This document shows, one piece after another, positions 1 through 64,000 of a stretch of DNA of 64,000 bases; the stretch's first letter is position 1; every line of letters starts with the position of its first letter. Under the pieces are notes generated by a model. The model saw only the letters and a program-made list of their open reading frames with translations, was not told the origin of the DNA and did no database searches. The stretch is from the NCBI GenBank assembly GCA_036785375.1, contig JAWMAR010000008.1, positions 12,276,001-12,340,000 of the forward strand, read 5' to 3'. Origin of the DNA: Leucoraja ocellata. Taxonomy: Eukaryota. The position numbers and the translations under genes were made by a program.

Positions 1-1223
1 AGCAAGTCTGCTGTTCGGTAAGCCCTCAAGTTAATCAGTAGTGACAAATAATTTAAATTCTTTCTGGTAATGACTCCCTCATAGTGGTCACTGATGTTAG
101 ATGTCCTGACAATCTAACCCAATAGTTCCCAACTTTCTAATGAAAGCCTCATGGTTTATACCCTTCCCCTGCCCCTTAAACCCCCAATGACATCATAGTC
201 CACTCCTTTTAAGGAGTTGGTGCTGTCCAAGGGATTCCCAGGAATTACAAGCAGTCCAAAGGCCGGCTGGCACTTAGAATGGCGTGCCTTTATTTATTGG
301 ATGGACTTTTGAACCAAATTACCTCAAAATTATTGAAGCTTCATGGACCTGCTGTAATCTTTGAACCCCCATCTCCTAGCCCAGCTGTCAGTAACACTTG
401 TGGTCCAGGACTGGCCAAGCCACTGACACCTAAAAGTACAATTAATATTCCATGAGTTGCTGTTCTCAAACTTGCATGCTGTGATGTGCAATGGGAGCCA
501 GAGGCCTGCCTTCCTGGCCAACATAGAGCACAGACTCTACCAGCGCTTTGAATTCTCCTGAGTGAATCGCTTTCAGCTGTGCAGTTGTGTGAAGCATTAG
601 CAAAACTGTTTTTTTCCACTTACGAAGTGAAGGGTGTGACGACCAAGAGCTGGCTTTTCACACAGGCCAGATAGACTGTGCAGAATCAGGTGAGATATTT
701 GGAAACGCTTCTTCAAGCCTTTGGTGCCAATTAGTGGTAGGGTCACAATGGAGCAGCGGTTACCTCCTTCCTTAGTCTTCCATTTGTATCTTTGGTTAGT
801 GGCCCAATCATGAAGCTTTGCCTCTGTAGGCACAGGTGGGCTGTGTTGGGACAGGACTGTACTTGAACCCTGCTAGACAGCATGATGCGGGGCTTATGGA
901 AGTTATCCAGTGGGACAGGCGCGTTTGAATATCAGTCAGTATAAAAATCTAACTTTGGAAACCTTGGGTTGGAGTCCACTAGAGCTACCAGACCGGCTTG
1001 GTAATCCATGTTTATCTAGATTTCTGGCAGCCTCTGTCCTTATCAAGGCATTATTAATCACTAAGGCACGAATATGACATAGCTCAAGTCTGTGTTCCTG
1101 AACTTTTGTTTAATGTATGGGGTTGAATATTGAAGATGGCAGCGCCTTGCTGTATCTTGTTAGTAGCATTCTCATTTTTCACTGTTCCTCACTTCAGTTC
1201 TGTTGCCAACCATTTATGCACAG

Positions 1224-1373
1224 GAAGAAGATGTCATCATTGAAGAATACGAGGGACAGGACACTGAGCCTGAAGGCAGCGGAGGGGAAAATGATATAAA
1301 GGAGCTGAGGGCAAAAAAGCAAGCACTGACTAAAAAATTTGCCGAGCAGCAACGCAGACAGGAAAAGATCCAG
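1224..1373 (+). CDS. SMG6: SMG6 (EST1A) internal coding exon: acidic linker and coiled coil before the PIN domain (EEDVIIEEYEGQDTEPEGSGGENDIKELRAKKQALTKKFAEQQRRQEKIQ)
   Basis: Translation matches the vertebrate SMG6 motif EGSGGE-D-I-ELRAKK...AEQQRRQEKIQ. Acceptor cag at 1221-1223, donor CAG|gtaccc at 1374. 150 nt, ending in phase 0 and splicing in frame to 24437. The 5' boundary is less certain (alternative AG at 1196-1197). Confidence 0.9.
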
Positions 1374-2637
1374 GTACCCAAGGCTCTTCACTGGGGGAAA
1401 ACTTTCCATCTTTTTTTTCTTTCATTTCTGTCAGCCTTGAATTGAAGCCAGAAGCATCTGTCTAGCCATATGCTTCAAACTCTTGTGCTATGCAGGCTTG
1501 GTTATAAAATAGGCAAACCAAAGACCCTTTTGGGAAAATGCACATGTGTGCCCTCGAGGCTTTGGCTTTGCTCCTGAACAGACTCAAGTTATTTTTCCAA
1601 ACTCAGCTTAACCTTTTAAAAGTAAGATAAATGTTTTAAAAAGTTAATATCAACAGGGTCTGATGTTTTTTACTCGATTTATTCATTCAGAAAAAGCATG
1701 TTTTCAGGCAGCTTCTTCCAAAGATTAATTTGTTTAAATCAGTTTCATGCATCTTTATAACGAGCTCTCTGCCTCAGATCCAGCAGCTCATATTAAAATC
1801 ATTAAAATCGATCACTGATTTAGTTAACCTGTGGACCATCTAGAACTGATTTCTTATTTTTGACAGGACTAATTCCTGCTTCAATTCCATTAACTCGTTT
1901 GGTGCTGAAACATTCATCCTATTACCGTACAAACAAGCTCACTGCCATGTTTCCTTTACATGATTCATTTTGGACATATCTTCAACATCAAGCTGTGGAG
2001 CCTTGTAGGTCTTGGAAAGAGTGCCGCAGTATGTTGAGCAGTATCACGTGGAACACTTTGTTTTTTGTCTTAACCACCTGTTTTACCTGGACAGCAGGGA
2101 ATCTTACAGTCATCCAGCAATCCATTCTTTCAAGTCCCGGTTATACATTTCTCAGTAGGACAATTTGCAGGCATTACTACTTTATTTAGAATGTGACTTC
2201 AATACAAGGGTGTGTGATTATTGACAAAGGAAACCACAAACTAAGTGTAACTACTTCACACTTTGGAATTAATTTTTATAACAGGATGTTGCCAGCACAG
2301 TGAATGAGAAGTTTGTCAAACTATCAAAAAGCAACCGGGCAGGTTTGTAATTCAACAGAAGAAGGTGTGCGGGGCTAAGGGAGATGACATGCTGGCAGGG
2401 CTGGGATATGATCCAAATTGAACCCTGAGTGGGGTGCGCTGATGGAGTTTGCCATTTGCACTTCATGTTATTCTCAAACGGAGGTCTGAGTCAGCACCTC
2501 CCGGCGGTGGGCTGTTTCCAGGGCCAAAGCTTTCCTGCTCCTGGATTGTGTTCTATCAGGCAGTCCATTACTTGAGCTCACTCAATCGTGGGCTCATTCA
2601 TTCAATCACATGCTCATATTACACAGCAACAATGAAT

Positions 2638-3103
2638 ACATAGAAACATAGAAAATAGGTGCAGAAGGAGGCCATTTGGCCCTTTGAGCCTGTCCCACCA
2701 TTCATTGTGATCATGGCTGATCATCCCCAATCAGTACTCCGTACCTGCCTTCTCCCCATATCCCTTGATTCCGCTAGCCCCTAGAGCTCTATCTAACTCT
2801 CTTTTAAATTCAACCAGTGAATTGGCCTCTACTGCCTTCTGTGGCAGAGAATTACACAAATTCACAACTCTCCGGGTGAAAAAGTTTGTTTCTCATCTCA
2901 ATTTTAAATGGCCTCCCCTTTATTCTTAGACTGTGGCCCCTGGTTCTGGACGCCCCCAACATTGGGAACATTTTTCCTGCATCTAGCTTGTCCAGTCCTT
3001 TTATAATTTTATACCTTTCTATAAGATACCCTCTCATCCTTCTAAATTCCAGTAAATACAAGCCCAGTCTTTCCAATCTTTCCTCATACAGCAGTCCCGC
3101 CAC
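2638..3103 (-). mobile_element. CR1-type LINE, 5'-truncated 3' fragment
   Basis: Minus-strand ORF LLYEERLERLGLYLLEFRRMRGYLIERYKIIKGLD...SRTRGHSLRI is the CR1 ORF2 C-terminus; CR1 tail read on + as tagaaacatagaaa. Confidence 0.92.
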
Positions 3104-4626
3104 ACTAGATCCAGAGTTCAAATGGCGCTATGTAAATGCAGTCTTTCTTTGCCTGCTGTTCCACTGAAGCCTCAGTGTCCATGTCGATAGCGTTGGACTG
3201 ACAGTTCCTGGTGCTTTCCCTTCTCTACAGCTTCAATATACTTTGTTGAATGCATTCAATACATGTCATTCACAGCATTTCTGAAGTTGTTGCTGGTACC
3301 TTGTTGGATTTTCACAATGGTCAGCTCTGATATTCAGATTATGAGGAGAATGTTGCAGCACAGTGATTCCCTATAACTATTGGAAATGCATTTCTGTTTC
3401 TTTCACCTTCTAAGATCCTTCATGATTTTTATCAGATCTCCTCACAACTTTGTCAGTGCAAGGAGAATCCCTGCCGCTTTTCCAATGCATCTGCTGACCC
3501 GAAGCCCCCATTCCTCGGCCCAGTATACACAATTACCTCTGAACACAAATGCATCTGTTTCCTGCAAAACTGGACAGCACAATTGGAACTGATCGATACA
3601 ATCATTCCCTAGTACCTTTATAACTAATTGGCCCTTATGGATCTTTTCCCAAGTGCCTTGCCTCTTCTCATCTACCAATGGGATCCCATTCTACTCGCTC
3701 CTTCTGGTCTCAAGAATACTAGCTTCCCCATCTGTCCTTCGGGAATTCCAGCTTTCCTTTCCGGCCTTCCAGAATTTCAGCTTTCAGTTATCCTGGTCTT
3801 TGGAGATTCCAGGCTCCTGACCTCCTGCTGCCTCCTCCTCCTGCCCTCATTGACTCCAGGCTTGGATTCTGGCCTTGACATCCCTCTCAGGCCTCAGAGA
3901 CAAGTATTGAATGCTTGTGTTAGAACCAAATGGGAATAATTGACATCTCTCTGACGTGGGATTACTTGCTTGACCCCATGTGCTAGATAATTTTGTGCAG
4001 ATGGTCACTATTTGAATGAATTGCTCAAGCAGCCAGATACACAGCATGTATCTGTCACTTGGCAATTCAGGATTCCCCATGCAACAGACTCAAAAGATGC
4101 ATCGGTGTATCCTGGTAATCAGTGATGATTATGATTAAAGCAACAAGTTAATCTCTTTAGTGCTGAGAACGTAAACATGGTTCATTTGCCAATTAAGACT
4201 CAAGGCATTAATTCTAACTTAATATTGCTGCCAAAATCCTGGGTGTTTTTAATGTGGTCTCCTCTGTTCCTATTTTCCCTGACCTGGTAGACTAGGAATT
4301 TGGTCCAAATATCTGGCACATATGTGGGAAACTGTCTCTTATCAGTCCCAGTGACCATTATAACAACACTGCATCAAGCCAAAATATGAGGTGGATGGAA
4401 AGAGATAGTTAAAAAAAAATTGTGAATAATCCTAAATCTGAAATGGTTGCGGGTTATTCAGCAGACAAAGAAATACTATTTGATTATCATAATATCAGAA
4501 CTAAGATGAACTAAAGTTTGAAGGTGTAAGCCCCAACGGATGGTGTCCTGTAGGTTTCTGGAAACATCAAGTGATGAGCAGACTTCTGTGCTATTCCTAA
4601 CTCCGTTTGCCAAAGATTTGCCTTTA

Positions 4627-4968
4627 TAAGAACATAGAAAATAGGTGCAGGAGTAGGCCATTTGGCCCTTCGAGCCAGCATTGCCATTCATTATGATCAT
4701 GGCTGATCATCCAAACTCAGGACCCCGTTCTGGCTTTTCCCCCACATCCATTGATTCCCTTAGCCCTAAGAGCTAAATCTAACTCTCTCTTGAAAACATC
4801 CAGTGAATTGGCCTCCACTGCCTTCTGTGACAGAGAAGTCCACATATTCACAACTCTCTGGGTGAATGTTTTTCCTCATCTCAGTCCTAAATGGCCTACT
4901 CCTTATTCTTAAACTATGACCCCTAGTTCTTGACTCCCCCAACATTGGGAAAAGTTTTCCTGCATCTG
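4627..4968 (-). mobile_element. CR1-type LINE 3' fragment
   Basis: DAGKLFPMLGESRTRGHSLRI translation, with the same 3' UTR and tail as the copy at 2638. Confidence 0.9.
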
Positions 4969-5261
4969 GCCACAGTACCCATTGGCTGCTGTCCACGTCC
5001 TAGTTTCCATTCGATCAACCTTGCTTTACACTCTCTTCCTGGCCTACTTCTCCCTTGGAACGCATTTTTCCTCCTTGCATTTCTTTTTTTCTTTCTGGCA
5101 GCATTTCCTTAAATTATCCAGCTGAGCTTTCCTGCCCTTGTTGCCAGAACAGCCTTCAGATCCTCATTGATGGGCCCACGTTGAATATGTCTTGCCTTTG
5201 GAATGCTCATGCTCCCTAATCCTGACCACCAAACCTTTCTCTACCAACTATCTCCCCTCTA

Positions 5262-5365
5262 CTCCAGTCTGAAGAAGGGTCGCAACCTGAAACATCATCT
5301 ATCTATTCCTGCAAAAGAAGATGCCTGGCCTGCTGAAATTCTCCAGCATTGTTTTTTGTTCTTTT
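5262..5365 (+). mobile_element. PLE-derived short repeat with degenerate hammerhead-like core
   Basis: ctgaagaagggtcgcaacctgaaacatc...gatgcctggcctgctgaaattctccagca, homologous to the copy at 6326 and to the end of the GIY-YIG element at 59824. Confidence 0.7.
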
Positions 5366-5747
5366 CATTCCTTTATTTCTACCCTGCTGCTGTCAGCTGC
5401 CAACACCTCCCTTATGAATTATTGGTTGCCCGCAACCTAGCTACTGGGGCATCCATCACTCTCTACTTGGGGAGCTTTCTTGTGGAGGAGCCCGTTGATA
5501 TGTTACAAACGGAAACCTACCTTGTGGCTATGAGCTACAGTCTCACATCTTTGTCTCCTCTTTGGGATGCCTGTTTTGCTATGAGTCTTTTTCAAACATT
5601 CTCATAGCTAAGTCTCACTGTCTGTTCCGGAGTGTATTTCTTCACTCTTTCTCACCATAACCATCCTCATCATTCTGCCTGCCTCATTACTGAAACCATC
5701 TGCCTCAACCTATACATCGTGATTCTCTCCCATTCTTAAAGTTCCTG

Positions 5748-6052
5748 TTTAGCTTAGTTTAGTTTAATTTTAGTTTGGTTTAAAAATACAGCCCAGAAAC
5801 AGGCCATTCAGCCCACCAAGTCCACGCCGCCCAGCAATCCCCACACACTAACACTATCCTACACACTAGGGACAATTTACAATTTTACCAACCCAATTAA
5901 CCTACTAACCCGTTCATCTTTGGTGTATGTGAGAATACCAGAGATCCCAGAGAAAATCCACGCAGGTCGTGCTAGTGCAAGCACCCGTAGTCAGGATTGA
6001 ACCTGGGTCTTTGACGCTGTAAGGCAGCAACTCCACCGCTGCATCACCCTGC
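5748..6052 (-). mobile_element. tRNA-derived SINE (elasmobranch HE1/V-SINE-like) with CR1-like tail
   Basis: Reverse complement begins ggtgatgcagcggtggagttgctgccttacagcg...ggttcaatcc (A/B boxes); tail is gtttag repeats on +. Homologous copies elsewhere in the window. Confidence 0.8.
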
Positions 6053-6325
6053 CACTCTGTTCATCCTTAACTTCACCTCTGCTTCCACAACTACTCCTTC
6101 TGTCTTCAAGCTTGCATGACCCATTCAGCTTTTACATGTACTTGAGCATAAAGTCACCCGTGCCTGCTATGCTACAGTATTCTTTACATCCTCTCTGAGT
6201 CCCAGCTTCCCATCCTCTGTGGCCAATATGCCCCTGCTGAATAGGTCCCTGACTGCAGTTTTTCTCTCTGGATTGAGTTTGCTCAAGGTGACAGTACAAC
6301 AATTCAAGATTGGCTCTATGATAGA

Positions 6326-6353
6326 CTGAAGAAGGGTCTCGACCCGAAACGTC
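6326..6353 (+). ncRNA. Minimal type I hammerhead ribozyme-like motif inside a PLE-derived repeat (repeat spans about 6324-6455)
   Basis: CTGAAGA-A-GGGTC-TC-GACCC-GAAA-CGTC: both conserved core boxes, a stem II, palindromic ACGT in place of helix III, and a GUC cleavage triplet. Helix I is poor. Confidence 0.65.
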
Positions 6354-8399
6354 GCCTATTCCTTCTCTCCATAGATGCCGCCTCACCCGCTGAGTTTCTT
6401 CAGCATTTTTTGTCTACCTTCGATTTTTCCAGCTTCTGCAGTTCTTTCTTAAACAAAGATTGGACCTTAGTCAGTTCTCCAGAGCAGATTGGATAATCTG
6501 AACCACCTGGAAAGATTGACTCAGAATGCAGATGATCATTGATGAGACCTAATGGTACAGACCTTCTGTGGGAAATTCCTACAAACTGTGCAGTTACTGC
6601 ATCTGTATTAGCTATTGCCAAGAAATACCGAAGCTCTGTGGATTTGTGCTAATGTGGTTTGTCCCTGTGTATATGATGTGTTGCATTCTATATTGGGCAA
6701 AGTGGAACTCTCCTTGTGTGAAGTTCACAGTAATTTAGTTCAGATGTTAATAAATATGGGGAATGGTTTCTGTGAATCAGACATCCAGCTGACTACAAAA
6801 AGATTAATCTATCATATGAGCTGGCATGATTTGGCAACTTCTACTGTTCCCTAATAATTCCGCTTCCATCAGCAATGTAAACCCCTTCGTAATGTGTGCA
6901 GTTTTTTGCACACTCTAAATTAATGTATAATTTTGCCCAATGAGTTGACCTTTGTTCCAAGCCGTTATAGTAGTGGCTAACTATGGAAAGTGCAGTGGAG
7001 GGGTGACGGAACCTGCGTATGCTGGGTGGGATTTGAAGATGCCCTTGGGACAGTAGGACTGCTCTGGATTTGGGTGCACTGTTAAATGATCAATATTCAT
7101 CATTACCTCTGAGTGTTTTGGTCACCCTCCTCTTGAACATCCTTGTTCTGATCAGAAATGATGCATTGAAGTGTTGACAGTAGAATCTGTGAGCACAAAG
7201 GACCACCTTCATACAATCTTTATGGTGGTGAACATTAAAGCACAAAGTTAAAATAGCGATTCAGTGGATTTAAGCCCTGAGTACTTCACTCTGGTGTGAA
7301 GGAACCCAGTGGCTTAACTGAACCGTCACCAGGGGTTAAAGCAGTGATTCTTGGAATACCATGTTTCCTATCCAACTGAACATAGAACAGTATGGCACAG
7401 GAACTGGCCCTTCGGCCCACAATGTCTGTGCTGAAAATTATGTCAAATAATTACCCATTCAAGATTCTTACTTTTAGCCATTGACGGCCTTAACATCTGC
7501 TTTCTGAAAATTCAGACACATGCCTGACAACCCCCTAACCCCCTATTCCACCTTTCTCCTCAAATTCAACCTTAAAGTTATCAGTTTCACTCTCTGAAGA
7601 TGCTACCTCACCAGCTGTTTCCAGCATTTTCCGTTTTCATTTCAAATTTCCAGTACTGCAGTTTTTGTTTATTTTCATCTACTCCAAAATGTTGGTCTTA
7701 TTCTCTATCTCCTGAAACAATGCCTTGAAAGGGTTTGAAGTTTGTCCATTCATTTTAACTTTATTGAAGATTAGAATCATCCAGGTAATTCTGAACTGGC
7801 TGACTGGGCAGGATCAGGCACAGCCTCAGCTTTACCTGTATTGCTCTACATCATCACCTGTTAACCTGGCTGTCTGTCGATAGAGCCTTGCTCCTGATCT
7901 CATTGGTTTGAATTAAAGTTGATCACCGTCTTTTCCATTTTATATGGCTTGTATCTTCTCCCCATCGTCCAGGCTACTTGCACCTGTAAGCAGCTAACTC
8001 AGGTCTCAGTTAATGGTACGGAAAAATAGATGTGGCGAGACTGAAGACAGAACCCAGTGTTTCTGATTCACCTGCCCATCTTAATGGCTCCCAACAAGAA
8101 CTGGAAACACAGCATTCCCCAACATGACCCCACCCCCTCCATCTGCAGCCTTTTAATTCTTGCGCAGAATCTGTAGAGATTTGCTTCAACCCTGGCCTGT
8201 TCCAGCACTACTCTTTCTAAGCCACATGCGATCTCAGTCTTTGCTCAATTTGATAATGACAGGTGTGATTTCAGCTTTCCCCGTGGCCATTAAGAACTCT
8301 ACATTTATAACAACTTGAATCATATAAAATCGCTCCAAAACATGTGACTCTTGTACACTGTCTCGGTGTACTATTCCTATGCACTTGTACTTAACTAAG

Positions 8400-8500
8400 A
8401 TTGTGCTTATGTGTAGTAAGACTTTTACTGAGCTGTATCCAGAAAGAGAATTTCACTGTACCTTGGTACATGTGACAATAAAATACCATTGAATGATTGA
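8400..8500 (+). mobile_element. 3' end of a non-LTR element (Rex1/RTE-like)
   Basis: gaatttcactgtaccttggtacatgtgacaataaa followed by attgaatgattga. A related reverse-complement copy lies at about 27275-27320. Confidence 0.45.
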
Positions 8501-8789
8501 AGCAGTAAACACCATTACTAGCGCTAATCAGCACAAAAAGCAAAAATATTGTGTAACAGTCCGCTCTCGGTGTGGGGTCCTCGTACAGTATAATTCATGC
8601 ATTTAAATATTTTCCTGTGGTCATTTTCGTCGCTTTGCTTGATGTTTTGGACCACGATGTTTAACACATATGATGCAGATCGAGGAGGAACTTTTTTCTT
8701 CGTAGCATATATGTTGTGGAATGATAATGGATGCAAATGTAATGGCAGCTTTCAAAAGGGAATAGGATAAATACAGCTAGGGAAGAGGA

Positions 8790-8812
8790 GGGGGGGGGGG
8801 GGGGGGGGGGGG
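8790..8812. repeat. Poly-G tract
   Basis: Run of about 23 G. Confidence 0.9.
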
Positions 8813-10045
8813 AACGACTAAATAGACAGCTCTTTAAAAGAGTGAGGACCGGCAAGATGGACCAAATGGCCTTCTGAGTTATATAATTCCATGAGCAAGG
8901 GAGAGTGCAAAACAATTTAGAACAAGAAGTACAATTGCCACAGGCAATAAAGTGCGATGTGAAACCAGTGATTTTATTACAAAATAAGCACACCAATATC
9001 GTATCCTGTGGCAAATTCTTTTATGACTAGACAATTGGGTGACAGACTTGTCAACACCCTGTCAGGTTTTGGCTGTTCAGGGCTAGTGAAGTATTGCCGA
9101 GACTGATTTTATACATTGTGTAATGGTTGTGTTCCCTCAGCATCTGATTCTCAATTCAGTTGTACATTCATTGAAAACTATTCAGAGGCCTTGGAAGCCA
9201 ATTTAAAATAGAGCTAAGTGTGTGACTGAAAGTCTATGAAATGAAACACATGTTCCACAAAGCTAGCTGGTTCAACTTCTGTGTTAAGGATGAGTCATCA
9301 GGTGTTTTCGCTCTTATTCAGTAGTTTGGAATAATGTCGCACTGAAGGAGGTCATTGAGCTTGCACCAGCATTGTGCAGGAGCAGTCCCATGCTACATTC
9401 TCTAGCTCCTTCCCAAAACTCTGCAACAATTTCATCTTGAAAAGAAGAGTGTCATCTCCTGCCATTGAGTCAGGCGTTAGCTCATGACCACTCGCAGCAT
9501 GAACAATATCTTGGTTTAAGTATGGATGGTAGTTTACATGTTTGATGGTTTGCAAAACTATTACATAAATTACATAAATGCTGGTACTGAGCTGTTTAAA
9601 ATCTTTGATGTGAAATTCATGCAGATTACTATGTTTAGAAAAAATATATACATGGAAACCAATCTCTGATATTTGGGAACCTTCGATTTACAGCAGTTTG
9701 GTCCTTGTGCTTTCCTGGGTCGGCACAAGTTGAGCAGTTTTGAAAGACTTTTATTGGTCTTTGAAACCTATTTAAATTTGTTTCCATTCGACATCTTGGA
9801 TTTCCATTTGATTCCATCATCCAGCTTCAAGATTTGTATCACGAGTTGGTGATGGAAACAAGGTTGAGATGCTGGAAACAGTGGAGAGGTCTATGACTGT
9901 CAGGGATCCTTATCCTTCCTGAATAAAATGTTACATTGCCAGCAGCTGTGCTGCAAATCAGAGAGAAAGACATGGTTAGTGGGAAGAGGCCTGAAGAATG
10001 TACTGGCCAAATACCATTTCTGCTTTTCTGCATTGGTTCCTTAAT

Positions 10046-10180
10046 CACAGGGAAGGAACACCTTCACCAGAAGGATAGAGCAGTTTTAGAAGGTGACTCA
10101 CCACCACCTTCTCAAGGGGCATTTAAGGGCCAATGCCCATATATGAATATGTGAAAGAGGGGGTGTAAACTGCATGTGGA
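10046..10180 (+). repeat. Copy 1 of a diverged ~135-bp direct repeat (copy 2 at about 11310-11443)
   Basis: Both share ggaacacct-cac-agaaggatagag-ag-tttagaaggtgactcaccaccaccttctcaagg...atgaata-tgaaag-gggtgtaa-ctgcatgt. Confidence 0.85.
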
Positions 10181-10254
10181 AGGAACCCTCCGTGATTCAC
10201 TGATTGGCTGTGATCAATCAGCACCCATTAAGAATAAGATGAAATGATGATGAT

Positions 10255-10445
10255 GCCAGATGGTATGTGTTGTGGCATCCAGAACTGGGTAGCATTGTGT
10301 TCCAATCTGACCTCGGCTGCTGTTCACTTGGAGTTTACATGTTCTCCCTGTAACCGCATAGGTACTCTGGTTTCTCCCAAGTCCCTGAGATGTTTGCGTA
10401 GGTGAATTGATTCATGTGAATTGCCCCTTGTGTGTGTAGGTGGTG
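10255..10445 (+). mobile_element. Old tRNA-derived V-SINE-like element
   Basis: Core ctgacctcggctgctgttcacttggagtttacatgttctccctgtaacc...ggtttctcccaagtccc, resembling the reverse complement of the SINEs at 5748 and 48860. Confidence 0.55.
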
Positions 10446-11309
10446 AGGAAAATCTAAAAGTGAGCAAGTGAAATAGAACAAGTTGCAGGGAAATATGCTG
10501 ATTTGATCTGAGAGCTAGCATGAACTTGGGGGGGGGGGGGCGGAATGGCCTTCCATGTCATGATAGAATTTGCAGGTTTTATATTTTTAACAATATAGAT
10601 GGAGCACGTTCAACCCATCAGGTCTATGCCAGCTCTCGGAACTATCCCAACACAATAACCTTGTATGAGCTTCACACAGCAAAGTTTCCCTTGTTGTCAG
10701 AAACTCTGTTAAGTATATGGTATCAAATGCACCTTGTCTTACTGTACGTGTCCTTTTCTTCACAAAGAAACTGCAACACCATGTCCTACACCAACACCAA
10801 TCCTTTCCACATTTCAAAATCAAGCTGTTAATAGATCGTGTTCCCATTTAGGACCAATCGGTGCTGCGATAAAATTTCAGTGCTCAGTTTGGGGTTTTAG
10901 GTATGGAACAGGGTGCATCTAGATCATGATTCCGCTCCCTGGACATAGGGTAGTTTCATCCAACTGTTACCAGAGGTTTAGATGCTTATTCATCATCTTT
11001 GGACATGGGAAGGTTAAAGCAAAGCAGGACAGAGGGGTTCTGCTAGCTGGGCACTAAGTGGTTCCTGAATTTATATAAAGGGATACAATCCAGCCATCGC
11101 TGTCCACTCAGTATGCAGCATTGATTTTAAAGAGATTACCAAACATTGTGAGAGATATGTTATGAGAACCAGAGACAAAAAATAAGGTTTTAAACCAGAA
11201 ATATACGTCAAGGGGCTTTGTATTAAACTCCTGGAGTACAGAGACTTGGTGGACATCTTGATTTGACTCAACGTCACTGGCTCCTAATCCTGGAGTTCCC
11301 CGCCCTAAA

Positions 11310-11443
11310 GCAGTGAGGGAACACCTGCACTAGAAGGATAGAGTAGCTTTAGAAGGTGACTCACCACCACCTTCTCAAGGAGTATTCTTGGACCAACACC
11401 CATAAATGAATACATGAAAGCGAGGGTGTAAGCTGCATGTAGA
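11310..11443 (+). repeat. Copy 2 of the diverged ~135-bp direct repeat
   Basis: Aligns colinearly with 10046-10180. Confidence 0.85.
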
Positions 11444-12357
11444 ACAATGGCTACGTGTTAGAGAACACATATTTATAAATTACAGAGAGGAAGTTAGGAT
11501 CTGAAAATGTGGGAAGTAAGAGTCTGAAGGATTGAAGGTATTTAAGTTCCATCAGTGAGGATGTGAGAAGAAATATTCCTGGGAAACCTTTAAGGAGAGT
11601 AGTGAAGAAATAAAACCTGAACATGGTGGCACACACAGGATTGATATTGTACAGTTTACAGAGCCTTTCATCATTTTATTTGATTATTTGGCCGAGATAT
11701 GGTGTTATTTAGCCAGATTGGATTTGTTCTTTTGGTACTTGAGCAATTTTCCACTTTGCCGACTGGTGCCAGTGCTTTATCCCTACTGGAGCAACTTGTC
11801 CCAAAGTGGGACACTGATCTGGAGTAGTACAGGTACAGCTGGAATGTCATCTGATCCTTTTTTTTTAATCTACCCAGTGTCTTCAGCCTTATCACATGGA
11901 GGTCTGAAGGCTTGTTACTTCAGCCTGGTCCTTGTAGCAACTTGAGGGTGACATGTTCTGGGAAGCACAGCCCCCAGAGACCTTTTTAAATTGTCCAATA
12001 TCAACCATTCCTACTTTCAGTGCCAGGACTGGAGAGTGGTTCTCAGTGAGCACTTCAAATCTGTCTTCTATCAAGACTCACTTCACCAGGCGAGGAGCTG
12101 GTCTGAATTCACCACTTGCATTAATCAGGAGTTCTGCCCATTGGTACACTGAAGGGAGTTGCAGGCTGCACATTGGGCAGTGACGCATCGGGCCAGAGCA
12201 AGGGCAGGGCTGGATGGTAGGGATGTTTATCATTCTTTCAGAATGTAGATTTTAAATAAACACCTTTCACCATTAATAAGCAGGACAATGAACAGTTCTC
12301 AACAAACATGTTGTCATAAATATGCAACACGCTGAAGAGAATAGGTTTTGTTTAGTT

Positions 12358-12680
12358 TAGAAACAAGGAATTGCAGGTGCTGATTTGCAAAAAAAAGATA
12401 TAAAGTGCTGGAGTAACTCAGCGGGTCAGGCAGCATCTCTGGAGAATGGGAGTCTCTGGAGAATGGGAGGAATGCATTTCGTTGTCTCTGTACTGTACAC
12501 TGACAATGACAATTAAAATTGAATCTGAATCTGAATCTGAATCTGAGTAGGTGACGTTTTGGGTCAGAACCCTTCTCCAGGCTGTTTGTGGGGGGAAGAA
12601 AGCTGGAAGAGAGGAAAGGCAGAACAAAGCCTGGCAAATAATAGTCATATACAGATGATGGGAGGGGAGGATGATAGGCA
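12358..12680 (-). mobile_element. PLE-derived repeat interrupted by a nested non-LTR 3' end with (GAATCT)n tail (12471-12546)
   Basis: ctggagtaactcagcgggtcaggcagcatctctggag...gtgacgttttgggtcagaacccttc flanks aatgcatttcgttgtctctgtactgtacactgacaatgacaattaaaatt(gaatct)4. Confidence 0.75.
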
Positions 12681-12681
12681 G

Positions 12682-12960
12682 ATTTAGTGTAGTTTAGAGA
12701 TACATCACGGAAGCAGGCTCGCTAGACCATCGACCATCGATTACCCATTCACACTAGTTCTATGTTATCCCACTTTCTCATTCACTCCCTACACATTGGG
12801 GGCAATTTTATTAATAGAGCCCAATTAACCTACAAACCCGCCGTCTTTGAGGAAGGAATGTGGGAGGAAACCGGATCACCCAGAGGAAATGCACCTGAGG
12901 TCAAGATCGAACCGGTCTCTGGAGCTGTGAGGCAGCAGTTCAGCCAGCTGCGTGCGCTTC
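12682..12960 (-). mobile_element. tRNA-derived SINE
   Basis: tttagtgtagtttagagataca tail and gaggtcaagatcgaaccggtctctggagctgtgaggcagc head (reverse B box). Confidence 0.7.
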
Positions 12961-14249
12961 CCTACAGATGCTGGAAATCCACAATAAAATCTGAAAATGC
13001 TGGACCACATCTGTGGGAGGTGAGACTGAGGCAAAGTTTCAGGTTGAAGACCCTTCATTAGAGATTTTGTTTTTCTTCCCTAAAATGAAGCCTAACCCTC
13101 TTGAGTATTTCAATCATTTTCTGCTTTTATTGTAGATTTCTAGCATCTGTGGGGAGAATTTGGGCTGTGCATATAGTGTCAGCTAAAATGGAGTCACCTA
13201 CGTTCTGTGTCTAGCAATAGCAACAAACCTCAACCCTTGTCCGTGCAAGAAGTCACAACAGTTATTTAGGCGTCTTCAGTCAATGTGCGAAGTTCAGGTG
13301 ACAGCATTAAGTTGTTTTTCGACTGGGAAAGTTATTTATAATTAAATTCCTTTTTGTTTTGTGGTCTTTTGCTAAAAATAAATAAAGCAAAGGAAGAGAC
13401 GGCTGAATCTAGGATTAGATGGGAAATGCACACCAGTTCAACGAGTTTGAATTGAATTAGGGGGTCACGTCCAGTTAAGGATGTGAGTAAGCCAATCCCT
13501 GAATAAAAGCACAGAGGATGGGGCAGGGAGGCCATGCTCAGAATAATGGGTGGTAGTTGCAAGCTCCCCCCTTTTCCTCATCAGTGTTTCCTTTCCAATG
13601 GCAATTGTGACCTGCATCTGGCCTGGAGGCGTACATCGATAGGATCAAAAACAGGTGGTCACAGCTCCAGTGAGAGGAGAGAGAGAGGAAGAAAGTTTCA
13701 AGTTTAGCTGACACCCTCCATAACCTCTGGAGGGTTTCTGTGTGGGCATTCTGCCAGTAAAGCTTTATGAAGCACAGAGCAACCCCAAGAGGAGCTTCCA
13801 CAGACTCTTCATATACAAACACAAATAAATCTCCCCGGCTTGTGAACCCTGCAGCTCCGTATAAATCAGTTGAAAGCTGGAGTTCACTTCCACCAGCCGC
13901 TGTGTGCGACTTGGCACACCTTCCCCTTGGCCTTGCTGTGTGCATCCTGTGTCCTGCGCACCACACGGTGCAGACTGCTAATGGGACGTGACAAACTGCA
14001 CAACAGTCTTTTGGCTGCCAGACTGCGATGGGGTGAAGCTGAGAAAATGGGTGGGCAGCAACTCAGAAGTCTGACTGCTTTGTGACATTTCCACTGCTGC
14101 CTTTGACGTTTCACCCTTTCCTTGCTGGAGATCGTGTCCGTCCTGTCTCCATAAAAGTGACTGCAGCGTCAGAAACCTTCCCCGCTCTAACTCCAGTTTG
14201 TCCTCCAGTGCAACACAAAGGTTTCAGACGACAATGGTGAAACATTAAA

Positions 14250-14668
14250 CAGATATTAAGTATAAGAGTCAGGAAGTCATTTTGCAGCTTTGTAAAACTG
14301 TGGTTACGCCTCATTTGGAGTATCTGGTTGCCCCATTACAGGGCGGATGTGGAAGGTTTGGAGAAGGTGCAGAAGAGGTTTACCAGAACGCCGGCTGGAT
14401 TAGAGGGTATTAGCTATTAGGAGAGGTTGAACAAACTTGGATTGTTTTCTCTGGAGCATCGGAGATAGAATGGAGACCTAATAGAAATATATTAAATTAT
14501 GAGAAGTATGACTATGGTCGACAGACAGAATATCTTTTACCCAGGGTCGAAATGTCAAAGACTAGAGGGCATAACATTAAGGTCAGAGGCTGAAAATTTG
14601 AAGAAGATGTGCGAGGCAGGCTTTTTACATAGAGTGGTGGGTGCCTGGAGTGCCCTGCCAGGTGTAGT
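14250..14668 (+). mobile_element. CR1-type LINE fragment, cut at its 3' side by the inverted duplication
   Basis: Degenerate YKSQEVILQL...VQKRFTR...LNKLGLFSLEHRR coding remnants. Confidence 0.85.
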
Positions 14669-15039
14669 GATGTACCAGTGGAGCTGTTTCCCTTCACTTA
14701 AATGGACCAATTTCAAAATAGAAAGTTGACACATTTGACAGGGTTGATCTGACCTTACAGTGAGATGGTCATTCTCTGTATTTGGTATGCAGAGAACCCA
14801 TCAAGAGAAAAGTCAGCATTCAACAAACATGGGGCATCACCCACTATCCACCACCGGCTGCAAAATAGCACAGAGAGCATCCAATGAAAATGAGTACAGC
14901 TCTAACAGCGGTTCAGGAAACTTCTCCTAAAAGATAATTAAATAAACAGCCACACTACAATGGCCGCATCTTTAAATAACCCATTACCCTGACAGTGCCT
15001 TCAATTCCACCTAGATCAAACAATGGCTAAAATTTTGGA
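14669..15039 (+). repeat. Left arm of 371-bp inverted repeat
   Basis: Reverse complement of 15761-16131 with about 7 substitutions and no indels by manual comparison. Confidence 0.97.
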
Positions 15040-15479
15040 TGTTCCCCTCCATTCCTTAGCTTTAACTATTCAAACCATGTACAACTCTACATGTTGATGG
15101 TTTATGCTTCAATCAACACTGCCCAGAGGTTTTTGACTGAGTTGCAGACGGATACCCTTGTTGCAACTCCACCTAACAGGAGATCTAATGAAGATCCAAT
15201 GAATCACAACTAACATATTTATTAATTGTGAGGAACAGTCATTGATCAGATTTAATTAACTTTGCTCCGTTGAAGATCAACGATTTAAGAAAAATTTAGC
15301 GTGAAAGTTATAAAGATGAATTAGTAGCAGGAACACGTCACTTTATCATTATAACTGATCTGATTGTAACTTCAACTTGGCATCCTGTCTACAACTTAAA
15401 ATATTCAAAGGCACTGCTTTAATCCCGTTTTGAAGTAGAAAGTAGAAAAATATCTCAGCCGCCACGTCATCTTTGTCCT

Positions 15480-15764
15480 CAAATGGGTGACCTCTTATTG
15501 TTAAACAGCGACCAAAGTGCTAGATACTCACACAAGAGGAAACATCCTCTCCACATCCACCCGCTCAAAACCCCACAGAATCCTCTACTAATCAAGTTCC
15601 CTCTCAGCCTTCTAAACTCCAGCAGATACAAGTCTGGCCTGTCCAATCTTTGCTTATAACACAGCCTGCCCTGTCATATATTAATTCAGTTAACATTTTC
15701 TGAATGTTTCTAACATGTTAACATTCACCCTTACACAAGGAGACCAACACCTAACAGTACTCCA
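15480..15764 (-). mobile_element. Old CR1 fragment in the spacer of the inverted repeat
   Basis: ctctcagccttctaaactccagcagatacaagtctggcctgtccaatct...accaacacctaacagtactcca is typical antisense CR1 ORF2. Confidence 0.7.
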
Positions 15765-16131
15765 AAATTTTAGCCATTGTTTGATCTAGGTGGAATTGAA
15801 GGCACTGTCAGGGTAATGGGTTATTTAAAGTTGCGGCCATTGTATTGTGGCTGTCTATTTAATTATCTTTTAGGAGAAGTTTTCTGAACCCCTGTCAGAG
15901 CTGTACTCATTTTCATTGGATGCTCTCTGTGCTATTTTGCAGCCGGTGGTGGATAGTGGGTGATGCCCCATGTTTGTTGAACGCTGACTTTTCTCTTGAT
16001 GGGTTCTCTGCATACCAAATACAGAGAATGACCATCTCACTGTAAGGTCAGATCAACCCTGTCAAATGTGTCAACTTTCTATTTTGAAATTGGTCCATTT
16101 AAGTGAAGGGAAACAGCTCCACTGGTACATC
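15761..16131 (-). repeat. Right arm of 371-bp inverted repeat
   Basis: tccaaaattttagccattg...gctccactggtacatc is the reverse complement of 14669-15039. Confidence 0.97.
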
Positions 16132-18039
16132 GATTGAGCACAGTGACCAGTGTAAATCGGCACAAACAACATTCTGTAGCCGCAACATCCCACAGTGAAT
16201 GAGATGAATCAATGAATGATCAAGCCGAACGAGGAAAATAATAGAATGGTGTTACATGACATTCAGCTGATCAAAACCATCTCTCAGACCATTTTGGTGT
16301 AATTATGGTCTCTTGATTGCCTCTCCCCACCACCTTATTCCAGTGTTCCCCTTTTATAACAACTAATTTCCTTTAACAATGATTTATAGATTCTGCCTTC
16401 TTGTTGGCAGTCCTGCACTCTATGTCTGGAAACTACATGTTCCCAGCACAGATCATTCCTGTCGTTCTAATATTGAATGCATTTTTGGGAGAGATTTACA
16501 TATTCTGACCACCCTCTGTGTGATGAACGTTTAACATTGCGGCTCTCCAGTTCTTGATTTGGTGCCATCTCACCAACCAGTGGAAAAGATCACTCATCCC
16601 TTCTTCTAACATTGTCTTGTCACCTCTACGCAGCTCAATTGCAAAGGCACGCGGCTTTTTTTCCCTATCCTGCAAATCTCATCAGCTTTATCTTCCACAT
16701 CTAACTAAAATGTGCTGCCAAAATTTGTGTCCAATTGTGTAAGTTGCAGAATTCTGTACTCTTCAACTTGTGTCATGAGATCTTTCTCTCCCTTCGTTGG
16801 ACATGATTGAAAGTCCTGTCCAAAGACCAAATGTCACTCATGGAAAGTAAGACTAATTTAACCATACAGCACCTTTCACAGGGTTTGTTTTAAATTAGAT
16901 TGCAACATCTGGGGAACTATTGAGCAGAGGAGTGGTATTTGATTCCCCCAGGAAGGAAATGTTTGAGGTGTAGTTTGTGACATGTTTAGCAGTCTTACTT
17001 GCAGTTTTTAATATGGAACATAAAAACACTCATATAGTAATCCAGGAGAATGTAGATTGTCCAAATGTAGGAGAGAATTGCAGATTCAAGTTCCAATCCA
17101 TGTGATGCAACAGGCAGTAACAATTGAGGAAACTCTATTCAAATATTCTTCAATTATTGCTGTAAATCATTTTTTTAACCCAGCTTTTAAGCCCTGTCCA
17201 TTTAATGTGCTAATTCTTAAAATGTTGAATTCACAGTGCAGTTGAGGTGGAAGTAAGCAAACCGTTGAATATGGAAGCAGAGCAGAGTGCTCACGACGCA
17301 GACACACAGCAGGGCCAAGTGTTAGAACTACCTCTGTGGACTGATGGGGGGACCTACACTAAATCTTTGATCATACACATACAATGGCACTAAGCCAGCC
17401 CTTTTCCTGATTCCCGCTGCTTTCATGAGGGCACATGACAGCCTTGTCGGAATAGCTGGAGCTACCTCTGGCATCCTGAGCATTGGGCCCCGCCATAAAA
17501 CCTTTCTGCAAGAGACCCCTGGCAAAAACTGGCTAATTCCAGCAGAAATTTTTGCAGAGCTATCAGGAGAAGGGGAGTGCTGGATGCTGCTGCTCTTTAG
17601 TGCAAGGATGCAGCTTAATGCAGTGCCACTGCACTGGACCCAGCTGTTTGTCAACAAGACCAAGAGGTATCTCCTGTGTGTATGAGGATCTCATGGACCT
17701 TGTGTAACTGTGGCCCTCTCTCATGTGCCACTGTTACAGAGGAGGAAGAGCAGTGAGGAAGAAGGCTTGTGATGCGTTATTTCTGTACGTACCTTTAAGT
17801 ACTATTTGTAATCCAATATGTCTAACGTCAATGTGAACAGATTGCCCTGAGCCTTTTCTGGTGTCACTCTGAAGAACTGGAAGAGGAGAGATTTGGAGAT
17901 AATTTACAGAGTCTGTGATGTTCTGGTACTGTGATGGGGCACGGTGCTGCCTGGGAACTGAGCACCTAAATAAAAGAAGGTTAGCTGGAACTCCAGCCGT
18001 GTCTGTGGAAGTCTCCACCTGCAGTGGAGAAGCACAGTT

Positions 18040-18415
18040 ACACAGGAACACAAGAAAATGGGAGCAAGAGAAGGCAACTCGGTCCCTCAAGCCTGCCCGA
18101 CCATTCAATACGTTCACACCTCAACTCCTCTTCTGTGACAATTCCCCCAAACCCTCAATTCTTCAAATTCTTGCATATTTGTCAATCTCCAATTTAAATG
18201 TTGATGTTGACCTGGGCTCCACCATATCCTGGGACTGGGATTTCCGGAGATTCATCAGCCTCTGCAAGAAGAAATTGTTAGGCACCTCAGTTTTAAACAA
18301 CCGGCCCCTTATTTTGTAGCTATGTGCCCTTTTTGATTTGGCTTGACATCAAAATACCCATAGGATCTTATATGTTTGAAAAAGATAACCCCTCATTCTT
18401 CTAAACTCCAAGGAA
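18040..18415 (-). mobile_element. Old CR1 3' fragment
   Basis: cacaggaacacaagaaaatgggagcaag tail; cccctcattcttctaaactcca; acctcagttttaaacaaccggccccttatt. Confidence 0.7.
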
Positions 18416-18969
18416 TATTATATAGGGTTTCATGAGAGGGTAGACGTAGCTTATAGTCTCAGATTATTCTCCTAAGACTCAAATATACAGTGTTCCCAAA
18501 ATAAAATTCAGCTCTACGTAGTTGTTTTCCCATATTTATGCATAAGCTTTCACCTCCCCCTCGCGCCCCCTCCGCACCCCACGCCAGCTGCAAAGGGTCT
18601 GGATTGCACGTTGCTGCACTTCTCGGCAGTGCCTCTCCACAAGAGGCTGGCAGGAAGTATAAACTGAGTGATTCTAGCCAGATGTGTGTCCCCTGCCCCC
18701 AGTCCCGACATGGACCCCCTTCCTTCAACGTGGCACTCCATCTAGTGGCCTGCCTCGGAATTGACAGATTGCCCCAAATCGGGACAAGTGACATTTGGAC
18801 TCCCAGGTATCCTTTTCATCCTCCAAGTATCAAGCTCCCCTGACTGGGAGCTTCCTGTGCTCTGTGGTTACACAATTATTGTGTGGGCAGCGAAAACACA
18901 ATTCATCCCAGCTGCTTCAAACTCTGGTAAAACATTAGGTTTTGTTTCCAATGTTCTCCCCACATCTTC

Positions 18970-19176
18970 TGGGGTACAGTTCCCTGGTGAAAGTCCCTAT
19001 GCGTGCCAACTCTGTGGAAGTACCAAGTCACCCCAGGCTACAGTTTCTGGTGTTGCCGACTCTGCCCAGGATACAGTCCCTGAAGGTACTAATTTGCTTG
19101 GGGTACAGTCCCTAAAGGTGCTAGTCTTTCAGGGGTATATCCCTGAAAGTGCCGACGTTCCCCGGAGTACAATCCC
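18970..19176 (+). repeat. Degenerate ~32-bp minisatellite (ggggtacagtccctgaaggtgccgac...)
   Basis: tacagtccc-like cores at 19072, 19104, 19136 and 19168 (period 32), with weaker units upstream. Confidence 0.75.
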
Positions 19177-19324
19177 AATTGTGGTAGAGGTTTCAAAGCA
19201 TTAATGCTTACTATGAGGGACGAGGCTGCAGGTTCGGCGGGACATGACTGTGTCTTACATGAGAGGCAACTCCATCATTTCCATCTGAAGTCAATAGCAA
19301 CAACTTTTATTTTTCTGAATTAGA

Positions 19325-19445
19325 ATTGCATTTCTATATCACCTTTCGTGCCCCTAAAATGATGCTTCAATGCAAATTGCTGCCAATAAAGTGCTTTTGA
19401 AATATATTCACTGTTGTAATGCAGGCCAGTGCCACAACCAGCAGA
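19325..19445 (-). mobile_element. Ancient DeuSINE/L2-tail-like fragment
   Basis: ttgcatttctatatcacctttc...gccaataaagtgcttttgaaatatattcactgttgtaatgcagg resembles the recalled SacSINE/AmnSINE 3' part. Confidence 0.45.
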
Positions 19446-19841
19446 ATAGAAAATATTTTTACGGGACAACTTGAAATAACAGTGCTTGAATCTTTTGCAT
19501 CCAAGTGTGAGAGCAGATGGAGCCTTGCTGTAAAGTCAGCTTCTCTCTCGGGTCACACACCCACTTTTGCATACATAATGCCTCTCTATGGTCGTAAAAT
19601 GTCTTTCGGAACATCACCAACACGTTTACAGTTGTATAAGGCAAGGACATATGAAGATAGGTGATGAGAAGTTTTGTCAAAAACTTAGATTTAGAGGTAA
19701 AGACGGTATATGAGGGCTATTGAGAGAATGCAGATCATGGAAAGTTGCAGAACTAGGGAAGCTTACTTAAATAGGGAGGTTCTTCTGATGGTAATATTTA
19801 AAAACAGCCTCCCAGATATGTTAACTTTACCCGTTCCCTAA

Positions 19842-20050
19842 AGGGCCTGTCCCACTTGGGCGTCATTTGCGCGTAACGCAGGTGGTGCGCGAAGATTTTG
19901 TGAATCCCAAAATCCTGGGGCGCCACGAGCTAGAACGCGCGTCACTGCCTACGCCACCACGTCTCACCATGCACCATGCGCGCGTGACGCGTAAATGATG
20001 TCGCGTCGTGCGTCGGGACGCATAAATGACGCACAAGTGGGACAGGCCCT
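19842..20050. mobile_element. PIF/Harbinger-type MITE (209 bp, CpG-rich)
   Basis: TIR AGGGCCTGTCCCACTTG...CAAGTGGGACAGGCCCT, extending imperfectly inward (cgtcattt/aaatgacg). TAA TSD at 19839-19841 and 20051-20053. Confidence 0.9.
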
Positions 20051-20369
20051 TAAGATCTTCACAGTAGTTTAGCTGCTCTAGATATTTAATTGTGCCTTTA
20101 TATTAAATGTCAGAATATTTGTGGTGCCAAATCTGATCATGGTTTTGACAGATTAGCCCATAAATCAAGAGGCAAAAAATTGAAGTGAATTAAGGCTGTG
20201 TTGCTGGAGAATTTTGTATCTTTATGTTAGAAGTTAATCCTGTGCAACTGCCTCAGTCATGGTTTATGAGCATGCAAGAGACACTGGAAGCCCAGAGTCA
20301 TTGATACAGAGTTAATTGACATCAGTTTTAAAACTGTCATGTCCCAAAAACAGGAATGAAATTCACATG

Positions 20370-20492
20370 GATATGTGACGTTTCGCGTCAGGAGCCTTCT
20401 TCAGACTGAATTCTTTAGCGTTGCCTGACTCACTGAGTTACTCAAGCACTTTGTATCTTTTTGAAAACCAGCATCTGCAGTGCATTGTGTCT
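20370..20492. mobile_element. PLE-derived repeat: minus-strand core fused to plus-strand tail
   Basis: gtgacgtttcgcgtcaggagccttcttcagactg followed by gcctgactcactgagttactcaagcactttg...ccagcatctgcag. Confidence 0.65.
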
Positions 20493-20799
20493 CAGTGAAA
20501 CTCACACCTTATGGACATGTTGGTTGAGGATGAATGTTGACTCGGCCATGAGGGGAACTTTGCTGCTCCGCCTTGAATCATCTTCCGTGTCTAGCCTGGG
20601 ACTGGATGAAGCTTCAGTTTATCATCTTATCTGGAAGCCAGTACCTATGTCAGTGCAGAATTCCTCAGATCACGCTAACATTGACACAAATTAGCAATGT
20701 TGAAGCAGACTGGTTGAGATGAAAGGTCTAATGCTGGTCCTGTGACACTAAGCCACTGACCAGGAAACCTGAGTGGCATGTTGGTAAGTTAAACCAGGG

Positions 20800-21500
20800 C
20801 AGGACATGTTGTTGTAGAACAGAGGGGCTTAGGGGTACACTTTCCTTGAAAATGGCGACTCACGTGGTCAGGGTAGTGAAGAAGGCGCTTGGCATGCTTG
20901 CTTTCATCGGTCATGGCATTAAGTTCACAGATGCCATGTTGCAACTGGTCAAATCATTGGTGAGACCACACTTGGAGTTTTGTGTGCAGTTCTGATCAGC
21001 CATCAATGGGAAGGATGGCATTAGCCGGAAAGGGTACCAAAAAAGTTCATGAGGATGTTACTTGGACACGAGAAATTGAGTTATAAGGAGAGGCTGGATA
21101 GGTTATTTTTTCACTGGAGTGGAGGGGGTGACCTTACAGAAGTATATAAAACCATTAGGGGCATAGATGAGGTGAATGGTCACAATCTTTTTCCCAGGTT
21201 GGGGGAATCTAAAACTAGAGGACATAGATTTAAGATGAGAGAGGAAAGATTTATAAGGCATTTGAGGGGCAGGTTATTCACTCAGAGTGGTGGGTATATG
21301 GAACAAGCTTCCAGAGGACGTTGTAGAGGTGGACATAGTTGCAACGGTTAAAATCGTTTTGGATACGTTTGTGGATAGGAAAGATTTTGAAGAAATGTGG
21401 GTCAAGTAGAGGCAAATAGGACTAGTTCAGGAAGGCACCTTGGTCGGCATGGATGAGTTGGACCGAAGGGCTTGTTTCTGCACTGTATAACTGGATGATT
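20800..21500 (+). mobile_element. CR1-type LINE fragment
   Basis: LVRPHLEFCVQF remnants; ORF 21049-21351 LSYKERLDRL...LFPRLGESKTRGHRFK; CR1 3' UTR gaccgaagggcttgtttctgcactgtataact. Confidence 0.88.
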
Positions 21501-22121
21501 CTTTGACTTAATCTCTTGCAATAGGGGTTCTAAAAAAAGTGGACAACTTCAAAAGACCTTCACATACATTGAATAGTAATTAGTAGGAAGATTTGACAAA
21601 CATCATGGATGCCAACATGGTTCAGGCAGGAGCAGAAAGCCAAGGCTGACAGCAGCCCAGATTGTAAAAGATGAAATAAGGGTGAGCTGGCAGCCCTGCA
21701 GATCCACTGCTTTTCACATGGAGAGCCAAATGGCATATTAAAGGACTCCTGGCATTTAAACAGTCAAGTATTTCTGTTGAAGAGTGGCTTAATAGTTCCA
21801 TGATAATGAGTGCCAAGTTATAAAGAAATAAGTTGACTAAAAGCACCCATTCCAAATTAATCGTCTTTCCACAAAATGGATGTCAAAAATTATAGAAGCC
21901 GCACTAATCTGACATCACTGCTTGCAGTCACAAGATTACTTTAATGACTCCAAGTTAAAGACACCAATTGTACTTAGAGATGTTATTTTGATGGTACGGA
22001 TGGTTTCTAATTAGGATGTTTGGGCAGAGTCAATGCCCTGAGTGAGATGCCAGCCAAAGGTTAAATTCTTATGATAATGTATTTTGCTGTTTTCCAACAG
22101 TTTCCAACAATTCCAAAGGAG

Positions 22122-22216
22122 CCGACATTCTCCTCGGGGTATAGCCCCTGAGGGTGCTGACACTCCCCCGGTCTACAGTCCCTGGAAGTGCCGACTCTTC
22201 CCAGAGTACAGTCCCT
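22122..22216 (+). repeat. Second array of the ~32-bp minisatellite seen at 18970-19176
   Basis: gccgac...ggggtatagcccctgagggtgctgac...tacagtccctggaagtgccgac...gagtacagtccc (3 units). Confidence 0.7.
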
Positions 22217-22474
22217 TTTCTTAATACAAGTCTCTCTTCTTTAATGTTTATCCTCCTTCTGCAATCATTCATATTGTGAGCCTGATCAGATAATTTATAT
22301 TTACTATATAAGTTCCCGATGTATTTGCAACGCCATAAGATCTTGCTGCACAGAGCGACGAATGTCATGGAATCTTTGAGACTCGGCCATGAAAGAAACC
22401 ATTCGGCCAACCGTGTCCACACCAATCAATGGGCACCTGTCTGTATTAATCCCATCTTCCAGCCCTTGATCCGT

Positions 22475-23090
22475 AGTATAGGAGCAGGGAGGTTCTACTG
22501 CAGTTGTACAGGGTCTTGGTGAGACCACACCTGGAGTATTGCGTACAGTTTTGGTCTCCAAATCTGAGGAAGGACATTATTGCCATAGAGGGAGCGCAGA
22601 GACGGTTCACCAGACTGATTCCTGGGATGTCAGGACTGTCTTATGAAGAAAGACTGGATAGACTTAGTTTATACTCTCTAGAATTTAGAAGATTGAGTGG
22701 GGATCTTATAGAAACTTACAAAATTCTTAAGGGGTTGGACAGGCTAGATGCAGGAAGATTGTTCCCGATGTTGGGGAAGTCCAGGACAAGGGGTCACAGC
22801 TTAAGGATAAGGGGGAAATCCTTTAAAACCGAGATGAGAAGAACTTTTTTCACACAGAGAGTGGTGAATCTCTGGAACTCTCTGCCACAGAGGATAGTTG
22901 AGGCCAGTTCATTGGCTATATTTAAGAGGGAGTTAGATGTGGCCCTTGTGGCTAAGGGGATCAGGGACTATGGAGAGAAGGCAGGTACGGGATACTGAGT
23001 TGGATGATCAGCCATGATCATATTGAATGGCGGTGCAGGCTCGAAGGGCCGAATGGCCTACTCCTGCACCTAATTTCTATGTTTCTATGT
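22475..23090 (+). mobile_element. Young CR1-type LINE 3' fragment with uninterrupted ORF2 C-terminus, nested in an older CR1 remnant
   Basis: ORF 22504-22998 LVRPHLEYCVQFWSPNLRKDI...FFTQRVVNLWNSLP has no stops; tail tttctatgtttctatgt. Confidence 0.95.
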
Positions 23091-24436
23091 CTTCAATGCT
23101 TAAGCAACTCGGGTGATCATCTGGAGTCCTCTTAAATGCTGTTAGTGACTCTGCTTACACCACTCTCCCAACCAATGTATCCCAGATACTCACCATACTG
23201 GATAAAAAAGGTCTCCAGTAGATCCCTTCTGAATCTCTTCCCTCGTCGCCGAGACTGCTCTTTTGTTATTCAGCTCTGAGAAGAAGAAAGGAAAATTGCA
23301 TAGAACATGTAACTTTTGATTAAGTATTGTTTGAATTGTCACCTGTGTTGGAAAATTGTGATCCCAGTTTGTGACAAACTGGGAAGCAAGGTTTTTGGGA
23401 AGGAAGTGCACACCTGGAATTTCAATAAATAATTATAAAAGGAAATAGAAAACCTGAATTTGTGGCATCTCCAGTTGAACCTTTACAGTAGAACAAATGG
23501 ACACAAGTTCGCAAGAGGTGATTTAGACAGTTTGTCACCGCAATGAACATAGGGTACATACTGTAAATCAGAGAGCCCATGCCTGAGGATTAGTTGAAGT
23601 TGTGATGGAGAGCTGTGTGCGTCTCGTGATGATTATATAATTTGCTGGGCTGTGCAGCATGTCTGTTCAATTTTGTGAGGTAAGTCTTCAGCAGTCAAAC
23701 GGTTTCCATCCATTCAGCTGACGGGGCAGTTGCTGGCACTGAGGGATGACTGATTATCCCTGCAGCTGTTATGCCTCTGGATATTTGCTCTTTGTTCACA
23801 GATTATTACCAAAACCTCTGGTTCAATCTAAATCGTAAAAATTTCCTGCTTCGCTTGTCTGAAAATCACACGCAGGGGTAATGGAGTAAAACATCCATGT
23901 GCAGGGCAAGCAGTGCTCAGGGCAATTACGCAGCAGAGTTGACAGGCCTCTGCTTGCAGGGATTCTCTGTAGGAAAGAGAGCGTGTCACTGCAGGGAGCA
24001 GACATGTCCTCGGACAGAGCACTCCATGGGATCCCAACTCCGGGTCTAGGATTGAGAGAGGATTCATGGTCTGAATCCAGAACCAAAGGAATTCTTGCTT
24101 GGGCACAGAGTAACAGATTGGTGCCATAAACCCAGTGCATAATTTTAAATGGTTGTTTCGAGATACTGAACTGAACAACTCAAGATATTAATGGAGCCAA
24201 CCTCATGTAACAGGACACAAATTTTTTACACTCCCTTGATAATTGCATGTAATAATCTCATCAATAATCGCTGGCAGTGATGCCTTATCAATACCGTTAA
24301 TCCCACCATTGACGATCTATACATTCCCAATTGGTTCTTCCAAACGCTACACTTTGTCTCAGAAAATCTGCAGGTCAGTTTTTTAGAAGAAAGATTATTC
24401 CAATGTGATCCTTATTTTTATTTCTTTCCCTCACAG

Positions 24437-24590
24437 GCTCTATTAGAAGATCAGACTTTGAAGAGACAGATCGAGATTGAGATAACACCTGTCTTTCTTG
24501 TGCCAGACACCAATGGATTTATTGATCACCTCCCCGGTCTGGTCAAACTGCTGGAGACCAGACTGTACATCATCGTGGTCCCACTTATTG
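24437..24590 (+). CDS. SMG6: SMG6 coding exon: start of PIN domain (ALLEDQTLKRQIEIEITPVFLVPDTNGFIDHLPGLVKLLETRLYIIVVPLI)
   Basis: Polypyrimidine tract tttttatttctttccctcacag, donor G|gtaaac. Contains PIN motif FLVPDTNGFIDHL with the first catalytic Asp. 154 nt, ends in phase 1. Confidence 0.96.
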
Positions 24591-25049
24591 GTAAACATAT
24601 TCTTTACTACCCTCTAGTCCGAGCTGCGTGTTGTCTGTGTGTGGTCTGGCAGTAACACTGAGTGCAGTAAATTGATGAGATGCCTTTCGCTGAGTGGTTG
24701 CACCAGGTTACATCTGGTGTTTTCTTTTTAAGGGTCTCCTTTAAAGTGCGTGTCACAGTAAACTACTAGGAATGCGAGAGAGAGCCTTCAGAAACAAAAC
24801 GAACTCTAGTCCCCGGTCATTGTTGATAATATCACTCCCCAGTGATGTGAGAGTTCAGCACAGCAAAAATAAATCCAGATTAGCACCGGGTGGAAGTGCA
24901 TCACAAAACATCTGAGATTATGTCACCAACCACAGGAACAAACTTCAACAATTTGTGCCATCAGCCAACCCCAGAGTTGTGAAATATCCCATAATTTAGA
25001 GTAAGCACAATTTGTTTTTCTAACTATTAACTAACTCAGTCTAATTAGT

Positions 25050-25290
25050 CAGTCTAGATAGGCGTATGGATATGGATGTAGGCAGAGAAAATTAGTCATA
25101 AAGTCATAAGATTAAGCCATACAGCCCCTCAAATCTACTCTGGCATTCAATCTTGGCTGATGTATCTGTCCTTCCTAACCCCATTCTCCTGCCTTCTCCC
25201 CATAACTAATCAATAGTACTAATCATTAGTTTAACTTGGCATCAGGTTAAGCACAGACATTGTGGACTGAAGGGTCTGTCCCTGGCACGT
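25050..25290. mobile_element. Short CR1 3'-end fragments, one minus-strand piece nested in a plus-strand piece
   Basis: tagataggcgtatggatatgg...[gtcataaagtcataag...ccccattctcctgccttctccccataac]...attagtttaacttggcatc...ggactgaagggtctgt. Confidence 0.6.
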
Positions 25291-25339
25291 GCCATGAGTA
25301 ATTATAAAGTCTTCAAAAGCCATATCACTTAATAAAGTA

Positions 25340-26046
25340 CCGTATTTCCCAGCAATGACGACGCACCTGCGTCAAAAACGCACCCTCATTTTGAGTTGCT
25401 ACATTTTGAAAGAAGGCTGGCGGGACATAGAATTTTTCATGCTCAAAAAAATAAAAATAAAAATAAAGAAAGTAACAATTCAATTTGCCCAAGGCTTCCA
25501 AATCTCCTTCATTCTGAATTACTGAAAAGGTGGGGGGTGGAGGGTGACGGCAGGTGGAGAGATGGGAGGAAAAGCGGGAGCACACCGGGAAAAATTGAAT
25601 CAGTTGTGATCTTATTGAATGACAATACTAGTTCAAGGGACCAATTGGAGGGAGAGTTCCTTTCACAGTGTGTGGGGAGTCTGGCCAGGGGTAAAGTTGC
25701 GGGGAGGGCAGGAGCGTTGAGAAGGAGGGGGTCGGGGATCATGCGAATAACTCACTCACCGCTAAAGCGACGTTCCGGGCGCAGAGCCACCGCATGAGCG
25801 AGATCGGCAGGTGAGAGGAACTCTTTCCCCCCCCACCAGCGGCGCTGTCCTTTTACAGCCGCTTCCCATCAGCTGCCAGCAATGAGGGATTGACTTGGCT
25901 ATACCTCACTACAGCAACATCGTTCTTGATGTTGCTGTACTGTGGGATAGCCAAGTCTATCTTTTTTGGCTAATAACCTGACCTTCGGCCTCCAAGACGC
26001 CTTATTTTCGGGTAAAAAATAACGTCTTCATTGCCAGGAAATACGG
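25340..26046. mobile_element. Non-autonomous Tc1/mariner-superfamily (Tc2/pogo-like) DNA transposon, 707 bp
   Basis: 24-bp TIRs CCGTATTTCCCAGCAATGACGACG and CCGTATTTCCTGGCAATGAAGACG (3 mismatches). TA TSD at 25338-25339 and 26047-26048. No transposase ORF. Confidence 0.88.
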
Positions 26047-26339
26047 TATTTCAAAACATTTAGCTCAAAGATATTTACTTACCACATTATTTGTACTCGG
26101 ACTCCATTCTTCTCTGTTTCTTAAGATACTCTTAAGATAATGGCAATCCATGTTTGAAAAACCCGCCAAGAAACTTGCGCTGCCCATGCGCAGTAGGATG
26201 CTGCGCATGTGCAGTACGCAGTCCACGGTGCAAAGGCACAATTTCTTCCACCTTCAGCTCCCCTTGTCGTGAAGGCTTGAAGCAGTGTCGACTGCACGTG
26301 AGCTGCACAGATTTTCGCGTGTTTCAAGTACTGCGGATG

Positions 26340-26408
26340 AAAGGCACAGGAGTATTATGCCTACCTTAGAGATCGATCTCTTAGTAGGCATAATTCTCCT
26401 GTGTCTTT
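26340..26408. repeat. ~69-bp near-perfect palindrome
   Basis: aaaggcacaggagtattatgcctaccttagagatc|gatctcttagtaggcataattctcctgtgtcttt. Confidence 0.9.
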
Positions 26409-26689
26409 ACTATTTATATTTAATAATTACCATTTTATAATTTTAGTCATGTGCCTGGTCTGTCCATATGGTGTACTGTTCTTTGTTCTCTGTGCCCTAG
26501 TCTTCGTTCTATACTTTCCAGAATTGGTGTTATGGCATGCCTTTATGTCAGGATGTTAAAAATGAGTTTTTATGGTGGGTTTGCACACACTGAGAGGCTG
26601 CTGGGTCTGTAAAATAAATGCGAGGACTCAAAAGTTATTCCTATATGTAGATTATGTGTTGTAATTCATAGACTAGAGCATAGGAAATG

Positions 26690-27272
26690 GAGCATAGACC
26701 AGTACAGCACAGAAACAGGCCTTTCAGCCCATCATGGTTGTGCCAACCATGATACAATCAAAACAATTCCCATCTGCCTGTATGAGATCTGTATCCTCCC
26801 ATTCCCTGCCTCTTCTCATGTACATTTAAATGTCTGAAACATTCCCATCTGTATCTAATTCCTCCCCTGGCTGTGTGTTCTGGGCATTTTCTGTAAAAAA
26901 ATAAATTGCCTCACAAATCTCCTTTAAACTCTCCTCATCGTAAAGCTATCCCCTTGACATTTCCACCCAAGGAAAAAGACTGAATATCTACCTTATCTCT
27001 GCAACTTTCAATCAGTTGCTCCTCGGCTTCCAACATTTCAGAAAATACAATCCTCCCGTCTGTATACAACTCACACACCTCCAACCCAGGCATTTCATCT
27101 GGCTCTTCAAGGTGCTCTGCCGTTCAATAGGATCATGTTTGATTTGACCATGGCTTCATCTTACCAGCCCGTCCCATAACTTGGTTCTCTATCCCAAACA
27201 TCTATCTATTCCAGCCTTGAACAACACTTAATGGATGCCTCTGTGACTCTGTAGAAAAGAGAATTCCAAAGA
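26690..27272 (-). mobile_element. Old CR1 3' fragments
   Basis: catagaccagtacagcacagaaacaggcctttcagccc tail; ttgacatttccacccaaggaaaaagactg; gagaattccaaagattca. Confidence 0.7.
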
Positions 27273-27723
27273 TTCAGTGATTTAGTGATACTTTATTGTC
27301 TAGGTACAGCAAAATTCTATGTTTTTGAATACAATCGGTAAAAATCAGACAGCAGACGTCACCTTAGCAGTACACATTTCTGGCGCTGACAAAGTGTAAA
27401 AGATTCTTAGTACAATCCCTGTTTGCTCCGCTACACATCCCGGGACGACCAGCAACTGACGTCCGATCATTGCCCTGTTCAACTTTGTTCCCCGGGTGGC
27501 CTCCCGCGGCCGACCTTGCAGTAGGCCAGACCCTCAGATCCCTCTCCTCTCCGACCAGCCTCTCTCCCGTCGCATCCATCGTCGTTGTTAGATTCATCCA
27601 AATATCGATCAGTTTATTTCCTTCTACAGGGGATGTCGGATCCGCAGTTGTTTTTCATCCATCATGTTTATTTCCCTTTGCAGTCCCAATTCATTCCTTC
27701 ACAACTTACCTTTCTATATCACT

Positions 27724-27815
27724 TGTCTGAAGAACGGTCTCGACCCGAAAAGTTGCCTATTTCCTTCGCTCCATAAATGCTGCCTCACCCGCTGAGTTTC
27801 TCCAGCATTTTTTCT
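27724..27815 (+). mobile_element. PLE-derived repeat with mutated hammerhead-like core
   Basis: ctgaagaacggtctcgacccgaaaagttgcctatttccttcgctccataaatgctgcctcacccgctgagtttctccagc. Confidence 0.8.
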
Positions 27816-28219
27816 ATATCACTTTGTTTAATTAGCTAACCTGGATGTAATGCATGTGATCCCATCACCAAAGTCATTAATACTGCCAAGGTCCCCACAG
27901 TATTCTCTGTGACACCCCACCAGGTCCAGCTCATGTATCCCTACTTTATTTGCTTCCAATTAACTAACTCTTCACTTGTGCTAATATATTACCTTCAACG
28001 TTGCAAGCGCTTATCTGTGCATTAAATATCTAGTTCTTTATCAAATGTCTGTTAGAAATCATAATGTACTACAGTGTGCCTCAACTCTCTTGGGAGCTTC
28101 ATCCTCCATAGAACTTGAACAAATCTGCAAAGCATAATTTTCCTTCATAAATCCCAGTTGATTCTACCTAATTCTGTTTTGTTTTCCGTTATCCTATCAC
28201 TCCTAGAATACCGAGGGAG

Positions 28220-28400
28220 TACAGCAGCAACTGTGGAGGGAATGGATAGGCAACGTTTCAGGTTAGGACACTTCTTCAGACTTGAGTCTGAAGAGGAATT
28301 CCTACCGGAAACGTTGCTTATCAGCCTGCCCTGCTGAGTTACTCCAGCACTTTGTGCTTTGCTCAGGGTTTCAGCATCTGCAGTTCCTTGTTTGTCCACA
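28220..28400. mobile_element. Head-to-head pair of PLE-derived repeats
   Basis: gataggcaacgtttcagg...tcttcagact TG agtctgaagagg...ggaaacgttgcttatc inverted arrangement. Confidence 0.8.
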
Positions 28401-29119
28401 AGTATTAAGCTAACTGGCCAATAGTTGCCTGCTTTTTCACACTCCTTTTTGAACTGTGGTGTTACATCTGTGGTTTTCTAATCCATTGGGAACTTTCCAC
28501 AATTGGAAGATCACAACAAATGCATCCACTTTCTCTGTAGCCACTTTCTTTCAAATTCAAGCTTTAGACTATTAAGTTCAGGTGATGGTCGGTCTTCAGT
28601 CCCATAAATATGCCTGGTCTTTTTTTTCTGATGGTGACTATTTTAAATTCATTTTCCCCATTATCTCTGACAATTTTTGCAATACTTTTATTGTCGTTTA
28701 CCAAGAACTCTGATGAAAAATATTTGTATAATGTCTCGCAATTTTCTTATTTCCCATAATTAATTCCCCTCCCTCAGCTTCTAAGGGACCAGCATTTACT
28801 TTTGCTGTGCCTCCTTTCTATTTGTAGATCTTGTAATCCGTCTTCACATTCTTTGTTAGTTTATTCTCATATTCTATTTTCTCTGTTACATTAAACTTAT
28901 AACCAAACTTTGCTGATTTCCACATTTCTCTCAATTAGTAGGCTTATAGCTATTCTTCATAACAGTTCTCTACTTTTATTTTTAATCTAATACCATCCTT
29001 GCTTGTTTAGAGTAGCCACAGATGACTTCCTTTCCCTTTGAATCTTTGTTTCGCAGTGATAATTGTTTCTGTTAAGATGTGTGAAATATTTATTTAAACA
29101 TCTACTTATCTACTGCAAA

Positions 29120-30090
29120 GAACAAATTACTGGAGGAACTCAGTGGGTCAGGCAGCATCTGTGGAGGGAATGGACAGACGACACTTCAGGTCAGGACCTT
29201 TCTTCAGACTGATTGCGTAGAGGAGCAAAAGCAGGAAAAGAGACGTGGGAGTCAGTCAAGACTTGACAGGTAGTAGGTGAATACAGATGTGTTGGGGTTG
29301 GGGGGAGGTGACTGGTAGATGGATGGAGCAAGTGACAAAGGCTAGGGGTGAAAAGGAGGCAAAAGGTTGTCAGATATGGAGAGAAGAGGAGGAGTGAAAT
29401 GTAAACCCGGAGGGAGGGAGATGGGTGAAAGGGAAAAGAGGGGGGAATAAAATGGAAATATGGAATTTAGAAATGGGAAGGATGGGAGATGGCCATGCAG
29501 AGGAGGGAGAAGAAGCAGGGCGACTTTTAGACTAGAAATGCAGCGTGGAAACAGGCCTTTTGGCCCACCGAGTCCGTGTCGACCAGTAATCACCCCAATC
29601 ACTAGCACTATCCTACACACTGGGGACAATCAAACATTTTACCACAGACAATTAACCTACAATGCTGTACATCCTTGGAGTGTGGGAGGATTCCAGAGCA
29701 CCTGGAGAAAACCCAAGTGATCACAGGGAGAATGTACAAACTCCATAAAGACAGCACCTGTAGTCAGGATTGAACCCAGATCTGTGGCACTGTAGGGCAG
29801 CAACTCTACCACTGTGTCGCCCCAAGGATGGTTATCTGGGCGGGGTGAAACAGAGGGAGAAATGTGTTTGCTCTGAGGTGGGGGGATGAATGGGGAGTAA
29901 GGAGATATTCCTTGAAATTGCAGAATTCAATGTTTGGGTTGGAAGAAGGATCTTGACCTGAAACGTCACCTATCTGTGTTCTTCAGAGATGCTACTAGAC
30001 CCACTGAGTAACTCACAAACTTTGTGTCTTCCAATGTTCATACCGTTGGGTTGTAAGCTACCCCAGTGAAATGTGGTGCTGTTCCTCACT
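29120..30090 (-). mobile_element. Penelope-like element 3' fragment with nested SINE (29525-29822) and an inverted terminal copy (29940-30030)
   Basis: Minus-strand terminal repeat at 29125-29210, then a purine-rich tract. 30032-30087 in antisense encodes EEQH..SLGSLQPNGMNI (GIY-YIG C-terminus, cf. 59645-59700). Confidence 0.75.
29525..29822 (-). mobile_element. tRNA-derived SINE
   Basis: Homologous to 5748-6052: gtagtcaggattgaacccagatctgtggcactgtagggcagcaactctacc. Confidence 0.82.
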
Positions 30091-30582
30091 TCAGTGAACT
30101 TATCATTCAGAACAGTATAAATATGTTTTCATTGGTTTAATGCCTTAGTTTCAGACACAATTTTATCATCTTAAACATGTGAAATTCCAATGTATGAAAC
30201 TTCTGTCCCCAAGATCGCTATAAAATCAATAATTAATCGTCTTTCCTTATACATGGGCTGATCTAAAATCATCAGTTGGGTTGTTAAGATTTGGTTGCAG
30301 GAAATGATCTTGAATGCATCCCATAAGCTCATCTTCAAGGTTACCTTTAGCAATTTAATTTACCTAATCTATGTGAAGATTAAATTTGCGATAAATATTG
30401 CATTACATTTGATACAAATCCTTTATTTCTTGTTTGGTACTTTGCCCAATGGCCAGAGTTAAGGGGGCCAGATCTATTGCAGACATTAATTTATTTTATT
30501 TGTCAGTTCCTTTCTTTGTCCAAAAATCATCTCCTGATTTTGTAAACCAGCCTCATTTCTTATGTGTCATCCTTCATTTACT

Positions 30583-30706
30583 GTGAAAGGGGAAGTTAGC
30601 CTCTCACTGACATTCTGGAGCGTGTGAAATGGAGTAGTTAAGTTGCTTCTGGGGTTCTATAGTGGGTGAAAGGAGCAGTTAACTGTCCTGTGGAGTTCTG
30701 CAGTGG
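30583..30706 (+). repeat. Degenerate ~41-bp tandem repeat, 3 units
   Basis: gtgaaa-gg-g-agtta...ttct...agtgg recurs three times. Confidence 0.5.
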
Positions 30707-30829
30707 CTGGTTGATGGGGGTGGTAGTCATCCTTTGGGGTGCGGGGGTCTATGACTGAGGTAATAGCCCCTCTGTGTGAAACAGGTTAGGGGACATTTTA
30801 AATGAGGGAGGCTTCACTCTTCATAACTT

Positions 30830-31710
30830 TGATTGCAGATGACACCAGGATTGCTGGGGTTGCAGACTGAGAAAATCTGTCAAAGTAGACAACGGGAAAG
30901 AGATCAGCTACTTACACAGTACATGGGCAGAGACATTGTAGATGGGGCTTAATTTGAGCAACTGTGATTTGTTGCATTTTGGAAGGTTGAATGCAAGTGG
31001 AAAAATTACAATTAATGGCAAGACCTTTAACAGCATTGATGTACAGAGGGATCTGAAGTTCCAAATGCATAACTCCCTGAAAGTGCCAACACAATAGATC
31101 AAGTGGTAAAGGTGCATTGAAAACTTGCCTTCATTGGTCAGGGCATTGAATATAAGAGTCAGGAAGTCATGATGCAGCTTTATTGCACTTTGGTCAGGTT
31201 TCATTTGGAGTATTGTGTGGAGTTCTGGTAACCCCAATACAGGAAGGACGTGGAGTCTCTGGACAGAGTACCGAGGAGGTTTACCAGAATGATCCCTGGC
31301 CTGGGAGGTATTAGCTACAGGGAGATGTTTGACAGACTTGGATTGTTTTCTCTGAAATTCCAGGTTGGGGGGAAACCTGATGGATGTATATACAATTATG
31401 AGGAGCATGAGTAGACAATCAGAACCTTTTTCCCAGGATGGGAATATCAAATACTAGAGGCTATAGCTTTAAGGTGAGATGGGACAATGTTTAGAGGAGA
31501 TGTGCTGGACCAGTTCTTCACACAGTGGGTGGTGAGTGCCTGGGATGCCCTGTTGGGGGTGAGGTAGACATGATAATGTCAATTAAGAAACTTTTGGATA
31601 GGCACAGGGATATGCAGGTTTGGAGTTATGTGCAGTCAAATAAGATTTAGTCTTCGCATCATGTCTGGCAAAGACATTGTGAGCTCAAGTGTCTATTCCT
31701 GTTCTCTGTT
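30830..31710 (+). mobile_element. CR1-type LINE fragment (RT C-terminal half to 3' UTR)
   Basis: ttgcagatgacaccagg (FADDT), LHFGR, QRDL, EYKSQEVMMQLY, HLEYCVEFW remnants with frameshifts. Confidence 0.9.
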
Positions 31711-31749
31711 CCAATTGTGGAATTTTTGTCCATTAACTAGTTCCATTGA

Positions 31750-31976
31750 TCACATGAAACTGCAGATGCTGGAACCTTCATCAAAATCCAAAGTGCTGGT
31801 GAGAGTCAACGGGTTAGGCAGCATCTGTGGACAGAATGGCCAGACAACATTTCGGGTGGGGACCATTCTATGGATTATTTTGGTCTGAAGAATGACCCTG
31901 AACCGAAACATCATCAATCTATTCCCTCCACTGATGCTGCTTGGTCTATGGAGTTCTTCCAGCACTTTGTATTTTA
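31750..31976. mobile_element. Head-to-head pair of PLE-derived repeats
   Basis: aaagtgctgg...ggcagcatctgtgga...acatttcgggt followed by tctgaagaatgaccctgaaccgaaacatc...gatgctgc...ccagcactttg. Confidence 0.75.
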
Positions 31977-32129
31977 CGTTGATCTGATATGTTGTCCGGT
32001 TGTCGTCCAGAGCGATGGAGGGTGACGGAAATGCTCCAAGTCTTTGTATCTCAGCCTTTAGGGACAGCAACAGTCGAAAGGGGTTCTTTTTAATCCAGTT
32101 GGATGTTCAGGAGCACTGTTCTACTCTGT

Positions 32130-32295
32130 TTTCAAGACAGTTAGATTTAGCTCTTGGGGTTAAGGAAATCAAGGGACATGGAGGAAAAGCCAGAACGGGG
32201 TACTAATTTTAGATGATCAGCCTTGATCATATTGAATGGTGTTGCTGGCTTGTAGTATACTCCTACTCCTGCACCTATTTTCTATGCGTCTATGT
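32130..32295 (+). mobile_element. CR1 3'-end fragment
   Basis: ttcaagacagttagatttagctcttggggttaagg...gatcagccttgatcatattgaatgg...cctatttttctatg. Confidence 0.8.
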
Positions 32296-33301
32296 CCAGC
32301 TTACACACTGTAGTCATGGTTGGGATGTGGGGAAAGGCAGTAAGGGCTGGTGGGTGGAGGGTAATGTGGGTTCCCTTGTAAAAGTTAGTGCTTCAAAAGG
32401 AAATATGCCTCTCTCCCTTTGCTAATAATACTTGGCTTACAAATTACATGTCTTAAGTTTTTCCCCCGTTTCCCTGCCTCTTTCTGGTTTAGATGGTGGA
32501 TCAAAGCATTTTGTAGTGGGTACTGGCTCTATGTTTCTAACACCCATATGTTACATGAAGTTAAACAGTGCCCTGTTTGAAATGGTTCTTGAGGTGAATC
32601 GTTTAAACCAATCCTGATGTTGTATGTGTTTACATTGAGTCTGAATGGGCTAATGTCCCCAGGACTCATTGCAGTTCCAGGGTAGTGGCAGCAACCACTG
32701 TGTGCTTGTGCCAAAACAATCAAGTCCTGACCACAAAATTCAGCTCTAATTTTATGTTCTAAGGGTGCACAAAGCAGCCTGTGTGGTCTGAGCAATAGCT
32801 TGCCACTGGTGCAGCACCACAGTAAGCGGTGCCATTCACAAAGATTTGGCACGCCACATGTGAGTCTCAGAATGGAATATTTTTAATTAAAGCTAAGTGG
32901 AGTTGGTTTGAATGCAGCCTTGCTCCAGAAAGTCATGCTAATAGAGTGATCATGCTCTTAGAGGAAGGCATTTGGACGGCTGTTAGTTTTTTTTTGTAGG
33001 TCATTAAGCCCAAGCTGAACGGGGGCAGGATAAAGGGCATGGGCTTGTCTATGTTGCGTGATTGGGGGGATGCGGGCAGGGCTTGATTGGCCATGTGTAT
33101 TGGTAGAGTGGGCTCCAGGAGTAAACAAGGAATGTGGGGAGTCAGATGGGGAGATTAACATCTCGGAGTAAGGAAAGGGGAATTAGGGATGTGCCATTAA
33201 CAGCTCTGAGGGTGAGGGGTGGCGAGGACCTACTGTACTGCTGTTATAATTGCTTTACCAATTTTGCTGCTTGCTTTTCCTCTGACCCTCTTCCAGTGGC
33301 T

Positions 33302-33862
33302 ATAAGTGAGTTCTATATTCCGAAAAAAGCAAGGAATCATGGGATTTGTCAAAGGTCACAAGCGATAAACACTGTCGGCAGCCGTGCCGTGGCATGGACA
33401 CAGACCTGCGCCTCATCTGCAGCCAGGACTGAACCCGGGTCTCCAGCGCCGCAATTGCTGCCGAACCATCACTGGACCATCCCCGTCCCCTCCCGAGTGA
33501 CCCCGTCCGGGGGCAGCCAGAGACGTTGGGAGTCAGAAGTGAGCGGCACCCCCAGGCCCACAGCCAGCGAGGAGAAGCAGCGCTAAATCCAGCTCAACTC
33601 TGCCTGTCTCGCCGGGTTAACCTACAGCCCTGCCTAGACTGACGGGACACCAGCCCAGAGCCGTGGAGTTAGCGCTGCTTCTCTGTGCTGGCTGTAAGCC
33701 TGGACGGTCGTTACCGTAAATCCAGGCAGGGCTGGTAGACCCAGGATCTATCCTGGCTGCAGATGAGGCGCAGGTCTGTGTCCATGCCGCGGCACGGCTG
33801 CCGAGAGTGTTTATCGCCTGTGACCTATGGGCATGCGCAGTCGGAATACAGAACTCGCTTAT
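33302..33862. mobile_element. Unclassified TIR-bounded, CpG-rich element (561 bp)
   Basis: 22-bp inverted termini ATAAGTGAGTTCTATATTCCGA and ATAAGCGAGTTCTGTATTCCGA (2 mismatches) around a GC/CpG-rich interior. Confidence 0.7.
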
Positions 33863-34724
33863 TTATCTCTCTGTCTATGTTGATAGATTACTATTTCATA
33901 GCTTTTTATTCTCTGTTATCACAAGTGTTAACCAAATTCATAGAAACAAGGAACTCTTCAGGAGTCAGGTGTGGATTTGTCAATGACCACTGTGCGCAGA
34001 AGACTTCATGAACAGAAATACAAAGGCACTTCATACCCCTGTAGCCCATTAGTTATCTACTCAGCTTTAATTCACGTGATTCGTTCCGATGATCCAAGCT
34101 GCAGCAATGATCAGCATGCTGCGGCGTTGTTCCTGACTACGTTAGGTTATAGTCCTGCCCACGGCATCATTTAATCCAGCTTGGCAAAGCCACTGGTCAG
34201 TGAATTGAATTACTAGCGACGCAGGTTCAGATGGTGGTGGTTCAGACTCACCACAAGCAGAAGCTCTGCCAGTAACTGTCAGTGTAAAACCAATATAGGC
34301 ACTGGTGAACCATCTCTTCAGTGTGGTGGGGGTTAACCCACTCTTCTTACAACATCAACAACAGAACAGTTGAATTAAAATGTTGTCATCTGGTTCCAGG
34401 CTGCATTCCAGCCTCTGCAATTCCCACCAATCCCGAAAGGCCTGCAGACACCACGTGATGCTTTTCAAGGAACATTTTGGCATGGCCGTATCTGCAGAAG
34501 AGGAGCAGACAGTCAGTTCAGACAGACCTCATCACAGCCCACTGCTTGGACCTGTGAATCGCCACTTTGGTCAGACTCAGGAGCAATCCAATGAGGAGCA
34601 TCATGACTGAGTCGCCCTTCCCTCTCCCTCCTCCAGTCACCACACTGGGTGTACATAGATTAGGAAAGCAGGATGGTAAATTAGTTATTAGCTGCTTAAA
34701 TTTGTCCTTGGTTGCATGGGCTCA

Positions 34725-35325
34725 ATTTGATAGGAACATGTTGCAGCCTTATAGAAGTTTGGTTTCATGTTGCAATTTTATAGAACATTGGTTAGGCCAC
34801 GTTTGGAGTATAGTGTGAAGTTTTGGTTACTTCCAAACAGAAAGGGATGCTTTGGGGAAGATGCATCCAAGAATGTTGCCTGGATTAGAGAGTATTACGT
34901 AAAAGAAGAGGTTTGGATTGTTTTCACTGGAGCTTCGGAAGCTGATAGAAGTTTATAAAATGATGAGAGGCATAAATATGGTGGACAATCAGAACCAATT
35001 TCATAGGGTAGAAATGTCAAAAGCTAGCATAGATTTAAGGTGAGATGGATAAAGTTTAAAGGAGCTATGCAGGGCAAGTTTGCTTACAACACTTTACCGG
35101 GGTGGTAGTTTGTGCCTAGAACACTTTACCGGGGTGGTAGTTTGAGGCAGATAAGATTGTAGCTTTTTAAAGGCTTTTAGATAGGCACATGGATATGCAA
35201 GGACTGGAGAGACATGGATCACCTGCAGGCAGAAGTGATTAGTGGAAGTAAGCATCAGGTTCAACTGCCATTGTGGGCTGAAGAGACTGTTCCTGTGCTG
35301 CACTGTTCTAATCTCCTATGTTCTT
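34725..35325 (+). mobile_element. CR1-type LINE fragment with internal 25-bp tandem duplication
   Basis: MLQFYRTLVRPRLEYSVKFW; aacactttaccggggtggtagtttg at 35088-35112 and 35120-35144. Confidence 0.85.
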
Positions 35326-37017
35326 AAAATGGAGAGAACAGATTGTAGATAAAGGTAATGGGGCAATGGGTTCACTCAGTGTGCCGGCATAGACTTGATG
35401 GGCTGAAATAGCTTGTGTTTCCATATGAAAATATGGGAGAATTGATTTCACAGCCCACGGTTGGGAAAGTGAGGGGTGGTCTGCACCAGCTGCCTATCTG
35501 GCCTCAAATGCAAGTTCCACAAGTGCAAAGGCACCTACCACCTTTCTTATCTCCTGAGATGTGTTTTGAATCTGGGCATCAAAGAGTGTTCAGGCCCTGC
35601 CATCCACTTACCTCTTTGAAAGAGGACGGCCTTTAGTCCATCTGTCTGGCCTGATTCAAAAGCAGGCCCCAGAGATGAAGGGCCTCATCTAACCAACTGC
35701 ACCACCCAGTCCCAGTGAGGAATATTTCTTGTGAGCAGTGTGTAGAGTGTGGCAGGTGGGGTTTCCTGAAAGAGCAGCTGTTGGATATCACAGTGATCCT
35801 GAATAAACTGGAGACATTCTGAGTCTTCATCTCCCCTTCACAATGTCGACTCCCATGGTTAATTTGGAAGCAGAGCACCATTGAAAAAGGCAACAGAAGC
35901 TCTTATTTTGCGTTTGTGTAATCTACAAAACATTGAGATTGCTTAAAGCAGTTGCTGGTGTCAAAAGCATCAACAAGCCTTGGAATGTTGAAGGGCCCAG
36001 GGAGACAAGCAACCAAGCAGAGGCAGCAAGGGTGGGTAGTTAATTTGCTGCCCTTGAATGAGATGTAATCTAATGTGGGGATATCATCTCTGTCGTAATA
36101 TACAACTGGTTTTGATTCTTTTTAGATAGTTGGGTGCTTTGGGTTCCACTGGGGAATAATTCTACATGTGTTTTTTCTTGCCTGTTAACTGTTTGATCTT
36201 GAACTTTTGGTTAACAGTGTTGTTTCCTTTTTAGAACTTGTTCAACATCCCCTGAGCATTTTTGAGTGAAAACAAAATCATATGTTTGTCAGTGCACTTG
36301 GGTTGGTGTACAAGAGGTGATGAGAGAGCGATGTACGCAGACAGCCCCAAAGCACTGGCACAGCAGCCCCATTAATGATTATGGCACAGAGCTTCACTCA
36401 AAATTACCTTCTTCCTATATATTCTTTTGAACTTTCAGTGCAGAATTTGTTGAGAGTGCTGTTGCCAGGATTTTACTTGTTGCACGCCAGAAATTCTTGA
36501 AACGAGTTCAGTGCTGTCAATTTATGTTAAGCATGATCTCAGTTTGTCTTTAAAATGCTCAATAGTATCAGAAATCTATCTTGATTCATTAATTGTTTTC
36601 AGGGACAAGCCATTTTTAAACTATGAACTTCCTTCAGCAAGAGCATGAAACCCAATACAGGAACCGTGTGAAAGCTTCAAAGCATGGTTGTTGCTTGTCT
36701 GATTTATTGTTTAGGAACCGATACACTAGAGAGAAATTTTCACTTAATCCTGGATGTCCAAACTATGATCCATCAGCCTTATTTACTCTTGTATTTCTTA
36801 CTAACTGGTTTTTCCGTGAATTTTACGTCGGTGAAGCTTAGGAGAGCAGTGCTGGTAGCTCCATCGACTCAATACTGAAAGTGTATGAGTCGGAACATGG
36901 CCTTAATGCAGTGCATGTTTAACCAATTTAGTTCCACAATAAAGTCCTAGCTAGTGGAGGCAAAATGCTGGATAATATCATACTTATATTTGTCAAGAGT
37001 GTTTAATTATCATACGT

Positions 37018-37623
37018 AGACAATAGACAATAGGTGCAGGAGTAGGCCATTTGGCCCTTCGAGCCAGCACCGCCATTCAAGGTGATCATGGCTGATCATC
37101 CCCAATCAGTACCCCGTTCCTGCCTTCTCCCCATATCCCCTGACCACTATTTTTAAAAGCTCTATCTAGCTCTCTCTTGAAAGCATCCAGAGAACCTGCC
37201 TCCACCGCCCTCTGAGGCAGAGAATTCCACAGACTCACCACTCTCTGTGAGAAAAAGTGTTTCCTTGTCTCTGTTCTAAATGGCTTACTCCTTATTCTTA
37301 AACTGTGGCCCCTGGTTCTGGACTCCCCCAACATTGGGAACATGTTTCCTGCCTCTAGCATGTCCAAGCCCTTAACAATCTTATATGTTTAAATGAGATA
37401 TCCTCTCATCCTTCTAAACTCCAGAGTGTACAAGCCCAGCTGCTCCATTCTCTCAACATATGACAGTCCCGCCATCCCTGGAATTAACCTTGTAAACCTG
37501 CGCTGCACTCCCTCAATAGCAAGAATGTCCTTCCTCAAATTAGGGGAGCAAAACTGCACACAATACTCCAGGTGTGGTCTCACTAGGGCTCTGTACAACT
37601 GCAGAAGGACCTCTTTGCTCCTA
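37018..37623 (-). mobile_element. Young CR1-type LINE 3' fragment
   Basis: ORFs RSKEVLLQLYRALVRPHLEYCVQFCSPNLRKDILAIEGVQRRFTRLIPG and MLGESRTRGHSLRI...LWNSLPQRAVEA; tail agacaatagacaatagg on +. Confidence 0.95.
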
Positions 37624-37629
37624 CAATGT

Positions 37630-37940
37630 ACCAACGTACCAACAATGGAACAATGAAATTCTTATTTGGTGCCACATTGCAGGCCCGTAAACACAATACA
37701 CATAGATAACGTACAAAAAATTAAATTAATCACCCCAAAAACCCCATAGCCAGACAGAGCATAATTTATAGTGTAGGTTAGTGTTGTGTAGTGTTCAAGA
37801 ACCTGATGTTTGTCAACAAGCTCTTCTTGAATCTGGTGGTGATGGTTTTCAGGTTCCTATACCTTTTTCCTGATGGTAGGAGCAAAATGAGATTTTGGCC
37901 AGGGTGATGTGGGTCTTTTGTGATACTGGCTACCTTTTAA
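37630..37940 (-). mobile_element. Rex1/Babar-like non-LTR 3' fragment
   Basis: gtgttcaagaacctgatg...aagctcttcttgaatctggtggtgatggttttcaggttcctatacctttttcctgatggtagg; antisense reading LPSGKRYR...TTRFKKS is typical of Rex1 C-termini. Confidence 0.6.
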
Positions 37941-39002
37941 GACATTTTAAAACACTAGGAAACAATTAAGGACAATTAAATACATTAAAATCCACATGTT
38001 AAGAAATATTTACTTTGTCCTTACCCTTGCATCCACGGTGTTTCCTTGCAATTGAAATGAAAGGGCCTGGTAAATCTGCACCAGATGAATGGGATGATTT
38101 TGGTTGATTCCGGGTTTGAGGGCCTGTAATTTTTGTGGCCAAAGATAGAGAGGTAAGAAAAAGATAGAAAATTAATGCAAGAGGCAACTGGAACTTAAGG
38201 GTCACCCTTGTGGTCTGAACAAAGATGTTCTGCAAAGTGGGCTGTGTTTGGTTTTTCCAAAGTAAAGGAGACCACATTGAGAGATGCAGAATAGCGCAGG
38301 TGCCTGTGTTCTGCATCTCACAGTTCCGCCTTGTATATTTTTTATTCCTCTTCAGTCGTTGTTCATCTTCTCTGTTCACACAGCTTTGGATCAGCAGATA
38401 CAATTAACAAACATTCATTGTCATTTTATGGATGTCAACGACAGCAGATGTGCACGCCTCACTCTGTTGCAAACATTTCCATTGTTCTCTCCAACCCATC
38501 CCTCTCTAAAACGTCAGACATTGTTGATTTCTTAGCCTGTTGTGATGAAAGTCATTGATCTGGAATTTTAACTCTGTTACTGTCTCTCCATTGATACTGC
38601 TTGACCTCTTGAGCATCCTCAGCATTTATTATAAGTTTTCAGTATGCCTCAGTAATAACTACCATAACATACCACTAAACTGAATTTGTAACAACAGTTC
38701 AGTCAGCTTGTTCCCAGTATGTCATACGTGTGTGTGGAGAACAAATAGTCAGACCCGTATGCTAGCATGCACTGCTGTATTTCACTTTTTTTGATGATTT
38801 AATTTACCTCTATTGATTTCCCTTCATCTTTACTACCTATTGCAGTTTTTATTTTTGCTCTTTTCCTTTTCATTTGGGAAAGAATTATTTGTGCCTTTTT
38901 TTCATTTGTGTGAAGCCCCTCTATCCACCCTATTTATAATTTCTATTTGGACGCTATTCCCAGCCAGTTTAAGTGCTCCCTATCCCAGTGTAGTTCCCTG
39001 TG

Positions 39003-39198
39003 TAGGAAAGAACTGCAGATGCTGGTATACACCGAAGATATACACAAAATGCGAGAGTAACTCAGCGGGACAGACGGCATCTCTGGATAGAAATGGGCAA
39101 CGTTTCAGTCTGAAGAAGGGCCTCGACCCGAAACGTCACCCATTCCTTCTATCCAGAGTTGCTGCCTGTCCCGCTGAGTTACTCATTTTATGTCTACA
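39003..39198. mobile_element. Palindromic PLE-derived repeat with hammerhead-like core at 39110-39137 (+)
   Basis: gagtaactcagcgggacag..gcatctctggatagaaatggg-aacgtttc mirrors gaaacgtcacccattccttctatccagag-tgctgcctgtcccgctgagttactc. Core CTGAAGAAGGGCCTCGACCCGAAACGTC. Confidence 0.85.
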
Positions 39199-41479
39199 GT
39201 TCTATGTACAGTACGGGCACCTGTCTCAAGAGTTGTAGAATTAATGGAAACCAGCATGGATGCTTATTAACAGCTTCCTTTTCATGATTAAAGGAGACAA
39301 TTCATAGTGGAAGCAAATCTTGAATTAGTTGAAAGTAAGATAAGATGTTATAATAAAAGGAAACAATTGCCTTCTCTAAAGAATAGCAGAATGCCTGATT
39401 GGAAATTCAGGAGGCTCTCAAATTTTATTTCATAGAATTTCCTTGCACTCACAAAATACAGGAACAGTTCATCTCAACCGTGCAGGTGTTTTTACATTCC
39501 AAGAGTTGCCTCATCTCTGACTTTCAAAGGTTTTTCTGTTCCAACTTCCTTCTCTCCCTGGTGGACCTGTTCCTTTTGAAATCCTCTAAGTTGAACCAAG
39601 CTCCATGTCCCATTACTTCCCTATTGGATTCTGTGTTTATGTCCTGCAGTTGTGGTTTCTCTGCCGACCCCCACATCTGCCCTGTTAGAAGATCTCTATC
39701 AGGTTGCTTGTCATTCATCTCTTCAGCCGGAAAAATCCCCACTGCTTGGTCTTCCCTGAAACCCCTAGTCACACTTTGATAAAATCCTCTCAAACGTGTC
39801 TTGTCTTTTTCCTGTGTATCTCTCACCTTTTTTTTAATCAGAAGACCAGTACTGTGCATTGTTACCTGACTAGGTGAAATATTGATATACTTATCATAAT
39901 TTCAGTCCATTTGAATTTCATGTTCGATATCCCAATACCTTGTCCATATTTCAGTCCACCAGCTGACCTGCAGTAATGATTTTATTGATCCGTTTGCTGT
40001 ACCATGGGTTTTTCTTTTCACGAATTTCCTGTCAAAATCCATCAACATAATCAATACTGTGCGGTTCAATTTCCTAAAAGTGAGTTTAAGCCTCTTCTCG
40101 TGTGCTGCATTCTTCCTCAATGTTGGCTTCATCACCTGCCTCTTGCTCAAATTCCCAACCATGGGTTGCAAAATTGATTATCTAGCTTTCAAATCTAAAT
40201 CATTCACTTGGACTGCGAAAATAATCTCCCTGGAACATCACTTTCTAATTTACAGCAATTTGAATAACTACCTGTCAATTCAGTTTTAACTAATTCTCGA
40301 TCCTTTCACTTGTAAAACCATATTTAGCGGTAGGCTGTATATTGCAGTGGTACATTTGCTCGAACGGTCAGTGTTTACCTTAATCGCTTAAGGCTCCTGT
40401 GGGCTATCTCTGTGTGATTCCATTGGATATTGCACTAACTGTGATATGTGCAAGCCACAAAAATTGAAAATTTAAGTCCCAGGAGAAGTGTTTAATGTAT
40501 TCTATATCAGGTTGGTATTTGTTTTTGGAAAAGCTGACTGGAAGGAATAAATGCTTCATCTTAACTCCCACCCACCCTCCTTCAAGTAACCGACCCCAGT
40601 ACTTCCACCAGTCCTTTCAGAAAACTGCCAGTATTTCTGAGAGTTGCTGTTCCAGTTTTCTCTCTTTATCGAGTTATTATTTTAGCTGGTTTTATTTAAA
40701 GAGAGGACTAGGCGATTACTCCTCAACAGCTGAACTGTTTTTCTTTTGAATTAAAATCCAAGAATACTATATATTTTAAACTCTCTTTCTACTTTCAGGG
40801 ACACCCCTGAAGATGGAATCTGATTCTCATTTTATGTCTGATTCTTGGTCGGTTATCAAAGTGCCTTGGAGAACCTAAGTGAACATGTGGTGTCCGCTCA
40901 ATGAGGCTGCTGGACTTTGACCAATAAAGAGTACTTCAAAGTGTGACAGAATACCTGTTTAGTGTTCCATTTTGATCTGGCTCTAATCTGACATTGACAA
41001 AGGCCAGTCTAATTCCCTGCAAACAATGTGCCATTTTTGTAAAGTACTGCCCTTGCCCTAAATCTTCAGATCATACTTTTAACAAATTGTTCACCTGTTT
41101 CAGATTAGTGCAGACAGCTAAATGGATTCAATCAAGGCACTGCAACAGGTGCCTGCCTCCCCGTCTGCCTCACTTCAGTACAAACCCAAATTAAATTGAT
41201 GGGAGAGTTTTAAACATTTTCCCTCATGGTACATCGACAATTAATGTTCAAATTATATGATATCACAGAATCTGGAGATTTAAATTGTTCCCTCGAGGAG
41301 TGTACTGATCCAAGCTGCAGTCACTTTGTTTGCCATCCTGAATATCCATTAATATTATACGATACGTTATTCAGCGAGGATCAATCGAGACATACAGCAC
41401 AGAAACAGGCTCCTCGGCCCACCTTATCCGTACTAATCTTCACCCATACCAATCCCATTTCCCAGTCCGGCAGCATATG

Positions 41480-41693
41480 TAATGTTTTTATTTTTAATTA
41501 TAACAGGTTTTGAGAAAGTACGTTGGGAGAAATCACCTCCACTGGCAGAGGATTGGAAACATGAGGGAAGAACTAGAGAAAAGATAAGAGTTGACAGAAA
41601 ATGTTCTATATTTAGGGCCTTGAGCCTTGCCCACCACCCAGTAAATTGGTGAAAGATGCTCAAAACCTGTTATAATTTTAAACTCAAACATTA
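41480..41693. mobile_element. Small MITE-like element with 35-bp inverted termini
   Basis: taatgtttttatttttaattataacaggttttgag versus the reverse complement of ctcaaaacctgttataattttaaactcaaacatta: inner 19 bp perfect, 5 mismatches overall. Confidence 0.65.
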
Positions 41694-41779
41694 ACTATTC
41701 TCTCAATCACCTCAACTCAAAGGAAGATGACCTGAGCTCTTCCAATCATCCAAAGAACAGAAGTCTGCAGTTCCTGGCA

Positions 41780-42790
41780 CGGGACTAGGAAGAGGCTATT
41801 CAGCCCCTCAAGTTTGTTCTGTCGTTTAATAAGATGATGGCTCATCCATGGTTAGGAAGGGTTTAGGGGTATACATGTTAAACACAGGCAAATGGAACTA
41901 GCTTTGATAGGCCCCGAGTTGGGCTGAAGGGCCTGTTTCTGCGCTGTATGACTCTGGTCCGTAGCCTTCCATGCCTTAATCCATATGTTACTTACATTTT
42001 GTTAATATTTTTTCCTCCAGCTCCTTCTCTGGCTGTGCGATATTTTCCACATTATATCCCATCGGTCATGTCCGACCCTTACATTTAATCTGCCTCTACC
42101 GCTACGAAGCATCTCCACATCTTCGCCAGGCCCCCCATTACCACCTAGCTTTATATCATTGACAACCTGGGATATGTTACACTTCATTCCTCTTTTTTTT
42201 TAATATAAAAGAAGAGGATCAACTTAAAAGGCTTGTTATTGTTATAGAAAAAATATCGTTGAAAAGTCCATTGGACCAAACTGTCCTTGGGTTCTTAAGG
42301 GATGGTTACAAAGACAATTGATGCATTGGCTGTGAACATCAAATATCCACTATATTCGGGAAGGTCAAATTGGAGAACACAAATGCTGCACCACTGTTTA
42401 GGCAGGGAGGGAGTAAGAAAACAAGAAACCACAAGCATGTTATCCTGCTTTGGAGGGAACTGCTGGAAGTGATAATTAGACACTTGGAAGATTATAATAA
42501 GATTAGGCAAAGTCAACAAGGTTTTATGAAAGTGAAATTGTTTTACAAATGTATCAAATTATTTGAAGAACTCGCAGGATAGATAGAAATAAGTTGATGT
42601 TAAGTATGTTGATTTCCAAATAATGTGCAAGTAGAAAGTGACAGCACAGATGAGGGCTTGAGGGAAGTATTGAGGGAATATTTCAGCCTAGAGAGAGCAC
42701 TAAAACGGAAATTAAAGATAATTGGGTTATTTTTAGTTTGGCGATTTGTAACAAGTGGGGTGCCACAGCAATCAGTGCCAGTAGCAACAT
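41780..42790. mobile_element. Cluster of old CR1 fragments in both orientations
   Basis: 3' ends at 41780-41960; antisense RT piece at 42000-42190; sense RT piece PLFRQG...KIRQSQQGFMK and VTSGVPQ at 42370-42780. Confidence 0.65.
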
Positions 42791-44112
42791 CACATGCTGC
42801 CTCTGCCTGTCTAATTGCAGTCTTTTAATATAATTATATTTTTGATGACCAACTGTGTATGTGTGTTGGGAAGTGGGTAAATACTTTGGATTGCAAAAGA
42901 GGATGATTGGCATCAGTTGGAACATTCCCAGAATATCGTGGAAATAAGGATTCCGGGAGAAAAGCTGGGAATTTCTATGCTAACTTTTGCAAGCTGTGAA
43001 AGTCCTCTTTTGGTAGGTGTCAGTTCTAGTTTTGTTTCTGCAGACCACGCTATAATTCCAGGTAATAGCCATTTTGGAGGAAGTGTCACAAGTAATAGAG
43101 GTGTGCATGATGCATTGCCCCTTATCTATAGCACAGTTTTTATTGACGCACTATTACATGTGGCTGTTGTTTTTCCATATCCGGAGGGAACTGTGGCCGT
43201 CGTGTTGGTTGCCTGGGGTCTCTAGTCTAGGTGGGACTTCACAGCAAACATATTTTGTCAGCATTTTATTGTTACAGAGGGATTTCCTGCATGAAGTAAA
43301 TAGTGTGTTGGGCCTGACCACTTGGGGTCGTGGTTCTTCTCAAGAAGGCACAACGATGCCACTTTTTTGTATTGGTGCCTTTCAGATGTTGCTCCACTTT
43401 CTAAGCTTTCCTCTCTGCTTTGAAATCAATTTCACTCAGGTTTTCACCATGATGATGTGGGAATGATATAAGCAACGAGATGCCTGACAAGAGTATGTGG
43501 ATTGACTGCAGACTGGATGGGCAAACTCTCTGTCGTCTTTGACTCGCAGTTGGTGCTGGTTAACCTTGAGTCCTGATAATCCACTTGTGTTGCACTGACT
43601 CCGGGAGTTGCAGTAAAATGATTCAAAAACATAGCAGTCAATTCAGAATCTGAAAGAAAGTGAATGTGTTGTGGTCTGGTGTAGGACCTTTGAAAGTTCT
43701 GATAGTGTCTCATCTGTCAACGGGTAGTGCTTTGCTCCTTCACTCACGGATTCACTGGCAGATTGTTTTTTTGAACCTCAGTGGGTTTGGCATTGCAATG
43801 ATTAATTCATTCAACGGGCTAGGCTGACAGGATCAGCAAGAGCTTCCGTACCCAAGCAACATCTTGCTGCAGTCCTGTGGCTGAAGTTCAGAAATACTTG
43901 GGTGAATTCAGCAGGGTCACTTCACTGGGTACTACACTTCTGCATACACTTGTGTCGGGTAGTTTATAACTATATATATTCTGGGAAGATTTCACTGTGT
44001 CTGTGTAGTCTCACACTAGAAATGTTAATATAGTGAAATTTTGGATTATTTCCTGCCCTTTCAAATACTGGATGTAGAATTGACAGACTATCTGTGCTGT
44101 TTAATGTTTCAG

Positions 44113-44324
44113 TGATTAATGAGTTGGATGGTCTGGCTAAAGGCCAAGACACAGACTACCACGGTGCAAACCATGCCAAATTGGTGCAGGAGAGAGCCAA
44201 GAAAGCCATTGACTTCCTGGAACAAAGGTTTGAATCTCGGGACTCGTGCCTGAGGGCTCTAACCAGCAGAGGTAACGAGCTGGAGTCAATTGCGTTCAGG
44301 AGCGAAGACACGACAGGACAACAG
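44113..44324 (+). CDS. SMG6: SMG6 coding exon: central PIN domain (VINELDGLAKG...RFESRDSCLRALTSRGNELESIAFRSEDTTGQQ)
   Basis: Acceptor tgtttcag, donor CAG|gtaact. G+TG rebuilds Val across the phase-1 intron. Peptide closely matches vertebrate SMG6. 212 nt. Confidence 0.97.
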
Positions 44325-44337
44325 GTAACTGACACAA

Positions 44338-44386
44338 CCCTCCCCTTCCCCCCCCCTCCCCTCCTCCCCCCCCCCCCCCCACCACC
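44338..44386. repeat. Poly-C / C-rich tract directly after the exon donor
   Basis: ccctccccttccccccccctcccctcctccccccccccccccccaccacc. Confidence 0.9.
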
Positions 44387-45864
44387 TTCTCTCTTGTCAC
44401 CAACTTGTAACCTGGTGATCCACACCAACTTGACCCACTCAAGGAGTTGAGCATTTCAGGGAAGCCAAAGCTTCAGTGCATCACTGAGAGAACAATGTAT
44501 GACCATAAGATAGAGGCATCGATCCAGCTTCATGTACTGCTTGTTCTGATGGGTGTAAAATATGCCATTGGTGCTCTTCAAAGAAAGCCTGTAACCTGGA
44601 GAACATTCCCACCTCTCCAAATACAATCAAAAATAGATCTACAGATCTGTTGCTTTATTTATGTGTTTCTGTCCACAGTTTGCCTTATATAGTGCTGTAC
44701 AAAAGATCCTGACTTCAGCAACTCATATTCCACAGTGCATTTAAAATTGAATTCATGAAGTATGGTCTTTTGTGACCAGGTTTCTGGATTATCATGAAGA
44801 CCAAACCAGTCCCCTAATGTCCTGTAACCTCTCATTGCTTTACACAAGCTCTTACACAGTCAAATGGCTTATTCAGTCAAGCATGTTTGCCCAGGGTGAA
44901 CAAAATTAGCTTGTCTCCAAGTCTCTTGTACGGTGTGGTCAGCTACAACATCTAAAATGTGGCATATCCAGTTCCTGTAACTATGCAAGGCCACACAGTC
45001 GGGCTTGAGGCTGAATCCATAAGGGTTTGATGCTTTGCTAAGCTCACTCCATATCCCTTCAGGAATAGTCTGAGCACTGAAGGTTTCGGGCTTCAAGTCA
45101 TGTCTTCTGTGATAAATATTGTCCATTTTTTGGTTGCATGGGAAGGAGCAGACAGGCTGTTCAATATCTCATGAAATCTGAAGCTCTTATTCATATCTAC
45201 ACAGCTGCCTTTTTGTGTGAGTAGTTTCAGAGTTTCCTTGTTGGTACTGGCTCTATCCGAGTATTTTTTCCCCCTCTGATGCCCTCGGAGCCTGCATGAT
45301 CAAGTCTAGAGCAATGTGATCCAGAAGTTTTGCCCTCTAGGCACAAGATAAATTACTTTACTTAAAAAAAAAAGTTGTGTTTTTTGTCACTTTATGAATT
45401 TCTGTTCATCAAGATCTGGGAGGTGGCAGTGCTAGGGGTTTGATGAATTGCTTAATCCTGTTCTGCAACTATGTCCCAGCCTGCAGCAGGTATGAACGGG
45501 TTTTGTAAAAACAGCTTCAGAGAGACTTTGAAAAGCAATTGTCCTAATTTCATTCTTCAAAGGAAAATCACTGGACGTTCAGTTATTCAAAGCCCACTTT
45601 CATCTGTCAGTGTTCTTTAAACAACGTACACTTTCATAGGCAGACTCGGGAAACACTTCCCTCCGATGGGAGAATCTAAGCCAAGAGGTACAATCCTAAA
45701 ATTGTGGCCAGGCCATTTGGGAATAAAATGGAAGCACTAATTCAAAGGATATTAAAATCTGGTCTCTTGCCTTGAAGCTGGTGGATGCTGGGGTCATTAC
45801 CAAGGCACATTAAGATGTTTGAGACCAATGCTGAAGTACAAGGTACAAGGGAGTGATTGTAAGA

Positions 45865-46145
45865 AACAAACCACTGGAGGTGCTCAGCGATTTAGGCACT
45901 ATCTGTGAAGGCAAAGGAATGATATACATTTCAGCTTGAAAACCTGCAACAGGACAGAGAGTGGAGAGGGAAGATAGTATACAGGGGTGACTGGCTGTCT
46001 TCCATGTACACTCTCAGTTTAGATGCAAGGTCTCAATCAAAAAAGTCAGCCATCCCTCTGCCTCCACAGATGTTGTCCGACCCGCTATGTTCCCCCAGCA
46101 GTTTATTTTTTCTTCCAGATGCCAAGATTTGTAGTGCCTTGTGTC
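45865..46145. mobile_element. Degenerate head-to-head PLE-derived repeats
   Basis: ccactggaggtgctcagcg..ggcactatctgtgaagg...catttcag followed by gatgcaaggtctcaatcaaaaaagtc...cctccacagatgttgtccgacccgct. Confidence 0.55.
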
Positions 46146-47373
46146 ACTAGGAGTAATTGATCTGGTAGGACTGGAGCAAACAGTGGAATAATCGGCATGA
46201 AATGCTTTCTTAAACATAGCATTACTTTCCAGGACATGTCCTAGTAGTCTGACAATGAGCCACAGAACAGACCACCAAAAGCTCGGCCCAAGTGATGGGT
46301 TTAGAGGAGAAGCAGGTATGTAACCAAGGTGGGTAGGGGGATGGGATGGAAATCCCACAATTTAGCCTCAAAAACAGAAGGCATGGCAGGCAATGAAAGA
46401 ACACTTAAGTTCAAGGAGATCAAGAGACCAGGAGGAATAATCATCCACGGGGTTGTGGGGCAAGAAATTGGAACCAGTGAGACTGAGACTCTGGTTTGAT
46501 GCAGGAAATCTCAGCCTTGGCTTCAAATCTCTTCAGAGTCTCACCCTCACTAGTGCTTGATAGTACTTGCACTGTTTGGTTCGATGCAAGAAAGCTCAGC
46601 CTTGGCTTCCAATCGCTTCAAACAGTGGAAGTACTATCAAGCAAGGAATACCACAGAGCAATAAGAAGAATGCCCCTGGCTGACCTCCTGTTGCAGCCAG
46701 TGCAGATTCACCAGCTCTCAGCAAGCGGTGAGTGAATCAAAACAAACACAAAGTGTTGAAGGAACTCAGTGAGTCAGGCACAATCTGTGGATGGATGGAT
46801 GGACAGACAATGTTTTGGGTCATACAAGTGACAAAGTTGTCTCAAAAACGCAACCAAGGGCTGAACTCTCAAAATCTTGTCCCGCAGCAGAAAGGAGCTT
46901 GACCCTGAGCCTTCTCAACTCTGCGCTGTGTGGTCATCCCCTTAATATGAGAGTGAGTCAAATCGTTTGAGACACCCAGCACAGAGAAGCATCATCCCTA
47001 CATCTATCCTGTCAATCCTCACTAAATTATTTTAGATTTCAATTAGCTGACATCTCATTTTTTAAACTACAGAGAGCATAGGCAAAGTCTGCCTCTGCAC
47101 TGGAGGAAGCTCCAAACCAGGTATCAGACGGCATAAACCAATCGAAACTCAAGTCACTTGTCCACTGTTGTGTCCTTTGAGTATCTCTGGGCCACTTATG
47201 GGTGTTGTGTAAGGAAACCATGAGCCAATTTGCACACAGGGATTTCTCTGCAGGAAGCACACAGCACTGGCTGGGCCAGCTTTACTGACCGTTCCTCACG
47301 GACCCTGAACTGAGTAGCTTGTAGAGGGCAGGTTACAGTCAACAACTTTGCTGAGGGTCTGGAGTCACATATA

Positions 47374-48473
47374 CAGTGCATTCAGAAAGTATTCAGACCC
47401 CTTCGCTTTTTCCACATTTAGTTACATTACAGCCATTTTAAAATGGATTAAATTCTTTTTTTTTTATCATCAATCTATACACAATACCCGAGAATGAAGA
47501 AGCGAGAACGGGTGTTTAGAAATGTTTGCAAAGTAATTAAAAAGAAATAACTGAAATATCACATTTACATAAGTATTCAGACCCTTTGCAATGACACTCA
47601 AAATTCAGCTTGGGTTAATCCTGTTTCCATTGATTATCCTTGAGATGTTTCTACAACTTGATTCGAGTCCACCAAAGGTAAGTTAAATTGATTGGACATG
47701 ATTTGGAAAGGCACATTCCTGTCTATATAAGGTCCCACAGTTGACAGTGCATGTCAGAGCAAAAACCAAGCCATGAAGACGAAGGAATTGTCCGTAGACA
47801 TCCGACAGGATTGTGTTGAGACACAGATCTGGGGAAGGGTATAAAACAATTTCTGCAGCATTGCAGGTCCCGAAGAGCACAGTGGCCTCCGTCATTCTTA
47901 AATGGAAGAACTTTGGAATCACCAGGACTCGTCATAGAGCTGGCCACCCGGCCAAACTGAGCAATCGGAGGAGAAGAGCCTTGGTCAGGGAGGTGACCAA
48001 GGACTCAATGGTCACTCTGACAGAGCTCCAGATTCTCCCATCTCCCATCAGGCTTTTATGGTAGAGTGGCCAGACGGAAGCCACTCCTCGGTAAAAGGCA
48101 CATGACAGCCCACTTGGAGTTTGCCAAAAGGCACCTAAAGGACTCTCAGACCATGAGAAACAAGATTCTCTGGTCTGATGAAACCAAGATTGAACTCTTT
48201 GGCCTGAAGAAGACTTGGCTGTAATCGCTGCCAAAGGTGCCTCAACAAAGTACTGAGTAAAGGGTATGAATACTTATGTAAATGTGATATTTCAGTTATT
48301 TCTTTTTAATTACTTTGCAAAAATTTCTAAACACCTGTTTTTGCTTTTTTTATTCTGGGGTATTGCATGTAGATTTATGATTAAAAAAATAATTTAATCA
48401 ATTTTAAAATAAGGCTGTAACGTAACAAAATGTGGAAAAAGTGAAAGGGTCTGAATACTTTCTGAATGCACTG
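47374..48473 (+). mobile_element. Tc1-family (Passport-like, IR/DR type) DNA transposon, internally deleted, 1100 bp
   Basis: TIRs of about 215 bp beginning CAGTGCATTCAGAAAGTATTCAGACCC with an inner direct repeat aagtattcagaccct. TA TSD at 47372-47373 and 48474-48475. Confidence 0.95.
47773..48256 (+). pseudogene. Disrupted Tc1 transposase
   Basis: MKTKELSVD, frameshift, RIVLRHRSGEGYKTISAALQVPKSTVASVILKWKNFG...KLSNRRRRALVREVTK, then ARRKPLL...ILWSDETKIELFG fused to AVIAAKGASTKY*. Most of the DDE domain is deleted. Confidence 0.9.
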
Positions 48474-48585
48474 TAGGTGAATGACAGCCCTACTCAGTGC
48501 TCAATAAGGACCTAAAACGAGATACTAGCTTTTTTATTCTAGAATTATTTGAATTACGCCAGCGTGGAATTGTCTCCAACATCGT

Positions 48586-48720
48586 GGGTCTGAAGAAGAA
48601 TCCCAACCCAAAACGTCACCTATCCAGGTTCTCCAGAAATGCGGCCTGACCTGCTAAGTTACTCCAGCACTTTATGTATTTTTTTTGTAAACCAGCATCT
48701 ACAGTCCCCTGTGTCTACAA
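48586..48720 (+). mobile_element. PLE-derived repeat with mutated core
   Basis: gtctgaagaagaatcccaacccaaaacgtcacctatccagg...cctgacctgctaagttactccagcac. Confidence 0.75.
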
Positions 48721-48859
48721 AAGCAGCTGTGTTTGGAGACGGGAACCTAGAGCCCCAAGCTGGTCTCACCTCTATGACTCCAGTTCCTAGCAGGCCACTG
48801 CACTAAAAACACAAACTTGGACGGTGAACATGTTTACGGGAAATTTGGAATCTGATAGA

Positions 48860-49306
48860 CTAGTATAGAGATACAGCGTGGAGACAGGCCCTTCGGCCCA
48901 CCGAGTCTGTGCTGACCAGCAATCCCCGCACACTAACACTATCATAGAAAACAGAAACATAGAAAGATTGTGCAGGAATAGGCCATTTGGCCCTTCGAAC
49001 CAGCACCGTATTCAACATGGTCATGGTTGATCATCTAAAATCAGTACCCTGTTCCTGCTTTTTCCCCATATTCCTTGATTCCGTTAGCCCTAAGAGCCAA
49101 ACACCTAGACACACTAGGAACAATTCACATTTATACCAAGTCAATTAGCCTACAAACCGGTCTTTGAGGTGTAGGAGGAAACCGAGAAAACCCATGCAGT
49201 TCACGGGGAGAACGTACAAACTCCGTACAGACCGCACCCGTAGTCAGGATCAAACCCGGATCTCTGGCCCTGTAAGGCAGCAACTCTACCACTGCGCCAC
49301 CACGCC
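48860..49306 (-). mobile_element. tRNA-derived SINE with nested CR1 3' end (about 48944-49100)
   Basis: SINE head cccgtagtcaggatcaaacccggatctctggccctgtaaggcagcaactctaccactgcgccacc; inserted atagaaaacagaaacatagaa...ccctaagagc. Confidence 0.85.
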
Positions 49307-49364
49307 ATCTATGCTCCATCAAGAATTATTGGATCAAGTAGAAGGCAGTAATTCAGTCCATAAT

Positions 49365-49665
49365 TTAGTTGAGTTTAGTTGAGATGCAGCATACAGCCCT
49401 TTGGCCCAGTGTGTCCACGTTGAACATCGATTACCTGTAGACTCCTTCTATGTTATCCCACTTTCACGTTCACTCCTTACACATTAGGGGCAATTTACAG
49501 CTGCCAATTAACCTATAAATCCGCAAGTGGGAGGAAACTGGAGCACCCAGATAAAACTCAGGTGGTCACATGGAGAATGTGCAAACCCCACACAGTCAGC
49601 ACCTGGGGTCAGAATCAAACCCTTGTCTCTAGAGCAGCGAAGCAACAGCTCTACCAGCTACACTA
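49365..49665 (-). mobile_element. tRNA-derived SINE (older)
   Basis: tttagttgagtttagttgaga tail; gtcagcacctggggtcagaatcaaacc...cagctctaccagct head. Confidence 0.72.
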
Positions 49666-51608
49666 CTACAACTGGTATACCTTATCTCATTGCACAGAAA
49701 TGGAAGAAAGAAAGACTCCAATTTGTACAGCATCCTTCTCGTCTCTTTCAAAATACTCCAAAATGCAGCACAGCCGGTGAAGTGCGGTGACTGCTGTAGA
49801 GCAGAAAGCATTGCTTCGCACCAGCATAAGGAACCATATGTGCCTCTGGATTGAAGGGATTCTCAAATGGGTTATCAGCACAGGGACTGCAGCCATAACT
49901 TAGACTGAGGAGCAAATTAAACCCACACCATTATTTGCCGCCATCAACACTGATTAACTCCCGTAGATGTTTTTAACATCCACAGGATGCCTTTCATATC
50001 AGGTTTATTAACAGCGTGGGAGTAACAACTGCCAATGGAGAGGGCAGTGAGAACCACATAGAGTGTTGTGTGGAATGGACTGCCCTGTTACATGGCCCCA
50101 TTCTTAGCCTCCAGTCTGGGTACCGCAATGTGGAGGTGCAGCAGAATTGTTGCCTCTGGCACATCTAGTCACTGTGTAAACTCCATGGTCTTGCAAGGTG
50201 TTTATTGTCCATTTGTTCAGAGTGTGCCTCACTGGGGGCACATAAGCCACTGCCATAAACAGAGCTCAAATAAATATTTTATGTACACACTCCAGCAACA
50301 TATAAACTGCAACACAGACACATTCTGGGGGCAGGAGCCTCTTGGAAAAATGTGTACTCTTTCAGCAAACCCCTTCTCCCCTCCCCCTTTCCCCTCCTGC
50401 CAGCCCCCCAACAAAAAAGACTTTCAACTACTGCTCCATAAGGACTCCTTGAAATTAGTTGCAGGTGGAGTGAGAACACCTGCAAGAAAGTTTGAAATCA
50501 AATCTGGACAGTATTCTGAAGTTACAGAACCACACGGCCTGGATCAGCCACATGTGGCCTTCATTACAGTGCAGTGCAAGCAATGAACATTTGGCTGCTG
50601 AAGAATTTCCCTGTACTTGCTCATGATATTGTGCTGCTGTTGCCTGGTGCTGGAACCTTGCAGCTAGAGAAACCTCAAGGCAACAATGAAGGCTGGCTCT
50701 CACCTGTAGAAGCATTTGGCCACTTAACTTTGCTCCAAGGCGCCTCTTACACTCATTATCATCACCCATCCAAACCTTACCTGTTACAAATGTGCAACAA
50801 ATCCAATTTAGCAAATATTTTTAATGTTGATTGAAGGAATCCTAAGACCACAAACTTGGCACTATACTCCTGATCTAACAGCTGGTAGTAATCCCTGCTC
50901 TTCTGGTGATATTACTGAGTGCTGGACTATCTACTCAGATATCTCAAGCCACTGGGGGAAATGCCAACATAATCTCCCCAAAATCTTTCAAATGCAGTGG
51001 AAGGATAAGCAAACAAATGTCAGTGTCGTCTCCCACTCACACAATCCAAGCTTTGAGGCCCTGATTACACTGGCCAGCACGTCATTCTCATGCCCAACAC
51101 CAACTCTCAAAATGTAACCACACTGTTCTTAGTTCTGACATGACGATGTCAGGCCAACTAAGGAAAAAGACTCAAGTCTGTATTATAAAGCAAACTTTAA
51201 AACATGCAGCACCCCAAATAACTGCTGAGGATTACAGGCCCATGATAGCTAAAAATGGAAAAGGACCATTTGAATTCCAGTTCATGCATCAGGAGCAGGT
51301 AGAAACCCTGCAAAGTAGCAGAGGGCAGATTGCACGTTGCAATCTAACCCCCTCCCCCCCCCTCCCCACATACACACACACACACCACCACCCCCTCAGG
51401 CATCTCCTACCCCATCATTGGAGGTGTCTGTGGAATCCAGATTGGTCTCTTCAGTCACCTTAGAACTCTGAAAACTGGGATGTAGATCCCGAGAAGACAT
51501 CTCGGAGAAGAGAGGAAGGATGCCACAGCGCACCCTGAGGGCTGCCTTCAGCCACAGCTGTCTGTGTGGTGCAGTGCTGTTAGGTTGGGACTCATAACCC
51601 ATTGTTGA

Positions 51609-51795
51609 AGATTCAGATTCAGATTCAGATTAAATTTTAATTGTCATTGTCAGTGTACAGTACAGAGACAACAAAATGCATTTAGCATCTCCCTGGAAGA
51701 GCGACATAGCAACGATTTGAATAAATAATAATAAGTGTCCGGGGGGGGGGGGGGGGGGGGGTGGTGATTGGCAGTCACCGAGGTACGTTGTTGAA
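51609..51795 (-). mobile_element. Non-LTR 3' end with (GAATCT)n tail and internal poly-G; same family as the insert at 12471
   Basis: (agattc)n-aattttaattgtcattgtcagtgtacagtacagagacaac-aaatgcatt is the reverse complement of 12471-12546. Confidence 0.75.
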
Positions 51796-52479
51796 GAAGG
51801 ATTATCTATGTATTTCCTAGTTAGAGGGCAGCTAACAAGTAAGGCTGTTTCCATCTGTCCTGTTCTTCCAAATGAAAGAGGGCATGGGTTTGGGAAAAGC
51901 TGCCAGAGGATCTTTCCTGACTTAATTTAATGCCTGAGAGACAGTACACACTGCAGGCACAGTGGACGGACTGATTTACGTTTAAGAAGATAGACACAAA
52001 ATACCGGAGTAACTCCGCAGGTCAGGCAGTGTCTGGCGAAAAGGAGTAGGTAATGTTTTGGGCCGAGACCCTTGAATCGGTATCAGTTTAGTAGGGTGCT
52101 TTGTTTTGAATGTTGGTGAGCCTCCTGAGCCCTGATGGGTGTACCTTTGTCCTGGGCGAGTGGAGAGTATTCCATCACATTTGTTTCTGCCCAGTAATAA
52201 CAGAAAAGCTTTGAGGCGAGTCATTCACTGCAGGATTTCTAATCTCTGACCTGCCCCTGTAGTATAATATTGGTCTGGTTAAGTGGGTGGTTACAATCAT
52301 AACATAATTATGGTTTAGAACAAAGCAGTTTGGCCCTTCAATTCCATGCTGGCCCTGTGGAGTCCATGGCATTCTTTTGTTGAAGATGATCGGCACTTAA
52401 CAGTTGAATCTTCGAAAGTCAGCTCTCTTTTCTACATTTGAACTAAGCATGTGAAGTCTGAACTTGAGTGGTCATGGCA

Positions 52480-53835
52480 AAATCCAGGACTGACACGGGT
52501 CACCTGTGGGTGGGAGCTGAAGCGAGCTTAGTGATTGAATTGGTTGTAAGAGGCAAGGAATCGTAGAGACAGGAAGGCACTCCGATAAGCAGAATGGTGA
52601 TCCTGATGGATTAGTGGTAGAGCCTTGGGATTTTACTGTACTTATCAATGACAGTTGAAGGAATAAAGAGATTTATATCCAAGTTTGAAGATACCACTAT
52701 TAGGAGGCACATTTGGGGAGAGAGAGCTACCAAAAGACTGAGACAAATTAAGTGAACAGGGAAAGCTGTGCAATAGAGTTAAACGTGCCAAAGACTGAGT
52801 TCATCCGTTGTGGATCCAAGAAAGATTCATCAATTCTTTTCCTAATGACAGACATGAATGTGGGATTTGGGTATCCAGGTACATAAATTACTCAAATCAG
52901 AAAGTAATTTGATTGTTCTGAAAATCATAAAGTAATCAAACAAATTGTGGAAAGATGGCTTTAATTTCAAGTCTGTTAAGACAAAGGAAGTGATACAGCA
53001 GGCGTGTAATCTACCTCAGACTTTCTCCAGAGGGAAAAAAACTCCCAGCTTGTTCAATCTTTCCAGGCCAGTATAATCACTCAGTTGTAGTATCATCCTT
53101 GTGGAACATTTTTATACTTTCACCAATGCTTCTAACTGTTTATATTAAGGATGCCAAACCTGCCTCATGCCCTGTGGTTTAGCCAAGATTCTGCACAGGT
53201 TGAGCATCTTTGCCTTTACTTTCAGTATTCCATATTAAGCTGCATTGCTGCTTCTACTGATTTTACAGGTATTGCCAGAACCTTTGTTGATGGCCCCATT
53301 TTGAGTTTTGTTATCCAAGGCAATGCATAATTTCAGAAAGAAGCCTTTGCCCTCTGTAGCGCAGACAACAACAAATAAATGATCTCGACTGGAGTTTGTA
53401 GACAATTCAGGCAACATTACAGTAATTTCTGAGTTGGACAGTTTACAGGAGAGCGTCGATAATATGGGCAGATGTGTGGCGGGTACATTTTAGTATGTTT
53501 GAACATTCAGGGTGAAATACATTTCAATGATAACAGCTACAGGGTTTGCACAAACTGAGGTGCATGTTGCCAGATACAGGGCAAATGGACAAACTGGTTA
53601 AGAAAGTAAATGGGACCAAGGTTTTATAAATAGGGGCATTGAATTTAAAATTAAGTAAGTCACGCTTCATTAGTCACGGGCAAGCCCTGCTTGCAGTTAT
53701 GTGCCTCATTCTGGATCCCTTCCTTTATGACAGACTCAAGATTTTGAAAAGACTGCAGAGGTGGTATCTCAGGAAGGGCCTGAGGGGCTGACGATGCCCC
53801 TTCGGAGCAGAGTAGTTTAATGGTTGATTTATAAC
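52480..53835. mobile_element. Highly degenerate CR1 fragments in mixed orientation
   Basis: gagatttatatccaagtttgaagatacc (ISKF.D), antisense gtatcatccttgtggaacattttt, sense aataggggcattgaatttaaa. Confidence 0.5.
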
Positions 53836-53839
53836 ATAA

Positions 53840-56030
53840 AACGGCACAGCACTGGGTTAAGCCTGTCGGCCCACGATGTCTGTGCCAATAATGATGCTAA
53901 ATGATTTCCACCTGCCTGCAAATGACCTGTATCCCTCCATTTGGTGCCTATTCATGTGCCTATCTAATTGTCTCTTTCATGTTGCTATCATATCTGCTTC
54001 CACCACCTCCCCTGGCATGGCACCGCATTCCAGCACCTACCACTGTCTGTGTAAACCTTCTTTAAGCTTTCCCACCCTCAAATTAAATCTATGCCCTCTA
54101 GTGTTTGACATTTCCACCCTGGGAACAAGACTTGTGATATTTACCTTATCTATGCCTCTCATATTTGTATATACTACCATTAGGTCACCCCTAAGTCTTG
54201 GACACTCCATAGAAAACAATCCAAGTTTATCCAACCCCTCCTTATAACTAATACTCTCTAATGCAGACAACGTCATGGTAAACCTCTTTTGGGCCATCTC
54301 CAAAGCCTCCACATCTTTCCTGAACACACAATACTTAAAATGTGGCCAAACCAAAGTTTAATGCAGCTGCAATATGACTTGCCAAATGTTACACTCAGTG
54401 CCCCAAGTGATGAAGGCAAATATGTCGTATGCCCTATTTATCACTCTTATTTGTGTTGCTATGTTCAAAGAGCTGTGGACCTTCAATCCAAGATCGTTCT
54501 GTACATTGATATTCCTCAGTGTTTTACCATTGCTCTTACATTTGTCCTCCCAAAGTGCCACACCTCACACTTGTTTGAATTAAGCTGCCATTTCTCTGCT
54601 CACATTTCCAATTGATATAAATCCTGCTTGTATCTTTTGAAAACCTTGCTCGCTATCCACAACTCCATGAATTTTTGTGTTGACTGCAAACTTAATTAGT
54701 TCACCTACATTTTTGGCCAAATCATTTATATCAGTACAACTGATATATCTATAGATATATCTCTATATCACATACAACAGTGATTCCTGCAGAGCACCAC
54801 TGGTCACAGACTTGCAGTCAAAACAACACTCCTCCATCATCACCCTCTGACATCTATGGCCAAATCAATTTTTAAACTAATCTACCAGGATCCCATGCAA
54901 TTTAATCTTGTGGATCAGCCTACTACAGGGGTCCTTGTCAAATGCTTTACTAAAGACCATATATGTAACATCCACTGACTACTCTGATCAGTCATCTTCG
55001 TCACCTCCTCAAAAAACCTAATCAAGTTTTAGAGACATGACTACTCTAAAGAAGCCATACTGATTGTCCCTAATAAGTCCCTGCTTTTGCAGATGTGAGT
55101 AAATCATACCGCTAAGAATCTTCCCCAATAATTTCCAGACCACTAACATAAGGCTCACCAGCCTATAATTGCACTTAAACAAAGGAAGAATATTTGGTAT
55201 TCTCAATCCTTTGGGTTAAAGAGGATACGAAGATCTCTGCCATCTGGGGATTTATCCATCTTAATGTTCTTCAAAGAACCCAACAGCATCTCTTTCCTGA
55301 TATAAATATGCCCCAGAATATCATCAGCAAAAAAAGAGAGCAGCTGTAGGAAGTCAGCAGTCAGCCAGACCCTGTTGAAGGAAATGGACAGTCAATGTTT
55401 CAGGTCGAGAGATCCTTGATCTAGGAGAGCAACGGTGCGGGCCAAAGAATTGGAAGTTGTTGAAATGGTGGAGAGCATGCAAGGTGCCCCACATGTGGGT
55501 GGAAAGGAACTGGACTATGGGGGGACAAGAAAGTGTCAAGGTATGAGGAGATGAGCTCAGTGAGATAAGAGCAGGCAGACACAGGGGGACATACCAGATA
55601 GTCCTGCTTATGAATCTTGGGTAGGAGATAGAAACAAGCGGTGTGGTTTTTCCCCACAGTCTAGATGAAGTCACTAACAGTCTGGGTGAAGGGCCTCAAC
55701 CTGAAATATAGACTGTCCATTTCCTTCTGCAGATATTTCCTGATCTACTGAGTTCCTCCAGTTTCTCTTTTTGTGTTGGCTACAGATTCCAGCATCTGTA
55801 GTCTCTTGTGCCTCCTAGAATGTTGGCATAACCCTCCTTAATCTCATCATCCTTTCCTTCTCCTGGGTTAGTACTAATGCCAAGTGCTCATTCATTACCT
55901 CGCCCACTTTCTCTGGCTCCAGGCACACATTCCTTCCTTTGTCCTTGAGTGGTCCTATGGATGTATTAAATGCTAAGATTCTCCTTAATCCTACTTGCCG
56001 AGGACACTTCATGGTCTCATTTAGCCCTCC
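53840..56030 (-). mobile_element. Long CR1-type LINE fragment interrupted by a PLE insertion (about 55330-55812)
   Basis: Antisense ORFs PHFKYCV..RKDVEALEMAQKRFT, NYRLVSLMLVVWKLLGKIL, SIGPLKDKGRNVCLEPEKVGEVMNEHLA. Confidence 0.88.
55330..55812 (-). mobile_element. Penelope-like element fragment (RT N-terminal region) between inverted terminal repeats
   Basis: ORF 55421-55657 TACFYLLPKIHKQD...VSACSYLTELISSYLDTFLSP carries the PLE RT LPKIHK motif. Plus-strand terminal repeat at 55678-55812. Confidence 0.8.
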
Positions 56031-56036
56031 TGTTAA

Positions 56037-56739
56037 AAGGCCTGTCCCACTTAGGCGAATTGTCAGTGGACTCCCGGCGACTGTCATGTTCGCGGCAGCC
56101 ACACACACACACACACACGGCGGGGGCCAGGGGGAGCACTGTCTGAAATTCACACAATGCAAAGCCAATGTGATACAGACACACACCGCGATGAACAGGA
56201 AGGTTAACACAGCTAGCACAGTGTACGGTAAGTCCTTTAAAAGAGGGTAGGGGGGAGAAGAAGTGGAGACATTTTTAAGAAGCCAGACAACTTTTAATAA
56301 GCCAGAGATACACAGCTGTGAAGTTCGGCAGGCATTTAACATTACCTGTCGGTTATCCTTGGTTCTGAAAACTTGTGCTTACGTTTTTTTTCCCCAATGA
56401 GCCAATGAAAATGCCTGGTCAGCAAAGGCGATGAACTAAAACTACCTACGACTACCTCGACTACCATAACTACATGGCGATCCCACTATAACTGCACCTA
56501 CAACTACAGGATTATCGATTTTCTCTATGGCAACCAATTTTTGGTCGCAGAAAATTTTTCAACATGTTGAAAGATTTGCGGCGACAATACCAAGGCCGCG
56601 ACGAGTTCCCAGAATGCGGGAACACCTCGCGACCATGAAGGAGACTCACCAGAGACCACCAGCGAACATGTGACGACCATGTGGCGAGCGCAGAGTCTCC
56701 TGCACTCGCCTAAAAAGTCGCCTAAGTGGGACAGGCCCT
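56037..56739. mobile_element. PIF/Harbinger-type non-autonomous element (703 bp) with internal (CA)n
   Basis: TIR AAGGCCTGTCCCACTTAGGCGA...TCGCCTAAGTGGGACAGGCCCT. TAA TSD at 56034-56036 and 56740-56742. Confidence 0.9.
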
Positions 56740-57071
56740 TAAAGGTATTCACATTCTTGATGTGTTTTTGGCGACTGGGGTGGAAGGACTATTTCCTGGT
56801 ATGTGGGTGAAAGTTACTTTTTAATAGGGAAACAAATAAAGTTACACTTGTTTTTATGATCTGGAACACAGTACTTCAAAGGTTAGGGAAAAGGTCTTAG
56901 ACAATTCTTTGAAAGATCCGGCATAGGCTAGGATTGTTTGATTCTGCAATGAGTAAACTAGTTCCCAGGATATGGAACAAATCAACCCAGAGGTAATCAA
57001 AAGGAGACCTTGATCATGCTTTCCTATGAGCCCAGGTCCTGCGGACATTTCTGTATTTGGAGATTCACAGT

Positions 57072-57356
57072 TATAGAAACATAGAAAATAGGTACAGGAG
57101 GAGGCCATTCGGCCCTTCGAGCCAGCACCGCCATTCATTGTGATCATGGCTGATCGTCCCCAATCAATAACCCGTGCCTGCCTTCTCCCCATATCCCTTG
57201 ATTCCATTAGCCCCTAGAGCTCTATCTAACTCTCTCTTAAATCCATCCAGTAATTTGGCCTCCACTGCCCTCTGTGGCAGGGAATTCCACAAATTCACAA
57301 CTCTCTGGGTGAAAAAGTTTTTCTCACCTCAGTCTTAAATGGCCTCCCCTTTATTC
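57072..57356 (-). mobile_element. Young CR1 3' fragment
   Basis: Highly similar to 2638-2925; tail tagaaacatagaaaatagg on +. Confidence 0.92.
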
Positions 57357-57439
57357 AAAGGGGAGGCCATTGTTACATTGTTTGATGAGCAAAGGTGGTC
57401 TTGCACTTTGCCCAGTCCATGCGGCAGCTGCGGTGGTGG

Positions 57440-57932
57440 TCTCAGCCAGAGTATTGCACACAGTTCTGGTCACCATGCCATAGGAAGGAAGTGATGGTGG
57501 AGATGTTGCCTGGGATGGAGCAGTTCAATTACGAGGAGAGAGTGGAGAGGCTGGGTCTATTCTCCCTGGAGCGGAGGAGGTGAAGAGAGAACAGATTAGA
57601 GGTATATAAAATACGAGAATAACTAGGGTACATGGCAGGAAACGGGTTTCCACATAAAATTAGAAGACATGGAGTTTGAGTAAGGGGGAAGAGATGTGGA
57701 GGGATCTGAGGGATGTATTCTTAATGCAGTGTGGCAAGTACCTGAATACCTGCGAGAGTGATGGATAGCGTTGCTGACAGCATTTAAGAAGTGTGTGAAT
57801 GGCACTTGAATCGCCTTGGCATTGAGGGCTGTGAACCAAGAGCTGAATAATAGGATTAATGTGGACGGGTGATCACTGATCAGCGTGGACACTGGGCTGA
57901 AGGGCCTGTCTCAATGCTGTACAATTCTATGA
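57440..57932 (+). mobile_element. Older CR1 fragment
   Basis: PEYCTQFWSPCHRKE...YEERVERLGLFSLERRR; 3' UTR gggctgaagggcctgtctcaatgctgtacaattctatgac. Confidence 0.8.
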
Positions 57933-59139
57933 CGCTGTAGGTGTCGTGAGAATAACAATAGCTGTTCAGGTCCTTGCTTGCACAGAACCCAGGCAATGCA
58001 AGAATTCTTCAGAAATTCCTGCAAGCCTCAAGGGCACAGGGAAAAGACAGAGCTGCCAAAGAGGTTTGCGGGCCACCCACTGCCAGCTGCAGGCTCCTTT
58101 GACAGGAACTAGAACAGAACAACCCACCGAGATGTGCAAATGCACACCAGCCTCTCCTCAGTGACTGAACACAGAGATGCTGCTAAATACGGGCTATTTT
58201 ATTCTCTGTTCTATTTAATGATTTCTTATTGCTGAACTCTGAGGCTGCAGTCATCACAAGGTGAGGTCATGTATATGTTTGTGACCTTTTATGAACTATG
58301 AGTAAATGATGTCACCGAGACATTAGTTTCATTGGAATCCAATTACGTAAAACATCAAGAGTCTAGGGCTCGGGACATTAATGCAGTAACATCCATGAAT
58401 CCATCATGGCCCTCCCATGTGGGTGATGGCTGGCCTTTGCTTCATACTCCTGGCACCATCAATGTGCAGGGAATGGGTATAAACTTGTAACCAACCCTGT
58501 AGGTTAAATGTGTAACCTACTCAGAGCTGCATGAGGCTTCTGTCTTATCAGGTCTCCTGGATACATTGTCAACACAGCGACACACGTTACTAGCGTTCAG
58601 TCATGTTGCCAACTTCTGGAGTTTCAATCCCCCCCCCCCCCCTAATATTCCTCCCCATCAACCTAACTTCAGGGAACAGAGTAAACCATCCAGTGTTTCC
58701 TCCTGATCTCCAGCTGGTGACTCCTGTCAGATGCTGTGTGGGGGCAGGAATGGCTGAAACGGAGGTTACCCTCATTGTGTGCCTGGTCCGCTCATGTGTG
58801 TACGTGATTTTGATTAGAAAGTCTGTGACTTACATTATTTATGCAAAGCCAGTGAGACATTCTAGAGCCAAATGTAGATTTGCTAACATAGTTACGGCAC
58901 CCTCCACACTCCCGGCACATCCAAAAGTGTTTATGGTGATGGAGTGTTTGCAAGATTTAGTCTCTGTTGATCTGTCCATGACCTCACCATACTGAGTAAA
59001 GGGTGTCCCTTTGGAGTGGGATATCCTGGACCCACAGCGCATCCAAGCATCAACACACCTGCAAGTGGGAACTTGCTTGTTTTTGAGCTTTCACTCCCAT
59101 TTTCCACTTTTCGTTCACTCTAGTTGTATACAGTAATGA

Positions 59140-60110
59140 AAGCAAAAATGCTGCAGCACTCAGAACGTTAGGCAGCATCTGGGGAAAGAAAAACAGCTAA
59201 TGATACTCTACTCCCATTTCCTCCCCTGTCTGCCCTCCGCAGAGACCGCTCCCTCCGTAACTCCCTGGTCAATTCGTCCCTTCCCACCCGTACCACCCCC
59301 TCTCCAGGCACTTTCCCTTGCAACCGCAGGAAATGCTACCCTTGTTGCTTTACCTCCCCCCTTGACTCCATTCAAGGACCCAAGCAGCCGTTCCAGGTGC
59401 GACAGAGGTTCACCTGCACCTCCTCTAACCTCATCTATTGCATCCGCTGCTCTGGATGTCAGCTGCTCTACATCGGTGAGACCAAGCGACCTTGGCGATC
59501 GCTTCGCCGAACACCTCCGCTCAGTTCGCAATCACCAACCTGATCTCCCGGTGGCTCAGCACTTCAACTCCCCCTCGCATTCCGAATCCGATCTTTCTGT
59601 CCTGGGCCTCCTCCACGGCCAGAGTGAGGACCACCGGAAATTGGAGGAGCAGCACCTCATATTTCACTTGGGCAGTTTGTACCCCAGCGATATGAACATT
59701 GACTTCATTTCAGGTAGACCCAACTGTCTCCTCCCCTTCTCAGTTCTCCCTCAGCCCTCTGGCTCCTCCTCTTCCCGCTCCACTGCCCGCCCCTCCTCAC
59801 CCCACCCCCACCCTCACATCCTTCTGAAGAAGGGTTTTGACCCGAAACGTTGCCTATTTCCTTCGCTCCATAGATGCTGCTGCACCCGCTGAGTTTCTCC
59901 AGCATTTTTGTCTATCAAATGAGACTCTACCCCGTTCTTTGCCTGTCCATTATCCATGTCCTCACCCACCACTGGCGTTAGCTGCTGAACTCCCAGTGTT
60001 TGAGATTAAGCTGATCTCTCTGAAGAAGGGTCTCAACCCGAAACATCGCCCATTCCTGCTCTCCAGAGATGCTGCCCATCCCGCTAAGTTACGCCAGCTT
60101 TTTGTGCCTA
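59140..60110 (+). mobile_element. Penelope-like retroelement 3' part: GIY-YIG endonuclease remnant plus tandem terminal repeats, preceded by an inverted terminal piece
   Basis: Frameshifted translation RRDRSLRNSLV...GTFPCNRRKC...FTCTSSNLIYCIRCSGCQLLYIGETKR..LGDRFAEHLRSVR...PVAQHFN...RKLEEQHLIFHLGSLYPSDMNIDF. Terminal repeats at 59824 and 60020; antisense terminal piece at 59140-59200. Confidence 0.92.
59824..59851 (+). ncRNA. Minimal hammerhead-like motif in PLE terminal repeat (a second, mutated copy lies at 60020-60047)
   Basis: CTGAAGA-A-GGGTT-TT-GACCC-GAAA-CGTT directly downstream of the GIY-YIG coding remnant. Confidence 0.6.
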
Positions 60111-60411
60111 TCTCTTGTTTCAAGTTGTTTTGTGCTTTATCCCATCCTATCTGCGGCCCTGACCCTCTCCCTTGAACTGCCTTCCCCTTGTACTCCTGCC
60201 TGTTGTGCATCCACCCTCCCTGCCACTGGCAGCCCTTCCTTCACTTGCCCAGGCCATCCTCTCTGAATTTTCTTCGAAAACACCTTTATCCCTCTCTTTG
60301 TTCTAGAGGTATCAATCAAATGTTTTAGAATGCTTTATGAATGTTTGTTGTGTTGAAACAGAGGCATCTCAGGATTCCACCCACCATCTATCCCCACAGG
60401 TACCTCTCATT

Positions 60412-60625
60412 AGGTCACAAGGTCATGTGATAGTAGAATTAGGCCATTCGGCCCATCACGTCTACTCCACCATTCAATCATGACTGATCTATCTCTCCCT
60501 CCTAACCCCATTCTCCTGCCTTCTTCCCATAACCTCTGACAGCCTTTCTAATCAATAATCTATCTCTGCCTTAAATATATCCACTGACTTTGCCTCCACT
60601 GTCTTCTGTGACAAAGACTTCATCA
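60412..60625 (-). mobile_element. CR1 3'-end fragment
   Basis: ggtcacaaggtcatgtg tail; ggccattcggcccatc...ccccattctcctgccttc. Confidence 0.8.
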
Positions 60626-60908
60626 GAAGGTGTCACTGACTTGGAAGGTAGCTGCTAGATGGACAAGCCTCTCAAGAAGCATTAATCAGTACGTGGTTGT
60701 GTTTGACTGCTGTGAATTAGTGAAGCATTGGTCTGCATTACAGTTACAGACCTAGTGCCACAAATGGGATAGGTGGGGGGGGGGATCTTCAGAAGGATAA
60801 CCCAGCATAAACTCGACCTAGAATCTACTTGATGGGCAAAATGGCCACATTAACCCGCTCGTGTGTGAAGCTGAGGAGGACTCATCTGTGCTCTTCTCGC
60901 TCCAACAG

Positions 60909-60990
60909 GGAAACAACGATGACTTGATTCTCTCCTGCTGCCTTCATTACTGCAAGGACAAAGCCAAGGACTTCATGCCAGCACACAAAG
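60909..60990 (+). CDS. SMG6: SMG6 coding exon (GNNDDLILSCCLHYCKDKAKDFMPAHK)
   Basis: Acceptor ctcttctcgctccaacag, donor AAG|gtatgt. Contains the NNDD catalytic motif of the PIN domain. 82 nt, ends in phase 1. Confidence 0.96.
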
Positions 60991-61074
60991 GTATGTGGGG
61001 TCCTCCCGTGCACTGCCATGGATTTGGTTCTAGGTCAGGTTATTTGAGTATGATGATGATCTGGTGACTCCAAT

Positions 61075-61386
61075 GGACAATAGTTGCAGGAGTAGGCCAT
61101 TCGGATCCTCGGGTCAGCACCGCCATTTAATGTGATCGTGGCTGATCATCCACAATCTGTACCCCGTTCCTGCCTTCTCACCATATCCTCTGACTCCTCT
61201 ATCTTTAAAAGGTCTTGAAAGCATCTAGAGAATTGGCCTCCACTGCCTTCTGTGGCATAGAATTCCACAGATTCACATCTTTCAGGGTGAAAAAGTTTTA
61301 CCTCATCTCCGTTCTAAATGGCCTACCCCATATCCGTTCTAAATGGCTTAGCCCTTATTCTTAAACTGTGGTCCCTGGTTCTGGCT
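61075..61386 (-). mobile_element. CR1 3' fragment with small internal duplication
   Basis: Homologous to 37018-37320; tccgttctaaatggc occurs twice (about 61308 and 61333). Confidence 0.85.
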
Positions 61387-61584
61387 CCAGCAGCAGCCGC
61401 AGCTGTCCCTGCCTGCAGTATGATCGCCAGTCTGCCCCGTGTGGTTCATGGTGGCATGGCTTGGGCAGTTACAGTACCCTGCCCCCTCCCCATGCTCTGG
61501 GCTATAGGGTCATGGTTCAGGCTTCATTTCAGACTGCAACATATAAACCTGGTCAAGAGTTGCTGTTTGTTGCTATTGGAAGGG

Positions 61585-61930
61585 TGATGCAGTGGGAATG
61601 CTGCACTGTGGAGGGACCGTACTGAGGAAATGCAACACTGTGGGAGGGGCAATACTGAGGCAGTGCCACACTATAGAAGGAGGCGTGCTCAGAGAGTGCT
61701 GCACTGTGAGGGGAGCAATGCAGAGGGAGCACCACACTGGGAGGGCCAGTACTAAGGAAGCGCTGCACAGTGGGAAGGATGGTGTTGAGGGAGCACCACA
61801 CTATGAGAAGGGCAGGGCAGATGGAGCACCACACTGAGGGATCATCAAGCTTAGAAAGGGGCAGTGTTGAGAGACTGTGGGAGGGGCAGTGAGGGAGAGC
61901 TGTACTGTGGGAGGGACAGCACTGAAAGAG
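61585..61930. repeat. Degenerate ~33-bp minisatellite (gagggagtgctgcactgtgggaggggcagtact)
   Basis: Recurrent cactgtgggaggg and actgagg motifs at roughly 33-bp spacing. Confidence 0.8.
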
Positions 61931-62591
61931 GCTGCAAAGTGGCAAGGGGAAAGAGGAAGCAGGTGACCAGAGGTCCCAGATGTTTCTGTTGTGCCCCACT
62001 TGGGAGAACTTTGCCTTTTCACCCCTTTTTCCTCTCCTCCATTTCCATTCTTGAGTATGATCGTTGAGAGAAACATGTTCTAATAATTACTTTCTCCTAA
62101 CTTTATCAGGATCGGCCTGTTTGAAGACTAAGCTGTAACAGATTGGTGGTTATGTTAAATAATGTGAATATACTGGGCCTCTGCATCATTCAGTAAAATG
62201 AAATAATTTGATACCACTGGGCCCACATGAGGAAACTAAAACATAAGAGCAGAATTGTAGTCTTCCCATGTGTAGGCTGATGCTCTGTGACTGAGAGTAT
62301 CTGACTTCAGCCATTTGAACAGCTCCTTTCACTCCTTCACTGGCTGACACCCATCCCTCTTCCTCCCCAGGCTGCCTGCTTCACATCAGCAGTGCCAGCA
62401 TCCTGGATTTATGAAGCTGCGTTAATGTTATGCTGCCAGGGCATTGTTCACAAGCACATTAGAATAAACAAAGTGTTCCTGTCCATGGGTAGGTACGCTG
62501 ATGGATCACTGTGTGGTGTGTTCTAATCCACTACTGCACGGACCCCTCAGTGTAACCTAGATATGAGCACGAGACAGCCGAACCGGTGAGG

Positions 62592-63215
62592 TAGGTTGGG
62601 GATGCGGAGCCAGCAAGGTTGGTTGGGGATGTGGAGGCAGCAAGGTTGGTTTGGGATGCAAAGCCAGCAAGGTTGGTTGGGGAAGTGGAGCCAGCAAGTT
62701 TGGTAGGGGATGTAGAGGCAGCAAGGTTGGTTGGGGATGCCAAGCCAACAAGGTTGGTTGGATATGTGGAGCCAGCAAGGTTGGTTGGGGATGTGGAGCC
62801 AGCAAGTTTGGTTGGGGATGTGGAGCAGCATGTTTGGTTGGGGGAGCCAGCAAGATTGGTTAGGGGTATGGAGCCAGCAAGTTTGGTTGGGATGTGGAGC
62901 CAGCAAGGTTGGTTATTAAGCCCCTGTCCCACTTAGGAAACCTGAATGGAAACCTCTGGAGACTTTGCGCCCCACCCAACGTTTCCGTGCAGTTGCAGGT
63001 GGTTGCCGGAGGTTGCAGGTAGTGGAAGCAGGTAGGAGACTGACAAAAACCTCCGGGAACCGCACAGAAACCTTGGGTGGGGCGCAAAGTCTCCAGAGGT
63101 TTCCTGTGGGACAGGGGGATGTGGAGGCAGCAAGGTTGGTTGGGGATGTGGAGCCAGCAAGGTTGGTTGGAGATGTGGAGGCATTGTGGTTGGGGATGTG
63201 GAGGCAGTGTGATTG
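62592..63215. repeat. 27-bp G-rich minisatellite (gatgtggagccagcaaggttggttggg), interrupted by a MITE
   Basis: About 12 units at 62592-62914 and 3-4 units at 63117-63215. Explains the repetitive ORFs in all frames. Confidence 0.95.
62919..63116. mobile_element. PIF/Harbinger-type MITE with long palindromic arms
   Basis: TTA|AGCCCCTGTCCCACTTAGGAAACC...GGTTTCCTGTGGGACAGGGG. Internal IR ggaaacctctggagactttgcgccccacccaa / ttgggtggggcgcaaagtctccagaggtttcc. Right TSD lost. Confidence 0.85.
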
Positions 63216-63243
63216 GTGACCTGTGCTCTTTCTCTTCTGACAG

Positions 63244-63374
63244 ATGAGCCCATTCATCTGCGCCGTGACGTGGTGCTGCTGACAGACGACCGCAACATGA
63301 GGGTGAAGGCCATAACTCGCAACGTGCCCGTCAGAGCCATCCCTGTGTTTCTGAAGTGGGCCAAGGTGGGATGA
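63244..63374 (+). CDS. SMG6: SMG6 terminal coding exon (DEPIHLRRDVVLLTDDRNMRVKAITRNVPVRAIPVFLKWAKVG*)
   Basis: Acceptor ctctttctcttctgacag. Contains the VVLLTDDRN catalytic motif. The C-terminus FLKWAKVG parallels mammalian FLTWAQVG. Stop TGA at 63372-63374. Not in the supplied ORF track; read manually. Confidence 0.96.
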
Positions 63375-64000
63375 AGCAGCAGAGCCAGGAAAACTGCCAT
63401 TCTGTGGATTCCAGTGAGTGTCGTCGGGAGGCCCAGGCTTGACATGGCTACCTACTCCTCCATTAAAAAGCTAACATTAAGAGATGACGAGAATCAATAT
63501 GCAGCAGAAGATTGTGTGATTCCAAGGGCACCAAATCAAGCAAGCTGAAGAATGCAGGTCCTGATGATTCGTCTCGATGGTTCTTTAGGAGCAGCTAGTC
63601 GTGGTGGGTTAATAATAGTGACAACTGAGCATCCTGATGCAGGTTAGTGAGAGGCAGCTGTTGCACACATTGAAGGCAGGGACACTCCCTGATGGGATTG
63701 TTCCATTGGAGCCTGGTACATTTGTGGCAGAGACAGAGCACATCCGCTCTGCAATACCTACCCCTATCCTGATCTGTCTCGTCAGATTGGCAGAGCAGAA
63801 AGGTGCCAGCCTCTGATGATTTGTTTTGCTGCTGGGTCTACCGTGTCAATGTTTAGACAGGAGAAATTTCACACACACAAAAAAAAAGTTTGCAAAGAGA
63901 ACTTTGCGTCAGCTTGAGAACAGGGCGGTGGTGGAGGCTTAGCCTGAGAGATTGTGTCAAGGGTCACAGCCACATGCTACAGCCAGAGGCCACTTTTAAT
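63375..64000 (+). other. SMG6: SMG6 3' UTR (partial, probably extends beyond the window)
   Basis: Follows the stop codon and has no recognisable repeats. No canonical AATAAA seen; variant ATTAAA at about 63462. Confidence 0.7.

Follow-up and report, generated by a model that had tools for sequence, protein, structure and literature searches.

Short hammerhead-bearing repeats in the SMG6 introns of Leucoraja ocellata as probable pseudo-LTR insertions of Penelope-like elements

The window, a stretch of 64,000 nucleotides of the Leucoraja ocellata genome (GCA_036785375.1, contig JAWMAR010000008.1, forward-strand positions 12,276,001 to 12,340,000), carries the host gene SMG6/EST1A together with a short repeat, every copy of which is intronic. 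Twenty-eight copies, 15 on the plus and 13 on the minus strand, were detected with a profile derived from 10 of them, presenting a density of 1 per 2.3 kb; the reversed window used as control gave no match better than E 0.96. In window coordinates the features are:

1221-63371, plus: host gene SMG6/EST1A, exons at about 1221-1376, 24434-24589, 44112-44342, 60909-60990 and 63244-63371
5265-5364, plus: pseudo-LTR (pLTR) unit without tail, pyrimidine-rich upstream remnant
6323-6453, plus: tailed pLTR unit, intact core and ACGT, target duplication of 8 nt
7575-7664, plus: decayed unit without core
12362-12583, minus: single tailed unit, split by an insertion of about 97 nt (two hits)
12962-13062, minus: old diverged unit
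20366-20490: head-to-head pair, 20366-20409 (minus) and 20420-20490 (plus)
27725-27823, plus: untailed solo unit, target duplication of 14 nt that stops 2 nt short of the core
28222-28392: head-to-head pair, 28222-28282 (minus) and 28284-28392 (plus), cores intact in both
29107-29212, minus: unit without tail, pyrimidine-rich upstream remnant
29937-30035, plus: solo unit without tail
31751-31984: head-to-head pair, tail on one arm
38543-38645, plus: old diverged unit
39001-39201: head-to-head pair (minus arm 39001-39111), 5'-truncated arm tailed, intact-core arm untailed
45859-46143: old head-to-head pair, UTR-like spacer, tail on one arm
46738-46822, minus: unit truncated within helix II
48586-48714, plus: solo unit with tail
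51985-52073, minus: unit truncated just within the core
55333-55420, minus: old diverged unit
55685-55809, plus: old diverged unit with tail
59128-59199, minus: old unit without core, adjoining the GIY-YIG fragment on its left
59212-59821, plus: 5'-truncated Penelope-like element (PLE), frameshifted coding end with Cys-linker and GIY-YIG, followed by a pyrimidine-rich 3' UTR
59822-59922, plus: 3' pLTR unit of the PLE at 59212, core and ACGT intact, without tail
60019-60124, plus: additional unit, probably a separate insertion

The window-wide family of short repeats described in an earlier note on this DNA is confirmed: a copy was present at all 21 positions given there, and in 21 of the 28 hits the first aligned model position lies within 1-9, which puts their start at CTGAAGA or immediately upstream of it, in agreement with its description of non-random 5' ends near the core. 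Missing from its list were the copies at 7575 (plus), 20420 (plus), 38543 (plus), 39001-39111 (minus), 46738 (minus) and 59128 (minus), as well as the five head-to-head pairs, which comprise 10 of the 28 hits. The copy placed near 12555 is real and consists of two hits (12362-12447 and 12544-12583) of one interrupted unit. A GIY-YIG element proposed for 59200-60110 does end in the unit, at 59822-59922; it does not seem to extend to 60110, since the unit at 60019 follows after a gap of 97 nt with different sequence variants and is probably separate. A second-round profile, applied to a 664-kb sample, recovered the 28 window copies and 231 further copies in 40 other 10-kb stretches, with 0 matches in the reversed sample. 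The unit makes up about 5% of the sampled DNA, and at least 89,519 exact matches of its 28-nt core occur in the genome.

The repeat is the 95-135-base hammerhead-bearing pLTR of an RT + GIY-YIG PLE of about 3.9 kb. The PLE derivation proposed earlier holds: in a long element, L071, the same unit stands at both ends, and L090 is a partial tandem running from the GIY-YIG end through UTR and unit to the ORF start. The pLTR arrangement was recognized via such partial tandems, direct or inverted (L071, L090 and inverted 5' units). Broken copies read as one ORF coding for RT and, at the C-terminus, GIY-YIG, the probable start codon lying about 165 nt after the core. Homologues of the protein carry RVT_1 and GIY-YIG at 52-68% identity; the element's own GIY-YIG match is weak (E 0.0046). 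The GIY-YIG domain is preceded by a Cys linker, C-x4-C-x2-C, of the type CX2-5CxxC which PMC8557442 describes between RT and EN as the rule in Neptune and Nematis PLEs. As far as its sequence tells, the parent is of a known kind, an EN+ PLE, very abundant, in a cartilaginous fish.

Among the best matches, 60 overlapping rows collapsed into about nine independent copies with the ORF start, a set biased towards top hits. Four of these continue upstream as tandems, five have their start in the unit or beyond it (model 14, 21, 48, 92 and past 134), and 0 of the approximately nine listed begin at the core. Likewise, 0 ORF-start segments were found among 38 ORF-side segments in the 664 kb with 320 units. 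Both counts speak against the view that the solo pLTRs, like solo LTRs, were left when the terminal units of longer elements recombined, which requires long copies starting at the core. Recombination would keep the target duplication and produce unit-length copies, and L071 has the unit at both ends; it cannot, however, yield the head-to-head pairs with a single tail presented below, and we regard it as highly improbable.

A minimal-hammerhead pattern matched 47 times in 794 kb and once in the reversed sequence, which bears out the hammerhead motif noticed earlier in the repeats; Rfam had no match at E<=1, and the hammerhead reading is based on the motif. Core boxes, helix II, a UH cleavage triplet and the palindromic 15.1-16.1 segment of the minimal type I hammerhead are present. 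Helix I does not reach the 4-5 bp of the minimal type I definition: two pairs are formed in 84-89% of the copies and the third in 10%, and 26 of the 47 pattern matches have 2 bp. The boxes are kept in 69 of 157 core-covering copies, 36 of which also keep ACGT, and the helix II columns pair in 75-90%. Covariation was not detected in helix I, its lengths being equal to those of shuffled partners, nor was extra conservation of the catalytic bases (retained at 0.93 versus 0.91 in other fixed columns). Folding of five stretches gave no significant z-score and the hammerhead was not the minimum-energy form, an outcome expected for a minimal motif and thus uninformative. On the motif evidence, the repeats bear a minimal type I hammerhead, a putative ribozyme. 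Metazoan PLE hammerheads of this type (Cervera and De la Pena 2014, PMC4209133) share the CUGANGA and GAAA boxes, the bulged base before helix II, the palindromic ACGU and the pLTR location, and the one of D. virilis shares the 2-bp helix I. They, too, mostly occur singly and in association with truncated PLEs, with neighbours on the opposite strand. The skate unit differs in its helix II of 4-5 bp and in a far higher copy number, the exact core matches given above standing against about 4,000 in coelacanth and 9,000 in Xenopus obtained by another method. In the available text of PMC4209133, cartilaginous fish are not among the hosts named.

The unit ends were analysed on 320 hits in 664 kb, including 184 unpaired copies. 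The core was reached by 107 unpaired copies: 73 stop within a few bases of it, a count possibly inflated by old subfamilies with unrecognised UTRs, 23 continue into a shared UTR with scattered upstream extents (36 to 300+ nt), 10 were ambiguous and 1 had an N flank. The 5' ends are thus tied to the core rather than random, as the earlier note held; in local alignments to a profile that begins 5 nt before the core they scatter over about -4 to 0, not a single base. The 3' ends fall into two groups about 30 nt apart, at model 94-107 (112 of 320) and model 128-137 (123 of 320), the longer one being the known PLE 'tail'. Target duplications of 9+ nt flank 15 of 83 solos, compared with 1.2% for shuffled flanks; from the other 68 age may have erased them. 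Fifteen of 23 duplications of 8+ nt end at most 4 nt from the core. TCAG with a pyrimidine tract lies just before the core in all UTR-linked subfamilies, and in 27 UTR-linked copies its letters are retained at 92% (T), 100% (C), 88% (A) and 88% (G). An initiator-like motif, TCAGTCT, is present in 23 of these 27. Copying of the element may begin and terminate at these sharp ends. In contigs of four runs presumed to be RNA from other organisms, which cannot show RNA ends, loose ends coincide with the borders of the unit.

A pyrimidine tract followed by CAG is also the form of a 3' splice site, and the stubs could then derive from spliced RNA. The upstream context of all UTR-linked subfamilies and a donor-like site about 100 nt upstream fit such a boundary, and an intron of the D. 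virilis Penelope ends at helix I (PMC4209133). The predicted spliced junction, for the one donor tested, occurs 0 times in the genome, versus 3,336 occurrences of the unspliced donor side, and the target duplications directly adjoin the core, without an intervening piece of exon. No splice-type joint was among the 15 of 30 joints listed from the contigs of the four runs. Splicing as the source of the stubs is very improbable.

One hundred and twenty of the 320 hits are arranged head-to-head and 8 tail-to-tail. Only one arm is tailed in 39 of 50 scored pairs (24.75 expected, p 5e-5), the two arms have subfamily letters in common at 0.79 versus 0.52, and duplications of 9+ nt flank 14 of 60 pairs versus 1.9%. 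Exact palindromic junctions number 3,832 in the genome (control 1). The more-truncated arm was the tailed one in 18 pairs and the untailed one in 7, with 14 equal (p 0.04), so that a snap-back from the tailed arm fits poorly and was rejected.

The earlier note had proposed a separate non-autonomous family resembling retrozymes or SINEs. Such a family would spread by transcription and self-cleavage of the short unit and its re-insertion by PLE proteins. Self-propagation would suit the very high copy number, the sharp ends and the units' own target duplications, and two variants at profile positions 37-48 recur among solo or paired copies and are absent from the 8 commonest of 22 UTR-linked copies; 10.64898/2026.07.22.740005 argues that animal retrozymes descend from PLEs. 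Nevertheless, sequence variants are common to solo, paired and UTR-linked copies, and 27 of 65 solos had a UTR-linked copy as their nearest neighbour; given this intermixing, a SINE with own master lineages is not supported. Both cores were intact in only 3 of 26 same-strand neighbour relations in the 664 kb, arrays of three or more intact cores were absent from it, and a 66-nt array in L089 is without the CUGA box. A start at the base following the cleavage site was seen in one of the 184 unpaired copies, and an end at the site itself in one of the 320 hits. A retrozyme is not supported, given this lack of intact-core arrays and DNA ends off the cleavage site, and the near-equal retention of catalytic and other fixed bases likewise tells against one. 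The SMG6 introns, a single gene of low power, showed no strand bias in copies (51 sense, 52 antisense), intact cores (13 and 9) or acceptor-like copies (3 and 6); the sense depletion of intact cores, suggested as a sign of activity, is thus absent. We regard a self-propagating family as very unlikely. Known non-LTR retrozymes (PMC7229834, 10.64898/2026.07.22.740005) are similarly short, non-coding and PLE-related with a type I hammerhead, but form tandem repeats with a hammerhead per unit and circular RNAs, whereas the skate copies are dispersed or head-to-head, minimal instead of canonical and bounded at the core front. Searched for one-strand A-to-G scars, the 320 hits gave a single paired copy whose 4 A>G stand beside other changes, which is unconvincing. 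Any dimers formed in cis within the SMG6 pre-mRNA would be unlikely to be of consequence because only 4 sense window copies keep core and ACGT, at spacings of 11-22 kb, and helix I has 2 bp.

The unit at both ends of a long element, the solo duplications, the two 3' end groups, the 5' ends at the core and the one-tailed head-to-head pairs are best explained by the hammerhead-bearing pLTR of several RT + GIY-YIG PLE subfamilies, probably left as minimal dead-end insertions by the element's own enzyme. By analogy with an anole PLE in vitro (PMC11167929), the enzyme would nick DNA and start reverse transcription inside the RNA, at a site lying either about 95-100 or about 130 nt beyond the core, with the cDNA ending where the ribozyme begins; head-to-head pairs would arise when both target strands act as primers, each at a different one of the two sites. 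The stubs would not be copied again, since they would be without everything 3' of the priming sites, a region needed by the anole enzyme. The putative ribozyme would at most contribute a protein-helped dimer cleavage in the parent RNA (for hammerhead dimer cleavage see Lunse et al., as cited in PMC6765202). The anole element, Anolis Poseidon PAc (Frangieh 2024, PMC11167929), likewise has its 3' ends at two points past the hammerhead, and both target strands are cut and extended, which fits the paired skate insertions; insertion occurred without need for cleavage, and no RNA ends are reported at the cut site. PAc belongs to the Poseidon clade and has its ORF start in stem II, in contrast to the skate element with its probable start codon farther downstream. 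The spread of the 5' ends and the 68 solos without a 9+-nt duplication stand against the dead-end insertion reading, as does the derivation of its priming steps from a Poseidon-clade element.

The cDNA may stop at the core because the RNA begins there, at the initiator-like TCAGTCT, a cause that we give a nearly even chance. Stalling or capture of the RT at the TCAG-T-CTGA near-palindrome or helix I is possible and to be taken with more doubt; another cause is unlikely. Only tentatively, the about two million stubs might be strong-stop-like run-off cDNAs, with a transcript start at an initiator overlapping helix I, two internal 5'-leader priming sites and both-strand cDNAs joined via the TCAG-T-CTGA palindrome. 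If so, the genome would serve as an extensive natural archive of the unresolved PLE integration step. A run-off from the transcription start also predicts long copies starting at the core, absent among the ORF-start copies listed.

All of the structural traits (pLTR inversion, tails, duplications and the hammerhead at PLE ends) are already published, and the element is ordinary. EN+ PLE insertion units (PMC3846280, PMC8557442) have the same partial tandems, inverted head-to-head pLTRs, palindromic junctions, one-arm tails of 30-40 bp and short target duplications; in the skate this architecture is mostly reduced to the pLTR alone, in numbers that permit end statistics. A search of literature listings found no paper on such stubs in cartilaginous fishes, and 10.64898/2026.07.22.740005, with one chondrichthyan genome, may list the family. 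The value of the finding is modest and concerns repeat-library labelling and tests of PLE integration. Since it occupies such a share of the sampled DNA, the unit may be mislabelled as SINE or unclassified in shark and ray repeat libraries. The regular ends and the one-sided tail of most pairs fit the two-site, two-strand priming of the anole PLE in vitro and would offer cheap tests of PLE integration.

With a first profile, built from 10 window copies of the hammerhead-bearing unit, 28 copies were detected in the window, 15 on the plus and 13 on the minus strand, and no match was found in the reversed window. Each position listed in the earlier note held a copy; six further matches had been overlooked and one listed copy consisted of two split matches. 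Similarity had been described as starting near the core, and 21 of the 28 matches indeed begin at CTGAAGA or just before. A second-round profile yielded 320 matches in 664 kb and 0 in reversed sequence. Of the 320 matches, the window contributed 28, the flanks (200 kb) 61 and a set of 40 hand-picked 10-kb stretches from large contigs 231. At least one match was present in 38 of the 40 stretches, and 5.4 % of these 400 kb was unit sequence, which extrapolates to about two million matches over 3.44 Gb. An exact 28-nt degenerate core pattern occurred 89,519 times in the genome (control 0). The window is slightly below average, therefore nothing about the unit is special to this locus.

The window spans the 3' portion of SMG6/EST1A (plus strand), with nearest proteins from cartilaginous fishes, and all its unit copies are intronic. 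A 27-nt minisatellite (62562-63235) stops just ahead of the last SMG6 coding exon. Past the 3' end of the window, at about 12,380,700-12,464,700 of the contig (G000:C8), lies an inverted second SMG6 5' part (residues 1 to ~950) with ~99 % identity across >80 kb, which either arose by recent segmental duplication or is an artefact of the assembly. A 371-nt inverted repeat (14669-15039 and 15761-16131, 98 % complementary, 721 nt between) resembles a young DNA transposon or MITE. A second abundant family of 120-460 nt on both strands (2640, 4626, 22479-23107, 37015, 48953, 57073, 61067) presumably represents CR1/L2-type LINE ends.

The origin of the unit was traced from one fragment in the window:

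59212-59821, frameshifted GIY-YIG ORF end and pyrimidine-rich UTR, followed by the unit

Relatives of this fragment are 90-93 % alike, and a 26-nt piece of the ORF end has 3,336 exact genome matches. Walking upstream led to an element of ~3.9 kb, whose homologues contain both RVT_1 and GIY-YIG. One locus (L071) carries the unit at both element ends, another (L090), a partial tandem, passes from a GIY-YIG end and its UTR across the unit to the ORF start; therefore the unit is the pseudo-LTR of a Penelope-like element (PLE). By the sequence rule in PMC8557442, its C-x4-C-x2-C linker suggests the Neptune/Nematis type. Adjoining a near full-length PLE, locus L089 holds a tandem array of about eight 66-nt unit pieces (3361-3917 in element orientation, model positions 27-92) lacking the CUGA box. 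Two partial-tandem PLE loci, one surrounded by a TG microsatellite, were multiplied with their flanks across many small contigs (L146-L205), by either segmental or satellite-like spread.

The 3' ends are bimodal, at model positions 94-107 (112 of 320) and 128-137 (123 of 320). This matches the 30-40-bp PLE tail that PMC11167929 ascribes to two internal reverse-transcription starts; the stubs, copies reduced to the unit, would likewise be primed at two internal sites. Flanking target duplications of at least 9 nt are present in 15 of 83 solo copies (shuffled flanks 1.2 %). Among 184 unpaired copies with full 3' end, 77 are cut within the unit and 107 extend to the core, where 73 stop; 23 run on into UTR that also occurs at other loci, and the rest have a flank that is pyrimidine-rich and ambiguous (10) or N (1). 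In 57 unique-flank copies the bases at -1 to -4 match the element in 87, 71, 50 and 47 %, with background beyond, and copies reaching further upstream end at scattered extents (36 to >300 nt). The cDNA would end at the front of the ribozyme. The hammerhead cleavage site as copy end was not borne out in the 184 unpaired copies: one begins just after it, and the 18 starts in the surrounding bin scatter over ten positions. A splice-acceptor origin of the 5' boundary found no support. If the 5' hotspot stemmed from the initiator-like TCAGTCT, stubs would be run-off copies of an RNA leader. This region fits the initiator consensus in 23 of 27 UTR-linked copies, and run-off would account for the excess of stubs, since the ORF start is absent from all 38 ORF-side segments of the 664 kb; however, none of ~9 independent ORF-start copies (from 60 rows, most being duplicates of two loci) starts at the core. 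Stalling or junction capture at the front of the core stays a close rival, because the hotspot bases also make helix I and a near-palindrome.

Head-to-head pairs contributed 120 of the 320 matches, tail-to-tail pairs 8. The ~30-nt 3' tail could be scored in 50 of 60 head-to-head pairs: 39 had one tailed arm (24.75 expected, p 5e-5), 8 none and 3 both. A duplication of 9+ nt common to both sides was found in 14 of 60 pairs, and arms agreed at subfamily-variable columns by 0.79 versus 0.52, although the partner ranked within the top 5 % of matches in only 15 of 46 cases. In six of 60 pairs the arms meet precisely at the midpoint of TCAG-T-CTGA, a junction with 3,832 genome occurrences. Each pair therefore represents one insertion event. 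Structures of this kind are on record in PMC3846280, and the self-priming on an antisense template put forward there may also produce the present pairs.

In its features the motif corresponds to the minimal type I hammerhead of PMC4209133 and is by sequence a putative ribozyme. Helix II is paired in 75-90 % of copies, helix I has 2 bp. Boxes are intact in 69 of 157 core-covering copies, boxes plus ACGT in 36; CpG columns are decayed, and in these copies the catalytic bases had no extra conservation over other fixed columns. At ~2100-2130 of stretch L020, a 30-nt near-palindromic insert is flanked by two copies of an 8-nt core piece. Intronic strand bias, proposed as a sign of activity, was not seen in the SMG6 introns (293 kb; 51 sense, 52 antisense copies). 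Intact cores (13 sense, 9 antisense) and cores with ACGT (7 and 3) likewise gave no hint that sense ribozymes are selected against in this one gene with its small numbers. An anole PLE hammerhead cleaved only with protein and was dispensable for insertion, according to PMC11167929.

Retrozymes consist of tandem units with a hammerhead in every unit, as given in PMC7229834 and 10.64898/2026.07.22.740005, whereas here two intact cores occurred in 3 of 26 same-strand neighbour relations, and among these no longer array. The commonest sequence variants are common to solo, paired and UTR-linked copies, and for 27 of 65 solos the nearest neighbour is a UTR-linked copy. The retrozyme reading of the earlier note is therefore not supported; a minor solo-only lineage, beyond the reach of this sample, may exist. 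Our literature search found no report of such stubs for cartilaginous fishes; all structural traits of the unit are already published for PLEs of other animals. The repeat is real, abundant and a known kind of element.
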